Shown piece after piece: positions 1 to 51,471 of a DNA stretch of 51,471 nucleotides. How positions within the stretch are numbered: the first letter of the stretch is position 1; every line of letters begins with the position of its first letter. The notes beneath the pieces are model-generated. The model searched no databases. It was not told where the DNA came from and was given only the letters and a program-made list of their open reading frames with translations. Location of the stretch: assembly GCF_001194135.2 (NCBI RefSeq), contig NC_068984.1, forward strand, positions 13,984,634 to 14,036,104, given 5' to 3'. The DNA comes from Octopus bimaculoides. Its lineage: Eukaryota. The position numbers and the translations under genes were made by a program.

Positions 1-94
1 ATATATATATATATAATACAAATAATATGTGAGTATATGCATATATACGTACATGTATGTACATACCTACATTTACATGTATATATAGACGCAT

Positions 95-255
95 ATCTGG
101 GTACAGGACGTCACAAAAAAAAATGTGGACAAAATTAAAAACAGAACATAAACAGAACACAGAAAACAAACAAGCCACACAGAGAAAATTTCTTTCATCA
201 GCTGCCCCTATTCTAAACTAAGCGTGGAGAAAATGAAGAGTTGAAAGTTAACAAT
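95..255 (-). repeat. Short repeat family X (CTGATGA-containing), lying 3' of the Penelope-like ORF; probably its terminal repeat
   Basis: Minus strand reads ...tagtttagaataggggcagCTGATGAaag...gacgtcctgtaccc. The same sequence recurs at 29932-30115 and 30190-30335. Confidence 0.55.
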
Positions 256-339
256 TGTTTATTAGTAACATATTGGTAATCTTTACTTCTTACAGTCGCT
301 TCCATTAGTGCTCTATAGTTAAATTACAAATTTGTGCTT

Positions 340-1095
340 TAAATTTATCCATACGTAATTAACTATGCACGATTTATTAATATCTCTACGTGTCACAGCT
401 TTGCTATGTTCCTCTACCCTTATTTTGAGGGACGACATGTTTCACCTTGCCTAACCTAACACAGCTCCATAGAGTACACGCAGTCTTTGGTCATATTCTC
501 TTCTATTGGTGGTTTTACTCGAAGGATATATTTGCGAAATGTATTACTCTTGAATACTGTCCTGAAGTCATATAGGCCGCATATCTGTTGTATCCTTTCG
601 GAGAGGCCTTTCACATAGGGCAGACAGATTGTGGACACTTTATTGGTTTCATCCTCTCTCCTCATAATTGGAGTGGATAGTATATTTTTGGGGTAGTTGT
701 TGCTTAATAGATTGTTACTGAGCTTGACTATTTCTTCGTGATGGGCATCACGGTTGCTACTTATATTCTTTGCTCGATGTTTTAGGCACTGAGCAATCCC
801 TCTCTTTACTCTGTATGGATGGTGGGAATTGAAGTTGAGCTATCGTCCAGTGAAGGTCAGCTTGCGGTATACGGATGTCCTGAATCCATACTTTGTGCGT
901 CTTATTAATACGTCCAGGAATGCTAGCTGATTGTCTTTTACCTTTTCCATTGTGAACTGTATGGATGGCTTTATTGAGTTCACAAGATCTAACAGCGCTT
1001 GGACATCTTCCGGGTGAGGACAGATTATAAAGGTGTTATCAACATATCGCAGCTATAGGGTTGGTTTTAGTGGTGTTGATCCATAACTGCCAAGA
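340..1095 (-). mobile_element. Penelope-like retroelement remnant (RT C-terminal half, thumb and GIY-YIG endonuclease), inactivated
   Basis: Minus translation gives LRYVDNTFII (YVDD motif, D to N), QFTMEKVKDNQLAFLDVLI, SVYRKLTFTG, ICLPYVKGLSERI, then CVYS...GETCRP..IRVEEH (GIY-YIG). Stops and frameshifts are present. Confidence 0.85.
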
Positions 1096-1350
1096 GGCAT
1101 ATTGTGTAGTGCTTAAGAGCGAGGGTTACTAACCCCAAAATTCCGATTTCAAGTCCAGGCAATGACGAGAAGAAGAAGAAGAAGAAGAAGAAGAAGAAGA
1201 AGATCGAAAAATACCTTCGGAATGACAACCCAGGTTCGAAATTTCCCCCAGACACCTGATGAAGGCTGGAGGGTTTATCAGCCGAAACGTTGTGTTAACA
1301 ACGAACAAGAGAGGACAAACATCCGTCAAATGTAAATAATATAAATAATA
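1096..1350 (+). mobile_element. SINE-like element: tRNA-like head, (AAG)n linker, hammerhead-bearing body and AT-rich tail
   Basis: A-box-like TGTGTAGTGCTTAAG (1103-1117), anticodon-arm-like GGG-TTACTAA-CCC, B-box-like GATTTCAAGTCC (1145-1156), (AAG)n about 1168-1203, hammerhead core at 1251-1296, tail of TAAATAAT repeats. Confidence 0.65.
1251..1296 (+). ncRNA. Minimal type I hammerhead ribozyme motif
   Basis: Stem I GACAC/GTGTT, core CTGATGA (1256-1262) plus an extra A, stem II GGCTG/CAGCC, GAAA (1284-1287), palindromic loopless stem III (AACGTT), NUH triplet GUU (1289-1291). Confidence 0.7.
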
Positions 1351-1358
1351 TATACGTG

Positions 1359-1392
<34 letters not shown>

Positions 1393-1922
1393 GAACTGAC
1401 TTCCACACATTTTCTGTTTACCAACTTCAGTCACAAGGTATTACCCGACCTGGAACCATAGTAAATGTCACTTGCCCAAAGCGTCACCCATCGGAGCAGA
1501 ATTTGAAACTATGTATTTACAAAACGAACTTCTCAACTACAAACGTAATCCTCATTCACGGTTTCCACCTAAATAATTAAACACTCTATTTCTTGCAAAT
1601 GTACACTGTAATTTCTGTTATTCTACAATTTTATAACCTTGTTGCGTCAATCTCACCACTACAGTAATAAAAACGACCACACCCTTTTATATATTCCAAT
1701 ACATATTAACCTTTATACATAAATAATAAGAACTCAATACAGATTAATAGATAATAGGTCTTCTTTCTGTCATTAATCATAAGAGGGAATCATTAAAAAT
1801 GTCGATAACGTTTTCGCTCAAGCATTTCTGTCATGTATTTTATATTTGCCAATGAATGTATTTATGTGAATGCGGTAGGTAGCTATATGGATATGTAGGT
1901 GAGTATATATGTACATATATAG

Positions 1923-1983
<61 letters not shown>

Positions 1984-3504
1984 CATGTCATTATGTAAGT
2001 ATGCATGTACGAACTTATAAATATATGTACGCAAGTATATAAAAAATAACAGCATGTTCACGGTACGAACGTCTTTGATCATCGGTCTACTCCATCAGAG
2101 CTAATGCGGAGCTGATCGGCATATAGCTTTACATCCAGGAACGCAAACAAATACACAAAATTACAAACACGCGCAAACTCCTCATACACATAGGATGGTT
2201 TGTGTGCCTATCAGTTTGGCTGTCTAATTATCTGTCGATCAGTTTTTCTGTCAAAATATGTGTGTGTATATAATGAGAGAGAGGGGAGAGGAGAGAGTGA
2301 GAGAAAGAGATGAAAATGGAAATAGGTAAGCAAACAAGGATTTCCGCGTATGTATGAATGTGCACGCATATACATGCATTTGTGTGTATGCGTGTGTGCT
2401 CGCGCGCATGTGTGTGTGCATGATTNNNNNNNNNNNNNNNNNNNNNNNNNNNNNNNNNNNNNNNNNNNNNNNNNNNNNNNNNNNNNNNNNNNNNNNNNNN
2501 NNNNNNNNNNNNNNNNNNNNNNNNNNNNNNNNNNNNNNNNNNNNNNNNNNNNNNNNNNNNNNNNNNNNNNNNNNNNNNNNNNNNNNNNNNNNNNNNNNNN
2601 NNNNNNNNNNNNNNNNNNNNNNNNNNNNNNNNNNNNNNNNNNNNNNNNNNNNNNNNNNNNNNNNNNNNNNNNNNNNNNNNNNNNNNNNNNNNNNNNNNNN
2701 NNNNNNNNNNNNNNNNNNNNNNNNNNNNNNNNNNNNNNNNNNNNNNNNNNNNNNNNNNNNNNNNNNNNNNNNNNNNNNNNNNNNNNNNNNNNNNNNNNNN
2801 NNNNNNNNNNNNNNNNNNNNNNNNNNNNNNNNNNNNNNNNNNNNNNNNNNNNNNNNNNNNNNNNNNNNNNNNNNNNNNNNNNNNNNNNNNNNNNNNNNNN
2901 NNNNNNNNNNNNNNNNNNNNNNNNNNNNNNNNNNNNNNNNNNNNNNNNNNNNNNNNNNNNNNNNNNNNNNNNNNNNNNNNNNNNNNNNNNNNNNNNNNNN
3001 NNNNNNNNNNNNNNNNNNNNNNNNNNNNNNNNNNNNNNNNNNNNNNNNNNNNNNNNNNNNNNNNNNNNNNNNNNNNNNNNNNNNNNNNNNNNNNNNNNNN
3101 NNNNNNNNNNNNNNNNNNNNNNNNNNNNNNNNNNNNNNNNNNNNNNNNNNNNNNNNNNNNNNNNNNNNNNNNNNNNNNNTATATATATATATATGCATAT
3201 ACACATATACACGCATACCTACATGCATACATATATATACATACACGCACAGGCAGTGTCATGTATAGCGTTTAACATAACTGAACGTATATCATTGAGT
3301 GAATAAAGGATCATCTGATATAGATTTCAGAACGAAATATGCCATATGATATCAAATATATCAAAATAAACAACTGTATGCACACACAGATGCGCATATA
3401 TGTGCATGTAAGTATGTTTGTATATATATATATATGTATGCATGCACGTCTGTAGTTGTGCATGTATTCATGTATTTATAATAGATACACGTATGCTACT
3501 TTAC

Positions 3505-4030
3505 ATGACAGATCTTAAGTCATGCCAAATACATTGAACAGCATGTTGATCTTTATCAAGTGTTTATTGATCTTAGAGACGCCTTTGACACGGTTAATAC
3601 GAAAACACTCTGGATTCTATTTGGAAAGGTTGGTTGGCCACCGCAATTTGTTGACATTTAAAAACAGTTCCATCAGTTCTATGACGATGCACATTCATGG
3701 AAAAATTTCATTGGTGAACTCCTATCTTTGCTGTTGTGGAATGAAGCGAGAGGGGACTTTTACCCAACTGTTTCCAATCTATTTCTGTGTCTCTCGTATC
3801 ATTAATGACAGGGTTTCTAACGTTTGCGATATTGGAATATGGCATAGTCATCGTATAACTGGTAATTTTTCGTCTTTCGATGGCTTTTTTTTTTCTTTTC
3901 TTTTGCTTTGTTTCTCACTTGTTAATACACCTCAAGCAAAGTTCTCGTTTGCTACAAATTCAAAGATTACCTTCTTTGTCGGAGATTGTGAAAGGTCTGC
4001 AAATTCTGAAAGGGGTCGCCTGAAATTTAT
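3505..4030 (+). mobile_element. RTE-clade LINE reverse transcriptase remnant
   Basis: Frames give LYQVFIDLRDAFDTVNTKTLW..GWPPQF (cf. FIDLTKAFDTV..LW..GCP), CGMKREG (cf. GVKQG) and TFFVGDCERSANSE (cf. LLFADDCALVAHSE). Frameshifted. Confidence 0.75.
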
Positions 4031-4661
4031 GGCGCGAATTAGGTATATATATATATATATATATATATNNNNNNNNNNNNNNNNNNNNNNNNNNNNNNNN
4101 NNNNNNNNNNNNNNNNNNNNNNNNNNNNNNNNNNNNNNNNNNNNNNNNNNNNNNNNNNNNNNNNNNNNNNNNNNNNNNNNNNNNNNNNNNNNNNNNNNNN
4201 NNNNNNNNNNNNNNNNNNTATATATGCATACATATAGAGAGACATGCATACATGCAGACAGACAGATAGTTTTATATAATCGTCTTAACTATAATCAATG
4301 TGCTAATTGATTTCCAAAGAATTGCATTGGCTCCACAAATGAGACTGCAAAGAACTAACTCAAACGAATCCAGCAATTCAAGACTGATATATAAGAATGC
4401 ATATGAACTTACAAAATATCGATAATATACAATACAATTCAAAGTAAATCCGAAACCAAATCTAAGAAGAAAAAGATCCCATAAAATGTAAACAATATCT
4501 GCAAGGGATAGCAGACAAAAACCAACGGCACCTGGTTACACTTTGAACAACAACAATTAAATTGAATAGAGTATGATAATACAAAACGTAACTTCACCGT
4601 GACCTAGCAGATTCTATAATTTAGTGCTATTAAATTTTGACGGAAACACATATCTACGTTA

Positions 4662-4790
4662 TATGTGGCTGCGTGGTAAGAAGCTTGCTTCAGAAACACA
4701 TAGTTCCGGGTCCAAGGCACACATGGTTCCGGGTCCAAGGCACACATAGTTCCGGGTCCAAAATTGAAAGAAGCCCGTTGTGTATGTATG
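4662..4790 (+). mobile_element. SINE family A, 5' fragment with an internal tandem triplication
   Basis: Head gtggctgcgtggtaagaagcttgctt matches the full copies. CACATRGTTCCGGGTCCAA occurs three times at about 22-bp spacing. Confidence 0.75.
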
Positions 4791-4867
4791 TATCAACAAC
4801 AACGCCAAGCAATAAAGAGGTATAAAGGAAGTTTAATTCAGTTAAAATATGTTTGGGACATATCTAA

Positions 4868-5620
4868 ATGTCTAAAGACAAACTCACTGCAGTTGTAAAA
4901 ATACATTTTCTCCCTAGTGCTTCCCTCTAGCGGATTCTCAGACCTTCGTTTCTGACTTTTAGCCATCTTCAATGGGAAATAACGAAGTCAGATAACCCTG
5001 AGCAGATTCAAAGCTGTAGTTTTATCTAAAAATGATCAATTTCATTGACTGAGCTGCGCTTGTAGACCGCTAGGTCGGAATAAATATAGCAACATCAGTG
5101 CCAAGCAGTGAAGGAGTATAAACAAATCTTTACTTTAGTTCGTAATATCTTTTAAATTCTAAAGGCAATCTAACTGCAGTTGCCGTAGATTAAAAAAAAA
5201 TCACCCTTGTGGTAAAAGATGGAAAAACCAAGTGCTTTCCTCGAGCCGATCCCCAGACGCGTTTCTCGCCTTCTAGCCACCTTCAATGGGAACTACCCAA
5301 GAGAGATAACTCTGCGGAGATTCAAAGCAGTAGCTTTAACAGAACTAAATAAATAAGTACCAGAGACTGCGCTGTCACCAGACGGATTTAAGAGCGCAGC
5401 TCAGTCAATGAACTTGATTGTTCTCAGGTAAAGTTACGGCTTTGAATCTACGCAGGCTTANNNNNNNNNNTATCTCTCTTGAGTGTTTCTCATTGAGGAA
5501 GGCTAAAGATCGCAAAACGGGCGCCTGAGAAGCCCCTAGCTGGCCAGATATAGTATTTTTACTCCTTTTGCCATAAGACAGATTCTGATTTTTAACTGCA
5601 TGCAATTTGCCTTTCGAAGT
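4868..5620. repeat. Three diverged copies of a ~200-bp unit (two direct, one inverted)
   Basis: AGATTCAAAGC at 5004 and 5318 and its reverse complement at 5439. The 18-mer at 5043-5060 is the exact reverse complement of 5393-5410. Confidence 0.75.
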
Positions 5621-5666
5621 TAAAATAAAACACAAGAATATTTTACTTAACGTAAAGTTCACGTGC

Positions 5667-5710
<44 letters not shown>

Positions 5711-6404
5711 CTGGGTGTTTGTGCGTATACATATAGATATATGTATATACCCGCAAATATGCACATACACATGCATATACATGCGCACACATGTTTATAT
5801 AATTGTCTGCTTGTGTTTGTAAGTGTCTAGATGGGATTTTGTGAGTGTGTGTGTGTGTGTGTGCTCACGTGCGCATGTGCAAGGTATTTTGAACGTGCGT
5901 ATATAAACTTGTTTAAATATCTGAATCTTTCGGGGGCACAATGGCATGTTTTGAAAAGAAAATGGTGTCTCTCGCAGTGAGAACCAAAGAACTGCTGACA
6001 ATATTTTCAGGAGTCAGCATCCGTGAAATTACAATCAATTTTGAAAATATAAACGTAAGGCGTGTTGCTAAATACCGTAAAATATTTTAATGAACATTCC
6101 ACCACTTTTGTCAACGTAAGACATTTGAATGAAGGAGAAATCCACTTTATGGTCACCCAGCCTGCTAGAAATAGCAATATAATCTCTCGGTAATCATATC
6201 TTACGGTATTATAGAAGGTAAGCTATAGAGGATAATATAGTTTATATATACTATCATTAAAAATGTTTGAAACAAAAGACACATGTTTTTTTCTGCTATC
6301 AAGGTAACCACTGGATCGTCAATCAACGTATTAGAAATATCAGTCAGATATCCAACAGATATCTGACTGTTATCTTCAAAATCAGAAACGTTGCATATAG
6401 GCGC

Positions 6405-6562
6405 AGAAGTGGCTGTGTGGCAAGTAGCTTGCTTACCAACCACATAGTTCCGGGTTCAGGCCCACTGCGTGGCACTTTGGGCAAGTGTCTCCTACTATAG
6501 CCTCGGGCCGTCCAAAGCCTTGTCAGTGGATTTGGTAAACGGAAACTGAAAGAAGCCCGTCG

Positions 6563-6593
<31 letters not shown>

Positions 6594-6601
6594 GTATGTG
6601 T

Positions 6602-6638
<37 letters not shown>

Positions 6639-6850
6639 NNNNNNNNNNTTTGTGTTTCTGCTTGTCCCCCGAACATCACTTGACAAACGATGCTCGCGTG
6701 TTCACGTTCCTGTAAATTAGCGGTTCAGCAAAAGAGACCGATAGAATAAGTACAAGGTTTACAAAGAATAAGTCCTGGAGTCGATTTGCTCGATTAAAAG
6801 GCGGTGCTCCCGCATGGCCCCAGTCAAACGACTGAAACAAGTATAAAAGT
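6405..6850 (+). mobile_element. SINE family A (tRNA head, CORE-like segment, internal TA/TG microsatellite, 3' body), full length
   Basis: A/B-box head, then CORE-like ttgggcaagtgtct, then a body ending gactgaaacaagtataaaag. Near-identical to copies at 9470 and 19893. Confidence 0.85.
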
Positions 6851-6965
6851 ATAAGGGAGTATTTGGATACTATAGTCAAAGATAAATATTGTCTTAGAAG
6901 ACGGAATAGTCACAGTTGAAACACATTTGATCATAGGCCTGTTTGATAAAAACTGACATGGGTCT

Positions 6966-6999
6966 ATTATTATATAGACCCATGGGTCTATATAATAAT
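6966..6999. repeat. Perfect 34-bp loopless palindrome
   Basis: ATTATTATATAGACCCATGGGTCTATATAATAAT is its own reverse complement. Confidence 0.95.
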
Positions 7000-7299
7000 T
7001 ACAATAAACACTTTATATCCTTGTATATGTTAGAGAGAGTTTATGTATACATACATATGTGTGTGTGTTTGTGTACATGTATTTATGTGTGTATGTACAT
7101 GTAGTAAGACGCACATACATACACACATACACACCTACGTGTGCTTATCGGCATGAATTGAATTATGCATATAAAATGTGTGTATGCGAATGAACAAGCG
7201 TGTGCCTGTAATCATGGGAATATGCTTCTATGTATCCGTACGGAGATACTATTAAAACATAATCACACACACACACGAGCACAAGAATATATGATTGAA

Positions 7300-7700
7300 A
7301 ATTCACTAATTTGCAAATTATATTCCATGCTGTAAAAGAGTTATCCAAGCAGTTCATTGTGTCTGCTGGCTCTTCTTCTGGAACTGACATTTCTATAGTT
7401 CTTGTGCCTTTAAAACGTAGATTCCTTCAATATCGGTTTTTCCGTATTTTTTTTCTTCTTCTTGAACTAGTTACCCTATTGGCGCATCCATTTGCTATGC
7501 TATTCTACATACTGTAATCATGTACAATGATATTGTATCAATAGGATTTTATCCTTTTTTTTTATTTCGTCAATTCTTTCTTCCATCTTTCAATATATTT
7601 ATCCTCTTCATTCACCGCTTCTTTCTTCCGCTTGCCTAATCATTCTCCTTGTCACTTCTCTCATCCTTCTCCTCTCTTGTTTAATAAGAATCCAACAGTT
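7300..7700 (-). mobile_element. Possible decayed retroelement ORF fragment
   Basis: Purine-rich minus strand with the peptide RNLRFKGTRTIEMSVPEE. Resemblance only. Confidence 0.25.
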
Positions 7701-7881
7701 TTATTGTGCTCTTCTTATATATGTATTTTTAATTTTTTTCCGCAGTGTCTTTATCATTTTTCTGCTCTGAAATCCCGTCGTTAACGGCTGAGGTCAAAAT
7801 CCTCCATTATAAACCATTCAATAGAAAATATTCAATCAATTTTACATACCGGTGACGAATTTATTTAATTTTAGTTCACTT

Positions 7882-7882
7882 C

Positions 7883-7924
<42 letters not shown>
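7882..7924. repeat. (TAT)n microsatellite
   Basis: Direct reading of the sequence. Confidence 0.9.
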
Positions 7925-7925
<1 letters not shown>

Positions 7926-8479
7926 TCACACATTTTTCTTTTACTATTTTTATTAGTTTATAACCAAAGAATTACTTCTTTGTTAACTCAGTTAACATTT
8001 GAATATTAAGGAAATTTAAAGCAAAGTGAAAATTTTGCTTAGACTGAAAAATGTATATGATGGCGGCTATAAAAAATGATAAACACAGCTGGCATGTGTG
8101 CATCAGCAGTAACTGACTATGGCTGACGTGAAGCTTTCTGGGGAGTTGTCATTAGCAGATCTGAGCATTATAACCATTGCGAACATCTACGCAACATAAT
8201 CTGCATGTGTGTATTTAAGCAGCAGAATTTTATCTTCAACATTCTCACCGACACCACTGAAGCATTTGTAAATTTTAAATGAAATAACTTCGTCTCGAAT
8301 ATCTTTCGAGTTCTGTACATTATACGAAATGTACCTACCACTGGTTTTACGCCGAATTATAAATGAAACATGGTTCAATTCAAAAATATTAATATTATAT
8401 ACACTTCATTGGTAACGGGTGGTCAATAACATTGTAATTTATTTTAAGTATGTGTTTGAAAATATTTTATCATATTCTA

Positions 8480-9055
8480 AAAGAACTGACGAGAAAAACA
8501 CGTAGCTCAAACCATTGTAACCGAAATGAAATCCCAGACTGCATGCAGTATTATTGGATGTTAAAAACTGTTTTTCAATTTCGCAAAAGCCAAAGCAATG
8601 CGTGTTATAAGCAATAAGACGAGTATATTGTTTGCAATTTTACCTTGTGTTTTGCTATTTTAATATTTCGGGGTTAGGACCTCTTCTTCAAGAAATCTTT
8701 GGAAATTTGTTGTTGCGAGTTGAGTATTGTGTTTCGTACTATGTATGTATGGAGGGTTTTTTTTTGCATGTGCAGGACAGTATTGGTATAGTATCTAATG
8801 ATCTTAGTGTGGCTCGCGTCTGTTGTTAACATGCGGTTTGGTCATGTTAATGATGATTATATCTTTTATTCTCAGGTTAGCAATGTTTCTTTCTGTAGCG
8901 TCAATGGAAAACTGGATTTCCGTAGTTGCCTTTTGACAAAAGACGTATAAGCATAGAAGGGTTCTGTAATTCGTAAGTAAACTCTTGTGATGGAATTTTC
9001 GATGTAAGATTTATTGCATTTTCTAAACTTGATTTCATACACTACATAGGACAAC
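8480..9055 (-). mobile_element. Second Penelope-like remnant (GIY-YIG plus 3' region with a degenerate hammerhead)
   Basis: YVVYEIKFRKCNKSYIEN..RVYLRITE matches the VVY-x-C-x2-C-x-YIG pattern. Downstream on the minus strand is tTGAAGA-A-GAGG-tcctaa-CCCC-GAAA (8661-8693). Confidence 0.6.
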
Positions 9056-9059
9056 AGAC

Positions 9060-9292
9060 ATATTTATTTCTTTATTGCCCACAGGGGACTAAACATAGAG
9101 AGGAAAAACAAGGACAGAAAAAGGGATTAAGTCGATTACATCGACGCCAGTGCGTAACTGACACTTATTTCATCGACACCGAAAGGATGAAAGGAAAAGT
9201 CGACCTCAGCGGAATTTGAACTCAGAATGTAACGGCAGACGAAATACCGCTAAGCATTTCACTCGGCGTGCTGACGCTTCTGCCAGCTGGCC
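9060..9292 (-). mobile_element. SINE family B (tRNA head, Meta-like central domain, tail type 1)
   Basis: Sense strand gagctggcagaa..gaaatgcttagcggtatttc..gagttcaaattcc..gtcgactttgcctttcatcctttcggggtcgat. Confidence 0.9.
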
Positions 9293-9469
9293 GACACCAG
9301 ACGTATATTGTCAACGTTGATCGGGTAGTTGGGCAATGCCTTGTCTTGTGTTGGTCCGTTTTCAGTTTAAGGATCTCTACAGCCGTATATTGAATTCCTT
9401 CCAACGGATCTCATGGGGTCATGCAGCAGTTGTTTACTCGTAAAAATATGACATTTTAAAAATAAAACT

Positions 9470-9870
9470 AATGTGTGGTAAGTAGCTTGCTTACTAACCA
9501 CATGGTTCCGGGTTCAATCCCACTGCGTGGCACCTTGGGCAAGTGTCTTCTACTATAGCCTCGGGCCGACCAAAGCCTAGTGGGTTGATTTGGTAGACGA
9601 AAACTGAAAGAAGCCCGTCGTATATATGTATATATGTGTATGTATGTATGTATGTGTATATGTTTGTGTGTCTGTGTTTGTCCCCCCAGCTTCGCTTGAC
9701 GACCGATGCTGGTGTGTTTGCATCCCCGTAACTTGGCGGTTCGGCAAAAAGAGAACGATAGAATAAGTACTAGACTTACAAAGAATAAGTCCTGGGGTCG
9801 AGTTGCTCGACTAAAGGCGGTGCCCCAGCATGGCCGCAGTCAAATGACTGAAACAAGTAAAAGAGAGTAA
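9470..9870 (+). mobile_element. SINE family A, full length
   Basis: Collinear with 6405-6850 and 19893-20300. Confidence 0.9.
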
Positions 9871-10267
9871 AGAGTAATCCGTACAGGTGTTGGTTTTGTT
9901 TGATGGTTTGGTGATGACGTGGAATTTGGAGAAAGAACCTCGATCGCCTTTATCTATAAATACTGTTTGAAGTTGTACGGAACTTGTGTGTTTCCTTCCT
10001 GCCCCGTTACCGTTATTGCGCATCCTGTAGATTTAGACTCATGTCTTAGACTTGATGGGTAGGAATGAAATCATCCTGCACAGATAAGTCCCTGCAGATC
10101 CGCTTTCTGTGCCTTTGACCTCACAAAAAAGTATTCTATTCCTGAAATATCAAAAACAAGATAAAAATACAAATCACCGACTTGAATTCTTTCTCATAGG
10201 CTGCACTGTTTTGACCTTTTAAGACAATATATTTGGGGTTTATGTGTCTGTGTGTCTGCGTCAGTAG

Positions 10268-10580
10268 CCGCAGGCGTGGCTGCGTGGTAATTATCTTGCT
10301 TCACAACCACATTGTCCTGGGTTCTGTCCCACTGTGCAGTGCCTTGCGCAGCTATCTTCTACTATAGCATTGAACCTACCTCAGACTTGTAAGTGGACTT
10401 GGAAGACGGAAACTGAAAGAACACCGTTGTATACATATATGTATGTATGTATGTATTTATGTGCGTATGTATCTTTGTGTCCCCTACCGTTGCTTCACAA
10501 TCGATGTTGGCGCGTTTACGTCCCAGTAACATAAGAGTTCGGGATAAGAGACGATAGGATATGTACTACATAGAATAAGT
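10268..10580 (+). mobile_element. SINE family A, diverged
   Basis: Head ggcgtggctgcgtggtaa and body gacggaaactgaaagaa are recognisable. Confidence 0.7.
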
Positions 10581-10621
10581 ACATAGAATAAGTACATACA
10601 TACATACATACATACATCCTA

Positions 10622-10945
10622 ATCTTGAGAAATTAGGCTTCTCAAACCAGAAAGGAGAAAGCTAATTCGAAGATTAAACAACCAATCCATCACTGTAACG
10701 GTAAAAATCTGTAAAACCTTCCAGAAGTTTATCATTTATATATATATGAGCATGTCTAGATATGCAACTATATACATGAGAGTACATACAAATCTTCACA
10801 CATACATATATACATGCATACATAGAAAGCAAAATACCCTGTTATTGATATAGAAATTCCAATAAAGGACCCTTGGATCTAGGTTAAAAGCCAGCTCTCT
10901 CTCCATTGACAAGAAATCTTGAAATACAACTGAACAATAACATAC
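10622..10945 (+). mobile_element. 3' end of an REL-type (R4/Dong-like) LINE plus 3' UTR
   Basis: ccagaaaggagaaagctaattcgaaga...ttccagaagtttatcatt is shared with 41610-41990. The UTR part is shared with 13690-13840. Confidence 0.6.
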
Positions 10946-11089
10946 ATACATACATACATACGTACATCTAATGCTATTATATTTTGACTATGTTCAGTTA
11001 CATATTTTCCAAAGTGCGTTCATTTCCAACATACTATCATCTGTATATCGCATATAAATAATCCTCACACATACCTGTCTTTTAATATA

Positions 11090-11690
11090 GTTTTTTACTC
11101 GAGGCACAAGGCCTGAAATTTTCGGGAAGGAGGAGCCAGTCGATTACATCAACACAAGTACGCAACTGGTACTTAATTTATTAACCTCGAAATGATATAC
11201 GGCAAAGTTGACCTCGGTGGAATTTGAACTCAGAACGTAAAAACAGACGAAATACATCTAAGCATTTCGCTCGGCGTGCTAACGTTTCTGGCAGCTCACC
11301 GCCTTTACTTTTGTACCCTAGGCACAAGGCCCGAAATTTTGGGGGATAGGGCCATTCAATTAGATTTTATTCCAGTATGCAACTGGTACTTAAGGATGAA
11401 AGGCAAAGTCGACCTCAGCGGAATTTGAACTCAGAAAGTAACGGCAGACGAAATGCCTATTTCTTTACTGCCCACACGGGGCTACACACAGAGGGGACAA
11501 ACAAGGACAGACAAACGGATTAAGTCGATTATATCGACCCCAGTGCGTAACTGGTACTTAATTTATCGACCCCGAAAGGATGAAAGGCAAAGTCGACCTC
11601 GGCGGAATTTGAACTCAGAACGTAACAGCAGATGAAATACCGCTAAGCATTTCGCTCGGCGTGCTACCATTTCTGCCAGCTCGCCGCCCT
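11090..11690 (-). mobile_element. SINE family B cluster: one monomer plus a dimer joined at about 11457
   Basis: Three gaatttgaactcagaa cores. Junction reads gacgaaatgcc|tatttcttt. Confidence 0.85.
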
Positions 11691-12515
11691 ACCTGTAATT
11701 TAATTTTGCTATAGATACAGGAACGTTCTTTATTTGCATGATACAATAAACTATCCTACATGGACTAAGTTTGACAAGTTATGTATTGAGTTTGTACTTG
11801 AGTAATTATTAATTTCTGTGTATTTCTATGCATATTTAATCTTGATTATCATATCCTTTATTGCATACATTGTAACATATTTTTCATTACTGCTATGTTG
11901 TTGTTTACTTGTCAATGTACAATGTTTTGCATAATATATATGGGAATATGGAGATATTTGTATGAATATCCATCTCTGTTTATATAAACGTGTGTACATA
12001 TATAGGTATATGCGTGCGTGCGCCTGTGTATATGTACATACAATACACATATACACATATATGTATGTACATGTATAAATTCAATATGTGTGAATGTTTT
12101 GCATATATACATATATATATTATAGATAGAAAGATAGATAGAAAGATAGATAGAAAGATAGAGAGAGAGGGGGAGATAGAATATATAGATAGATACACCC
12201 ATACATGCATACACACAAAACAATGTATTATATTAGGTTATATCCGGTTATAAAACTTTATGAATTTTTAATCACACGTATTTCTGGCTAGTATTTGTAT
12301 ACTATTACTGTGTCTCTCTGATGTCGTAATTCATTTATATATTTAAACATTAATTCATATTTTTCATTCAGTTTCGGATTATTAATACTTTTCATATGAC
12401 ATATTAACTAATTTAACCGTTTTTTCCTTTCTCTATGCATACATGCCCATATATCATCATCATTATTTATATAAGAATGAATGTATATATTTACATACAC
12501 AAACACATATATACA

Positions 12516-12564
<49 letters not shown>

Positions 12565-12697
12565 NNNNNNNNNNNNNNNNNNNNNNNNNNNNNNNNNNNN
12601 NNNNNNNNNNNNNNNNNNNNNNNNNNNNNNNNNNNNNNNNNNNNNNNNNNNNNNNNNNNNNNNNNNNNNNNNNNNNNNNNNNNNNNNNNNNNNNNNN

Positions 12698-12741
<44 letters not shown>

Positions 12742-13247
12742 TCTCTGATTAGTTTAGGAATTAATGTGTGACGTAAAGAATAATTTAATACTTATAAATC
12801 TAATCTTAAATTCATCTAATATTTTAATAATTATAATAATAATTATTTATTGTAATAATCTAAATTTTATTAAAACCGTGTGTATATATTCAGTAATTTC
12901 TGTTGATCTCTTCAATACTTAACTACAATATTTCTGGTTTACCTGATTTGTACATTCTCTAGGTATAGAGCATCTCGAAGCTGTCCTTCTAGGTTTATTC
13001 CAACTAGATATGTTTTTTAGCTCATTGTCTGGTAGACTTGCCTTCTTCTTGTTTTAATGTTAGACTTCTTGTATAGACAGCATTAAAAAAAATCTAAACT
13101 AACTCATTCTCCATTCATTTCTAATGAAGATCGTAAGCAACCTTTGCATTAATGACAACCATTTTGGAAACTGGTTTTGTTTTTTGATTAATTATATAAA
13201 TTCCTCGACTTGGAACCAATACGGTATTTTAATATATAGAGAACATA

Positions 13248-13378
13248 TTCCGCCGAGGTTGACTTTGCCTTTCATCCCTTCGGAGTCGATAAATTAAGTA
13301 TCAGTTGCATACTGGGGTCGATTTAATTGACTGGTCCCCTGCCCAAAGATTTCGGGCCTTGTGCCTATAGCAGAAAAG
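13248..13378 (+). mobile_element. SINE family B, 5'-truncated (tail type 2)
   Basis: ttccgccgaggttgactttgcctttcatccc...ccttgtgcctatagcagaaaag. Confidence 0.8.
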
Positions 13379-13614
13379 AATATAGAAGGAACATCTGACG
13401 TAACTATTAGCATTTCTTGACTCATTCAAATAGAAAACAAAGATGTCTTAAAGTTATAGATGGCGGTGGAAATATCAAACTGTATTTCGTTTTTAAGTTA
13501 ATAGTGAAATCCACTCTGGTAGGCTCCCATCAGCAGTTTCACACTTGGATCTCATAGTTCCGAAGTGAATTTCTGCACTGTTTAACCATATTGTGCCTAT
13601 CTCATACATATACA

Positions 13615-13665
<51 letters not shown>

Positions 13666-13867
13666 GAAAGTACATGAGAATACCTACAAATCTCCACACA
13701 TACATACATACATACATACATACAAAGAAGAATACCCTGTTATTGATGTTGAAATTCCAATAAAGGACCTTTGGATCTAGGTTCAAAGCCAGATTTTTCT
13801 CCATTGGCAAGAAATTTTGAAATACAACTGAACAATGACATATATACATACATGCATGCTGGTATGT

Positions 13868-14067
13868 AAAAGAACTGACGAGAAAAATACGTAGCCCAAA
13901 CCATTGTAACCAAAAAGAAATCCCAGACTGCATGCAGCATTGTTGGTTGTTAAAAATTGTTTTTCAATTTCACAAAAGCCAAAACAATACGTGTTATAAG
14001 AAACAAGACAAGTATATTGTTTTCTATTTTACCTTGTGTTTTGCTATTTGAACATTTTGGGGTTAGG
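13868..14067 (-). repeat. Second copy of the 8480-8680 Penelope-associated 3' segment
   Basis: aaaagaactgacgagaaaaa...cccagactgcatgcag...ggggttagg is collinear with 8480-8678. Confidence 0.8.
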
Positions 14068-14660
14068 TGAGCGAGGCGACCACTCCACAGGCCCTCGCTT
14101 CCCATTCCAACTATCAGGGAATATTGCGTTCAGCCAATCACGGACAGTCAGTGAATAATGTGGAGGAGCACCATTCTGCTGCTAGCATAATTCTTCAAAG
14201 TTCTCTTGTCCCTTTAACTTAGGGAGAACTTGGTTTTGTAAAAGTTTCAGATACGTGACCCTATTTACGCCACCTTCAATAAAGAATGGCCCCACGAGTC
14301 CGTTGTAATTCACACCTGCACACACCATTATGCCAGGACTCTTGTGGACATACCCAATCATGATTCGAGTATTTTCTCGTCTCCAGTACACACGGTTATA
14401 CGGAACGACACTCCGTGAAACATAAAATTTTGACTCATCAGTCCAGACAACTTGTTCTTCCAATGTTGGATCATTATTCAACATGTCCAGCCATTTTTCT
14501 GCAAACTGCAAACGATGATCTGGATCATCTTCCATTAATCCATGAATCAAACGAAGGATATAAGGATACAGTTTCATATCATGGAGCGTGTCTTAAAGAT
14601 GTCTTTGAGAGAAAAAATGAGTTCGATCTCATTCCACATAGCGGAACATCTTGCAAGTGA
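14059..14660 (-). mobile_element. Tc1/mariner-superfamily transposase remnant
   Basis: VVWTDESKF (first catalytic D), GIMVCAGV..GLVGPFFIEG, QQNGAPPHY (QQDGA with D to N) and VEWSPRSP (WPPRSPD). Truncated before the third acidic residue. Confidence 0.85.
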
Positions 14661-14842
14661 CAAAAGGAGGAAAAAATTGGTACACAAGCCACGACTAACT
14701 TTCAGCCGAGGAGACTGGGGCCACGTGTAATTGGGTGCCTTGCTCAAGACAACAGCTTAAAGCTCCGGTTAAGGAATATCATAATGACGACATCGTGAAT
14801 TTGAGTCTAACGCACTAAGCTACGCACACACACACCCACTCA

Positions 14843-14894
<52 letters not shown>

Positions 14895-15477
14895 CATATA
14901 TATAGGCGTATGTTCGTGTGTTTATACGTATGTACATATTTATAGATGTATAAATACATCTTACACTATACTTGAATTCATTTCTGTTGATGCAAAATAA
15001 AACAAATATAAGTAGAAAGATTATTATTAATATTACAAAATCATTATTTGACATTTGGTTATTCTGAAGTAAAATACATCCATATTGAAATTATTTCGGC
15101 TTTAAAAGGCTTCAAGCTTAAATCTTTCTAACTGAAATAAAATGCATTTCAGTAAGAGATGAATATCTTGAACACCGACTCTATTTGAGTCTGTGGATTT
15201 AATGTGTAGCATTGAAAGGTAACGGCTTTGGCACTGACAGTTATAAACTTCTAGACGACGTAAATAGAGCGATTAGTAGGCGCCTCGAAGGTGGTATAAA
15301 TTAGCACCACTCAATAGAGTAGCATGAATACAAAATTTGAGCAAGCTCCCAAGGGCTGCATTATTTATGCTGCCTTCGAATTTACTTGGAAATATATCAA
15401 CGAGAAGTTCTAGGATACCGGTTTGTTCACAAATTGCTAGTATAGGAATATGTAATGAGGTGCGTGCTTTGCTACTG

Positions 15478-15508
<31 letters not shown>

Positions 15509-15771
15509 NNNNNNNNNNNNNNNNNNNNNNNNNNNNNNNNNNNNNNNNNNNNNNNNNNNNNNNNNNNNNNNNNNNNNNNNNNNNNNNNNNNNNNNNNNNN
15601 NNNNNNNNNNNNNNNNNNNNNNNNNNNNNNNNNNNNNNNNNNNNNNNNNNNNNNNNNNNNNNNNNNNNNNNNNNNNNNNNNNNNNNNNNNNNNNNNNNNN
15701 NNNNNNNNNNNNNNNNNNNNNNNNNNNNNNNNNNNNNNNNNNNNNNNNNNNNNNNNNNNNNNNNNNNNNNN

Positions 15772-15813
<42 letters not shown>

Positions 15814-15988
15814 CATATATATGTACAGATATACAAAAACATATATATATGCTATATATATATATATATATCCTATACATATGTATATATATATATATAC
15901 ATACATACATACACGCGCACTCACATATATCCATACATACGTGTGTGCATATATGTGTGTCCGTGTGTGTATATATGTGTGCGTGTTT

Positions 15989-16051
<63 letters not shown>

Positions 16052-17015
16052 TATATATTATCACATGATATTGGCAAAAAGAAGAGAACAAATCTTTGCG
16101 CTTTACTCCAGTTACAGAATGATTTGTCTTATATTTTTAATGATAGATTCTGCCACAGTGGACACCAACTTGTGATACATGAGAGCTCGGCTAATTGAGT
16201 GCAGAAAAGTATTTATTTGTGTAAATGATAATAGCTAATAATATTTAATTCTATGAATATTTCCAACATGTGTTCGACACTACACTCCTTTGGGAGTAAA
16301 AATATCGCAATGAAATCTTATTGTAATTCATATATGGCGTTTCGTTATAACTCCATTGATTTCGTATAAATTCTGCAATATGTCTACACCTGAATGGTGT
16401 GTAACTAAATTTATATATGCTGTCACATACTGATATATTATTAAGCAATGAGTCACGCTCGTAGAAATAACACAAGAATATACACCTCGCTATTCCAGCA
16501 TATATATTCTTTACTCGTATTTAATAAATGACGTACATATATCTCCATGCAATATTTCAATACATATAGAATCTTTAAAATAAATATTATAAGATAAAAC
16601 CACAAGAGCTGCATGAAACGTCTGGTTGAGTTGTTTATCTTCCATTGGTAGTATCTGAGAGAAAACGGAAGGATGGGAAAAAAACGCTTTCATTTAGCTG
16701 TAAAGTTTAGCAACGTTTAATGGAATGCTTCTATCGATTTACCAGGATATTTGCATATGTTGTTCGAGTATCTTGTTTTCAGTAGCCTGTCTGTATTTAT
16801 ACTGATTCCCGGCTTAAACACATACCTACTTATCCTGTTGGGGGACAGTTTTAAACTTAACTAATGTAATCGTCTCCACTATTGCGAACGGTAAAATTGA
16901 CTCTGCCGAAATTTGAACTCTGAACGTATAGTGTCGTAGCTTATTAAGGATTTACTCTACCGGTATTTCGTTGCTGATGTACAATTCTGTCTTTGTCAAT
17001 ACTCATAAATGGTTT

Positions 17016-17390
17016 AAGACGGCGAGCTGGCAGAAATGTTAGCACGCCGGGTGAAATGCTTAATTTAATGCGAAATTTTTACTCCCAAAGGTGTGTAGTG
17101 TCGAACACATGTTAGAAATATTCATAGAATTAAATATTATTAGTCATTATCATTTACACAAATAAATACTTTTCTCCACTCAATTAGCCGAGCTCTCATG
17201 TCTGTCTTTACGTTCCGAGTTCAAATTTCGTCTGTCTTTACGTTCTGAGTTCAAATTCTGTCGAGGTCGACTTTGCCTTTCATCCTTTCGGGGTCGATAA
17301 ATGAATTACTAGTTGCGTACTGGGGGTCGATCTAATCAACTGGCCCCCTCCCCCCAAAAAATTTCAGGCCTTGTGCCTAGAGTAGAAAAG
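17016..17390 (+). mobile_element. SINE family B (tail type 2) with a 139-bp insert in its anticodon-like loop
   Basis: Head ends gaaatgctta, insert spans 17063-17201, then gtctgtctttacg resumes with a ~30-bp tandem duplication. The insert is the reverse complement of 16177-16316. Confidence 0.9.
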
Positions 17391-17779
17391 AATATTCATA
17401 ATTCTTTCTAGATTTGCCACACACAAGCAAGTATTTAGCTAGTGGTTCGGTTGACTGCATTGATCTCAGTACTTGACTAGCAGTTTATTTTGGCGACTCC
17501 GACGGAACGACTGATAGACAAAGTTGACTTCAGCGGGAGTTGGATACAAAACATAAAGAGCCCAAACAAATACGGCAATGCAATTCTATTTCCAGGGTTC
17601 TAAAATTTCTCCCAATTCACAACCTCTGTTGCAGTAATTGATATAAACAAATACACTAGGTTGACATATGCCTGCAGATATACATAAATCTATCGCAAAT
17701 CAATAATACATACTTAGGTACATGGCTATGCACTCAATATTACTTTCTTTACACTAATTACTTTGTAATATTAAACAAT

Positions 17780-17930
17780 TTTAAAGCTGAAATACCTGGA
17801 CAACTTCTATTACCTTAAAAACTTTACAGAATTTTTCCACTTTCTTCTAGTAGATTTGAACGTCATTTTGCCTTGCTCCGAAGTTTATAAGTTTCAGTAA
17901 AAGAGACGTCAATTCAAAAGAATATATATA
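17780..17930 (+). mobile_element. Possible hAT transposase C-terminal remnant
   Basis: KLYRIFPLSSSRFERHFALLRSL resembles the P-S-S-x-x-ER-x-FS dimerisation motif. Confidence 0.3.
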
Positions 17931-19892
17931 ACTTTTGTACAGAAAGATGTACTTGTGGCTCCTGAAAAGAGAAATCAATAATAATTCATTCAACTATTCC
18001 GATTTGGTGATCAATTACCAATTTTAACCTACTTTATATACTAGTCTAATTCAATAATTCTATATTATTCGATAATTGTAAGTTATACGAGATTTTCTTG
18101 AATTTACAGAGAGGTAAAAGATAAAAAGTTGTGAAAATAATTATAAGCAGCAATGCCTTACGGACTTCGAAATAACGTGTTCACCAAATCCTAAATTAAT
18201 CATAAACGATAGGTTTAATTTACACATTAGCAATTAATATTGCTTCTTTGTTTTAAGAAAGAAGTTTAAACAAAACATATTACATTCAGCGTGGAATAGT
18301 TTGTTGAGTGTATATTTAATTGTAGTGTTTCATTCCAAGAACTGCAGTTAATTAAGTTGAAGTATTTGTTCCTTTCTTCAATACATATGTATTTCCCCCG
18401 ACTTCTTTGGCGCCAATAACCAGATGTCCAACCATCAGACTTAAACTAATTCTCATACACACAAAAAAAAAAAAGAAAAATTAAAACATGCTCACCATTC
18501 TCAGACCTACTTTCTTAAGGGAACGTGCTACATAAAAAAGATTATTCTCTACCAGCGTCTTAGATTGCAATACAAAGCAAAGAATTCTTTACATTCTTCG
18601 TTGTATTATATGAAAAAAAATGAAACGAGGAATAAATGGGTAAATTATATCTTACAAATCTATTGAAGGGTGGCTGCGGTAGAGTTACGGAATGAATTCC
18701 AGTAATATTAATGCTTTACAAATAATTCGAATAATACATCATAAGAACCCTTTTTCAATGGAATGAGATAATCCTTTTTTGTGAAAGAACTGTAGAAAAA
18801 AAATAAAGAATATATGCTTGGTGTCGTTTTATGAGATCCAATCAAAACTTGGATCAGACTTGCTACATACATTGAGAATTCGATTTAACCATCAACATTC
18901 ATCTTTTCACATCGTATCACGGGTGTTTATAAAGAAAACTCGAACAGTTTTGCGATACTATTTTCACTAGTGAATAAACCGACGAGAAAAAAAAAAAGAA
19001 GATTTTCAAATTCTTCAACATATCTTCTTTCTTTCAAAGATATAAGAATAATCTTCTAGTTATTATCACTTCAGTTATAGGAGAGCACAGAAAGCTATGG
19101 AATAAATATTCATGGATTATATACTTGACACAGAAGTGCGATATCGATATCAATTTCAGCCAAATTTATCTTTAGTCGTAGAACGTGAGATTTTTTCATT
19201 TTTTATTTTTTATTCTGCTTTAGTTTTCTACGATAGAGAAGGCCAAGTTATGACGTGCATAACCTTTTGCAGAAAGCTCGAGGTACAACTGGAAGCGACT
19301 AAATGAAATTGGGAGTTGTATTTCTTTTTACCACATGGGGCCCACCAAGTTTCAATTATCCTTTACATTTAATCGAAACGCTTCAAGATGTCGTAGATAA
19401 CGTGACTCAGAGGAACTGGTAAACAGATTCCATGAAATATTATTTGACCATATTACAATGTTAGTAGATTACATTTTAATTCTAATCCTGATCACACCTA
19501 GTTTTCGTTTCTATCTAATCTTCATCAATTCAAACTTCTTCAAAAGTGACTAATTGGGACAGTGTTGCACATTCTTCGCGTCAAATCCTTTACGATCATT
19601 CAATTAAAAAGGTTTCATCTCTTTAGGTAGCAAGTGAGCTTCACTAATGCTTAAAATGTTTGCCAAAAGTATGTATTCTATAGAGTCCGAGTAGAGAACA
19701 GGAACTACAGTCTCAAATATAGTATGCATAAATGTATGTGCAATAGCTGATGTTTTTATGTAGTACTTCTCGTCTCATAAACCTACCTCTAACTACAAAT
19801 TATATGCTCTTTTATGTGAATGTAATAAAACGTTCCTGACAGACAGAGCTTCCGTATCAGTGCATAACTGCTATTTCATTCTGATAAAGCGC

Positions 19893-20300
19893 AAGAATGG
19901 CTGTGTGGTAAGTAGCTTGCTTACGAACCACATGGTTCCGGGTTCATTCCCACTGCGTGGCACCTTGAGCAAGTGTCTTCTACTATAACCTCGGGCCGAC
20001 CAAAGCCTTGTGAGTGGATTTGGTAGACGAAAACTGAAAGAAGCCCGTCGTATATATGTATATATATATATATGCATGTGTGTGCATATGTTTGTGTGTC
20101 TGTGTTTGTCCCCCCAACATCGCTTGACAACCGATGGTGGTGTGTTTACGTCCCCGTAACTTAGCGGTTCGGCAAAAGTGAGCGACAGAATAAGTACTAG
20201 GCATCCAATGAATAAGTCCTGGGGTCAATTTGCTCGACTATAAAGACGGTGCTCCAGCATGGCCGCAGTAAAATGACTGAAGCAACTAAAAGAGTTCAAG
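19893..20300 (+). mobile_element. SINE family A, full length
   Basis: Collinear with the other family A copies. Confidence 0.9.
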
Positions 20301-20324
20301 AGAGTATAACTATATATTGCTTTC

Positions 20325-20515
20325 AAATTTTGATACAAGGCCAGCAATTTTAGGGGAAGAGGTAAGTCGATTACATCAACCCCTAGTGCTCAACTGTTAC
20401 TTTTTTTTATCGACTCTTAAGGACAACAGGGAAAGTCGACCTCAGTGGAATTTGACCTCGATATGCCGCTAAGAATTTTTCCCAGCGTACTGAACATTCA
20501 TCCAGTTCACTACCT
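20325..20515 (-). mobile_element. SINE family B, diverged and internally deleted
   Basis: gtcgattacatc and aaagtcgacctcagtggaatttga motifs. Confidence 0.65.
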
Positions 20516-20745
20516 TTGGTAGCTGTATATTGATGAGAAATACTTCAGAAATTGTAAGCCGAGTTCAGCAATTACATCTCAATGTATAATAGAAAATTGG
20601 TACCCTTTTCAATTTCTGACAATAGTTTTTTATTGGGTAATTTAAGAAGACTAATAGGGTTCTAGCGAAATTTCAAACACAGACACACACACACACACAC
20701 ACATACACACACACACACACATTATATACATGATATTTTATTTTC

Positions 20746-21020
20746 GAAGGGCAGCGAGCTGGCAGAATCGTTAGCACGCCGGGCGAAATGCTTTAATTGA
20801 ATGTCCGTAAAGGATTTCACGCGAAGAATGTGCAGCACTGTTCCAATTATTTCGTCTGCTGTTACGTTCTGAGTTCAAATTCCGCCGAGGTCGACTTTTC
20901 CTTTCATCCTTTCGGGGTCGATTGAATAAGTACCAGTTACGTATAGTGCGGTCGATGTAATCGACTTAATCCTTGTTTGTCCCTTCTATGTTTAGCCCTC
21001 TGTGGGCAATAAAGAAATAC
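20746..21020 (+). mobile_element. SINE family B (tail type 1) with a 56-bp insert in its anticodon-like loop and a 13-bp TSD
   Basis: TSD ATATTTTATTTTC at 20733-20745 and 21021-21033. Insert 20794-20849 is the reverse complement of 19551-19606. Confidence 0.9.
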
Positions 21021-21599
21021 ATATTTTATTTTCCACATCGATAGTTCGGTTGAGTAAAACAGGGTACTAAAATTCTTGGTGCTGTATCGTTGTTTTCTTA
21101 TCGTAGTTTAGCATGTGATTTTCCTGAGAAAGTCATGTGACTCAAACGTTAGGTAGACTGTTTGATATAGCATCAGTCTTTGTATGGAGGGGTTTTTCCT
21201 TTATGATATATCATACGTGTGATTATACTACTTTGCTATATAGTTATTAATTAAAGACAGCAGAATTAAGATCAATAAATAAATACTTCCGTATGGGATT
21301 GTGTCAAATAATTTGAACACGATCCCCTATTCATATAGATAAATGCAATATATTAATAGTACTTGTGGTAACAAATCTCGTGATGATGATGGTGATGGTC
21401 GTCATCGTTGTTCGTTAATGGTTTTCTGGAACAAAAATTTGAGAGCAAGCAGAGTTTGAAGAACTCTGCGCAGAAGAACGTTGAATCCGAAGTTGTTACG
21501 AGATCGCGAGGTCGACGACGACAACAGAGGATTGGTCGACACGCAAATCTAGATGACCGTATAGTCGATGGTGCAATAGATGAAGTTGATCACAGTGAT

Positions 21600-21900
21600 G
21601 CTGGTGCTTGTGTTGAGCATCAGATGAAGTTGACGACACAGGTATTGCTGCTGACCAACAGATGTAGACACCCACACAGATGTCGGCGCTGGCAAATAGA
21701 TCTAAACTGGAACAGCAGTGGTGCTGGACAACAGATGTAGCCAGACACACTGGTGTTGCTAACCAAGAGATGGAGGGACCCACAAAGATGTCATCACTGT
21801 CCACTAGATTTAAACTGGAACAGCAGTGGTGTTAGCCAGCAGATGTAGACAGTCACACCACTGGTGTTGCGAACCAACAGATGTAGATGATCAGAAATTT
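21600..21900. repeat. Degenerate ~108-bp tandem repeat in a GC-richer island
   Basis: AAACTGGAACAGCAGTGGTG at 21704 and 21812. CCAACAGATGTAG-like motifs at 21655/21763/21874 and 21728/21836. Confidence 0.75.
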
Positions 21901-22419
21901 GACCAACGTGTTGTCGATCAACGGATGCAGATAGCTACGCTATGTTGCTGAGCAATACATGTAAGTGGCGTTGGCCTACCCATGATGACGTCCATACCGG
22001 TGTGACAGATTCATTGCTGGTACTGATCAACTGACGTTGACGGCCAAATTGGTGGTTTCGATTCACAGAAGAACGACATCAGTGGTGTTCACCAACAGAT
22101 GAAAATGAAATCATTGATGTTCTTACTAGACGGCCAAACAGGCAGTGTTACTGACCAACTACTGTAAATGGCACAAACATTTTGTTGTTGACTTGCAAAT
22201 GTACATGAACATATAAGTGGTACTGTTGACGATGATGACCACAAATGTGGTGTTGTTGACTATCTGCTGATACTACCACATCGCGAGTTTTTGTTCACCA
22301 CAAGCATGGGGATAAAACAAAGATGAAGAAAGCCAGGTAAAGATGACCTTAAAGGTGATTGCCTGAAGCTCACACTCCAGAAGATAGAAATAAAATTGCA
22401 GCCAATAGTGATTTTGCTA

Positions 22420-22858
22420 ATGTTGCTGGCACTGCTGCTGATGTTGTTAATGGTTATTATGTTGATGATTTAATGAGGAGGGGAAAAGGAGGAGGAGGAG
22501 GGGAGAAAGAGTGAAAGAGAAAAGGTGAAAGAGGTGATGATGAAGATGATGATGACGAGAACGAGGAGGAGCAAGAGGAGGGCGACAATGACGATGGTGG
22601 TGGGGTAGATGCTGGCGGTGGTGTTGGCAGTGGTGGTGTTAATGGTGATGATGATGATGACGATGTCAAAGATGACCAGTTTGATGATGACCAGAGCAAC
22701 AATTTTGACGACGATGATGACGATGCAATTGATGGGGAAAGACTGACCAGATGCAGACGGAATGAAGAGATGGGGAAGGAGTGAGGAGAAAACGGAGAGG
22801 GAATGAGGAGGAAGAGGAGTATGCTGCATCTCCTACTGAAGCTGCTACTGCTGCAGAC

Positions 22859-22891
<33 letters not shown>

Positions 22892-22925
22892 ATTGATGAC
22901 GACTGCTACGACGACCACCATGATG
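22420..22925. repeat. Compound triplet low-complexity tract (GAT/GGT/GAG)
   Basis: Direct reading of the sequence. Confidence 0.85.
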
Positions 22926-24194
22926 GAATCTCGCTTGGCACGTTGTAAATAAATAAAGTAGAGAGAGTGAAAGAGAGGAGAGAAGCCATAGAATAAAAAC
23001 CAAAATGACTTAGCAGCAAAGTAAAAGAACATCGAATGTGTACCGAAGTTTCTTTATTAAATCGAAAAAGACCATCAATGTTTAAAACTGTGTCGATTTT
23101 GTAAGAAGACAAATAATGAGAATAAATAAAATTTCCCTGGTAAAAGTTGTGTAAACTTCGTCATTATTTGACAACTAGCCTATTGCTTTAACGTAGTATA
23201 TTTGCACTGTATATTTCTTATTGTATTTTAGTAGGTATAAGGATTCAGTGCAGATTAATTTAGTTTAGTTTGAGAAAATTTGAGAAGCAGCTTCTATTTG
23301 TGCCAATAGCCATATGTTTCCGTTAGTGCAAAGCGACTATTCACACGTTCCGTTTGTTCATTGGTTGTAAATCCTTTAAAATACAATGCATCAAACAGCA
23401 ACTTCTATAATTGCTACCGAACATATTTGCAATCTCTGACAATTAAACGTCTACCTCAAACCAAATATGAGCCGTTAAATTCTGTATTTAAGTGAATAGT
23501 TTGACTAATTCATCATTAGACTCGTCTTGTGTAGGTCACAGCAAATATGTCGAGGAATCGATAAGGTAGACAAACGATGTCTAAGGTATTCACATATGTT
23601 ATGTTTCGATCTTTGAGTTGTGCAATCGAATATTTAATTATTGTACATCCCTGTATATATACTGAGAACATTCAATAAAGACCGATTAAAATAGTTAATA
23701 ATTTTTACATCTATAAATATATAGTTTCTTCCATTCTTTCTCTCCATCTTCCCTTCCCATACAACCACTTCTACCGTCCGCCTAAATGACATTTAATTCT
23801 CGTTTGCATTACTCCACCTACCAAACGAATATTCTGTCAAAAACTATATATAAAGTCGGAAGGAAAAAAGCAGACCGTAGGCTCATGGCAACTGGTAAGC
23901 AAGAACTCTCAAATCACAGATAAACGGAAATTTTCTTCCCCCAAAATTAAATATCTCTGCCTGTGTGTATATAGGTGCGTATATGTGTGAGATACCATAA
24001 AGCAAAATTGTTCAGTACTGTTAGGTAGAATGGAATTGTATTCATTCAAATTATGTCGCTATTTTAGGATATCTGTTCTCATGAAGTGAGGAATTTGGAA
24101 CCGTGTCTCACATAGACTTAAATTTGAAAGAATTTAAAACCACACCCACTCCCACCCACATATATTTTACCTTTTAAATTGTATCTTTTATTTG

Positions 24195-24395
24195 ATACCA
24201 GTCATTAGATTGCGGACATGTTGGGGCATCGCCTTGGAAGATGTTTAGTTGAATGAGTTGATACTAGTACTGAGTATTTCAAGCCTGGTACTTATTCTGT
24301 CGGAATATTGTGCCGAGCCGCTACGTTACGGGGATGTAAACACACCAGCACCGTTTGTCAAGCGGTGGTGGGGACACAAAGACACACACACACAT
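24195..24395 (-). mobile_element. SINE family A, 3' body fragment
   Basis: gagccgctacgttacggggatgtaaacacaccagca is the reverse complement of the family A body. Confidence 0.7.
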
Positions 24396-24461
24396 TATAT
24401 ATATATATAAGGTTATGAAGGGTATTGGATTCAACCAAACCCAAACACAGTTTAATTTCAG

Positions 24462-24570
24462 CTAATAACACGTCTTGCATTGAGACTGATTGAAGAATTT
24501 CTGCTTGAATTAGAGACTTGTGGATTAGAAAAGCTGGAGGAAGACCGGTTTCTAACCATCAGCAGCTACT
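24462..24570 (+). CDS. Candidate exon (phase 0 to 1): LITRLALRLIEEFLLELETCGLEKLEEDRFLTISSY
   Basis: Acceptor tttaatttcag and donor GTAAGC. Only one of the three frames is open. Confidence 0.4.
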
Positions 24571-25580
24571 GTAAGCTAAATTGGCTCGTCATTTATGATG
24601 TGAATATAACCGATCATATAAATTCTCCTGCAGAATTTTCGTGCAGAAAAATGAAATGCGTTGGCAGCTCAATTCAAACCCAACTGTAGTATTGTGCTCA
24701 ATACTTACTGTGTTACATGTAGTTACTGTAATAATTGCAGTTTGGTAGAGATACAAAGCGGCCTGGATAGCTATTTGATATGTAACAGGCAAATGAGCTT
24801 CACAGCGGTATAAAGCGTTCGTATCATGACTGATACCCATAAAGATATCTGTACGCATATCTGGCGGTAAAAAGGCTTATTTGCCTGTTATTCTGGTATA
24901 ATGTCTGCACGCGTATCAATGGTGAAGCAAGCGAGCGAATTGTCTATTTCATATATCCTGCATCAATAATATTCCATTCTTTGGGTCAGCCCATTTCTTG
25001 TATAGTCTTGAGCTTTCACAGTGGTAATAGCATTGGATATTCAATCGAAAACTTGGAACGACCAATTACATATTGCCAAATGTTATTACAAATATCGTTC
25101 ATTCAAAAAAAATATAAAAAAGTCTCAAAACGATGACATATTTGTTATTAAATCATACTTTTCCCTATAAACAAGCGTAATATTCTGCTACCTTGACAAC
25201 AAGAATGTTCCAGTGGAGTAGAAAGTTGATAATAAAAAAATCCATTCGACTGGAGAAAAAATACATTAGCGCAGAAATATGCAATAACAGAAAACATGGC
25301 TGGTATACCAACATCTGTACAGCTACCGTTGCAGACAGAGTGATAATCAGGTGTGACTAATGCTTTACAAATCACACCAGCTGCATTAGGATACTCTTCA
25401 CTAAAAGCATCCCAGAAACTACATCTGTTCTATTCCATCGTATTTTGCTCAGAGAACTGAATTATTTTATAAGAGTTTTCGTTAGCATTATTCTCTAGAA
25501 ACATTTTCTTTCCATTGAAAAAAAAAAACAAAAAAAACAATTACTCTGGATGTTTCACTGTCTTTATGTCATCATTTCAG

Positions 25581-25642
25581 ATGATACTAAATGCAGCTAC
25601 CGGAAGTTGCTCCAGATGCTAATGGCTGAGTATAACCACCTC
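25581..25642 (+). CDS. Candidate exon (phase 1 to 0): (Y)DTKCSYRKLLQMLMAEYNHL
   Basis: Acceptor catcatttcag, phase-compatible with the previous exon. Donor is weak (GTAACC; alternatives at 25650 and 25661). Confidence 0.35.
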
Positions 25643-25899
25643 GTAACCAGTGAGCACATCGTAACCTCGTGTTACATGTACAGTGTTTAATATTTAGTTC
25701 TCATACAGCATGTCTTTCAAATTACGTTATCAGAATAGCTTTATGTGAATATAAGGTGTAATTTGTGTTTGGTTTCTAGGGACAATCATCCGCTGTTGAT
25801 GATATTTCTTTTTGCATCTATCCCTTCATCAACTTCAAATGCCTTACGGGCTTTCTTTCATCTTTCTTTGAAATGACTGTAATTGTGGTGTGGTGGTAT

Positions 25900-26170
25900 G
25901 CGAGATTTAGTAATCATGGAGGATATTCCAGAGAACGCAAGCTCCCGAGAGGAACTCCCATGCTCGCCTGGCAAAAGGATGAGGCCACCTGGATATGGAC
26001 CATATCATCCCGAAAATAAAACGTGATTTGCATAGGGTCAACACTCCTACAAAGTAAAAGCAAAGTTTCAGAAGCATCGAGACCTGGTAGAGGATGGCGT
26101 TCTTTTAGAGAGAGAAACATGATGCAGCGCAACAAAATGCAAAAAGAGGCTGCGAGGTAACAGGGATGCA
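25900..26170 (+). mobile_element. Possible RTE ORF C-terminal remnant
   Basis: MEDIPE...EEL..PGKRMRPPG resembles the RTE tail MED.RIPK..LYGEL..GKR.RGRP. Confidence 0.35.
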
Positions 26171-26239
26171 GCTGGGAGGGAAAAGAAAAGCGCGTTAAGA
26201 GTCCCAGAGTTGTAGAGTCGTGAATATTGTAGAAAAGTC

Positions 26240-26892
26240 GTGAGTGAGTGAGTGAGTGAGTGCGTGAGTAAGTGAGTGAGTGAGTGATGTGAGTGAGGCA
26301 GTGAGCGAGTTAGTGGAGTGAGTGTGTAAGTGAGCGAGCGAGTGAGTGAGTGGAGTGAGTGACTAAGCGAGCGAGTGATTGAATGACTGAGTGAATGAGT
26401 CAGCAAGTGAGCGTGAGAGTCCGTGAACGAGCAAGTGCGTGAGTGAGTGAATTGGTGAGTGAGTGAGTGAGTGAGTGAGTGAATGAGTGAGTGAATGAAC
26501 GAGTAAATGAGTGCGTGAGGGAGTGGATTGAGTAAGTGAGCGAGCCAATGAGTGAGTAAGTGAGTGGAGTAAGTGAGTGAGCGAGCGATTGCGTGAGTGA
26601 GTGAGTGAGTGAGTGACTGGAGTGAGTAAATGAGCGAGTGAGTGAGTGGAGTGAGTGGGTGAGTGAGTGAGAGAGTGATTGAGTGAGTGAATGTGTGAGT
26701 GAGTGAGTGAGGAAGTGAGTGAATGAGTGAGTGAGTGAGGGAGTAAGTTAGTGAGTAAGCGAGTAAATGAGCGAGTGACTGAATTGGCGGGTGAGTGTGT
26801 TTGTGAGTGAGTGAATGAGTGAGTAAGTGAGTGAGTGAGTGAATGAGTGAGTGAGTGAGTCAGTCAGTCAGTCAGTGAATGGAGTGAGTGAG
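26240..26892. repeat. Long imperfect (GTGA)n tetranucleotide satellite
   Basis: About 650 bp of GAGT/GTGA variants. Confidence 0.95.
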
Positions 26893-26935
26893 TATTGCAA
26901 TAGAATCGATCGATGTAAACCCTATTTATTCGTAG

Positions 26936-27013
26936 GATGCCTCAGAAAGCCGTGGCTCAGCAATGGAAACATCACTGATAAAAACTGCTAAAATGAATAT
27001 TACCAACACTAAC
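26936..27013 (+). CDS. Candidate exon (phase 0 to 0): DASESRGSAMETSLIKTAKMNITNTN
   Basis: Acceptor tatttattcgtag and consensus donor GTAAGT. 78 nt, only frame 0 is open. Confidence 0.45.
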
Positions 27014-27391
27014 GTAAGTCACATTCTCACTCTATTTACATCAGATTTGAATTTCTCAAAATACAGTTTAAGTTTTAATCAGAATGTTTCCTGAATACAA
27101 TCATTGTTTACGCTGTTATGGCTTAAATGTCATTGTCCAACGACTCACTCACCTATCCATTCATCCTGAAAAGATCTCTGATAAAGATTACTTTTGTAAA
27201 GTTATTTTCAAATGAAGATCTTATTGATGAAAATGTCACTGAGCCGTCAGCGTACAGTAACATCTTATTTCTACAGAAACAACATAAAAATTAGAGACAG
27301 AACTAGAAGATATTTGGCAAATTAATATATAACACGAGGAACCAGTTTTCGGTCTGTATATCTAGTTTACCATAATGTCTTTACATTTCAG

Positions 27392-27451
27392 TTTGTGCCA
27401 GAACCGCAGAATCTGTCCAGGAACCTTTTGTTATTTAGGTCTCCGATACAA
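27392..27451 (+). CDS. Candidate exon: FVPEPQNLSRNLLLFRSPIQ
   Basis: Good acceptor ctttacatttcag but weak donor (GTTATG). Confidence 0.25.
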
Positions 27452-28316
27452 GTTATGATATGTGCATACATACATACATACATGCATACATACATATATA
27501 TATATATATATATANNNNNNNNNNNNNNNNNNNNNNNNNNNNNNNNNNNNNNNNNNNNNNNNNNNNNNNNNNNNNNNNNNNNNNNNNNNNNNNNNNNNNN
27601 NNNNNNNNNNNNNNNNNNNNNNNNNNNNNNNNNNNNNNNNNNNNNNNNNNNNNNNNNNNNNNGTATAGAGGAATATATTATTTTGTTTAAAAGAGTTCCA
27701 ACACTATCTGTTTTTTATGTTTTATTTATATTCCTGCAGAACCAATGTAGGGTATAGAATATGGAATATACAATATATAATATAATATACAATATATAAT
27801 ATAAAATAAAATAAAATAAAAATGGATGGGACCATGAAAGAAAGTATTGAATGTAGATGAAATATTGAGTGTTCAATATAAAGGATCAAATATATAAATA
27901 TATAAATATAAATATATAAAGGCGACTCGAGTTTCAGGGCTATTTCCCTTCGTCATGGCCGGTATGACAGACTTTAACAGACTATATAATATATATATAT
28001 ATGTATATATGTAATATATATTATATATGATATGTATATTATATAATTATATATATTATATGTATTATATATAATTGTAGATATATTATATATATATACG
28101 TATACTATGTGCGCGTGCGTATGTGTGTGTGTACACACAAACATATATATATATATATATATATATACAGTCTAGTGTCCAAAATTTTCATTTCATGGGG
28201 ATATATAATGCAAGCGTGTACCAATATTCACTTGTACCGAGTAATAATACTGGTTAACATTTGTGAGCTTATATAATTTCAGTTGGTTGGTTTAACCATT
28301 CTTCGTACATTCTCAG

Positions 28317-28349
28317 GCGCCTGAAAATCCAGTTGTCTCTATGGAGACT
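28317..28349 (+). CDS. Candidate 33-nt exon: APENPVVSMET
   Basis: Acceptor ttcttcgtacattctcag and donor GTATGC. Confidence 0.3.
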
Positions 28350-28429
28350 GTATGCTTCTCGATAGAGGAGAAACAATAATGAATCATGAAAAAAGAGAAC
28401 AAAATTAACTTAAGCTAAACTAGGACAGT

Positions 28430-28608
28430 GAAAGGGATTAAGTCGATTACATCGACCCCAGTGCGTAAATGGTAATTAATTCATCGACCACGAAAGGATG
28501 AAAAACGAAGTCGACCCCGGCGGAATTTGAACTCAGAACGTAACGGCAGACGAAATACCGCTAAGCATTTCGCCCGGAGTGCTAACGTTTCTGCCAGCTC
28601 ACCACCTT
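28430..28608 (-). mobile_element. SINE family B, 3'-truncated
   Basis: Matches the family B head and central domain, with the loop intact. Confidence 0.85.
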
Positions 28609-29245
28609 GTTTTGTATGTATATCATAAATGATATACAACCGCTATTTTATTGATTAGCATTATTCAGTAAATTAGGACCTCGCGAGCACTGGCTTTTGG
28701 GAAGGATTTGAAATGAAACATATAAAGGTGCAAAATGACTTAAGGAGAGCAAGTACTGATACAATACACAAGACAGAAAATTTTAATGTTGTCAGCTAAT
28801 ATAATTGCAAACACCGTAGAATTTATAATGCATCGTGTAAGAATCTATAAAAAAAAAAAGGAAGGCTGCCATTTCAAAAATATTCTTTGAATGCAATATA
28901 ATAATTTATATGAATTCATTGCATAAATTTTCTATGTTATTAGCTTTGATGTTTACGATGTCAATTAGTTTTAAATTAAGTACACTTTTATCAGAGATTG
29001 CATGTAATGCTTGCATTAAGTTCCTGATATGCAACACGAAGTTGCATTTCGAAACTCTAATTGGCATAACCTGTAATACATGCATATAAACTTACAAATA
29101 CATGTATGCATACATACATATATACACGCGCACGCACACACATATATATAGTTGTACAAGAGAAGAAAATAGCACTCCAAGTTTATTCTGCAGATTAAAT
29201 ATTTTCATCTACGGTTTGTGCTATTAGTCTGCATTAGTTTTGTAG

Positions 29246-29355
29246 ATTTAGTGGCGCTTCTGATCGGTCAGGTGATGTGGACATAAGGCCAGGAACTGAT
29301 TATCTAAATCAACTGCTATTTGACCAAACGTGCCTTTTCCTTAGTGAAACTTTGG
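29246..29355 (+). CDS. Candidate exon (phase 2 to 1): FSGASDRSGDVDIRPGTDYLNQLLFDQTCLFLSETL
   Basis: Acceptor ttttgtag, 36 open codons, donor G|GTAATG. Confidence 0.3.
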
Positions 29356-29449
29356 GTAATGCAGCTTTAAGTCAAAATCTCTTCATACACAAACACACAC
29401 ATAGACACACACACACATAGACACACACACAATCACACATCTACCCTTT

Positions 29450-29647
29450 TACTCTTTTACGTGTTTCAGTCATTTGACTGCGGCCATGCTGAAGCACCAC
29501 CTTTAGTGTGGCAAATCGACCCCAGGACTTATTCTTTGTGCGCCTAGTACTTATTCTAGTACTTATTCGCTTTTGTCGAATCGCTAAGTTACGGGGACGT
29601 AAACGCACCAGCATCGGCTGTCAAGCGATATTAGGGGACAAACACAG

Positions 29648-29700
<53 letters not shown>
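29450..29700 (-). mobile_element. SINE family A, 3' body
   Basis: Reverse complement of the family A body and tail. Confidence 0.8.
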
Positions 29701-29719
<19 letters not shown>

Positions 29720-29848
29720 NNNNNNNNNNCAAGTAGTTAACGTGAAAAAACCTCATAAGTGAAAAAACCCATCATTTTTCCCTATAATTATATTTAATTT
29801 ATATAAGGCCATTGCTATACGATAACGCCTCACGCTAAGAGGGACTCT

Positions 29849-29917
<69 letters not shown>

Positions 29918-29931
29918 TGAGAGAGAGCCTT

Positions 29932-30335
29932 CTGCCTCATCTTCGAAACGCCTAGTTTAGAATAGAGGCAGCTGATGAAGTCTATAGGTCGCTTGTCTGT
30001 TTTTCTATGTGTTCATTCTTTTGTCCGAAAAAAAAAGTCCGTATTTTGTGCTTTGTTTAGGTTCCCGTTCCTTTTTGTCCACGTTTTTTGACGTCCTCTA
30101 CCTGGATATGCATCTATATATACATGTATATGTAGGTATGTACATATATGTATGTAAGCATGCATATACTCATATATCATTTGTATTTCGAAATTCGGAG
30201 TAGATGGAACAGGGACAGCTGACGAAGGGGTATACTCTTTATGTTGCATGTCTCGCTTCTCTGTTTGTATGTTTTTTTTTTCGTTTCTCATTGTGTTTAA
30301 TGTTTTTTTGTGTGATGTCCTGTACCCTTATATGC
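29932..30335 (+). repeat. Two tandem diverged copies of repeat family X
   Basis: gcagCTGATGAAG...gacgtcctctacc (29932-30115) and acagCTGACGAAG...gatgtcctgtaccc (30190-30335). Confidence 0.65.
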
Positions 30336-30421
30336 ATGTATGTATACATATAGATGTAGGTATGTACATATATGTATGGATATATGCATATATTTATATA
30401 TTATTTATTGAATATATATAT

Positions 30422-30657
30422 ATATTAATAGCTATAGCCAAGCTAACATGGCAGTCCATGCAAATAGGACGAATGCTGCCGATGATTCGCTCCAAGAGGC
30501 CATCGCCTCTAGCTAGCTATGTAACACACGAGCCTGTGGTTCGAGGTTTGTGTGTCACATAGCTAGCTAGAGGCGATGGCCTCTTGGAGCTAATCAACGG
30601 CAGCATTCATCTTATTTTCCTGGACTGCCATGCTAGCTTGGCAATAACTATTAATAT
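30422..30657. mobile_element. Foldback/MITE-like element: 114-bp inverted arms with an 8-nt loop
   Basis: 30422-30535 versus the reverse complement of 30544-30657 shows 12 mismatches and no indels. Flanks are AT-rich. Confidence 0.8.
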
Positions 30658-31584
30658 CCAGTACCGCTACTGTAGTCTCATTTAGATAGATTTACAAATA
30701 TTAATACTTATATATATATATATATATATATATATAGCCACTATCCATAAATATTTTGACATATGTTTGAGAGTATGTTTGTGCGTGCGTGTCCTCGAAA
30801 ATGCAAACAGAGAATATAGAATGACATAGGGCGAGGAATATCTTAACATAAACTGAAACTGATAATTGAGAAATTTATTGCAACATTCCTGCAGTTATAA
30901 TTACGCAAGAAAAATTTAAACCCTGCGCTCTAAGCGATTACGTCGACAATGAAAGCATAAAATGTTTATACAACATCGATGCAGCCCAACATCATTAGCT
31001 GGATGAATACCGAACATTTATCTATTAAAAACCTCCCCTGGGTAAGATTTGAACTTAGTATTTACTATGTTCAGTCAGGCAATTGAACTAACGATGGATC
31101 ACTACGTTGGTGGTTATAAAGTTGCTGCTGAAATCGCATGGTTTTGTTTACAGAGAGGGAAAGAACGAAAAGCTAGAAAGCATTCATTCATCAATACGTG
31201 TCTGTAGAGTGTTTATCTCTTTAATGTCAAAGTCGCTATGCACAATTTACTAGAAGGTGCAATATTAGAGTAGGAAAGCTCGCGTATGCAAAGGTCAACT
31301 GATTAAGTGCCAGCCATCAATAAATTAGAAAGTTTGTCCTCGACTTATACGATTAAACAGAATGGAATTGGTTAATTCCCTTGATGGATAAAGTCTTGCA
31401 ATGAATATATATTCCACCATACTTTTGCTTTTAGTAGCTTGCCTTTGATTGCTTTTTGTTTGTTTTGTTGTTTTATTTTTCATTTTTCTTTCCATTTAAT
31501 ACCTACCAGTTACCAGTTATATATTTTCAGTTATTTCTGCATTTCTTTCTAATCCAATATTAAATATACTTTCAAGCGATTTGT

Positions 31585-31589
<5 letters not shown>

Positions 31590-31630
<41 letters not shown>

Positions 31631-31662
31631 TCTATCTCTCTCTCTCTTTCTCTCTATCTCTC

Positions 31663-31715
<53 letters not shown>
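31590..31715. repeat. (CT)n microsatellite
   Basis: Direct reading of the sequence. Confidence 0.9.
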
Positions 31716-32347
31716 ATATATNNNNNNNNNNNNNNNNNNNNNNNNNNNNNNNNNNNNNNNNNNNNNNNNNNNNNNNNNNNNNNNNNNNNNNNNNNNNNNN
31801 NNNNNNNNNNNNNTATATATATATGTATATATATTTATATATATGTGTTGTCATTTACCCATTAACTACTTATTGATTATTTCAATTGGTATTATCAGTG
31901 TGTAGATATCCTAATAGTGCAAACACGAGAATCGAATGTCTAGCATAATATGGTGTTTCTATTATTTAAATTATTACTTTTCTTTTACAAATATTACTTA
32001 GTGTTCGTATCTTATTTTTATTCTGAATGCACAAATGCCTGATGTTTCTGAGCTAATCGGAAGCGGAATCGCAGCCTCCAGGACTGTTTACAGGACCTCC
32101 CAGTCAGGTGGGTGGGAGAGATGAAGTTACTGGATAGTTGAAATAGGTTGCACTACGATAAAGAACCCCAGTCTACCTTCAGAGTTCCTTGTTGTTTCTA
32201 TCCCCGATTGCGCTTTTTAGCAAATGGTTCCCTGAGCGAAGCTCTTGTTGGATTTGAACTTTTATCGATGCTTCTATAATCTTTGTTTCTACCTAAGGAT
32301 GTTGGTCCTACACAAAAGCACTTTACTTCTGGGAAGAAGTAGTTCCT

Positions 32348-32580
32348 TATTTCTTTATTGCCCACAAGGGGCTACACACAGAGGGGACAAACAAGGACAG
32401 ACAAAGGAATGAAGTCGATGTAATCGACCCCAGTGCGTAACTGGTACTTTATTTATCGACCCCGAAAGGATGAAAGGCAAAGTCGACCTCGGCGGAATTT
32501 GAACTCAGAATGTAAAGACAGGCGAATTACCGGTAAGCATTTCGCCTGGCGTGCTAACGATTCTGCCAGCTCGCCGCCTT
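32348..32580 (-). mobile_element. SINE family B, full length, with a 14-bp TSD
   Basis: TSD AAGAAGTAGTTCCT at 32334-32347 and 32581-32594. Confidence 0.92.
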
Positions 32581-33183
32581 AAGAAGTAGTTCCTATTACC
32601 CTTTCTCCTTTGATGGATCCAGCATGGTGGGGGGAAGGTGAAGCCGTACCAAGGATTTGGGCTCCACTCGCGTAGATTTCAGAATCCCTGAGGCAGATTT
32701 TCCATCACACCGCAACAAGAATGGAATTTTATGGTGGACTAGTGTTTATAGCTGTAGCTTATAGTATCCACTAACTTCGTGTCTTGCTAATAAATGGGAT
32801 ACTTGCTTTGAGCATAAAAGGTTCTCTATCTTTTGTGACACTTCCTGAAATTAAGGCTAATTTGCTCGGTTTATATTGCTTATGTGCAATATATGTGAAA
32901 GATCCGCTGTTTTCGTCTGCAAATATCGGTCAGTAGTAGGACAGGCAGTGAACGATTTGTATCGTGTTTTAAAAAGAGTTTTTCACTTTACCGTTGGGTG
33001 GAGGTTCAGCACAGTTAAAAATTGATGTACTTATTGACAGCTCTTTTGTCATAGATTTGAAGATAATTGCTTTTAAGAAATATTGCCTCGGGTCGACGAA
33101 AGTCTTGTTAGTGAAATGACTGGAAAGAAACAATATGATAGCGTGTCTGTATGGTGCTGTGTTTGTGTGTGTGTGTGTGTGTC

Positions 33184-33217
<34 letters not shown>

Positions 33218-33244
33218 TGAGAGAGCGAGAGAGAAATCTTGTCC

Positions 33245-33560
33245 TTCACACACACGCGTGCGCAAACTGCATCACAGGCGGTGCTGGTTTGTTTACATCT
33301 CCGTATTTTAGCGGATTCGGCAAAAGAAGACGATAGAGTAAGTACGAGACCTACAAAATAAGTACTGGTGTATGTGGTGGTGGGTGGTTGTGGCGGTGGC
33401 GGTGGCGGCGGCGGCGGCGCTGGTGGTGGTGGTGGTGGTGGCGGTGGTGGTTTGGTGGTGGAGATGGTGTTGGTGGTGGGAGGAACTTGTTTGATTAAAC
33501 CATTCAAATCGCTGCCCCAGCATGGTCGCATATTAATGACGGAAACAAGGAAAAGATAAA
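33245..33560 (+). mobile_element. SINE family A 3' body interrupted by a (GGT/GGC)n expansion
   Basis: Family A body on both sides of 33365-33480. Confidence 0.7.
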
Positions 33561-33984
33561 CGATAACATTAAATACTCCAGCTTGAATAGTCAGAAACAA
33601 TGGCACAATAATTAGTAGATGTTTTTATCAAACTGTACAAACATTACTTGTACAGCGAAACAAAAAAGAAAATAGCAAAAAGGAAATCACATTTAAGACA
33701 ATTACTCTAATTTGGCAGATAATGCATTTAAAATTTGATAAATTACGGAAATATCCATAAATATCCATTTTATGTCTTTCCGAAATTGTCACAATAAAAT
33801 TCGTATTCGATGGAATGAAATTTTCTTGTATATCTCCATCCATTATTCCATCGCTGATATCAATTTCCTGGGAAAATATTCTTTATTTATAACATAATAG
33901 AGGAAAAGCATGTGATTTCGCTGTATTGTATATGATACATTGTTGTTGTTTGTTGTTGTTGCTTGTTGTTGGTTGTTGCTTCTC

Positions 33985-34262
33985 GAGCCATGTCTGGCTC
34001 ATAAGAGCCGATTTCCCGGTTTCACTGGTGTGTAGGCTCCCCATATGGACGGGACGCCGGTCTGTTACAATTGAGCTGCTAGATACAGGAGGAAAGAGTG
34101 AGAGAAAGTTGTGGCGAAAGAGTCAGCAGAAATTTGCCATTACCTTCTGCAGGAGCCGCGTGGAGCTTAGGTGTTTCGCTCATAAACACACACATCGCCC
34201 GGTCTGTGATTCGAAACCGAGATCCCTCCCTAGCGAGTACGCTACTCTAACCACTAGGCCAC
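33985..34262 (-). mobile_element. SINE family D (tRNA head)
   Basis: Sense strand gtggcctagtggttagagtagcg...ggtttcgaatcacagaccgggcg, homologous to 37958-38275. Confidence 0.75.
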
Positions 34263-34348
34263 TATATTTAATACATTAATATTCTTAATTCAGACTGTTG
34301 CTGAAGTGACTTAATTTAGCGGCATTCTAATACTTTTGTATTTTACAG

Positions 34349-34383
34349 CAGGATACATTCTTGGATTGGCTGAATATTCCGAA
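34349..34383 (+). CDS. Candidate small exon after a NAGNAG acceptor: (A)GYILGLAEYSE
   Basis: Strong acceptor acttttgtattttacag|cag but weak donor (GTATTA). Confidence 0.2.
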
Positions 34384-34679
34384 GTATTATATTTCCTCAT
34401 TTGGTTTCTGCTACTATTGTACAACCTATGTATAAATGTGAAAGTTAACCCCTTTCGAATCAAAATTATTCATATAGACGTGTACTTATCGCTAGACTTA
34501 AGAGCGATAATTTTCTGAGTTTCTTTTTAGAAAAAAGAACTGGTTTAAGGTGGGAGCATTTACTATAAATTCTAATTGAACTTCGCATTTGCTTTGCCAG
34601 ATAAACTAATTCCGCTCTTTGGGGGATGTTTGCATACATTGGAATATTTAGACCGAGAAAGAGAGAGGGGGGTGCGCGC

Positions 34680-34710
<31 letters not shown>

Positions 34711-35699
34711 GTATTTTAATTCGTGTCCTTGCTACGAGCCCAAAATTGAGGGGAGATCAAGTTGGAAACGTTGACTTCACTGTTGGTTCTGCCTTGCTTT
34801 ACATCTGCCTATCTGAATCTATCATAAAATATAGTTGCGACCTATATCTCATACGTAATGCTGATACATAATGGAAAGATTAACACCGCCATTTCTCCCA
34901 ATATATTATCTGTTACAGACGTACGATTTCAAAAAATACAAAACTCGATCAGCAGCAGATGAAAATCGTTCGGTTTGCAGTTAACAAGGTTTTACATGAT
35001 GGAACTCTAAGTAGAATACGCAGAATGGATTGCTTTCTGAAATAATACTTACTTGTTTTGCACTTAAAAAATTTATGGTAAAATATTTTGTTTCTTTTTA
35101 CAAGGCAGAAAATCAAATTTCTCCAATGATCTAGAAGACATGATATAAAAACATTAAAACATTCTTTATATTACTACTAGTATGCAATTTGTCAAAACAG
35201 AAGTCTGATCTGAGAATGTAAAAGTAAAATTAACAGTAGGACACTTTGTTCAGCATTCTATCATTTTTACCAAACGATGGTTGAATGATTTAGACCTTCA
35301 CTTTTGCTATTATGAGGTTGTAGGTACAATTTTATTGTACGGCAACTGGGGTGAAGATATTCATAGCTTTGGGTTGACATAAGCGTTTTGTGTGAAATTC
35401 AGTTGATAGAAAAAGCGTGCAAGATTTTTGGATGATCAAAAATCCAACGATTTTGTTACGAACAAGTTAATGGTAGAAATAGAAACCAAAGCTGCAACAA
35501 CAATGACAGAGATTAAAAGTGAACACTTCATCTCTGGTAGAATTAGCTTTCAAATCACATAGAATTATTTTAAAAATCGGTGTGTTTTGGATAAAGTGGT
35601 CTTGCGCGTAAGAAAAGAACAGGAATATCATGGCTGGAATGCATTTGGTCATGAATCAGTCTGATCAGGTTCAACGTGGTGTTGAACTATAGCCACCAC

Positions 35700-37940
35700 A
35701 AAGCAGATTTGGGGAGAGCGGACGGCTTGTCACGGATATAAATGCTCAAAACAACTGCATCACCTGAACAAGCGAGGAGGCCAATAAGACCCCAAGAAAT
35801 ATCGAAGAAGCATACATAAAAACAAAGAAGAACTGGAAGACACCATGACACAGTCCCAAACCTGTGCTTGAAATATTTAATAAACAAGCATAAAGAACTT
35901 GTAAAATTATATAACGGTATATTGAAAGGCCAGAAATAAAACCCAAATGACTCACTGAGAGAAAACAACCTTATTCTAATAACAAACTGCAACATCTACA
36001 GACACAGAACGAACGTTTACAGATACAAATCTACAGCGGACAATGCATTAACTGCAACAATAATTGAAGTTTATGCATTGTATGATTTTCCTCTCCAGAA
36101 GAACACAAAGAGTGTTGTAAAGACACTTATGGATGTAATAATTATGTAATAAATATTTAAAGATATAATGGGAAAATGATTTTGAAAGAATGTTCTAAAC
36201 ATGGCTTATATTGAGTGCAGAATTGTTAGTTTTTGTCAAGTACTCCCACCCGTGGAGTATGCATTTATTAGCTCCGAATATGTAAACACGAATAATAAAC
36301 TGGTAAATCAACCATATCATAAATGAATGGAACAGAATTCTACAGATAGGAACAAAAGAGGAATTTATGAAAATGAATCCCATCTATATGAGAAGAGGGT
36401 TATTCCAGAGGGATTCTTCTTCTCAAGGTCTTTTCTTTCTTTTTGCCTGGTGTTATTACTTTTATCAACTTCATTGCGAAACGACAGTTAACGCGAAAAC
36501 AGTGTGTAGGGAAGGGGAAGCGGTGGCTTTTGTGTATGAATGATATTGTGTTGTACGCCATCTATGATAGAAAATTGCAAACAATATTACAGAGAGTACA
36601 AACATTTATTAAAAAGTACCAAGTTAACCTTATAAATAGGAAATCTAATATAGAAAAACATCATTAATATTATATTAGTTAAAGAAAAATAAATATATGA
36701 GTTAGAACACATAGAAACAAAACATCATCGTATTTATCATTTATGCAGGAGAAATGGTAGCCTTCTGCATCTCCTAAATTGTTATGAAATGTCTATTGTA
36801 TGGCTACAAAAATATTTGGTTGCGAATAGAGAGAAAACTAATAGAATTGCTGCGAAAACGAACAAAACAAAAAGAAAATATTTCTCTCTCCCTCTCTCTT
36901 GAGGTGAGTTAACAATTGTAAGCAGAGGCTGAAAATAATAGACAGTAGTGAAGATACGAGAGAAATAACCTCAGAAGTGGTTAAAAATTTAAAAACTATA
37001 CTGGAAATGAGGTTACAAAATGTCATGGAAAATGGTAGCAAAAACATGCCTACGTATTCAACGTATGGTATGACTGAACAAAGCAAATACGACAAAAAAA
37101 TATATGTTTATCTATGGTTGAAAAGTACAGGATTCAAAGCTGAGTCTGAAGGATTTTTTCTTTTTATTTCAGTGTAAAAACAAAGTTCTAAAATTAAAAA
37201 CTATCAAAAGGATATCATTTTTTCTACTCTAGGCACAAGGCCGGAAATTTTGGGAAAGGGTGCCAGTCGATTAGATCGACTCCAATACGCAACTGGTACT
37301 TAATTTATTGCTGTTAAAGGGATGAAAGGCAAAGTCAACCACGGTGGAATTTGAACTCAGATCGTAAAGACAGACGAAATACCTATTTCTGTATTGCCCA
37401 CAAGAGGCTAAACATAGAGGGGACAAACAAGGACAGACAAACGGATTAAGTCGATTACATCGACCCCAGTGCGTAACTGGTACTTAATTTATCGACCCCG
37501 AAAGGATGAAAGGCAAAGTCGACCTCGGCGGAATTTGAACTCAGAACGTAACGGCAGACGAAATACCGCTAAGCATTTCGCCCGGCGTGCTAACGTTTCT
37601 GCCAGCTCGCCGACTTATAATAGAGAATATTTGCGCAAAGATGACGGTGTCGAAGCTTTGATAATGGGGACATTATCAAAGTCTAGGACATGCCAAGTCA
37701 TACAGACTGAAATAACAATTACTTCAATGAGTTTTGTGGATGATACAATTACCATAATGTGAGATATGCTAATCTATACATCTCGGAGATGGGAAAACAA
37801 CCCCAGTTTGAGTTACGTCAACCGGTACAAACAGAAACAGTAAAGGGACAGATATATTATCAAAAATCATCGGGATACAAAGTGTCTTCCCATTTTGGTC
37901 AATCCATCCGCATATTTAAAATAGACTTAGCGGAATTATG
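35700..37940 (+). mobile_element. R4/Dong-like (REL-type) LINE remnant, heavily decayed and interrupted by SINEs
   Basis: KNWKTP (cf. KNWKAPG), IYMRRGLFQRDSS (cf. IRRGIFQGDSLSP) and WLKSTGFKAESEGFF (cf. WL.S..LK.ETEGF). Confidence 0.65.
37212..37615 (-). mobile_element. SINE family B heterodimer (tail 1 unit plus tail 2 unit) joined at about 37383
   Basis: Junction gacgaaatacc|tatttctgtattgccc. Confidence 0.88.
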
Positions 37941-37957
37941 TAATGTATAAATAAGTA

Positions 37958-38275
37958 GGTGGAGGCGCAATGGCCCAGTGGTTAGGGCAGAGGCTCGCAG
38001 TTTCGATTTCCAGACCGGGCGTTGTGTGTATTTATTGAGCGAAAATACCTAAAGTTCCACGGGATTCCGGCAGAGGGTGGTGGCGACCCCCTGTTGTACT
38101 CTTTCGCCCCAACTTTCTCTAACTCTTTCTTCCTGTTTCTTGAGTAACGCTACGATGGATTGACATCCCGTCCAGCTGGAAGGAACACATACGCCATAGA
38201 AACCGGGAAACCGGGCCCGTGAGCCTGACTAGGCTTGAAAAGGGCGCATAAATAATAATAAATAAATAAATAAGT
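37958..38275 (+). mobile_element. SINE family D
   Basis: ggaggcgcaatggcccagtggttaggg head, gtttcgatttcc B-box and (AAT)n tail. Confidence 0.8.
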
Positions 38276-38959
38276 AGACGGAAGATATGTTAAATAGAAA
38301 TAATGACTGAATGAATAGGGATTAGGGAAATATAACCAAGAATATAGTAATGGTAATGTCAAAGGTAATAACCTACTTAGTGTAGTAAATAGTAAAACGA
38401 TGACACATTTTAATTAATTATAATTACACCTGTGGTGGGGAGAAGATGATTAAGTTAATGATAAATTCTGGTCAAGAAAGTGAAAGGTGATAACCCTAAA
38501 TGGAGGTAAATGCGATGTTGGTGGTGTAGTCATAAGGCTGGATCTTTTTTCAGTTTTATGAGATCTCAGTAAGGATATATTGTACTTCTTGCCTTAGACT
38601 AGGATCATTTGAGAAAAATAGTACGTGGCGGCTAATTATAATTTCTACTTTGGTGGGGACTTATTTCCGGTTAAGAAATGCAAATGAGACAGCCAAAAAG
38701 TTTTAATAACGTACTTTAAAATAAAATGATTCACTGCATTAAACATGTTAACACTAACGTTACAATTTGTTTCACATACAGAACATTGCACTGAATATTT
38801 TTCTATTAGCCATTTTCAAGTTATCACGGTATTGGGAAATTATTATTTACGGAACAACCTTTATGATATCAGATGTGATCTTTTACAAGGATTAATGCTG
38901 TCAAAATTTAGCACAAGGCGAATAATTTTATCAGGAGGAGATTAGCCTATCATATAAAC

Positions 38960-39110
38960 CCGAGTATTTTGAAAGTATTTTATTTTATTGATTCCCGTAA
39001 GGATTGAAGGCAAATTTGAGCTCGGAGGGATTTTAAGTCAGAAGCTAAAGTGCCGAAAGAAACACCATTAAGCATTGTGTCCGGCGCGCTAACGATTCTA
39101 TCAGCTCACA
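38960..39110 (-). mobile_element. Old family B-like SINE
   Basis: Degenerate gaaggcaaa..cggagggattt..aagcatt..cggcgcgctaacgattct. Confidence 0.55.
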
Positions 39111-39629
39111 GTTATTTTGTCGGACAACAATGCTAAACATCATACTTCTCTAACGAAACATACCCGAGGTTGTTACCATGTTACGAATTAGAATCACTCC
39201 AAACTCCGAAGAGACGGCCTTAATTATAGCTTAACCAGGGTGTGATAAGATATTCCATTTCAAATATTTATGTTGCACAATGATGGCAATTTATATATGA
39301 AATATTAAAAGGTTTCTTCTTGCTGTGGTTGATTGAAATTGCACAGATATTTATGTACACTGTTTTAAGGAAGGGCAACTTGGATTGCTGAAGTCAAAAC
39401 AGTTGGTCTCAGAACATTGTTATGCAAAAGTATATTATTGTACATACATTCCGAAAACATACTACATGCTGATAGAATGCGTATAAAGGCGAGTTATAGA
39501 GTGGGAATCTGGTCAAATTCTTCCACGTGTTTCATGCTAATGTTTTGAATTAATTATAACCATGGTACGTGTCTACAGTGTTCAGTTCTCAGCTAAACAA
39601 CTATAACGTGAAGTTCATATAAAGCGCAA

Positions 39630-39812
39630 GGCATTGAGCTGACAGAAACGTTAGCGCGTCGGACAAAGTGTTAAGTTGGATATTTTCCGGCATTTTACAT
39701 CCTGAGTTCAAATCTCGTGGTGCTCAACTTTGGGTTTCATCCCACTTCTAGGTCAATAGAATAAAGTACCAGTTAAGTTCTGGGTTCGACATAATCGACC
39801 TGTCACCTTCCC
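39630..39812 (+). mobile_element. Old family B-like SINE
   Basis: gagctgacagaaacgttagc...gagttcaaat...aagtaccagtt. Confidence 0.6.
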
Positions 39813-39869
39813 TCAAAAAAAAAAAAAGCAGACCTTGAATCCTGTGTTCAGGGAAATGTTGTGATCTTC

Positions 39870-39883
39870 GTCGCTATGGAAAC
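39870..39883 (+). promoter_or_regulatory. RFX X-box-like motif overlapping an ATG, followed by a strong splice donor
   Basis: GTCGCTATGGAAAC fits GTYNCYATRGNAAC. CAG|GTAAGC follows at 39887. Confidence 0.35.
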
Positions 39884-40390
39884 CAGGTAAGCGGCCCCAT
39901 GAGATCTTGAGCTCAAGAAAAAAGAAGCAAACACATAAAGAGGAATAGGAGCCTCTACGTGTCTCCTCCAGATCGCATCTCCATAATTTGATTGGTTTCA
40001 AATTATTGGTTTCAAATTTCATGGCCAGAAATTCTGAGGGAAGGGGGCATCTGTCTTACAGAATGGAATTCATAATATGCTTCAAACTAGCGCCAATGAA
40101 ATGTGATGTTCAAAAGAAAAATTAAAAGAAGAGGAGACAAAAGGTTTTCTATCTTTCTCTCTTGAAAATGCCAGAAAAAAGATATAACGGAAAGAAATAA
40201 AAGAAAAACAATTTCCAAGAATAGTTTTTCCTCAATTCAACTCTACGGTTGTCCTTGGAAGCATAGAATTCAATTTATGAAATTAGAAACACCGGAAAAA
40301 AGTAGAAAATAGATTATGAAGTGATGGATATCTTTCTCTGGACAAGCTTTGCGCAAAGCCGATTCAAGAAGCTGTTGTAACAGGTTATTA

Positions 40391-40400
40391 GCGCATGCGC
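40391..40400. promoter_or_regulatory. NRF1-type palindromic motif
   Basis: GCGCATGCGC in a locally CpG-richer, repeat-free stretch. Confidence 0.35.
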
Positions 40401-41370
40401 AAGACGCAAATCGCCGAAACTGACTCTACAAGTTTAATTACTACATGCCAGACTTCTACGCACCTATCTTCGCAGCTGCCTATAACAAATAACAGCTAGC
40501 TGGAAGCGATGCCAGATGTATCAACTGAGGAGTAAGTATGCTGTTATTAAAACACATGAACTGGGGAAATTGCTTATCAAGTTTAAACCCATAATTCCGC
40601 TAAACATAGAGTTAGAGATTTACCAAGGTTTCTCACCAAGAGACTGGAATGTCGTCCGTTGCGTAAGTTGGAGAGGCAGATCTACCCTCTACGTTATCAG
40701 GTGCATCATAGAACATGTCGAGAATGTATATCTAGCTTCAATTGAGTGGTAATCAATTTATGTCAGGTTAAAGCATTTGAGAGGGTCCACAGTTGCTGCT
40801 TGACACGTGTCTTACGTTCACTGATTATTACGATGACATTTCTGAAGGGTAAAGCAATGAGAAAAAATGGCTTTGTGATAGAAGGATAAAAATCAGCAAT
40901 GTCAGTAATAATAAACTTAAAACTTTGTTCGTGATAGACTCAACAGAACCATACTAAAACTTTTCTATTGCTGTTCAATAATAGGAAGGGTATAACGTTT
41001 TTACTCTACAAATAATCTCAACAAAACGTTACCAACTATTTGTAATTACAGTTTAAAGGATTTACTGGACTAACAATTTGTGGATGTTAATGGAGTTATA
41101 TATATGGACCTTAAGGGAAATATATGATGTACAGACTTTAGGGTTAGTATTCAATCTAACACATCGGTGTATGTAGAGGGTTGTAACTTATGTCCTTATG
41201 TAGGTCCCCATATCCTGGATATAGGATCCTTTCATAGTACGTCTTCATTGATAATAGTATGTACTTTTCCTGTGCTGTCAAGAGATTTTTACTTTCATTA
41301 AACGAAACATGTATTTTCATAAAATTGCGTAATTATGTCACTATACATACGAATACATACATACATTCAT

Positions 41371-41437
<67 letters not shown>

Positions 41438-41609
41438 CACATATACCTGCATACTTATATGCATATATATCAATCCACACATACATACATACTTATCCAC
41501 ACACTCACACGCATACATACATACATACATACATACATACATACACACATACATACATACATACATACATACATACATACATACATGCATACATACATTC
41601 ATGCATCTG

Positions 41610-41990
41610 CAGTAACCTTACCCGAATTACAAGTTCAGGTTTATACCTGTAATTATTGAGGCCCTGAGATATGCTACACACTGCCTGAATACCATTCTTG
41701 AGAAATCAGGCCTCACAAAACCAGAAAGGAGAAAGCTAATTCGAAGACTACAGATCTAATCTATCATTGAACTGTAAAAGTCTGTAAAACTTTCCAGAAG
41801 TTTATCATTTAAATATATATGAGCATGTCTAGATACGTAACTATATGCATGAGAATACGTACATAAAACATACAAATATGCACACCCTGTTTTTGATGTT
41901 GGAATTCCAGTGAAGGAACCTTGGATCTCGGTTAGAAACCGGTTCTTTCTTTATTAGCAAGAAATCTTGAAATAAAACTGAATAATAACA
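41610..41990 (+). mobile_element. 3' end of an REL-type LINE (endonuclease C-terminus plus UTR)
   Basis: YKFRFIPVIIEALRY..CLNTILEKSGLTKPERRKLIRRLQI. Shared with 10622-10945. Confidence 0.65.
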
Positions 41991-42005
41991 TGCATACACA
42001 CATAT

Positions 42006-42036
<31 letters not shown>

Positions 42037-43352
42037 CATGCATACATAGCTTTTTAAGTACTACATATACTTGGGGCCAAGTTATATAGTTAATATGAAT
42101 ATAGTTAATACTCAATGAATTTTGGCATTTGGGATGGCGACATATTTGCAATGTTGAAATTTAGATTTAAAAAATAAACGATATGGTTTTAAATAGAAAG
42201 TATTTTTATAATGTTATTTCTCTGTACTGGTTGTAGTATGTGTGTTGTACAGTGGTGGATGACCGGTTAGAGCTGGAAAACTGGAAGAACAGGATGCAGA
42301 GAAGTAGTTCAGGTGAGAGGATATACAGTCAATAATTTCAGAAAATCAGTGTTGCAAGGAACAACAGTAGAAGAGAAAATAGAAAGGTGTATACAACACC
42401 ACGGCTTTAGAAAAGCTGGCGAGCGAGTTGCAACTGTAGTTGTTTTCAAAACCCTTCTCTAATATGAAGGTAGTTTTCATCTTCCCCGCTTCCTCTATTG
42501 CTTTTCTTCTTCCTTTTCGTCCACTTTGTCACCATTTTCTTTAGTTTCTTTACAATATCTGCATTCTTTTCTGTCTCTCCTCCAGGATATCCTTCTTAGT
42601 TACAGTATCTTTCTCTTTCTTGATCATCCTTTTCTCTGACTTCATCAATGTATTCTTTATCTCTTCCCTTCATATCCTTCTCCATTTTTTCCCCGTTTTC
42701 TTCAATTCATATTTGTCGTCTGCTTCATCCATTTCTACTTTTTTCTCTTTTACTTGTTCATTTTATCGCCCCTTCTTCCCCATCCTCCTCCTTTCATTGT
42801 TATTATTGATATTATTAAACACATCGCACTACGCCTCTTTTCCCTCCCTCTTATTCACCATTTCCCACCTCCTGTTACACGTCTACCTATTTTCCCTGTA
42901 ATGTCAGGTCTCGCTCAGTTATTTTCCTTCTACATATTGTCTAGCTTAAAACTTCCATCCTCCTCTTTCTTTTACATTTTTATTCTCGTCCTTCAATACT
43001 TATTTTATCCTTCTTTCTAACTTCCTTTGTATTTATTTCTGCTCAATCTCTCTCATTATCATCACCTCCTTCATTTTCTTCTACATCTACGTCTCGTTCC
43101 AACAACGTTCCCGCCAACATCCACGTCCCTAGTAACATCACAACCACCACTGCCACCATCGCCTTCACCATTACAGCCAACAGCATCACTACCACAACTA
43201 CTAATACCACAGCCACCATCACCACCACCACTACCAACATCAACTACAGCACCATCATCACCAGCAGAACAAGCATAAAGAGCTCCTGTACCACCACCAG
43301 AAATACCACCCGCACCACTTGAACAACAACCAGCACTAACACTACCGCTATT

Positions 43353-43835
43353 TATTTCTTTATTGCCCATAGGGGGCTAAACATAGAGAGGACAAACAAG
43401 GACAGACAAAGAGATTAAGTCGATTACATCGACCCCAGTGCGTAACTGGTACTTATTTAATCGACCCCGAAAGGATGGAAGGCAAAGTCGACCTCGGCGG
43501 AATTTGAACTCAGAACGTAACGGCAGGCGAAATACCTATTTCTTTACTGCCCACAAGGGGCTACACACAGAGGGNNNNNNNNNNNNNNNNNNNNNNNNNN
43601 NNNNNNNNNNNNNNNNNNNNNTATTTATTTCTTTATTGCCCATAGGGGGCTAAACATAGAGAGGACAAACAAGGACAGACAAAGAGATTAAGTCGATTAC
43701 ATCGACCCCAGTGCGTAACTGGTACTTATTTAATCGACCCCGAAAGGATGGAAGGCAAAGTCGACCTCGGCGGAATTTGAACTCAGAACGTAACGGCAGG
43801 CGAAATACCGCTCAGCATTTCGCCCGGCGTGCTAA
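43353..43835 (-). mobile_element. SINE family B multimer inside one 15-bp TSD
   Basis: TSD AACACTACCGCTATT at 43338-43352 and 43836-43850. Unit junction at about 43536. Contains an N-gap. Confidence 0.85.
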
Positions 43836-44578
43836 AACACTACCGCTATTACCATACCAGTTACACAACTACCACAGCTACGACCGGCCGCGTTTACCAC
43901 AACCGGCTTACCATCGCCACTACAACAATCACCGCTGCCACCAACACCACCACCACAGCAACCGTTATGTCCGCCATCGTCTTCCCTACCTCTTCCTTCT
44001 ACCTTCGTCAAATTAATTCTCCGCCGTCCACTCTTTCCTTCTGTATTCTTTCACTAGATTTCGTAAAGTTGCATGAGTCAGTAAGATGTAGACTGACGAT
44101 GAAGCATTAATTAACATGGTAACTAGTTATATTATTTCCGAGCGTGGCTAATCGTCTTTTTATTTTCATTTTTACTCTTTATACATACATATCCACATAT
44201 CCATCCATACATACACACACACACACGNNNNNNNNNNTTATTTGCTGTTGTTTCTCTTTTTTTTTGGGTTTTGTTCTCTTTTATTTATTTATTTGTTTAT
44301 TTATTTATTTTTTTATTAATCAAATCTAGTTGCTAGGCAACATGAATGTAATCGTAGGCTGCGCATTTCGCTTATTCTCAAAGCGAGTAGCAAACATGTT
44401 TGCAGAGTTATAAGTGATTTGCCGGAGCACGTGATTTCCTATTTGTTTGCTTCTGTAACTGTTTGTATATAGTTGTGAAGTATGAATAGTTGGAGTGTCG
44501 TACGTACGTACGTATGTATGTATGTATGTATGTATGTATGTATGTTTGTGGGTGTATGCATGTATGTATGTAAATACA

Positions 44579-44629
<51 letters not shown>

Positions 44630-45618
44630 ATATATATACATATANNNNNNNNNNNNNNNNNNNNNNNNNNNNNNNNNNNNNNNNNNNNNNNNNNNNNNNN
44701 NNNNNNNNNNNNNNNNNNNNNNNNNNNNNNNNNNNNNNNNNNNNNNNNNNNNNNNNNNNNNNNNNNNNNNNNNNNNNNNNNNNNNNNNNNNNNNNNNNNN
44801 NNNNNNNNNNNNNNNNNNNNNNNNNNNNNNNNNNNNNNNNNNNNNNNNNNNNNNNNNNNNNNNNNNNNNNNNNNNNNNNNNNNNNNNNNNNNNNNNNNNN
44901 NNNNNNNNNNNNNNNNNNNNNNNNNNNNNNNNNNNNNNNNNNNNNNNNNNNNNNNNNNNNNNNNNNNNNNNNNNNNNNNNNNNNNNNNNNNNNNNNNNNN
45001 NNNNNNNNNNNNNNNNNNNNNNNNNNNNNNNNNNNNNNNNNNNNNNNNNNNNNNNNNNNNNNNNNNNNNNNNNNNNNNNNNNNNNNNNNNNNNNNNNNNN
45101 NNNNNNNNNNNNNNNNNNNNNNNNNNNNNNNNNNNNNNNNNNNNNNNNNNNNNNNNNNNNNNNNNNNNNNNNNNNNNNNNNNNNNNNNNNNNNNNNNNNN
45201 NNNNNNNNNNNNNNNNNNNNNNNNNNNNNNNNNNNNNNNNNNNNNNNNNNNNNNNNNNNNNNNNNNNNNNNNNNNNNNNNNNNNNNNNNNNNNNNNNNNN
45301 NNNNNNNNNNNNNNNNNNNNNNNNNNNNNNNNNNNNNNNNNNNNNNNNNNNNNNNNNNNNNNNNNNNNNNNNNNNNNNNNNNNNNNNNNNNNNNNNNNNN
45401 NNNNNNNNNNNNNNNNNNNNNNNNNNNNNNNNNNNNNNNNNNNNNNNNNNNNNNNNNNNNNNNNNNNNNNNNNNNNNNNNNNNNNNNNNNNNNNNNNNNN
45501 NNNNNNNNNNNNNNNNNNNNNNNNNNNNNNNNNNNNNNNNNNNNNNNNNNNNNNNNNNNNNNNNNNNNNNNNNNNNNNNNNNNNNNNNNNNNNNNNNNNN
45601 NNNNNNNNNNNNNNNNNA

Positions 45619-46176
45619 TGATTGCAGTCCACCGTGTTGCTGCTGCTGCTGCTTGATGTTGTTGTTGTTGTTGAGGCCATTTTCTAATGGAGGTGATGAT
45701 GGTTCCGTGTAAAATAGTTGCATTGTTACTGTTCCTGATAACGACGTAGGTGGATGCCTTTGTTGTTGCTGCTGCTGTTGTGGTGGTGGTGGTGGCGGCG
45801 GTGGTTGAGGCGATGGTCCCTATGTTACTGATGACAATGATGATGATAGTAGTGAAGATTCCGTTGATTGTAGGGATGCTGGAGGTTGTGATGCTAGACT
45901 CTTGGTGGTGGCGGTGGTGGTTTCGGTAATACCGGAGCTGACATTGGTCGTGGGGTGCAGGGATGCTCGTAATATAGGTGGTGACAGCGGTGGTGAAGAT
46001 TGTCGTAATGCTTTCATGTTGGTGGTGGCAGTTGTGGTAGTAGCGGTGTGGGTGGTGGGTGTCTCTACCAGTAGTCTTAGAGTTGCTGCTGTTATTGTTG
46101 TGGCTGTTGATTTTAGTGTTGTTAGTGGTGATAGTGTCGGTGGCGGTAATGTTGGTGTGGTGGTGGTGGTGGTGAT
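45619..46176 (-). other. Low-complexity reading frame (T/P/S-rich, then polyP/Q/N) with a single in-frame TAG at 45820-45822
   Basis: ...SSLSSVT*GPSPQPPPPPPPPQQQQQQRHPP...NGLNNNNNIKQQQQQHGGLQS, bounded by gaps on both sides. Confidence 0.3.
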
Positions 46177-47319
46177 GGNNNNNNNNNNNNNNNNNNNNNN
46201 NNNNNNNNNNNNNNNNNNNNNNNNNNNNNNNNNNNNNNNNNNNNNNNNNNNNNNNNNNNNNNNNNNNNNNNNNNNNNNNNNNNNNNNNNNNNNNNNNNNN
46301 NNNNNNNNNNNNNNNNNNNNNNNNNNNNNNNNNNNNNNNNNNNNNNNNNNNNNNNNNNNNNNNNNNNNNNNNNNNNNNNNNNNNNNNNNNNNNNNNNNNN
46401 NNNNNNNNNNNNNNNNNNNNNNNNNNNNNNNNNNNNNNNNNNNNNNNNNNNNNNNNNNNNNNNNNNNNNNNNNNNNNNNNNNNNNNNNNNNNNNNNNNNN
46501 NNNNNNNNNNNNNNNNNNNNNNNNNNNNNNNNNNNNNNNNNNNNNNNNNNNNNNNNNNNNNNNNNNNNNNNNNNNNNNNNNNNNNNNNNNNNNNNNNNNN
46601 NNNNNNNNNNNNNNNNNNNNNNNNNNNNNNNNNNNNNNNNNNNNNNNNNNNNNNNNNNNNNNNNNNNNNNNNNNNNNNNNNNNNNNNNNNNNNNNNNNNN
46701 NNNNNNNNNNNNNNNNNNNNNNNNNNNNNNNNNNNNNNNNNNNNNNNNNNNNNNNNNNNNNNNNNNNNNNNNNNNNNNNNNNNNNNNNNNNNNNNNNNNN
46801 NNNNNNNNNNNNNNNNNNNNNNNNNNNNNNNNNNNNNNNNNNNNNNNNNNNNNNNNNNNNNNNNNNNNNNNNNNNNNNNNNNNNNNNNNNNNNNNNNNNN
46901 NNNNNNNNNNNNNNNNNNNNNNNNNNNNNNNNNNNNNNNNNNNNNNNNNNNNNNNNNNNNNNNNNNNNNNNNNNNNNTGGTGGTGGTGGTGGTGGGGTGA
47001 TTGTGGTTTTAGTGGTGGTTTTGGTGGTTTTGTTGGTGATGGTGGTTGCAGTGGCGGTTATGGTGCTGGTATTAGTCGTTGTGGTTGCGGTGGTAGTGGT
47101 GTTGAGGGGTGTATCATTGTTTCTTTTTTTATGTATCTATAAGTTTATTAGTTTATATTTTCTTTTGTAGTTTTATCTCAGGTTCTATATACCCTAACGG
47201 CGGCAGCTAAAATCGAAAGCACGCCAACGCTGACCATCTCATCTTATTTTAAGGGTATGGTGCGATCGTTTGTTTATTTCCCTAAACTATATTTCTCTAA
47301 ACTTTAGGCTGTTGTATTC

Positions 47320-47540
47320 ACGCTCGTAAAATCGTTATTTTGATCCCTGCGCCGGGGGGTGCGTTATATTCTTGAGCAGAAACCCTTGTTTTCACTTTGC
47401 CGAAGTCCACTCATCTGTAAATGAGTTCCAGTTAGAACTGGGAACAGCCCTCTCTCTGATCAGGGGAGTTTTGTAATCGCAGACATTTGTATGCCATAAA
47501 AGCCGGACTAAACTCCGGCCTTTTGAGTCCTAGAGCACAA
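47320..47540 (+). mobile_element. SINE-like family E fragment
   Basis: B-box-like ttgatccc, ttcttgagca..gtccactcatctgtaaatgag core, and an RTE-like tail (gccataaaagccggactaaactccggcc). Confidence 0.45.
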
Positions 47541-47661
47541 TTCAGACCTCAGTATTAGTAGGGCAACCATAGCCACCCTATATTTTGGACTACCTGTGCT
47601 TGGCCCCCGAGGCCACCACTAATGCTAGCACAGTGTCGAAAGGTACTAGAGATATATCTAG

Positions 47662-47703
47662 GATTTCATCATCCGGTTAATCGCTGTTGAATTAGGAAAA
47701 CAA
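47662..47703 (+). CDS. Candidate 42-nt exon: DFIIRLIAVELGKQ
   Basis: Strong donor CAA|GTGAGT and only frame 0 open. The acceptor tract is weak. Confidence 0.25.
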
Positions 47704-47754
47704 GTGAGTGTAACAGTACGGCCGAATAATGGAGTTGGGATAATGGCGAATGGA

Positions 47755-48185
47755 GTTGGTGGTGAGCTGGCAGAAACGTTAGCACGCCTAGCGAAATGCT
47801 TAGCGCCATTTCGTCTGTCTTTACGTTCTGAGTTCAAATTCCGTCGAGGTCGGTTTTGCCCTTCGTCCTTTTAAGGTCGATAAATTAAGTACCAGTTACG
47901 CACTGGGGTCCACGTAATAGATTTAGTCCCTTTGTCTGTCCTTGTTTGTCCACTCTATGTTTAGCCCCTTGTGGGCAATAAAGAAATAAGAAACGTTAGC
48001 ACGCCTAGCGAAATGCTTAGCGGTATTTCATCTGTCTTTACGTTCTGAGTTCAAAATCCGCCGAGGTCAACTTTGCCTTTCATCCTTTTAGGATCAATAA
48101 ATTAAGTACCAGTTACGTACTGGGGTCGATCTAATTGACTGGTCCCCTCCCCCAAAATTTCGAGCCTTCTGTCTTGAGTAGAAAA
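47755..48185 (+). mobile_element. SINE family B heterodimer (tail 1 then tail 2)
   Basis: aaagaaata|agaaacgttagc junction at about 47989. Confidence 0.88.
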
Positions 48186-48491
48186 GGAATAATGGGGAAA
48201 ATATAGCCATTGAACTTGTAAAGTATTGTTAGTTTCACTGGCATATATAGCTGAAATGCCGGACCAAAGAATGCATATGGTCTCTAGAGGGTGGTGCCAC
48301 TTAACAGAGGTCAGCTGATGGATGAAAACGCATCGGGATGAAAGGATAAGTACGTCAGTACTCAGCAGAGTTCTTCCAGCAAATAGTCAATGTATCAGAA
48401 AACATCGATCGAGAAAACTTTTGTAAACGCAATACGTTAGACAACTGAATATATCAATTGTGCTTGTGAGTGTATGTGGGTGCGTTTGTGA

Positions 48492-48559
<68 letters not shown>

Positions 48560-48689
48560 GTGTGTGGTCCACCCAGTGTAGAGAAAAGGTGTTGATCACA
48601 ACCAGTGCTCTTTTAAGTGGAGAGTGACAGCGAAGATGTCACTTTGAATAGATAAAACAAATTCAAAACTGTTTGTCTGTGCTGTTGAT

Positions 48690-49860
<1,171 letters not shown>

Positions 49861-50504
49861 TCGGACTTTAGGAATCTCTTCTCCCTCTCTTTCCTGTGGT
49901 GTTGACCTTCGGCACCTCAAGCAGAACATTAACGCCGCAAATCTTATCAATCTCAGAAGGCCTGTAAGAGTCGTGAGTTCTGAAACTTCCTCCACATTCG
50001 AGCAAGTAATACAGATGCGCACATACCTACACATGCACATTTGCATAACGTATCTTATTAAAAGAAGATTACGTTTTTGGATAGAAACTGGCTTTCCCTT
50101 CTAGCAGGTCATTCGAGCACATACAACCCTCGCTTTTTTTGTAGGGCTTTTAAAATTACACGTAGATAACGTAGGAGAGTGATGGTGGTGGTTGTGGTGG
50201 TGGTGGTGGTGGTGGTTGTGGTGTTGGTGGTGTTGGTGTTGGTGGTATTGGTGGTGGTGGTGGTGGTGGGTGTGTTGTAAGTGGTGGTGGTGGTATCGGT
50301 GGTGGTGATGTTGGTGTAGTGGTGGTATATTATTTGTTAAGAGAATATATTATTTATTAAGAGAATAATAGTGCCGATAAAGGAATGGAGTCCAGTTACC
50401 AGTTGTGTTTTGGCTATTTTCTAGTAAGGTATGAAGGGGACGTATTATAGGAGTAACACCAACTGATGAACATGTTGATCAGGGTTAATTTTCAAGCACC
50501 ATTT

Positions 50505-50690
50505 CAGGGTTAATGTTGCTTGTTTCAGTTGTTTTTCTGCGACCACGCTGGGGCACAGTCTAGAAGAGTTTTAGTCGAACAAATCGATTTCAGTACATAT
50601 TTTGTTTCAAAGTGTAGTTCATCGCTCTCTTTTGCAAAACCACTATGTTACGGAGAAAATAAACAAACCAACACCAGTTGTTAATTAGTG
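50505..50690 (-). mobile_element. SINE family A 3' fragment, diverged
   Basis: tgtttcagt..gaccacgctggggcac..ttagtcgaacaaatcga. Confidence 0.55.
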
Positions 50691-51104
50691 TAGGGTATAA
50701 AGGCAGATACAAGGTGAACCACACGTTCACTCAGAAATGCCCACATTTAATATAATATTCATATATATATATGTATTAATATTATAAGCCATGCATTTCC
50801 AAATATGAATATCTTCCCTGATTGATTTGCAGAAATAAGAGAACAGAAGTCACTATGTAAATTAAATTAGATTTAGCGGAACTTCTTCCTAGATATAATG
50901 CTTAAAAACCACTGCTAAAATGACCACTGATATTCAAACAACTTTCTTGTCAAACTCTGTTATTTAATTGTCTTTATTTGATGAGATTTATCTAAATTAA
51001 GTTGTCAAACTTAAACATTAAGTATTTAAAAGTTTTACTTTGGTTAGTTATATAACGTTAACGAAATGATCACCATTATCAGTGTCGCTATTAGAATTGC
51101 AAAA

Positions 51105-51471
51105 TCATCGTCATCACCATCATCATCATCACCATCATCGTCATCATTATCATCGTCTCACCATCATCGTCATCATTATCATCGTCATCATTATCATCGT
51201 CTCACCATCATCGTCATCACCATCATCGTCATCACCATCATCGTCATCACCATCATCGTCATCACCATCATCGTCATCACCATCATCGTCATCACCATCA
51301 TCGCCTTCATGGTCATCAATGCCGTGATCAGTGTCATCAGCATCGTTATCATCAGCTCCGTAATTATAGTCATCATCATCGTCATCATCACCATCAGCAC
51401 CACCAGTGGCAAATCATCATTAGGATTACCGTGATCGTTATCATCATCGTCATAATCATCATCATCATCAT
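51105..51471. repeat. (CAT)n-derived 15-bp minisatellite (TCATCACCATCATCG)n
   Basis: About seven near-perfect units at 51205-51305 within a longer degenerate tract. Confidence 0.9.

Follow-up and report, generated by a model that had tools for sequence, protein, structure and literature searches.

Polymerase-theta end joining and FoSTeS/MMBIR act through short microhomologies on a nearby template in cis and can leave inverted copies and serial switches. Twin priming, reportedly described by Ostertag and Kazazian in 2001, gives rise to 5' inversions of LINE-1, and a 5'-inverted LINE-1 class is listed in PMC2912911. In mammals and Magnaporthe, chimeras formed when LINE reverse transcriptase (RT) switches templates show site-specific switching beside hairpins and include one tripartite chimera whose duplication is 14 bp long (Buzdin group; PMC2104539). 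In tRNA-half/LINE-1 chimeras, the breaks coincide with positions at which the anticodon loop is cleaved (bioRxiv 10.1101/2025.02.02.635956). Dimeric and composite SINEs, such as Alu and the tRNA-dimer SINEs, consist of tandem units with a fixed junction (PMC4758252).

The SINE family described here, family B, was analysed in a window of 51,471 nt (the whole stretch of DNA under study) from the AT-rich genome of Octopus bimaculoides, and its copies were counted within that window. Most likely, the breaks seen in family B reflect RT template switching, which is a known kind of event, with the reversed capture of upstream sequence as an unusual local twist. Like the chimeras of PMC2104539, family B composites are head-to-tail fusions in one orientation, with a 3'-complete upstream unit, a 5'-truncated downstream unit and a single duplication around the composite. 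Double switches and repeated switching at one nucleotide beside predicted hairpins, with little or no microhomology, are also common to both. However, both partners in family B come from one SINE family, and breaks concentrate in a single defined hairpin, at its apical loop, rather than at a GCC*A/U motif. In addition, where the PMC2104539 chimeras contain sense cellular RNA, the middle segments of two family B elements are reversed copies of sequence about 1 kb upstream, after which the polymerase would return to its template.

Family B is represented by about 16 short, dispersed copies in the 51 kb. It is a SINE (a non-autonomous retroposon), as its dispersal, its target-site duplications of 9-15 bp and its variable 5' truncation (starts at consensus positions 17, 24, 50 and 77) demonstrate. 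Its tails are of two types, tail 1 and tail 2, and no LINE sharing either tail was found within the window. Consensus sequences were built from 6-8 copies.

An earlier note on this DNA had proposed that a loop in the head of family B is a recurrent break site, and this was confirmed: breaks in the window's copies are not uniform along the element and cluster at the apical loop, with 6/11 discontinuities at consensus 46-52 (binomial 3e-7). In a cautious subset that leaves out gap-adjacent and degenerate cases, 4/8 fall at the same positions (P = 0.005 by a scan statistic over any 7-nt window). Five loci had been named as breaking at the loop; the two inserts and two clean junctions stand, but the locus at 43536 is compromised by a gap. 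No solo element truncated at position 50 was found within the 51-kb window. A further composite, included for comparison (Table 1), joins GAAATA to AGAAACG at 47988/47989, head-to-tail and away from the loop.

Table 1. Positions of family B units, inserts, sources and associated features in the window.
Feature	Position	Strand	Remarks
Trimer, downstream duplication copy	11072-11086		ATTAAAAGACAGGTA
Trimer unit 3, full-length tail-2 unit	11091-11307	-	
Trimer unit 2, tail-2 unit from consensus 50	11309-11456	-	GGCATTTCG...; 10.3% from consensus
Trimer unit 1, full-length tail-1 unit	11457-11689	-	4.8% from consensus
Trimer, upstream 15-nt target-site duplication	11690-11704	-	ATTAAATTACAGGTA
Source of insert 17063-17201	16177-16316	+	about 750 bp upstream, same contig
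Old degenerate inverted SINE fragment pair	16854-16989	.	weak alignments
Insert-bearing tail-2 element, head	17016-17062	+	consensus 1-47
Loop insert	17063-17201	+	reverse-complement copy of 16177-16316
Extra copy of consensus ~57-86, then body and tail 2	17201-17389	+	extra copy 17201-17229; body and tail 17230-17389
Source of insert 20794-20847	19551-19608	+	reverse orientation; about 1.19 kb upstream
Tail-1 element with loop insert	20746-21019	+	head 20746-20793, insert 20794-20847, body 20848-21019
Second clean dimer, tail-2 unit from consensus 50	37220-37382	-	GGTATTTCG...; 11.2% from consensus
Second clean dimer, full-length tail-1 unit	37383-37616	-	2.1% from consensus
Exact GAAATGCTTAGCGGTATTTC hairpin top	37560-37579	-	within full tail-1 unit
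Further intact GAAATGCTTAGCGGTATTTC copies	9241-9260, 11634-11653, 28552-28571, 48010-48029		
Locus 43, tail-1 unit from position 50, preceded by a 39-nt 3' end from a different tail-1 unit	43351-43574	-	43351-43536 and 43537-43574; context unreliable
Locus 43, tail-1 unit, consensus 24-233	43622-43835	-	its 50-233 identical (188/188) to 43349-43536
Comparison composite, tail-1 unit then tail-2 unit from consensus 17	47756-48185	+	

The loop lies in a hairpin of the SINE head. Its top, GAAATGCTTAGCGGTATTTC, has 9 matches in the window at <=3 mismatches, five of them exact and four with 1-2 mismatches, where shuffles expect 0. In the predicted fold, consensus 33-45 pairs with 50-62 to form 13 bp, closed by the apical loop U46 A47 G48 C49 (UAGC). 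The stem-loop of the earlier note is present, but its stem measures 13 bp and its loop 4 nt in place of the 7+6+7 arrangement, and no covariation support was found for it. As sense RNA, the hairpin is predicted at -16 kcal/mol (z -4.6), against -5.6 kcal/mol (z -1.8) as sense DNA and -3.7 kcal/mol (z -0.5) as antisense DNA, its weakness as DNA arising because four of its pairs are G.U. This predicted stability solely as sense RNA favours RNA structure, rather than DNA structure, as the probable cause of the breaks.

The placement of the loop at a tRNA anticodon position is unsupported. ARAGORN reported 0 tRNA genes, and Rfam gave no tRNA match at the gathering score or, when a full copy was searched, at E<=10, so the 'tRNA anticodon position' is a positional analogy only. 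A recognisably tRNA-like head was not borne out by these results, and the region folds as one 13-bp hairpin. By eye, GAGTTCAAATTCC is similar to the B box GGTTCGANNCC plus one extra base, and TGGCAGAAACG makes a poor A box. As in the tRNA-half/LINE-1 chimeras (bioRxiv 10.1101/2025.02.02.635956), the RNA is structured and of Pol III type and is broken at its apical loop, which by analogy suggests that pre-cleaved RNA halves may take part in insertion. However, those chimeras involve genuine tRNAs, run antisense to L1 in most cases and have been put down to twin priming, whereas the family B head matches no tRNA model and its units share one orientation.

Head-to-tail multimers provide one set of loop junctions. 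Three, all on the minus strand, are identical, with ...AAAGAAATA joined to GG(T/C)ATTTCG at 11457/11456, 37383/37382 and 43537/43536. At all three, the downstream unit starts with GG(T/C)ATTTC, as previously noted; it begins at G50 and abuts the exact tail-1 3' end GAAATA with no spacer. Shared orientation, a 3'-complete upstream partner, a 5'-truncated downstream partner and the lack of a spacer were found throughout, including at 47988/47989. The locus at 11457 does have its junction at the loop, but what had been called a dimer is a trimer (11091-11689), whose second unit has a 16-nt internal deletion. Its flanking duplication matches at 13/15 positions, equalled by 9 of 2000 shuffles, and no duplications belonging to single trimer units were found, 11457-11689 included. 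Locus 43 as a whole is flanked by perfect 15-bp duplications, AATAGCGGTAGTGTT, at 43836-43850 and 43336-43350 (15/15). One duplication thus encloses all units at the trimer and at locus 43, while none was detected around the dimer at 37220-37616.

At locus 43, an assembly gap (43575-43621) lies 39 nt away from the junction at 43536. The stretch 43349-43536 matches 43622-43809 at 188/188 positions, with the identity ending exactly at the gap edge; this perfect duplicate beside a gap makes the multimer context untrustworthy. Together with the many gaps in the scaffold, it could point to a wider assembly artefact, in which chimeric contigs or collapsed repeats mimic both junctions and inserts. 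For the remaining loci this is exceedingly improbable: the junctions at 11457 and 37383 are >800 bp from the nearest gap, and the units within each composite differ from each other. The stretch 15772-27514 is continuous, with no gap between the loop inserts and their sources, and the inserts differ from those sources by 5-9% and are therefore not assembly duplicates.

The units of composites differ in how far they stand from consensus (2-5% against 10-12%), where distance combines source divergence with post-insertion change and the consensus comes from few copies. Units on the downstream side appear considerably older than their upstream partners, which a simple template-switch model does not predict. 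Sequential insertion would account for this difference (2.1-4.8% against 10-11%) if young tail-1 elements had later landed exactly at the 5' edge of old tail-2 elements truncated at 50, and an old event would also be in keeping with the trimer's 15-nt duplication, which has two mismatches. Such a history is nevertheless unlikely, since no tail-1 unit within a composite has its own duplication, in contrast to the 9-15 bp seen at tail-1 elements that stand alone. Tail-1 duplications also start with A/ATA, yet GG follows these junctions, and landing at the same nucleotide twice demands an unexplained target preference. Under sequential insertion, truncation would still favour the loop, but without an RNA-to-RNA jump.

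The identical junction at three loci could also reflect one or a few composite SINE subfamilies that spread from master dimers in which the junction was already fixed. A CCG/CTG variant at AATCCGTTTG, common to L001 and the upstream units of both clean dimers, would fit this origin, as would the absence of a T4 terminator inside the family B consensus. Even so, it is quite improbable. In dimeric SINEs (PMC4758252), copies share the history of both halves; in family B, the halves are unequal in divergence: when the two clean dimers are compared, their upstream halves differ by 5.6% but their downstream halves by 16.2% (Fisher p=0.001). Composition is mixed as well (t1+t2 of GCCGTT type, t1+t2 of GTCTTT type, and t1+t1), so that both downstream markers and downstream tails (t2, t2, t1) differ. 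Because of this unequal divergence and differing make-up, a single amplified master dimer appears unlikely, and master dimers would leave the two loop inserts unexplained. L001, the sole external family B copy, has a junction that differs from those of the window's dimers.

These inserts are copies of neighbouring sequence in reverse orientation. In the 17016 element, the insert aligns with its source over 139 nt (7 mismatches, 1 gap, 95% identical), and the extra copy of consensus ~57-86 at 17201-17229 produces a 29-nt internal duplication (period 30, 1.9 copies, 96%) that implies a third template switch. In the 20746 element, whose head corresponds to consensus 1-46, homology runs from 20792-20849 to 19608-19551 (58 nt, 5 mismatches, 91%), with 2 nt of microhomology to the SINE at each end (TT, TA); across both elements, junction microhomology is 0-2 nt. 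Duplications bracket each element whole, at 11/13 for the 17016 element and 13/13 for the 20746 element (ATATTTTATTTTC at 20733-20745 and 21021-21033). Besides the source, no second copy of either insert was found in the window; within it both are unique sequence, with sources 0.75 and 1.19 kb upstream. They hold up as independent events, with reversed neighbouring sources and different tails (tail 2 in 17016-17389, tail 1 in 20746-21019). Related SINE copies in the opposite orientation adjoin both loci, at 17424-17625 and 20335-20515.

LINE-1 twin priming is comparable, in that an inverted segment would form as the element integrates, with the upstream target end taking part. Twin priming, however, inverts the element's own 5' end, whereas family B holds flanking sequence inside and has its head restored. 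A twin-priming 5' inversion was rejected: what the inserts match is unique flank from upstream rather than the SINE itself, and they are placed between head and body.

Insert and source differ by 5.0% (CI 2.0-10.1) in the 17016 element and 8.6% (CI 2.9-19.0) in the 20746 element, both with wide intervals, against 2 x 2.3-4.7% and 2 x 4.7-5.6% for the host SINEs (non-CpG divergence from consensus 2.3% and 4.7%, respectively). A value about twice the host's non-CpG divergence is expected for simultaneous capture and integration and is compatible with it, although a somewhat later event would also fit. For instance, the quasi-palindrome might stall replication or be cut after integration, with microhomology-mediated templated repair (fork template switching, MMBIR or polymerase-theta type) copying the neighbour in reverse. 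Break-repair insertions resemble the family B inserts in microhomology (0-2 nt here), cis templates (within 1.2 kb), inversion and serial switching, here with an internal duplication, and the adjoining opposite-orientation SINE copies would also suit such fragility. We consider this distinctly unlikely, given the weakness of the hairpin as DNA and an insert-source divergence as large as capture at integration predicts, its wide intervals notwithstanding. Moreover, break-repair insertions are not tied to the RNA structure of a retroelement or to the time of its integration, and they would not explain why a unit is fused precisely to another SINE's 3' end within one duplication.

The explanation we prefer, to which we give about an even chance, is that retrotransposition involves a switch of template at the hairpin loop, by pause or cut, to another SINE RNA or to an upstream template. 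The polymerase copying the SINE in target-primed reverse transcription would tend to quit its template at the apical loop, where it may pause or meet a nick, and the 13-bp stem could hold the halves of the RNA together. In one outcome, it would resume precisely at the 3' terminus of a second SINE RNA, in every case tail 1 (...AAAGAAATA), and copy that RNA, giving a head-to-tail multimer with GAAATA joined to GGTATTTC and a single target-site duplication. In the other, with the help of 0-2 nt of microhomology, it would copy 54-139 nt of an opposite-polarity template situated about 1 kb upstream of the site where the element integrates, and then go back to the head side of the loop, leaving a SINE whose loop holds a reversed neighbour copy. 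Candidates for the second template are single-stranded target DNA upstream (resected-strand snap-back or an exposed lagging-strand template) and an antisense transcript. The stall or cut with subsequent resumption suggested in the earlier note accords with the loop breaks, the nearby reversed sources and the RNA-only hairpin, but less well with the apparent age of the downstream units. Under co-integration, the downstream RNAs must derive from old, diverged copies, because in the two clean dimers downstream units stand at 10-11% and upstream units at 2-5%.

For mouse B2 RNA, self-cleaving or nuclease-targeted processing has been described. It is conceivable, albeit very improbable, that the family B loop is likewise a programmed processing site (self-cleaving or nuclease-targeted) and that integration, with the 13-bp stem keeping the halves joined, regularly loads it with an antisense neighbour copy. 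Each such element would then form an inverted repeat with its source 1 kb away, and a spanning transcript would yield 54-139 bp of dsRNA open to silencing or RNA editing in cis. The guide-like role raised in the earlier note, for example in ADAR editing or silencing, is pure speculation.

Should the pattern extend across the genome, a defined RNA structure would direct where a non-LTR reverse transcriptase changes templates, offering a simple route to SINE multimers and new composite SINEs in a very SINE-rich genome. It would also add a previously undescribed by-product, SINEs with reversed copies of their neighbourhood that give rise to inverted repeats locally. From which side a captured piece comes, and in which orientation, could then reveal what nucleic acid is exposed at the integration site (target DNA after resection, the template of the lagging strand or nascent RNA, for example), which is hard to observe directly.

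The old, degenerate fragment pair upstream of the 17016 element comprises a minus-strand piece of consensus 64-142 (16854-16931) and a plus-strand piece of consensus 46-75 (16958-16989), and the latter likewise has one end at the loop.

The window is AT-rich (GC 0.19-0.42) and densely occupied by a single SINE family. It contains 13 assembly gaps, most of which lie in dinucleotide or tetranucleotide repeats, and no tRNA genes or Rfam matches were found in it. Searches with blastn and nhmmer, using window-derived profiles, identified approximately 16 copies of this family (family B) and four older relatives. All family B copies share a head and core (...GTCGATAAATTAAGTACCAG...) and finish with either tail 1, terminating in ...GGGCAATAAAGAAATA, or tail 2, terminating in ...GGCCTTGTGCCTAGAGTAGAAAAGAATAT. 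Clear target-site duplications of 9-15 bp surround the stand-alone tail-1 copies. We take the family B consensus to resemble cephalopod SINEs; no description of a family B element or its dimers was found in the octopus and mollusc SINE literature.

When every discontinuity in family B copies is counted, 6 of 11 fall within consensus positions 46-52 (binomial 3e-7). Leaving out a gap-adjacent junction and degenerate old fragments, 4/8 do so, with P = 0.005 by a scan statistic that lets the 7-nt window lie anywhere, a test that assumes independent events, itself the point at issue for dimers. The recurrence of breaks at the loop, proposed in the earlier note, is real and non-random. The motif GAAATGCTTAGCGGTATTTC, which occurs nine times in the window with up to three mismatches as against none in shuffles, forms the top of a 13-bp stem in the folded consensus head, where positions 33-45 pair with 50-62 around a 4-nt loop (U46 A47 G48 C49). 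As RNA, this 33-nt hairpin reaches -16 kcal/mol (z = -4.6; 0/200 shuffles as good), whereas its sense-DNA form is weak (-5.6, z -1.8) because four of its pairs are G.U, and the antisense-strand form is near random (-3.7, z -0.5). It is mainly this difference between RNA and DNA that places the cause at the RNA level. Across 14 copies, 85% of cells preserve the hairpin and covariation gave no signal above shuffles, which says nothing either way for repeats as young as these. The loop had also been likened to a tRNA anticodon loop, an identity that is not supported, as the head matches no tRNA model, even with the threshold relaxed to E<=10; 'anticodon-like' is a positional analogy only, the 13-bp stem being unlike an anticodon arm.

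Family B elements with inserts or joined units, and older related copies
Feature	Position	Strand	Structure
Trimer	11091-11689	-	[tail 1, 1-234][tail 2, 50-215 with 16-nt deletion][tail 2, 1-219]
Tail-2 element with insert	17016-17389		head 1-47, insert 17063-17201, extra copy of ~57-86 (17201-17229), body from 17230
Older related SINE copy	17424-17625	-	
Older related SINE copy	20335-20515	-	19-nt segment between hairpin and B-box-like motif missing
Tail-1 element with insert	20746-21019		head 1-46, 54 nt, body from position 52
Clean dimer	37220-37616	-	[tail 1][tail 2 from 50]
Older related SINE copy	38943-39110	-	
Older related SINE copy	39628-39804	+	
Fourth multimer	47756-48185		tail-1 unit, then directly tail-2 unit from consensus 17; junction at position 17

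Two elements within 4 kb carry a reversed copy of neighbouring sequence inside the loop, with the head restored. The insert of the tail-2 element matches 16177-16316 in reverse complement over 139 nt, with 7 mismatches and 1 gap, and the internal duplicate behind it (consensus ~57-86) differs at 1/29 positions. In the tail-1 element, the 54-nt insert corresponds to 19553-19606 in reverse complement; homology extends over 20792-20849 and 19608-19551, beyond the insert, owing to 2 nt at either end (TT, TA) that the SINE has as well. In both elements, homology to the source ends at the insert borders, and no further copies of either source were found in the window. The sources lie 5' of their SINEs, 0.75 kb away for the tail-2 element and 1.19 kb for the tail-1 element, and sources and inserts share one gap-free contig stretch (15772-27514). 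Each element, insert included, is bracketed by its own duplication, 13/13 around 20746-21019 and 11/13 around 17014-17389 (15/500 shuffles). Tails, inserts and duplications are all different, and the two inserts are independent events, as the earlier note had held. The reading of source and insert as the two ends of a long-TIR DNA transposon was rejected, as the SINE head would lie inside it, a misfit with loop insertion. If transcribed in one RNA, insert and source would make a duplex of 54-139 bp; the guide-like role floated in the earlier note (ADAR editing or silencing in cis) is speculative.

The copies diverge from their sources by 5.0% (CI 2.0-10.1; 17063-17201) and 8.6% (CI 2.9-19.0; the 54-nt insert), and so are not assembly duplicates. 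The SINE sequence around the inserts has diverged from the consensus by 4.7% and 5.6% (non-CpG, 2.3% and 4.7%). Simultaneous capture and integration predicts an insert-source divergence about twice the post-insertion divergence. Judged by these sequence distances, capture at or near integration fits, with intervals wide enough for a somewhat later event to be compatible as well.

Two of the four older SINE copies adjoin the insert-bearing elements, in opposite orientation. Just upstream of the tail-2 element lies a pair of old degenerate SINE fragments in opposite orientations (16854-16931, minus strand, consensus 64-142; 16958-16989, plus strand, consensus 46-75). The pair resembles a 5'-inverted insertion, and its plus fragment likewise breaks off at the loop.

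The same site recurs where units are joined. Three minus-strand junctions read ...AAAGAAATA followed directly by GG(T/C)ATTTCG; at GAAATA/GGTATTTC, the exact 3' end of tail 1 meets G50, the first base of the stem's 3' arm. Of the three multimers previously described as having a downstream unit starting at GG(T/C)ATTTC, the junctions hold and the details do not: 11091-11689 is a trimer, and the gap-adjacent locus at 43336-43850 (locus 43) is untrustworthy. The trimer lies within one 15-nt duplication (ATTAAATTACAGGTA / ATTAAAAGACAGGTA, 13/15; 9/2000 shuffles), with no separate duplication found for any of its units or sub-combinations; none was found around the dimer 37220-37616. The idea that tail-1 units had inserted into the loop of an element already in place was rejected, as neither 11689 nor 37616 has a head fragment upstream of it.

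At locus 43, 43349-43536 is identical to 43622-43809 (188/188), and identity stops exactly at the edge of the gap 43575-43621. Other family B copies differ by at least 5%, so a repeat at a contig end was probably collapsed, duplicated or placed twice, the 47-N gap estimate concealing a genuine second unit or else an overlap. Within one contig, G50 directly follows a 39-nt tail-1 end, and a perfect 15-bp duplication brackets the whole locus. The 8-mer TAGCGGTA, common to this duplication and the loop, was considered as a target preference; the partial resemblance is attributed to the local G/T-rich composition. Low-complexity G/T-rich stretches (GGT/GTT-type) occupy 42900-44000 and 45900-47170, and the SINE of locus 43 sits amid such sequence.

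Outside the window, the only further copy found is L001, a 543-nt contig (ENA ERZ23499442) retrieved by a protein search with the open minus-strand SINE frame. Its SINE (82-400) consists of a tail-1 unit and then a tail-2 unit from about position 125, and its loop has a 4-nt deletion (GCTT). L001 is filed as metagenome; as it carries a family B SINE, it is host DNA. Pattern scans for the SINE found nothing in viral contigs or a first set of metagenome contigs. Six metagenome contigs (L002-L007) share the exact 20-mer GAAATGCTTAGCGGTATTTC with the SINE and nothing else of it; the collection is very large, and these matches were put down to chance. Multimers joined head to tail with a tail-1 unit first are common in this material, and the loop is a favoured, not the sole, joining point, since 47756-48185 joins at 17 and L001 at about 125. 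The 47756-48185 pair is also surrounded by a possible 10/12 duplication and has approximately 27 nt of partly repeated filler at its 5' end (AATGGAGTTGG twice).

The composites could be copies of one master dimer or separate joinings. The upstream units of the two clean dimers (junctions 11457/11456 and 37383/37382) share a variant (AATCCG/CTGTTTG) with L001, which speaks for a common origin and makes these units one young tail-1 lineage. However, one dimeric source predicts equal divergence in both halves, and the upstream halves differ at 13/232 positions (5.6%) whereas the downstream halves differ at 23/142 (16.2%; Fisher p = 0.001). The downstream units also have different subfamily markers (GCCGTT vs GTCTTT), and that of locus 43 has tail 1 rather than tail 2, so a single master dimer is disfavoured. 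Alternatively, old elements truncated at position 50 were present first and young tail-1 units landed later at their edge, an order that the distances from the consensus allow (2.1-4.8% for upstream units vs 10-12% for downstream units). Yet tail-1 units in composites have no duplications of their own, whereas every stand-alone tail-1 copy has one, and tail-1 duplications begin A/ATA while composite junctions continue with GG. For these two reasons, co-integration is preferred over sequential landing, although only moderately. If a composite inserted as one piece, its downstream RNA came from an old, diverged copy, for instance one embedded in a longer transcript.

The account of these structures with the best support is that, in the course of target-primed reverse transcription, the polymerase switched templates at the sense-RNA hairpin's apical loop. 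The interpretation in the earlier note is partly supported, its template jump being kept and its tRNA label dropped. At the loop, the polymerase may pause or the RNA may be cut, both being compatible with the sequence. If cut, the 13-bp stem would hold the halves together, which would account for the exact G50 start, for the polymerase coming back to the head once its detour ends, and for minor lesions in the loop, the L001 deletion among them. The inserts require synthesis on a minus-polarity template upstream of the SINE. Candidates are the upstream target strand, if resection leaves it single-stranded and it snaps back during second-strand synthesis; the lagging-strand template, if exposed beside replication-coupled integration; and an antisense transcript. 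Under the first two, inserts should always be upstream and always inverted, and both cases fit (n = 2).

The terminal hexamer of tail 1, GAAATA (228-233), is the exact reverse complement of TATTTC (52-57) in the stem's 3' arm, for example at 37383-37388 and 37374-37379, and the junction GAAATA-GG-TATTTC is a near-palindrome that refolds as a small hairpin. Docking on the stem arm of the donor could keep the 3' end of a tail-1 RNA within reach as the polymerase arrives at G50; this 6-nt match may also be coincidence. A junction caused by microhomology of the tail-1 end with the head was rejected, as it would read GAAAT/GCTTAGCGG, which is not observed.

Template switching of this kind is already known. 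LINE reverse transcriptases produce bipartite and tripartite chimeras inside one duplication, and in Magnaporthe switching recurs at identical nucleotides beside predicted hairpins, with no microhomology (PMC2104539). Fusions of tRNA halves to LINE-1 have breakpoints in the anticodon loop (bioRxiv 10.1101/2025.02.02.635956), module exchange among mollusc SINEs has been ascribed to template switching (PMC4758252, PMC4824008), and B2 RNA is a precedent for site-specific cleavage of SINE RNA (PMC13172522). Given the precedents for chimeras, hairpin-adjacent switching and tRNA-half fusions, we count the finding as a variation on a known process; the part for which no description was found in the literature is the reversed neighbour copy inside an element with its head restored.

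Elsewhere in the window, a 131-aa ORF (14182-14577, minus strand) looks transposase-like by eye, with no Pfam match at E<=0.01; neither it nor a second ORF had an identical entry among the proteins searched. The stretch 21649-21887 holds a tandem repeat of 108 bp (2.2 copies, 80%), and a long (GTGA)n tract of approximately 650 bp lies at 26240-26893.

Follow-up and report, generated by a model that had tools for sequence, protein, structure and literature searches.

The question raised by this locus is how an inverted copy of upstream DNA came to lie inside an apparently complete SINE of Octopus bimaculoides, and whether it was written in while the SINE integrated or at a later time. The stretch analysed, hereafter the window, comprises 51,471 nt of contig NC_068984.1 (positions 13,984,634 to 14,036,104, forward strand), and all coordinates given here count from its first letter.

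Structure and age of the inverted copy in the 17-kb SINE

The repeat search identified 17064–17201 as the reverse complement of 16177–16314, an ungapped match of 138 nt at 94% identity with the two arms 749 nt apart. The arm-to-arm BLAST match reached an E value of 3e-47 within the 51-kb window, and gapped alignment lengthened the match to 16316/17063, with seven substitutions and one 1-nt indel. The three approaches agreed in confirming the first-pass annotation of this DNA, which had read 17063–17201 as an inverted copy of 16177–16316 at about 94% identity, from a source about 750 bp upstream. A self-comparison of the whole window also recovered the inverted pair and gave no other good copy of either arm in the 51-kb window, where further similarity was confined to weak AT-rich matches (72–80% over 36–62 nt, including 30372–30430 at 72% and 23685–23720 at 80%). 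The source, or left arm (16177–16316, + strand), has surroundings that are unique in the window and carries no element boundaries.

The SINE that holds the copy is a full-length, type B unit on the + strand (17015–17394) with its own target-site duplication. The left duplication, AATACTCATAA (16998–17008, +), matches the right one, AATATTCATAA (17391–17401, +), at 10 of 11 positions, and six extra nucleotides (17009–17014) separate it from the SINE head. The head (17015–17062, +, 94% to the consensus) ends with A45, which lies in the apical tetraloop (UAGC) of a hairpin; position 1 of the SINE numbering is the G at 17018, preceded by TAA at 17015–17017. At the hairpin tip follows the inverted copy (17063–17201, +), then an extra direct copy of SINE positions 56–83, that is, of the T-arm or box-B region (17200–17227, +, 28 nt), and then the remainder of the SINE (17225–17394, +), which runs from position 51 (ATTTCG...) to the type B tail ...GAGTAGAAAAGAATA, whose AATA overlaps the right duplication. 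Head, inverted copy, extra T-arm copy and body are all enclosed by the one duplication. An old, diverged antisense fragment of a related SINE (16860–16975, −, 74–77% to the T-arm region) lies between the two arms and is no part of this event.

The left junction falls at 17062/17063, where GAAATGCTTA is joined directly to ATTTAATG. At the right junction of the copy (CATGT/CTGTC), the GT at 17200–17201 belongs to both the copy and the SINE, and the extra T-arm copy has ATT in common with the resumed SINE, giving 0–1, 2 (GT) and 3 (ATT) shared bases at the three junctions. The T-arm region is seen as a tandem repeat of 30 nt (17200–17229 and 17230–17259, 90% identical), and the ATTTC that ends its first copy (17225–17229) is equally readable as SINE positions 51–55. 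The SINE was left after A45 and resumed at about A51, and with ATTTC read in the latter way only GCGGT was lost, which is akin to the loss of AGCGG in a second case at 20.8 kb. The insertion point given by the first-pass annotation, after GAAATGCTTA, was hence retained, and so were its 2-nt GT overlap at the right junction and its T-arm duplication of about 30 bp, while the loss that it described was narrowed to GCGGT alone on the alternative reading. Its proposal of multiple template switches was also borne out, as the structure needs at least three switches with 0–3 nt shared at each. What is seen is a template-switch insertion of several steps, old, and placed at a structurally defined site in the SINE.

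Under another reading, the 139-mer would be a multi-copy transposable-element fragment that was inserted twice, or the arms would be the terminal inverted repeats of one element. The two weak AT-rich similarities located above are in keeping with this, but no other good copy occurs in the window, the right arm has a small deletion in place of a target-site duplication, the left arm lacks element boundaries, the SINE head would fall inside the supposed element, and a different sequence of 58 nt shows the like geometry at 20.8 kb. Such an origin is barely credible. In particular, terminal inverted repeats or a MITE were rejected: there is no target duplication around 16177 and 17201, each arm is unique within the window, and the two arms enclose the SINE head. 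A DNA-transposon excision footprint was rejected as well, since footprints are merely a few nucleotides long.

Ages were estimated from non-CpG divergence, with crude subfamily consensuses of 6–9 copies from the window as the reference. The 17-kb SINE carried six non-CpG substitutions in 195 nt (3.1%), and its two arms differed by 5.8%, or 2.9% per arm; at 20.8 kb, the corresponding values were 6.0% for the SINE and 4.3% per arm. The two T-arm copies of the 17-kb SINE differed at 1 of 28 positions. These values would fit an insert that is as old as the SINE or little younger, so that they accord with an origin at integration and with a somewhat later one alike, and the earlier suggestion that both are of roughly one age is plausible, with the reservation that the consensus is crude. 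Each inverted copy also bears one tandem double substitution relative to its source (17144–17145, TC/CT; 20804–20805, TC/AT). Such changes would fit error-prone synthesis during copying, so that the divergence between arms would slightly overstate the age.

The window is assembled as a gapped scaffold with 13 N runs, and this is what would favor an assembly artefact, for example a chimeric join within a high-copy SINE. However, the arms differ at eight sites, the junctions connect the SINE with unique sequence and not one repeat with another, and the SINE keeps its duplication. The nearest gap is at 15509–15771, and both the 17-kb and the 20.8-kb events lie in the gap-free stretch 15772–27514. 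An artefact is therefore very improbable, in agreement with the first-pass annotation.

A second insert at the tip of the SINE hairpin

A similar geometry had already been pointed out at 20.8 kb, and was found there upon analysis. An A-type SINE (20746–21020, +), flanked by a perfect 13-nt duplication (ATATTTTATTTTC, 20733–20745 and 21021–21033), carries at its hairpin tip a 58-nt reverse complement (20792–20849, +) of 19551–19608 (+), at 91% identity. Its junctions share TT on the left and TA on the right, AGCGG was lost, and the SINE was left after T44 and resumed at T50/A51. In both events, 5–10 nt were replaced by 58–167 nt that include the reverse complement of nearby DNA, both donors lie upstream of the 5′ end of their SINE at distances of 0.7–1.2 kb, and both copies are inverted. 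A low-copy self-comparison of the whole window gave these two as the only young local inverted pairs, and both of them (2/2) lie within a few nucleotides of a SINE hairpin tip. The probability of this by chance is about 3e-6 if positions are random, as calculated against the tips of the 11 tip-containing SINE units of this one 51-kb window.

A few other repeats were noted in the window. An older local inverted pair (4993–5060 and 5393–5460, 68 nt, 82%) abuts a 10-N gap, and a direct pair at 80% is found at 4916–5024 and 5231–5338; neither is associated with the SINE family that bears the tip inserts. A second, unrelated SINE-like family, which reads GCGCAAGAATGGCTGTGTGGTAAGTAGCTTGCTTACGAACCACATGGTTCCGGGTTCA... 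followed by a TA/TG microsatellite, is present at 19890–20290, 24276–24392 and 6344–6679. One copy of it sits between the 20.8-kb SINE and its donor, and if this copy arrived afterwards, the donor would originally have been about 740 nt away, near the 696 nt of the 17-kb case.

The SINE family to which both carriers belong has about 20 copies or fragments in the 51-kb window and a consensus of about 234 nt, consisting of a tRNA-like head, a conserved core and one of two alternative tails, ending ...GGGCAATAAAGAAATA (type A) or ...GCCTTGTGCCTAGAGTAGAAAAGAATA (type B). Within the window it is multi-copy, its 5′ end is defined and its 3′ tail is of LINE type, and target-site duplications flank both insert-bearing units (10/11 at 17 kb and 13/13 at 20.8 kb). 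A box-A-like TGGCAGAAACG and a box-B-like GAGTTCAAATTCC were seen by eye in the head, in which no tRNA was detected by ARAGORN and no tRNA match was found in Rfam. The target-site duplications tend to begin with AATA or ATA and so to overlap the terminal AATA of the SINE tail (examples are at 9065–9296, 20733–21033, 32348–32592 and 43338–43850), which suggests priming through pairing between tail and target.

The consensus RNA was predicted to form a 13-bp hairpin, in which positions 31–43 pair with 48–60 (four of the pairs being G·U) under a UAGC tetraloop at 44–47. On its own as sense RNA, this hairpin had a predicted energy of −17.2 kcal/mol (z = −3.5), a value equalled by 1 of 200 shuffles. 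The values were −5.9 kcal/mol for antisense RNA, and −6.3 and −5.0 kcal/mol for single-stranded DNA of the + and − strands, respectively, no better than shuffles. According to these folding predictions, the hairpin is stable solely as sense RNA. In an analysis of covariation, 91% of cells were paired, but double changes were absent and the result did not differ from that of shuffles, as the copies are too alike.

In protein searches, the antisense reading frame of the SINE gave a single match, to a 543-nt ENA metagenome contig (ERZ23499442, scaffold_285125), which carries a diverged copy of the SINE with no tip insert. In this copy, the hairpin pairing is kept through a U-to-C change (G·U to G-C), and the tail is joined to a unit of type B beginning at about position 128. 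When the SINE head was scanned against metagenomes, only chance matches of 20–21 nt were obtained, in three contigs. In the window, five long reading frames gave no hits in Pfam. A reading frame at 14182–14577 that had at first looked transposase-like had no protein-search match and no Pfam domain, and exact-protein look-ups of three reading frames, one of them across the left junction, gave no match.

Fused SINE units and the timing of the insertion

Three more units in the window start exactly at G48, each directly after the 3′ tail of another unit. These are 11392–11457 (−, GGCATTTCG...), fused to the tail AAAGAAATA of unit 11458–11691; 37217–37383 (−, GGTATTTCG...), fused to the tail of unit 37384–37617; and 43353–43536 (−), fused to the tail of another unit (43537–43574). 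On the minus strand, the respective junctions are 11457/11458, 37383/37384 and 43536/43537. A fourth tail-to-internal fusion, at 47988/47989, shows AGAAA homology and enters at position 18. Departure points at five junctions were 48, 48, 48, about 50 and about 51.

The 43-kb compound (43353–43835) is flanked by a perfect 15-nt duplication, AATAGCGGTAGTGTT (15/15), and one duplication likewise surrounds the whole three-unit array at 11 kb (13/15) and the compound at 47.8 kb (12/14). The single duplication round each compound implies that several SINE RNAs were copied in a single integration, a hallmark of template jumping by reverse transcriptases of LINEs, and compound insertions of this type seem common in the O. 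bimaculoides genome. The arrays are composed as follows: 11090–11691 (−) holds an A unit, a truncated B unit and a B unit; 43353–43835 (−) begins with an A unit and ends with a truncated A unit; and 47755–48186 (+) holds an A unit and a B unit from position 18, within one target-site duplication. Nesting of one SINE into another at the tip was rejected, because what flanks the dimers upstream is something other than a SINE head.

The A+B dimers at 11.6 and 37 kb could be copies of one dimeric SINE family instead of independent jumps, but their B parts are just 74% alike, which speaks against one dimeric family. At the 43-kb junction the second unit is of type A, so at least two of the truncation and fusion events are independent. 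The 43-kb compound spans an N run (43575–43621), and its units 43353–43536 and 43626–43809 are 100% identical over 184 nt. Part of this structure may be an effect of assembly, while the junction of tail and G48 itself lies in continuous sequence; in truth there may be just one SINE that carries foreign sequence at its hairpin tip, or one unit may have been assembled twice. Within its duplication (43836–43850 and 43338–43352, −) there is an 8-mer, TAGCGGTA, that is identical to the hairpin tip (CTTAGCGGTATT), which could be a coincidence or a hint of pairing between the RNA and its target.

Taken together, the site specificity, a hairpin predicted only for the sense RNA and the truncated, fused units point to a step of reverse transcription rather than to later DNA replication. 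The alternative is that the SINE was already resident when FoSTeS/MMBIR, a short template switch or snap-back repair of the polymerase-theta type copied nearby DNA into it. Such processes typically leave inverted local copies with little homology at the junctions, exchange a few bases and switch serially, and replication template-switch mutations have been described by a four-point model (PMC5453318, PMC8794818). As in those mutations, a reverse-complement copy of nearby sequence here replaces a few bases and creates an inverted repeat that can form a hairpin, and in both SINEs the per-arm divergence is slightly lower than that of the SINE, which allows a somewhat later date. However, the described switches are mostly far shorter and nearer to their source, usually tens of bases copied over distances in the tens to hundreds, and they are tied to no retroelement position, whereas 58–139 nt were here taken from 0.7–1.2 kb away, twice at one SINE position. 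A post-integration origin gives no reason why two independent events should have struck one SINE family within the same few bases; as DNA, the hairpin is weak on either strand; and the tip is also a reverse-transcription breakpoint in other SINE units. We consider this origin possible, yet doubtful. Should the events post-date insertion, replication template switching would have a new sequence-specific hot spot in the SINE hairpin.

An integration-coupled origin of one form or another is probable, and the reading that we prefer, with roughly even chances overall, is serial template jumping by the reverse transcriptase on the first strand, during the SINE's own integration. We infer both this timing and the strand that was synthesised. 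In the first-strand form, the SINE would be inserted by target-primed reverse transcription and the inverted copy written in at that moment. A LINE-encoded reverse transcriptase would start at the 3′ tail of the SINE RNA, copy the T-arm and the 3′ strand of the hairpin, and lose its template at the apical loop, at about positions 48–52, either because the RNA is broken in the loop, as in a tRNA half, or because of a block there, for example a modification. The end of the cDNA would then re-prime three times on very short matches. It would first return to the T-loop region on a SINE template, yielding the extra 28-nt copy, then move to a minus-sense single strand about 0.7–0.8 kb upstream of the target, yielding the 139 nt, and lastly re-prime on the 3′ end of the 5′ part of the SINE, at position 45, and run to the 5′ end. 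The product would be a SINE that looks full-length and has a normal target-site duplication, with a long inverted repeat alongside.

The departures occur after the full 3′ side of the stem has been copied. A structural stall would be expected at the stem base, so that a template ending in the loop is the better fit. Since the cDNA is the minus strand under first-strand jumping, the 139 nt would have to be copied from a minus-sense single strand, for which displaced bottom-strand DNA or a local transcript of minus sense may be considered; we infer the nature of this donor, like that of the block. The minus-sense donor is the weakest point of the first-strand model, as end resection at the target would remove the DNA strand of that sense, and the model must therefore invoke a flap, an R-loop or a local transcript. 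Re-priming inside the T-arm of an RNA that has already been copied is also awkward. A further point against it is the small number of cases, namely two loop inserts in one 51-kb window.

The sequence from 43150 to 47200 contains long low-complexity, codon-like tracts that are rich in GGT/GTT on one strand, with poly-Q/N/H/T/S in translation, and two large N runs. It may be a low-complexity coding exon, and its strand would bear on the idea of an RNA donor.

Integration could also have involved a fold-back at the DNA level, during second-strand synthesis. Once the first strand was made, the upstream (reciprocal) end would be resected; the 3′ end of the top strand, having copied the first 45 nt of the SINE from the cDNA, would fold back to copy the 139 nt from upstream DNA of its own strand, left single-stranded, and later return to the cDNA out of register. 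Both sources are upstream and inverted, exactly as a fold-back of the reciprocal end predicts, the distances of 0.7–1.2 kb fall within the range of resection, and a return out of register would naturally account for the T-arm duplication. There is an experimental precedent in L1, whose integration is accompanied by local inverted duplications that arise through reciprocal-end fold-back, with 2-bp junction homology (bioRxiv 10.1101/2024.12.14.628481). The inserts resemble these duplications in the copying of the upstream side, the few base pairs of homology at the junctions and the sub-kb to kb distances. In contrast, the published copies lie at the element-flank junction, between the 5′ end of the element and the flank, while the copy at 17 kb is internal, at a defined position of the RNA structure, and is preceded by 45 nt of SINE head. 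Further, the hairpin of the cDNA strand (−5.0 kcal/mol) is no better than shuffles, which leaves the site specificity unexplained, and the truncated units on SINE tails mark the tip as a departure point of first-strand synthesis. A fold-back is accordingly judged unlikely.

Known chimeras and the dsRNA potential of the inverted repeats

Twin priming, which produces L1 5′ inversions, inverts part of the element itself within one retrotransposition event. The present inserts are alike in that an inverted segment stems from one event, but it is flanking DNA that is inverted and the SINE parts keep one orientation; twin priming was rejected, as no part of the SINE is inverted.

Closer parallels to first-strand jumping are the chimeras made by LINE reverse transcriptases (U6/L1 and Mg-SINE/WEIRD/MGL), for which site-specific and double jumps are documented (PMC2104539), and serial template jumping has been reported in vitro (PMC8594491). 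The chimeras show several templates per integration, direct fusion, a single duplication and preferred switch sites, and the 17-kb and 20.8-kb inserts are similar, having direct fusions with 0–3 nt shared and a recurrent switch site. They differ in the middle piece, which here is no abundant cellular RNA but an inverted sequence from 0.8 kb beside the target, and in the return of the enzyme to the SINE, which gives a full-length appearance with an internal insert. In chimeras of tRNA halves and L1, the breakpoints are in the loop, suggesting cleavage before reverse transcription (bioRxiv 10.1101/2025.02.02.635956). The breakpoints at 17 and 20.8 kb are likewise in the loop of a tRNA-like RNA; however, those halves are joined to L1, mostly in antisense, whereas here both halves of the SINE are in sense, with foreign sequence between them.

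If the first-strand reading holds, the structure of a retroelement RNA would dictate where the reverse transcriptase leaves its template, and the enzyme could capture DNA or RNA near the target, in inverted form, before going back to finish the element. This would be a natural record of template jumping for a non-L1 LINE enzyme. Each event would make, in one step, a long perfect inverted repeat beside the SINE, with the potential to form a dsRNA hairpin.

As RNA, the arms of the 17-kb pair were predicted to form a duplex of about 130 bp (−201 kcal/mol), and 128–129 arm-to-arm pairs were present in the minimum-energy fold of 16150–17230. For the 20.8-kb pair, the predicted duplex had −84 kcal/mol. 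If the region is transcribed, from either strand, the 17-kb arms would be expected from these folds to pair over about 130 bp.

RNA-editing substrates are very abundant in cephalopods. A broader proposal, which we hold to be rather unlikely, is that breakage of the SINE RNA at the hairpin tip, akin to that of a tRNA half, is routine, and that the reverse transcriptase of the partner LINE bridges the break by copying any minus-sense strand available near the target, which would make SINE integration a genome-wide generator of local inverted repeats of 50–150 bp. Were such a systematic generator at work, it would supply ready-made long dsRNA hairpins that could feed ADAR editing or small-RNA pathways, and would be a new source of editing substrates in cephalopods.

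One further inverted structure was observed in the window. The segment 30422–30657 is a near-perfect palindrome, with arms of 114 nt that are 89% complementary and a spacer of 8 nt. It is adjoined by a repeat (30041–30425) that also occurs, inverted, at the start of the window (1–167); a fold-back element or a MITE would be one interpretation.

Follow-up and report, generated by a model that had tools for sequence, protein, structure and literature searches.

Two SINE copies in the window (the whole stretch of 51,471 nucleotides of Octopus bimaculoides DNA analyzed here) are interrupted by inverted copies of sequence from their own 5' flanks. The two SINEs belong to different subfamilies, both lie on the + strand, and both are interrupted at the same consensus position, with common breakpoints (44/45 and 50/51) where a predicted RNA hairpin of 13 bp has its apex. 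The structures show that in these two independent copies the polymerase at work on the SINE quit its template at the hairpin tip and then copied 56 nt (case 1) or 139 nt (case 2) of the opposite strand, approximately 0.75-1.2 kb 5' of the SINE. The template copied may have been the opposite DNA strand itself or an RNA of that polarity. With a filler at the same nucleotide of an independent second SINE, a repeatable copying error is a more likely reading than a one-off accident. Templated insertions bounded by microhomology are already well known, while the literature we searched contained no earlier description of a fixed mobile-element position repeatedly capturing inverted upstream flank.

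The SINE family and its hairpin

The window contains about 20 copies or fragments of this SINE, at 76-99% identity to a 231-nt consensus. Many dispersed copies with a common consensus satisfy one criterion for a tRNA-type SINE, and the criterion of target-site duplications is met on individual copies (13/13 matching positions for the case 1 SINE, 14/14 for the SINE at 32348-32580, and 10/11 for the case 2 SINE), with duplications of 13/15 and 12/14 surrounding composites. Motifs resembling the Pol III boxes, TGGCAGAAWCG (A) and GAGTTCAAATTCC (B), were compared with the consensus by eye. ARAGORN called no tRNA in the SINE and there was no match to an Rfam tRNA or SINE family; two weak Rfam matches, mir-297 (within a TA/TG repeat) and ALIL (E about 1), were dismissed as noise. 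The printed SINE consensus strings had no match in the literature searched, and no Pfam domains were found in the window's ten cleanest long ORFs.

The SINE RNA is predicted to fold as a long hairpin rather than a cloverleaf. Alignment of 11 copies gives the consensus around the loop as ...GAAATGCTT AGCGG TATTTCG..., and the predicted hairpin of the consensus RNA has 13 bp including 4 G.U pairs (-16.5 kcal/mol, z = -3.2), with an apical UAGC tetraloop sited between the A and B boxes. For the insertion site, the tetraloop of this 13-bp hairpin is a better label than an anticodon loop. As DNA the same hairpin is weak (-6.3 and -4.1 kcal/mol, z = -1.2 and 0), so the site is more distinctive in RNA. 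Compensatory changes occur in only 2 pairs, the copies being either too alike or neutrally decaying.

Case 1: a 56-bp filler in the SINE at 20746-21020

The features of case 1 are as follows.

19551-19608, strand not assigned: source (template), unique within the window; its reverse complement is the SINE filler
20733-20745, +: left target-site duplication, ATATTTTATTTTC
20746-20793, +: SINE 5' part, ending at consensus position 44
20760-20770, +: A-box-like TGGCAGAATCG, identified by eye against the Pol III consensus
20780-20792, +: 5' arm of the hairpin
20792-20793, +: left-junction microhomology TT
20794-20849, +: filler, 56 bp, in place of consensus 45-49 (AGCGG)
20848-20849, +: right-junction TA, common to filler and SINE
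20850-21020, +: SINE 3' part, consensus about 52-231
20871-20883, +: B-box-like GAGTTCAAATTCC, matched by eye
20896-20899, +: TTTT, the first in the SINE, a possible Pol III stop
21021-21033, +: right target-site duplication, ATATTTTATTTTC, 13/13 against the left copy

The original prediction held that the filler is an inverted copy of 19551-19606 which replaced AGCGG of the loop with shared TT at the left junction and TA at the right, inside a perfect 13-bp target-site duplication and with both promoter boxes kept. The inverted match (51/56 identical), the replacement and microhomologies (in the 11-copy alignment), and the duplication were all confirmed; the boxes stand as motifs recognized by eye, without tRNA support from either program. 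Including junction bases, the match extends to 53/58 (19551-19608 against 20792-20849; BLAST E 5e-17 within the window), and BLAST found no third copy of the 56-mer in the window. The template lies upstream of the filler at a distance of 1184 bp, and the insertion site reads GCTT[TAATTG...CCAATTA]TTTCG with AGCGG of the consensus replaced. The filler contains no T4 run. Its ends, TAATTG and CAATTA, form a 6-bp terminal inverted repeat as originally noted, but the proposal that this repeat extends the stem is not borne out by prediction: in the minimum-free-energy fold the extension is absent, the lower stem is intact, and the insert makes small hairpins of its own.

The 64-aa translation spanning the SINE and insert had no candidate in the protein collection. 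The core of the 56-mer had no match in metagenome or viral collections; a positive control from the SINE B-box region was likewise unmatched, so these negatives are uninformative on the copy number of the 56-mer.

Case 2: a 139-bp filler in the SINE at 17016-17390

The second interrupted SINE comprises the following.

16177-16316, strand not assigned: source (template), unique within the window; its reverse complement is the second SINE's filler
16998-17008, +: probable left target-site duplication, AATACTCATAA, 10/11 against the right copy
17016-17062, +: SINE 5' part, ending at consensus position 45 (...GAAATGCTTA)
17028-17038, +: A-box-like TGGCAGAAATG
17063-17201, +: filler, 139 bp, reverse complement of 16177-16316
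17076-17080, +: TTTTT inside the filler
17202-17224, +: re-copied SINE segment, consensus about 57-79, 22/23 against 17232-17254
17225-17390, +: SINE 3' part from consensus 51, alternative-tail subfamily
17247-17259, +: B-box-like sequence
17391-17401, +: probable right target-site duplication, AATATTCATAA

Here too the template is inverted and upstream of the SINE, by about 0.75 kb, and the filler differs from it by 7 mismatches and 1 indel in 139. Seven additional bases separate the left duplication from the SINE head. The junction microhomologies are 0-1 nt, GT, and ATT, the last two joining the re-copied segment, which points to an additional template switch; the structure needs three switches altogether. 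There is no counterpart of the 6-bp terminal inverted repeat of case 1.

A common breakpoint, and two trivial explanations

Low-copy inverted pairs of more than 90% identity and less than 2 kb apart are limited to cases 1 and 2 in the 51-kb window, and the chance that two random insertions would both land in the 8-nt apex of one of 13 SINE copies is about 5e-6. The original inference of a templated insertion by template switching is thus supported: the case 1 junctions fit it and case 2 strengthens it.

It had been recognized that the inference would fall if the 56-mer were a dispersed repeat or the locus an assembly chimera. In the first alternative the 56-mer is a MITE-like element (TA-flanked, with TAATTG/CAATTA ends) or a dispersed repeat, inserted twice independently. 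In its favor, both copies of the 56-mer read TA-ATTG...CAAT-TA, and TAATTTAATG and TAATTGAGTG lie close to the ends of the filler region in case 2. Against it, there are only 2 copies in 51 kb, 1.2 kb apart; TAATTGAATG, the end motif, shows no enrichment (16 occurrences, where 10.5 +/- 3.4 would be expected), and several of these represent a decayed TAATCGACTG from inside the SINE; the terminal inverted repeat reaches just 6 bp and is present in case 1 alone, short of the criterion of at least 10 bp; and a simple TA insertion would not have cost the loop its AGCGG. In addition, case 2 has an unrelated filler, and the one further copy of it in the window again lies inverted a short way upstream. 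That two separate two-copy "families" should share one geometry is implausible, and, judging from copies within the window only, we consider this explanation very unlikely.

In the second, the structures are assembly or library artefacts, caused by mis-joining in a gap-rich draft or by reads that are chimeric or folded back. The window is indeed a draft with 13 N runs, and a SINE junction beside the gap at 43575-43621 looks artefactual, with identical units (186/186) on either side. However, the divergence between filler and source is 8.9% in case 1 and 5% plus an indel in case 2, which argues against a technical chimera, in which the two would be essentially identical. Sharing of only 0-3 nt at the junctions is insufficient for a k-mer mis-join, and 15771-27515 contains no N run. 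An artefact is, in our judgment, very improbable.

A proposed template switch during integration

The explanation we prefer, which we regard as about as likely to be right as wrong, is that the switch occurred during integration, with reverse transcriptase leaving the SINE RNA at the hairpin tip. In this scenario, the reverse transcriptase of a partner LINE would copy the SINE RNA from its 3' end and run off or stall at the UAGC tetraloop, possibly because the RNA had been nicked there, much like tRNA halves, which arise by cleavage of the anticodon loop. The enzyme would then jump onto a nucleic-acid strand at the integration site and return in a second jump to the SINE RNA, finishing the copy of its 5' half; in case 2, 23 nt of the SINE would also be re-copied. 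Such a switch would account for the entire composite within a single target-site duplication, and a single duplication is what surrounds each interrupted SINE (13/13 in case 1, 10/11 in case 2), as the criterion for template jumping requires. It is further favored by the same breakpoint in different subfamilies with fillers inverted from unique upstream DNA, by an apex hairpin that is distinctive in RNA and weak in DNA, and by other discontinuities of this SINE family at the level of reverse transcription (a unit starting at position 48 and a dimer in a 12/14 duplication). Two composites of the family carry a junction near the same apex.

11084-11690, -: three SINE units in one 13/15 target-site duplication
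37220-37612, -: SINE dimer with junction at consensus 231|48 (37384|37383)

The middle unit of the first composite is 5'-truncated and starts at consensus 48, where the 3' arm of the hairpin begins (junction 11458|11457); this composite is evidence that reverse transcriptase jumps between templates at the apex in question. No target-site duplication was found at the dimer at 37220-37612; another SINE dimer sits in one duplication of 12/14. A third 231|48 junction adjoins the N gap at 43575-43621, with a 186/186 identical unit across the gap, and may be an assembly artefact.

As regards an RNA as the acceptor template, both fillers match local genomic sequence, without splice junctions and without poly(A), and there is no A-to-G excess, as a footprint of RNA editing, among their 5 + 7 mismatches. 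Several points weigh against a switch during integration. When a reverse transcriptase jumps templates, what it picks up is usually RNA. For it to use a genomic template in cis, of opposite polarity and about 1 kb distant, something more must be assumed, for example a nascent or displaced strand at the integration site, for which the data give no support. A stall at a hairpin would be expected at the base and not at the tip, and the nicked-RNA answer to this is purely hypothetical. One of the three 231|48 junctions is possibly artefactual, the hairpin is a consensus prediction with scant covariation support, and there are only two cases from a single window, with neither an outgroup nor a second assembly. 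Finally, models at the DNA level give identical geometry.

A possible template switch after integration

If the SINE were already resident when the switch occurred, then a fork stall or break at its hairpin or Pol III-bound region could have led to the same structure by either of two routes. The upstream strand, once resected, could snap back on itself at its 3' end, as in SD-MMEJ with polymerase theta, or a nascent leading strand could stall and switch to the template of the lagging strand in front of the fork, as in FoSTeS/MMBIR and in a long-range version of the four-point template-switch mutation. In either case, 56-139 nt would be copied inverted before rejoining via microhomology. This post-integration switch ranks second to a switch during integration, and we would put it a little on the doubtful side.

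Cis inverted fillers with microhomology borders are the signature of these pathways (PMC5728401; PMC5453318). Case 1 shows exactly the pairing expected of a snap-back primer repeat, between the TT of the primer end and AA at 19607-19608, and the required polarity is, by inference, that of the strand exposed by 5'-3' resection at the upstream end. In case 2, filler and source have diverged somewhat less than the age of the SINE would predict, 5.0% against the 9.8% expected if filler and integration were simultaneous; this filler, at half the predicted divergence, mildly favors a later event. These clocks have low power, with tests of filler against integration age giving p = 0.55 for case 1 and p = 0.096 for case 2, and the target-site duplications differing at 1/24 positions and the fillers at 12/195. 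On such tests the fillers are not demonstrably younger than the integration.

On the other hand, a DNA-level switch needs a precise recurrent lesion at one 5-6-nt site in 2/13 copies, where the DNA hairpin is weak and unremarkable, and templates 0.75-1.2 kb away where tens of bp are typical of SD-MMEJ. It leaves unexplained the 5'-truncated unit that starts at the apex within a single-duplication composite, and the divergence of the target-site duplications is no higher than that of the fillers.

Comparison with known template-switching systems

The four-point template-switch mutation (Loytynoja & Goldman 2017, PMC5453318) shares with our cases a switch and return in which a short segment, here 5-6 nt, gives way to the reverse complement of sequence nearby, and, along with FoSTeS/MMBIR, microhomology at the junctions; serial switches such as those of case 2 are shared with MMBIR. 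That model is short-range and single-round, with long-range and multi-round events excluded, whereas the SINE templates lie 0.75-1.2 kb off and case 2 needs three switches, outside the limit of one short-range event; the copied tracts are 56-139 nt long, and the departure point is the same mobile-element nucleotide in two independent copies. SD-MMEJ with polymerase-theta snap-back (PMC5728401, PMC2943611) likewise produces inverted templated filler rejoined by microhomology. Its criterion of an inverted primer repeat with microhomology at rejoining is satisfied (TT/AA and TA in case 1; 0-1 nt, GT, and ATT in case 2), and case 2 resembles its repeated synthesis with a trans-templated piece. In snap-back, however, short inserts are copied from templates no more than tens of bp from an induced break (PMC5728401), limits that templates at 0.75-1.2 kb and inserts of 56 and 139 nt exceed; the SINE site is also recurrent, and no source of breaks is known.

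Among integration-coupled processes, template jumping has in common with our cases, and with other composites of this SINE family, one target-site duplication around the composite. Incorporation of local genomic sequence during L1 integration has been observed experimentally in 3 cases, where the extra sequence sits at the insertion junction and is ascribed to reciprocal DNA end processing. In contrast, the SINE filler lies between the halves of the element at a fixed structural position and is always inverted from the 5' flank. L1 twin priming also yields inversion during integration with a retained target-site duplication and junction microhomology, but it inverts the element's own 5' segment; both halves of each SINE are direct and the inverted piece is flanking DNA, so this criterion is not met.

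Inverted repeats and their possible consequences

A bolder reading, which we offer only as a possibility, is that retrotransposition of this family systematically leads, as a side effect, to capture of antisense upstream sequence at the tip of the hairpin, in that a loop-nicked or stalled SINE RNA would force reverse transcriptase onto a strand at the integration site. If this is true, and if 2/13 copies is representative, then there would be thousands of SINE-anchored, kb-range inverted repeats genome-wide. They would be a source, not described before, of structures that form long dsRNA and that in a cephalopod genome could serve as substrates for ADAR editing. The fillers would also be a fossil record of the nucleic acids present at integration sites. 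If the pattern holds genome-wide, it would define a weak point of the SINE RNA, or of its DNA, for polymerases, and would offer a sequence readout of the cis reach of a retrotransposition complex or a stalled fork. It would, in addition, be a mechanism making long inverted repeats beside Pol III promoters, and such repeats could form dsRNA, be edited or silenced, or destabilize the locus.

The predicted local consequence is a kb-range inverted repeat forming a duplex in any transcript that covers both arms. The original prediction of a 56-bp duplex in a read-through transcript, and of a Pol III RNA antisense to the source, is correct in its geometry, with no expression data to support it. The case 1 arms are predicted to pair over 56 bp (-84 kcal/mol) in a single + strand RNA, and those of case 2 over 139 bp (-201 kcal/mol) in an RNA spanning both. 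Between source and SINE, each case also contains an inverted SINE fragment (20363-20459 in case 1, 16886-16928 in case 2); no workable geometry could be constructed in which these fragments direct the switch, and at the SINE density of the window, intervening inverted fragments are expected by chance.

Two SINE copies broken at the same point by inverted upstream sequence

The focal SINE contains a filler, an inserted inverted copy at 20794-20849, that is the reverse complement of an upstream template segment, or source, at 19551-19606 (51/56 identical, or 53/58 when the two junction bases are included, 19551-19608 against 20792-20849). In a BLAST search confined to the window this pair scored an E-value of 5e-17 and the 56-mer had no third copy; it lies within a member of a SINE family that is represented in the window by about 20 copies or fragments. 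At the insertion point the consensus of an 11-copy alignment reads ...GGGCGAAATGCTT AGCGG TATTTCGTCTGCC... and the focal copy GCTT[TAATTG...CCAATTA]TTTCG, a comparison from which we conclude that AGCGG was replaced by the filler, with microhomology to the source at both junctions (TT on the left, TA on the right). The features that the original prediction reported as seen (inverted 56-mer, loop replacement, microhomologies, 13-bp target-site duplication and both box-like promoter motifs) are all present in the sequence. The boxes were compared by eye with the Pol III consensus, and neither ARAGORN nor Rfam recognised a tRNA in the SINE.

Features of the focal SINE
20733-20745 and 21021-21033, perfect 13-bp direct repeat flanking the SINE, ATATTTTATTTTC
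20760-20770, A-box-like motif, intact
20871-20883, B-box-like motif, intact

The main support for the finding is a second copy, 17016-17390 (+), from a subfamily whose 3' tail differs, which is broken at the same SINE position and reads GAAATGCTTA / ... / ATTTCGTCTG across the interruption. BLAST against the window identified its filler, 17063-17201, as the reverse complement of 16177-16316, about 0.75 kb upstream, with 7 mismatches and 1 indel in 139 positions. Beyond the filler, 23 nt of the SINE, positions ~57-79, are copied a second time (numbered on the 231-nt consensus of the window copies; 17202-17224, 22/23 identical to 17232-17254), past which the SINE continues at position 51. Microhomology at the three junctions is 0-1, 2 (GT) and 3 (ATT) nt, and the composite lies wholly within a probable 11-bp target-site duplication (10/11).

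These two are the only low-copy, >90% identical, <2 kb inverted pairs that a whole-window self-comparison recovered in 48 kb of called sequence, and two random insertions would both fall in the 8-nt apex, or hairpin tip, of a loop-bearing SINE copy (13 in the window) with a probability of ~5e-6. Filler capture is thus recurrent and position-specific, on the evidence of two cases in one window. Loop-bearing copies number 5 on the + strand and 8 on the - strand, with 2/5 and 0/8 interrupted, respectively, a skew that is not significant (Fisher p = 0.13); a + strand skew would be expected were strand capture tied to the direction of host transcription or replication.

Several other arrangements were recorded. 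On the + strand GTGAY stands directly before both sources (GTGAC at 19546-19550, GTGAT at 16172-16176), possibly by chance given n = 2. Inverted fragments of the interrupted SINE's own family lie between source and SINE in both cases (20363-20459 (-) for the focal copy, 16886-16928 (-) for the second); at the window's SINE density this has a chance expectation of roughly one in three, and we found no workable geometry by which such a fragment could guide the switch. A low-copy segment of 201 bp is present twice in direct orientation (8478-8678 and 13867-14067, 90.5% identical, 5.2 kb apart), with no link to a SINE apex.

Artefact and repeat-family explanations

If the fillers came from a chimeric read or mis-join they would be essentially identical to their sources, yet they differ by 8.9% in the focal case and about 5%, with an indel, in the second. 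The junctions share 0-3 nt only, and there is no N run between 15771 and 27515. A MITE-like element, suggested by the TA...TA flanks and similar-looking ends, fails on several counts: the end motif is not enriched in the window (16 matches against 10.5 +/- 3.4 expected, several being decayed SINE-internal sequence), the loop lost five bases, and the second filler is unrelated to the first while its geometry is identical. The 56-mer and the SINE itself are both absent from protein, metagenome and viral collections, which is uninformative on genome copy number.

A predicted RNA hairpin at the insertion site

As RNA, consensus positions 31-60 are predicted to fold into a 13-bp hairpin that includes four G.U pairs and is capped by a U44-A45-G46-C47 tetraloop (-16.5 kcal/mol, z = -3.2; 1/200 shuffles folds as well), whereas the DNA fold of the same positions is weak and not unusual (-6.3 kcal/mol, z = -1.2; complement -4.1 kcal/mol, z ~0). 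Covariation gives little support, the copies being closely related or neutrally decaying. Both interrupted copies have lost the tetraloop together with the start of the 3' arm (44/50-52 in the focal copy, 45/51 in the second). Given the hairpin's location between the A and B boxes, "anticodon-arm equivalent" is probably a fair description, with the boxes placed by eye and no tRNA called. The further claim that the terminal TAATTG/CAATTA repeat would extend the anticodon stem is not borne out by the predicted fold of the focal copy, which keeps the lower stem and does not use the repeat for lengthening. As the second filler also lacks such a repeat, it is probably incidental.

SINE composites

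Three 5'-truncated SINE units start at position 48, the first base past the tetraloop, each abutting the 3' end of another unit.

Position-48 junctions and SINE multimers
11458/11457, position-48 junction
37384/37383, position-48 junction
43537/43536, position-48 junction
11084-11690 (-), multimer of three units
37220-37612 (-), multimer
47758-48191 (+), dimer

In two composites whose second unit starts at 48 the junction reads AAATA/GGYATTTCG. The 11458/11457 junction belongs to the three-unit composite, which lies within one 13/15 target-site duplication; one 12/14 duplication surrounds the dimer, whose second unit starts at position 15. At 43349-43856, 186-bp SINE stretches that are 100% identical lie either side of an N gap (43575-43621), and AATAGCGGTAGTGTT occurs at each of their outer ends. 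Assembly duplication flanking the gap, or tandem placement of two haplotypes, is the probable cause, and the 231/48 junction there is not to be trusted. Composites within a single duplication are the expected product of reverse-transcriptase template jumping between SINE RNAs, which suggests that the enzyme mobilising this family jumps often and left its template at the hairpin tip at least once.

Mechanism and timing

We prefer an integration-coupled template switch, an inference we hold with no more confidence than doubt, because the insertion site is distinctive as RNA and not as DNA, reverse-transcription-level junctions fall at the same apex, one target-site duplication surrounds each composite, and 2/13 copies is a very high rate to ascribe to spontaneous damage of a single weak DNA hairpin. 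If the SINE RNA were nicked in the loop, its 5' half ending at U44/A45 and its 3' half beginning near G48, the switch would occur at the tip and not at the stem base, but this is hypothesis only. The weak point is the need for a cis template of opposite polarity, for whose availability there is no evidence here; the acceptor could be an antisense RNA made locally or a strand that was nascent, displaced or unligated, none of them supported by these data.

The main rival is a DNA-level switch after integration, by snap-back SD-MMEJ (PMC5728401) or by FoSTeS/MMBIR acting as a long-range form of the four-point template-switch mutation (PMC5453318). It accounts naturally for the cis origin, inversion and microhomology, but not for the precise recurrent site or the truncated unit at position 48, and we lean modestly against it.

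Drawn with the sense strand of the SINE as the top strand, the filler matches on its bottom strand the top-strand sequence of the source, and two routes yield this geometry. In one, a leftward strand, which could be first-strand cDNA or a leading strand that runs head-on into the SINE, would exit the SINE at ~50, copy the upstream bottom strand rightwards and re-enter at ~44. In the other, the growing strand is a top strand that comes rightwards out of the upstream flank; it would exit at ~44, snap back on itself and rejoin at ~50. The short microhomology found at all junctions, with the additional re-copy in the second case, fits low-processivity cycles of annealing, copying and dissociation.

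The focal SINE is 6% diverged from consensus, its filler/source pair 8.9%, and its target-site duplication is perfect, compatible with simultaneous filler and integration (p = 0.55; low-power test). The second case is borderline (p = 0.096; low-power test), with the SINE ~5-6% diverged and the pair at ~5% against ~10% expected. Target-site duplications (1/24 differences) are no more diverged than fillers (12/195). CpG sites of the focal copy are not more diverged than others (2/34 vs 11/178). CpG positions across the SINE copies are likewise not clearly more diverged, and all CpGs of the 56-mer are kept in both its copies, so methylation-driven CpG decay at these repeats may be small.

Comparison with known events and possible transcripts

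Known template-switch insertions work in the same way as the SINE filler events, but the fillers do not meet the short-range criterion of the four-point model or the break-proximal criterion of SD-MMEJ. Twin priming is ruled out, both SINE halves being in direct orientation. Unlike reported L1 junctional alterations, the fillers are internal to the element, fixed in position and recurrent. We found no description of this inverted-flank capture pattern in a small and incomplete literature search.

There are no expression data for what follows. A + or - transcript spanning both arms is predicted to form a 56-bp duplex of -84 / -78 kcal/mol or a 139-bp duplex of -201 / -205 kcal/mol. As the focal filler contains no T4 run, a Pol III transcript could cross it to TTTT at 20896-20899; the prediction that such a transcript has antisense polarity relative to + strand RNA from 19551-19606 holds as geometry. 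In the second filler, TTTTT at 17076-17080 would probably stop Pol III early.

Other repeats and reading frames

Two open frames, at 459-1052 (-) and 14185-14592 (-), look by eye like fragments of a reverse transcriptase (YVDN..., ...FLDV...) and a mariner-type transposase; neither had a Pfam match at E <= 0.01. A second repeat family, unrelated to the SINE, is ~400 bp long; its head resembles a tRNA and it contains an internal (TA)n/(TG)n tract.

Copies of the ~400-bp repeat family
19889-20307
6401-6862
9472-9865
10269-10568
29451-29697
24184-24392

The copy at 19889-20307 lies between the focal source and its SINE, so the two may once have been less than 1.18 kb apart.
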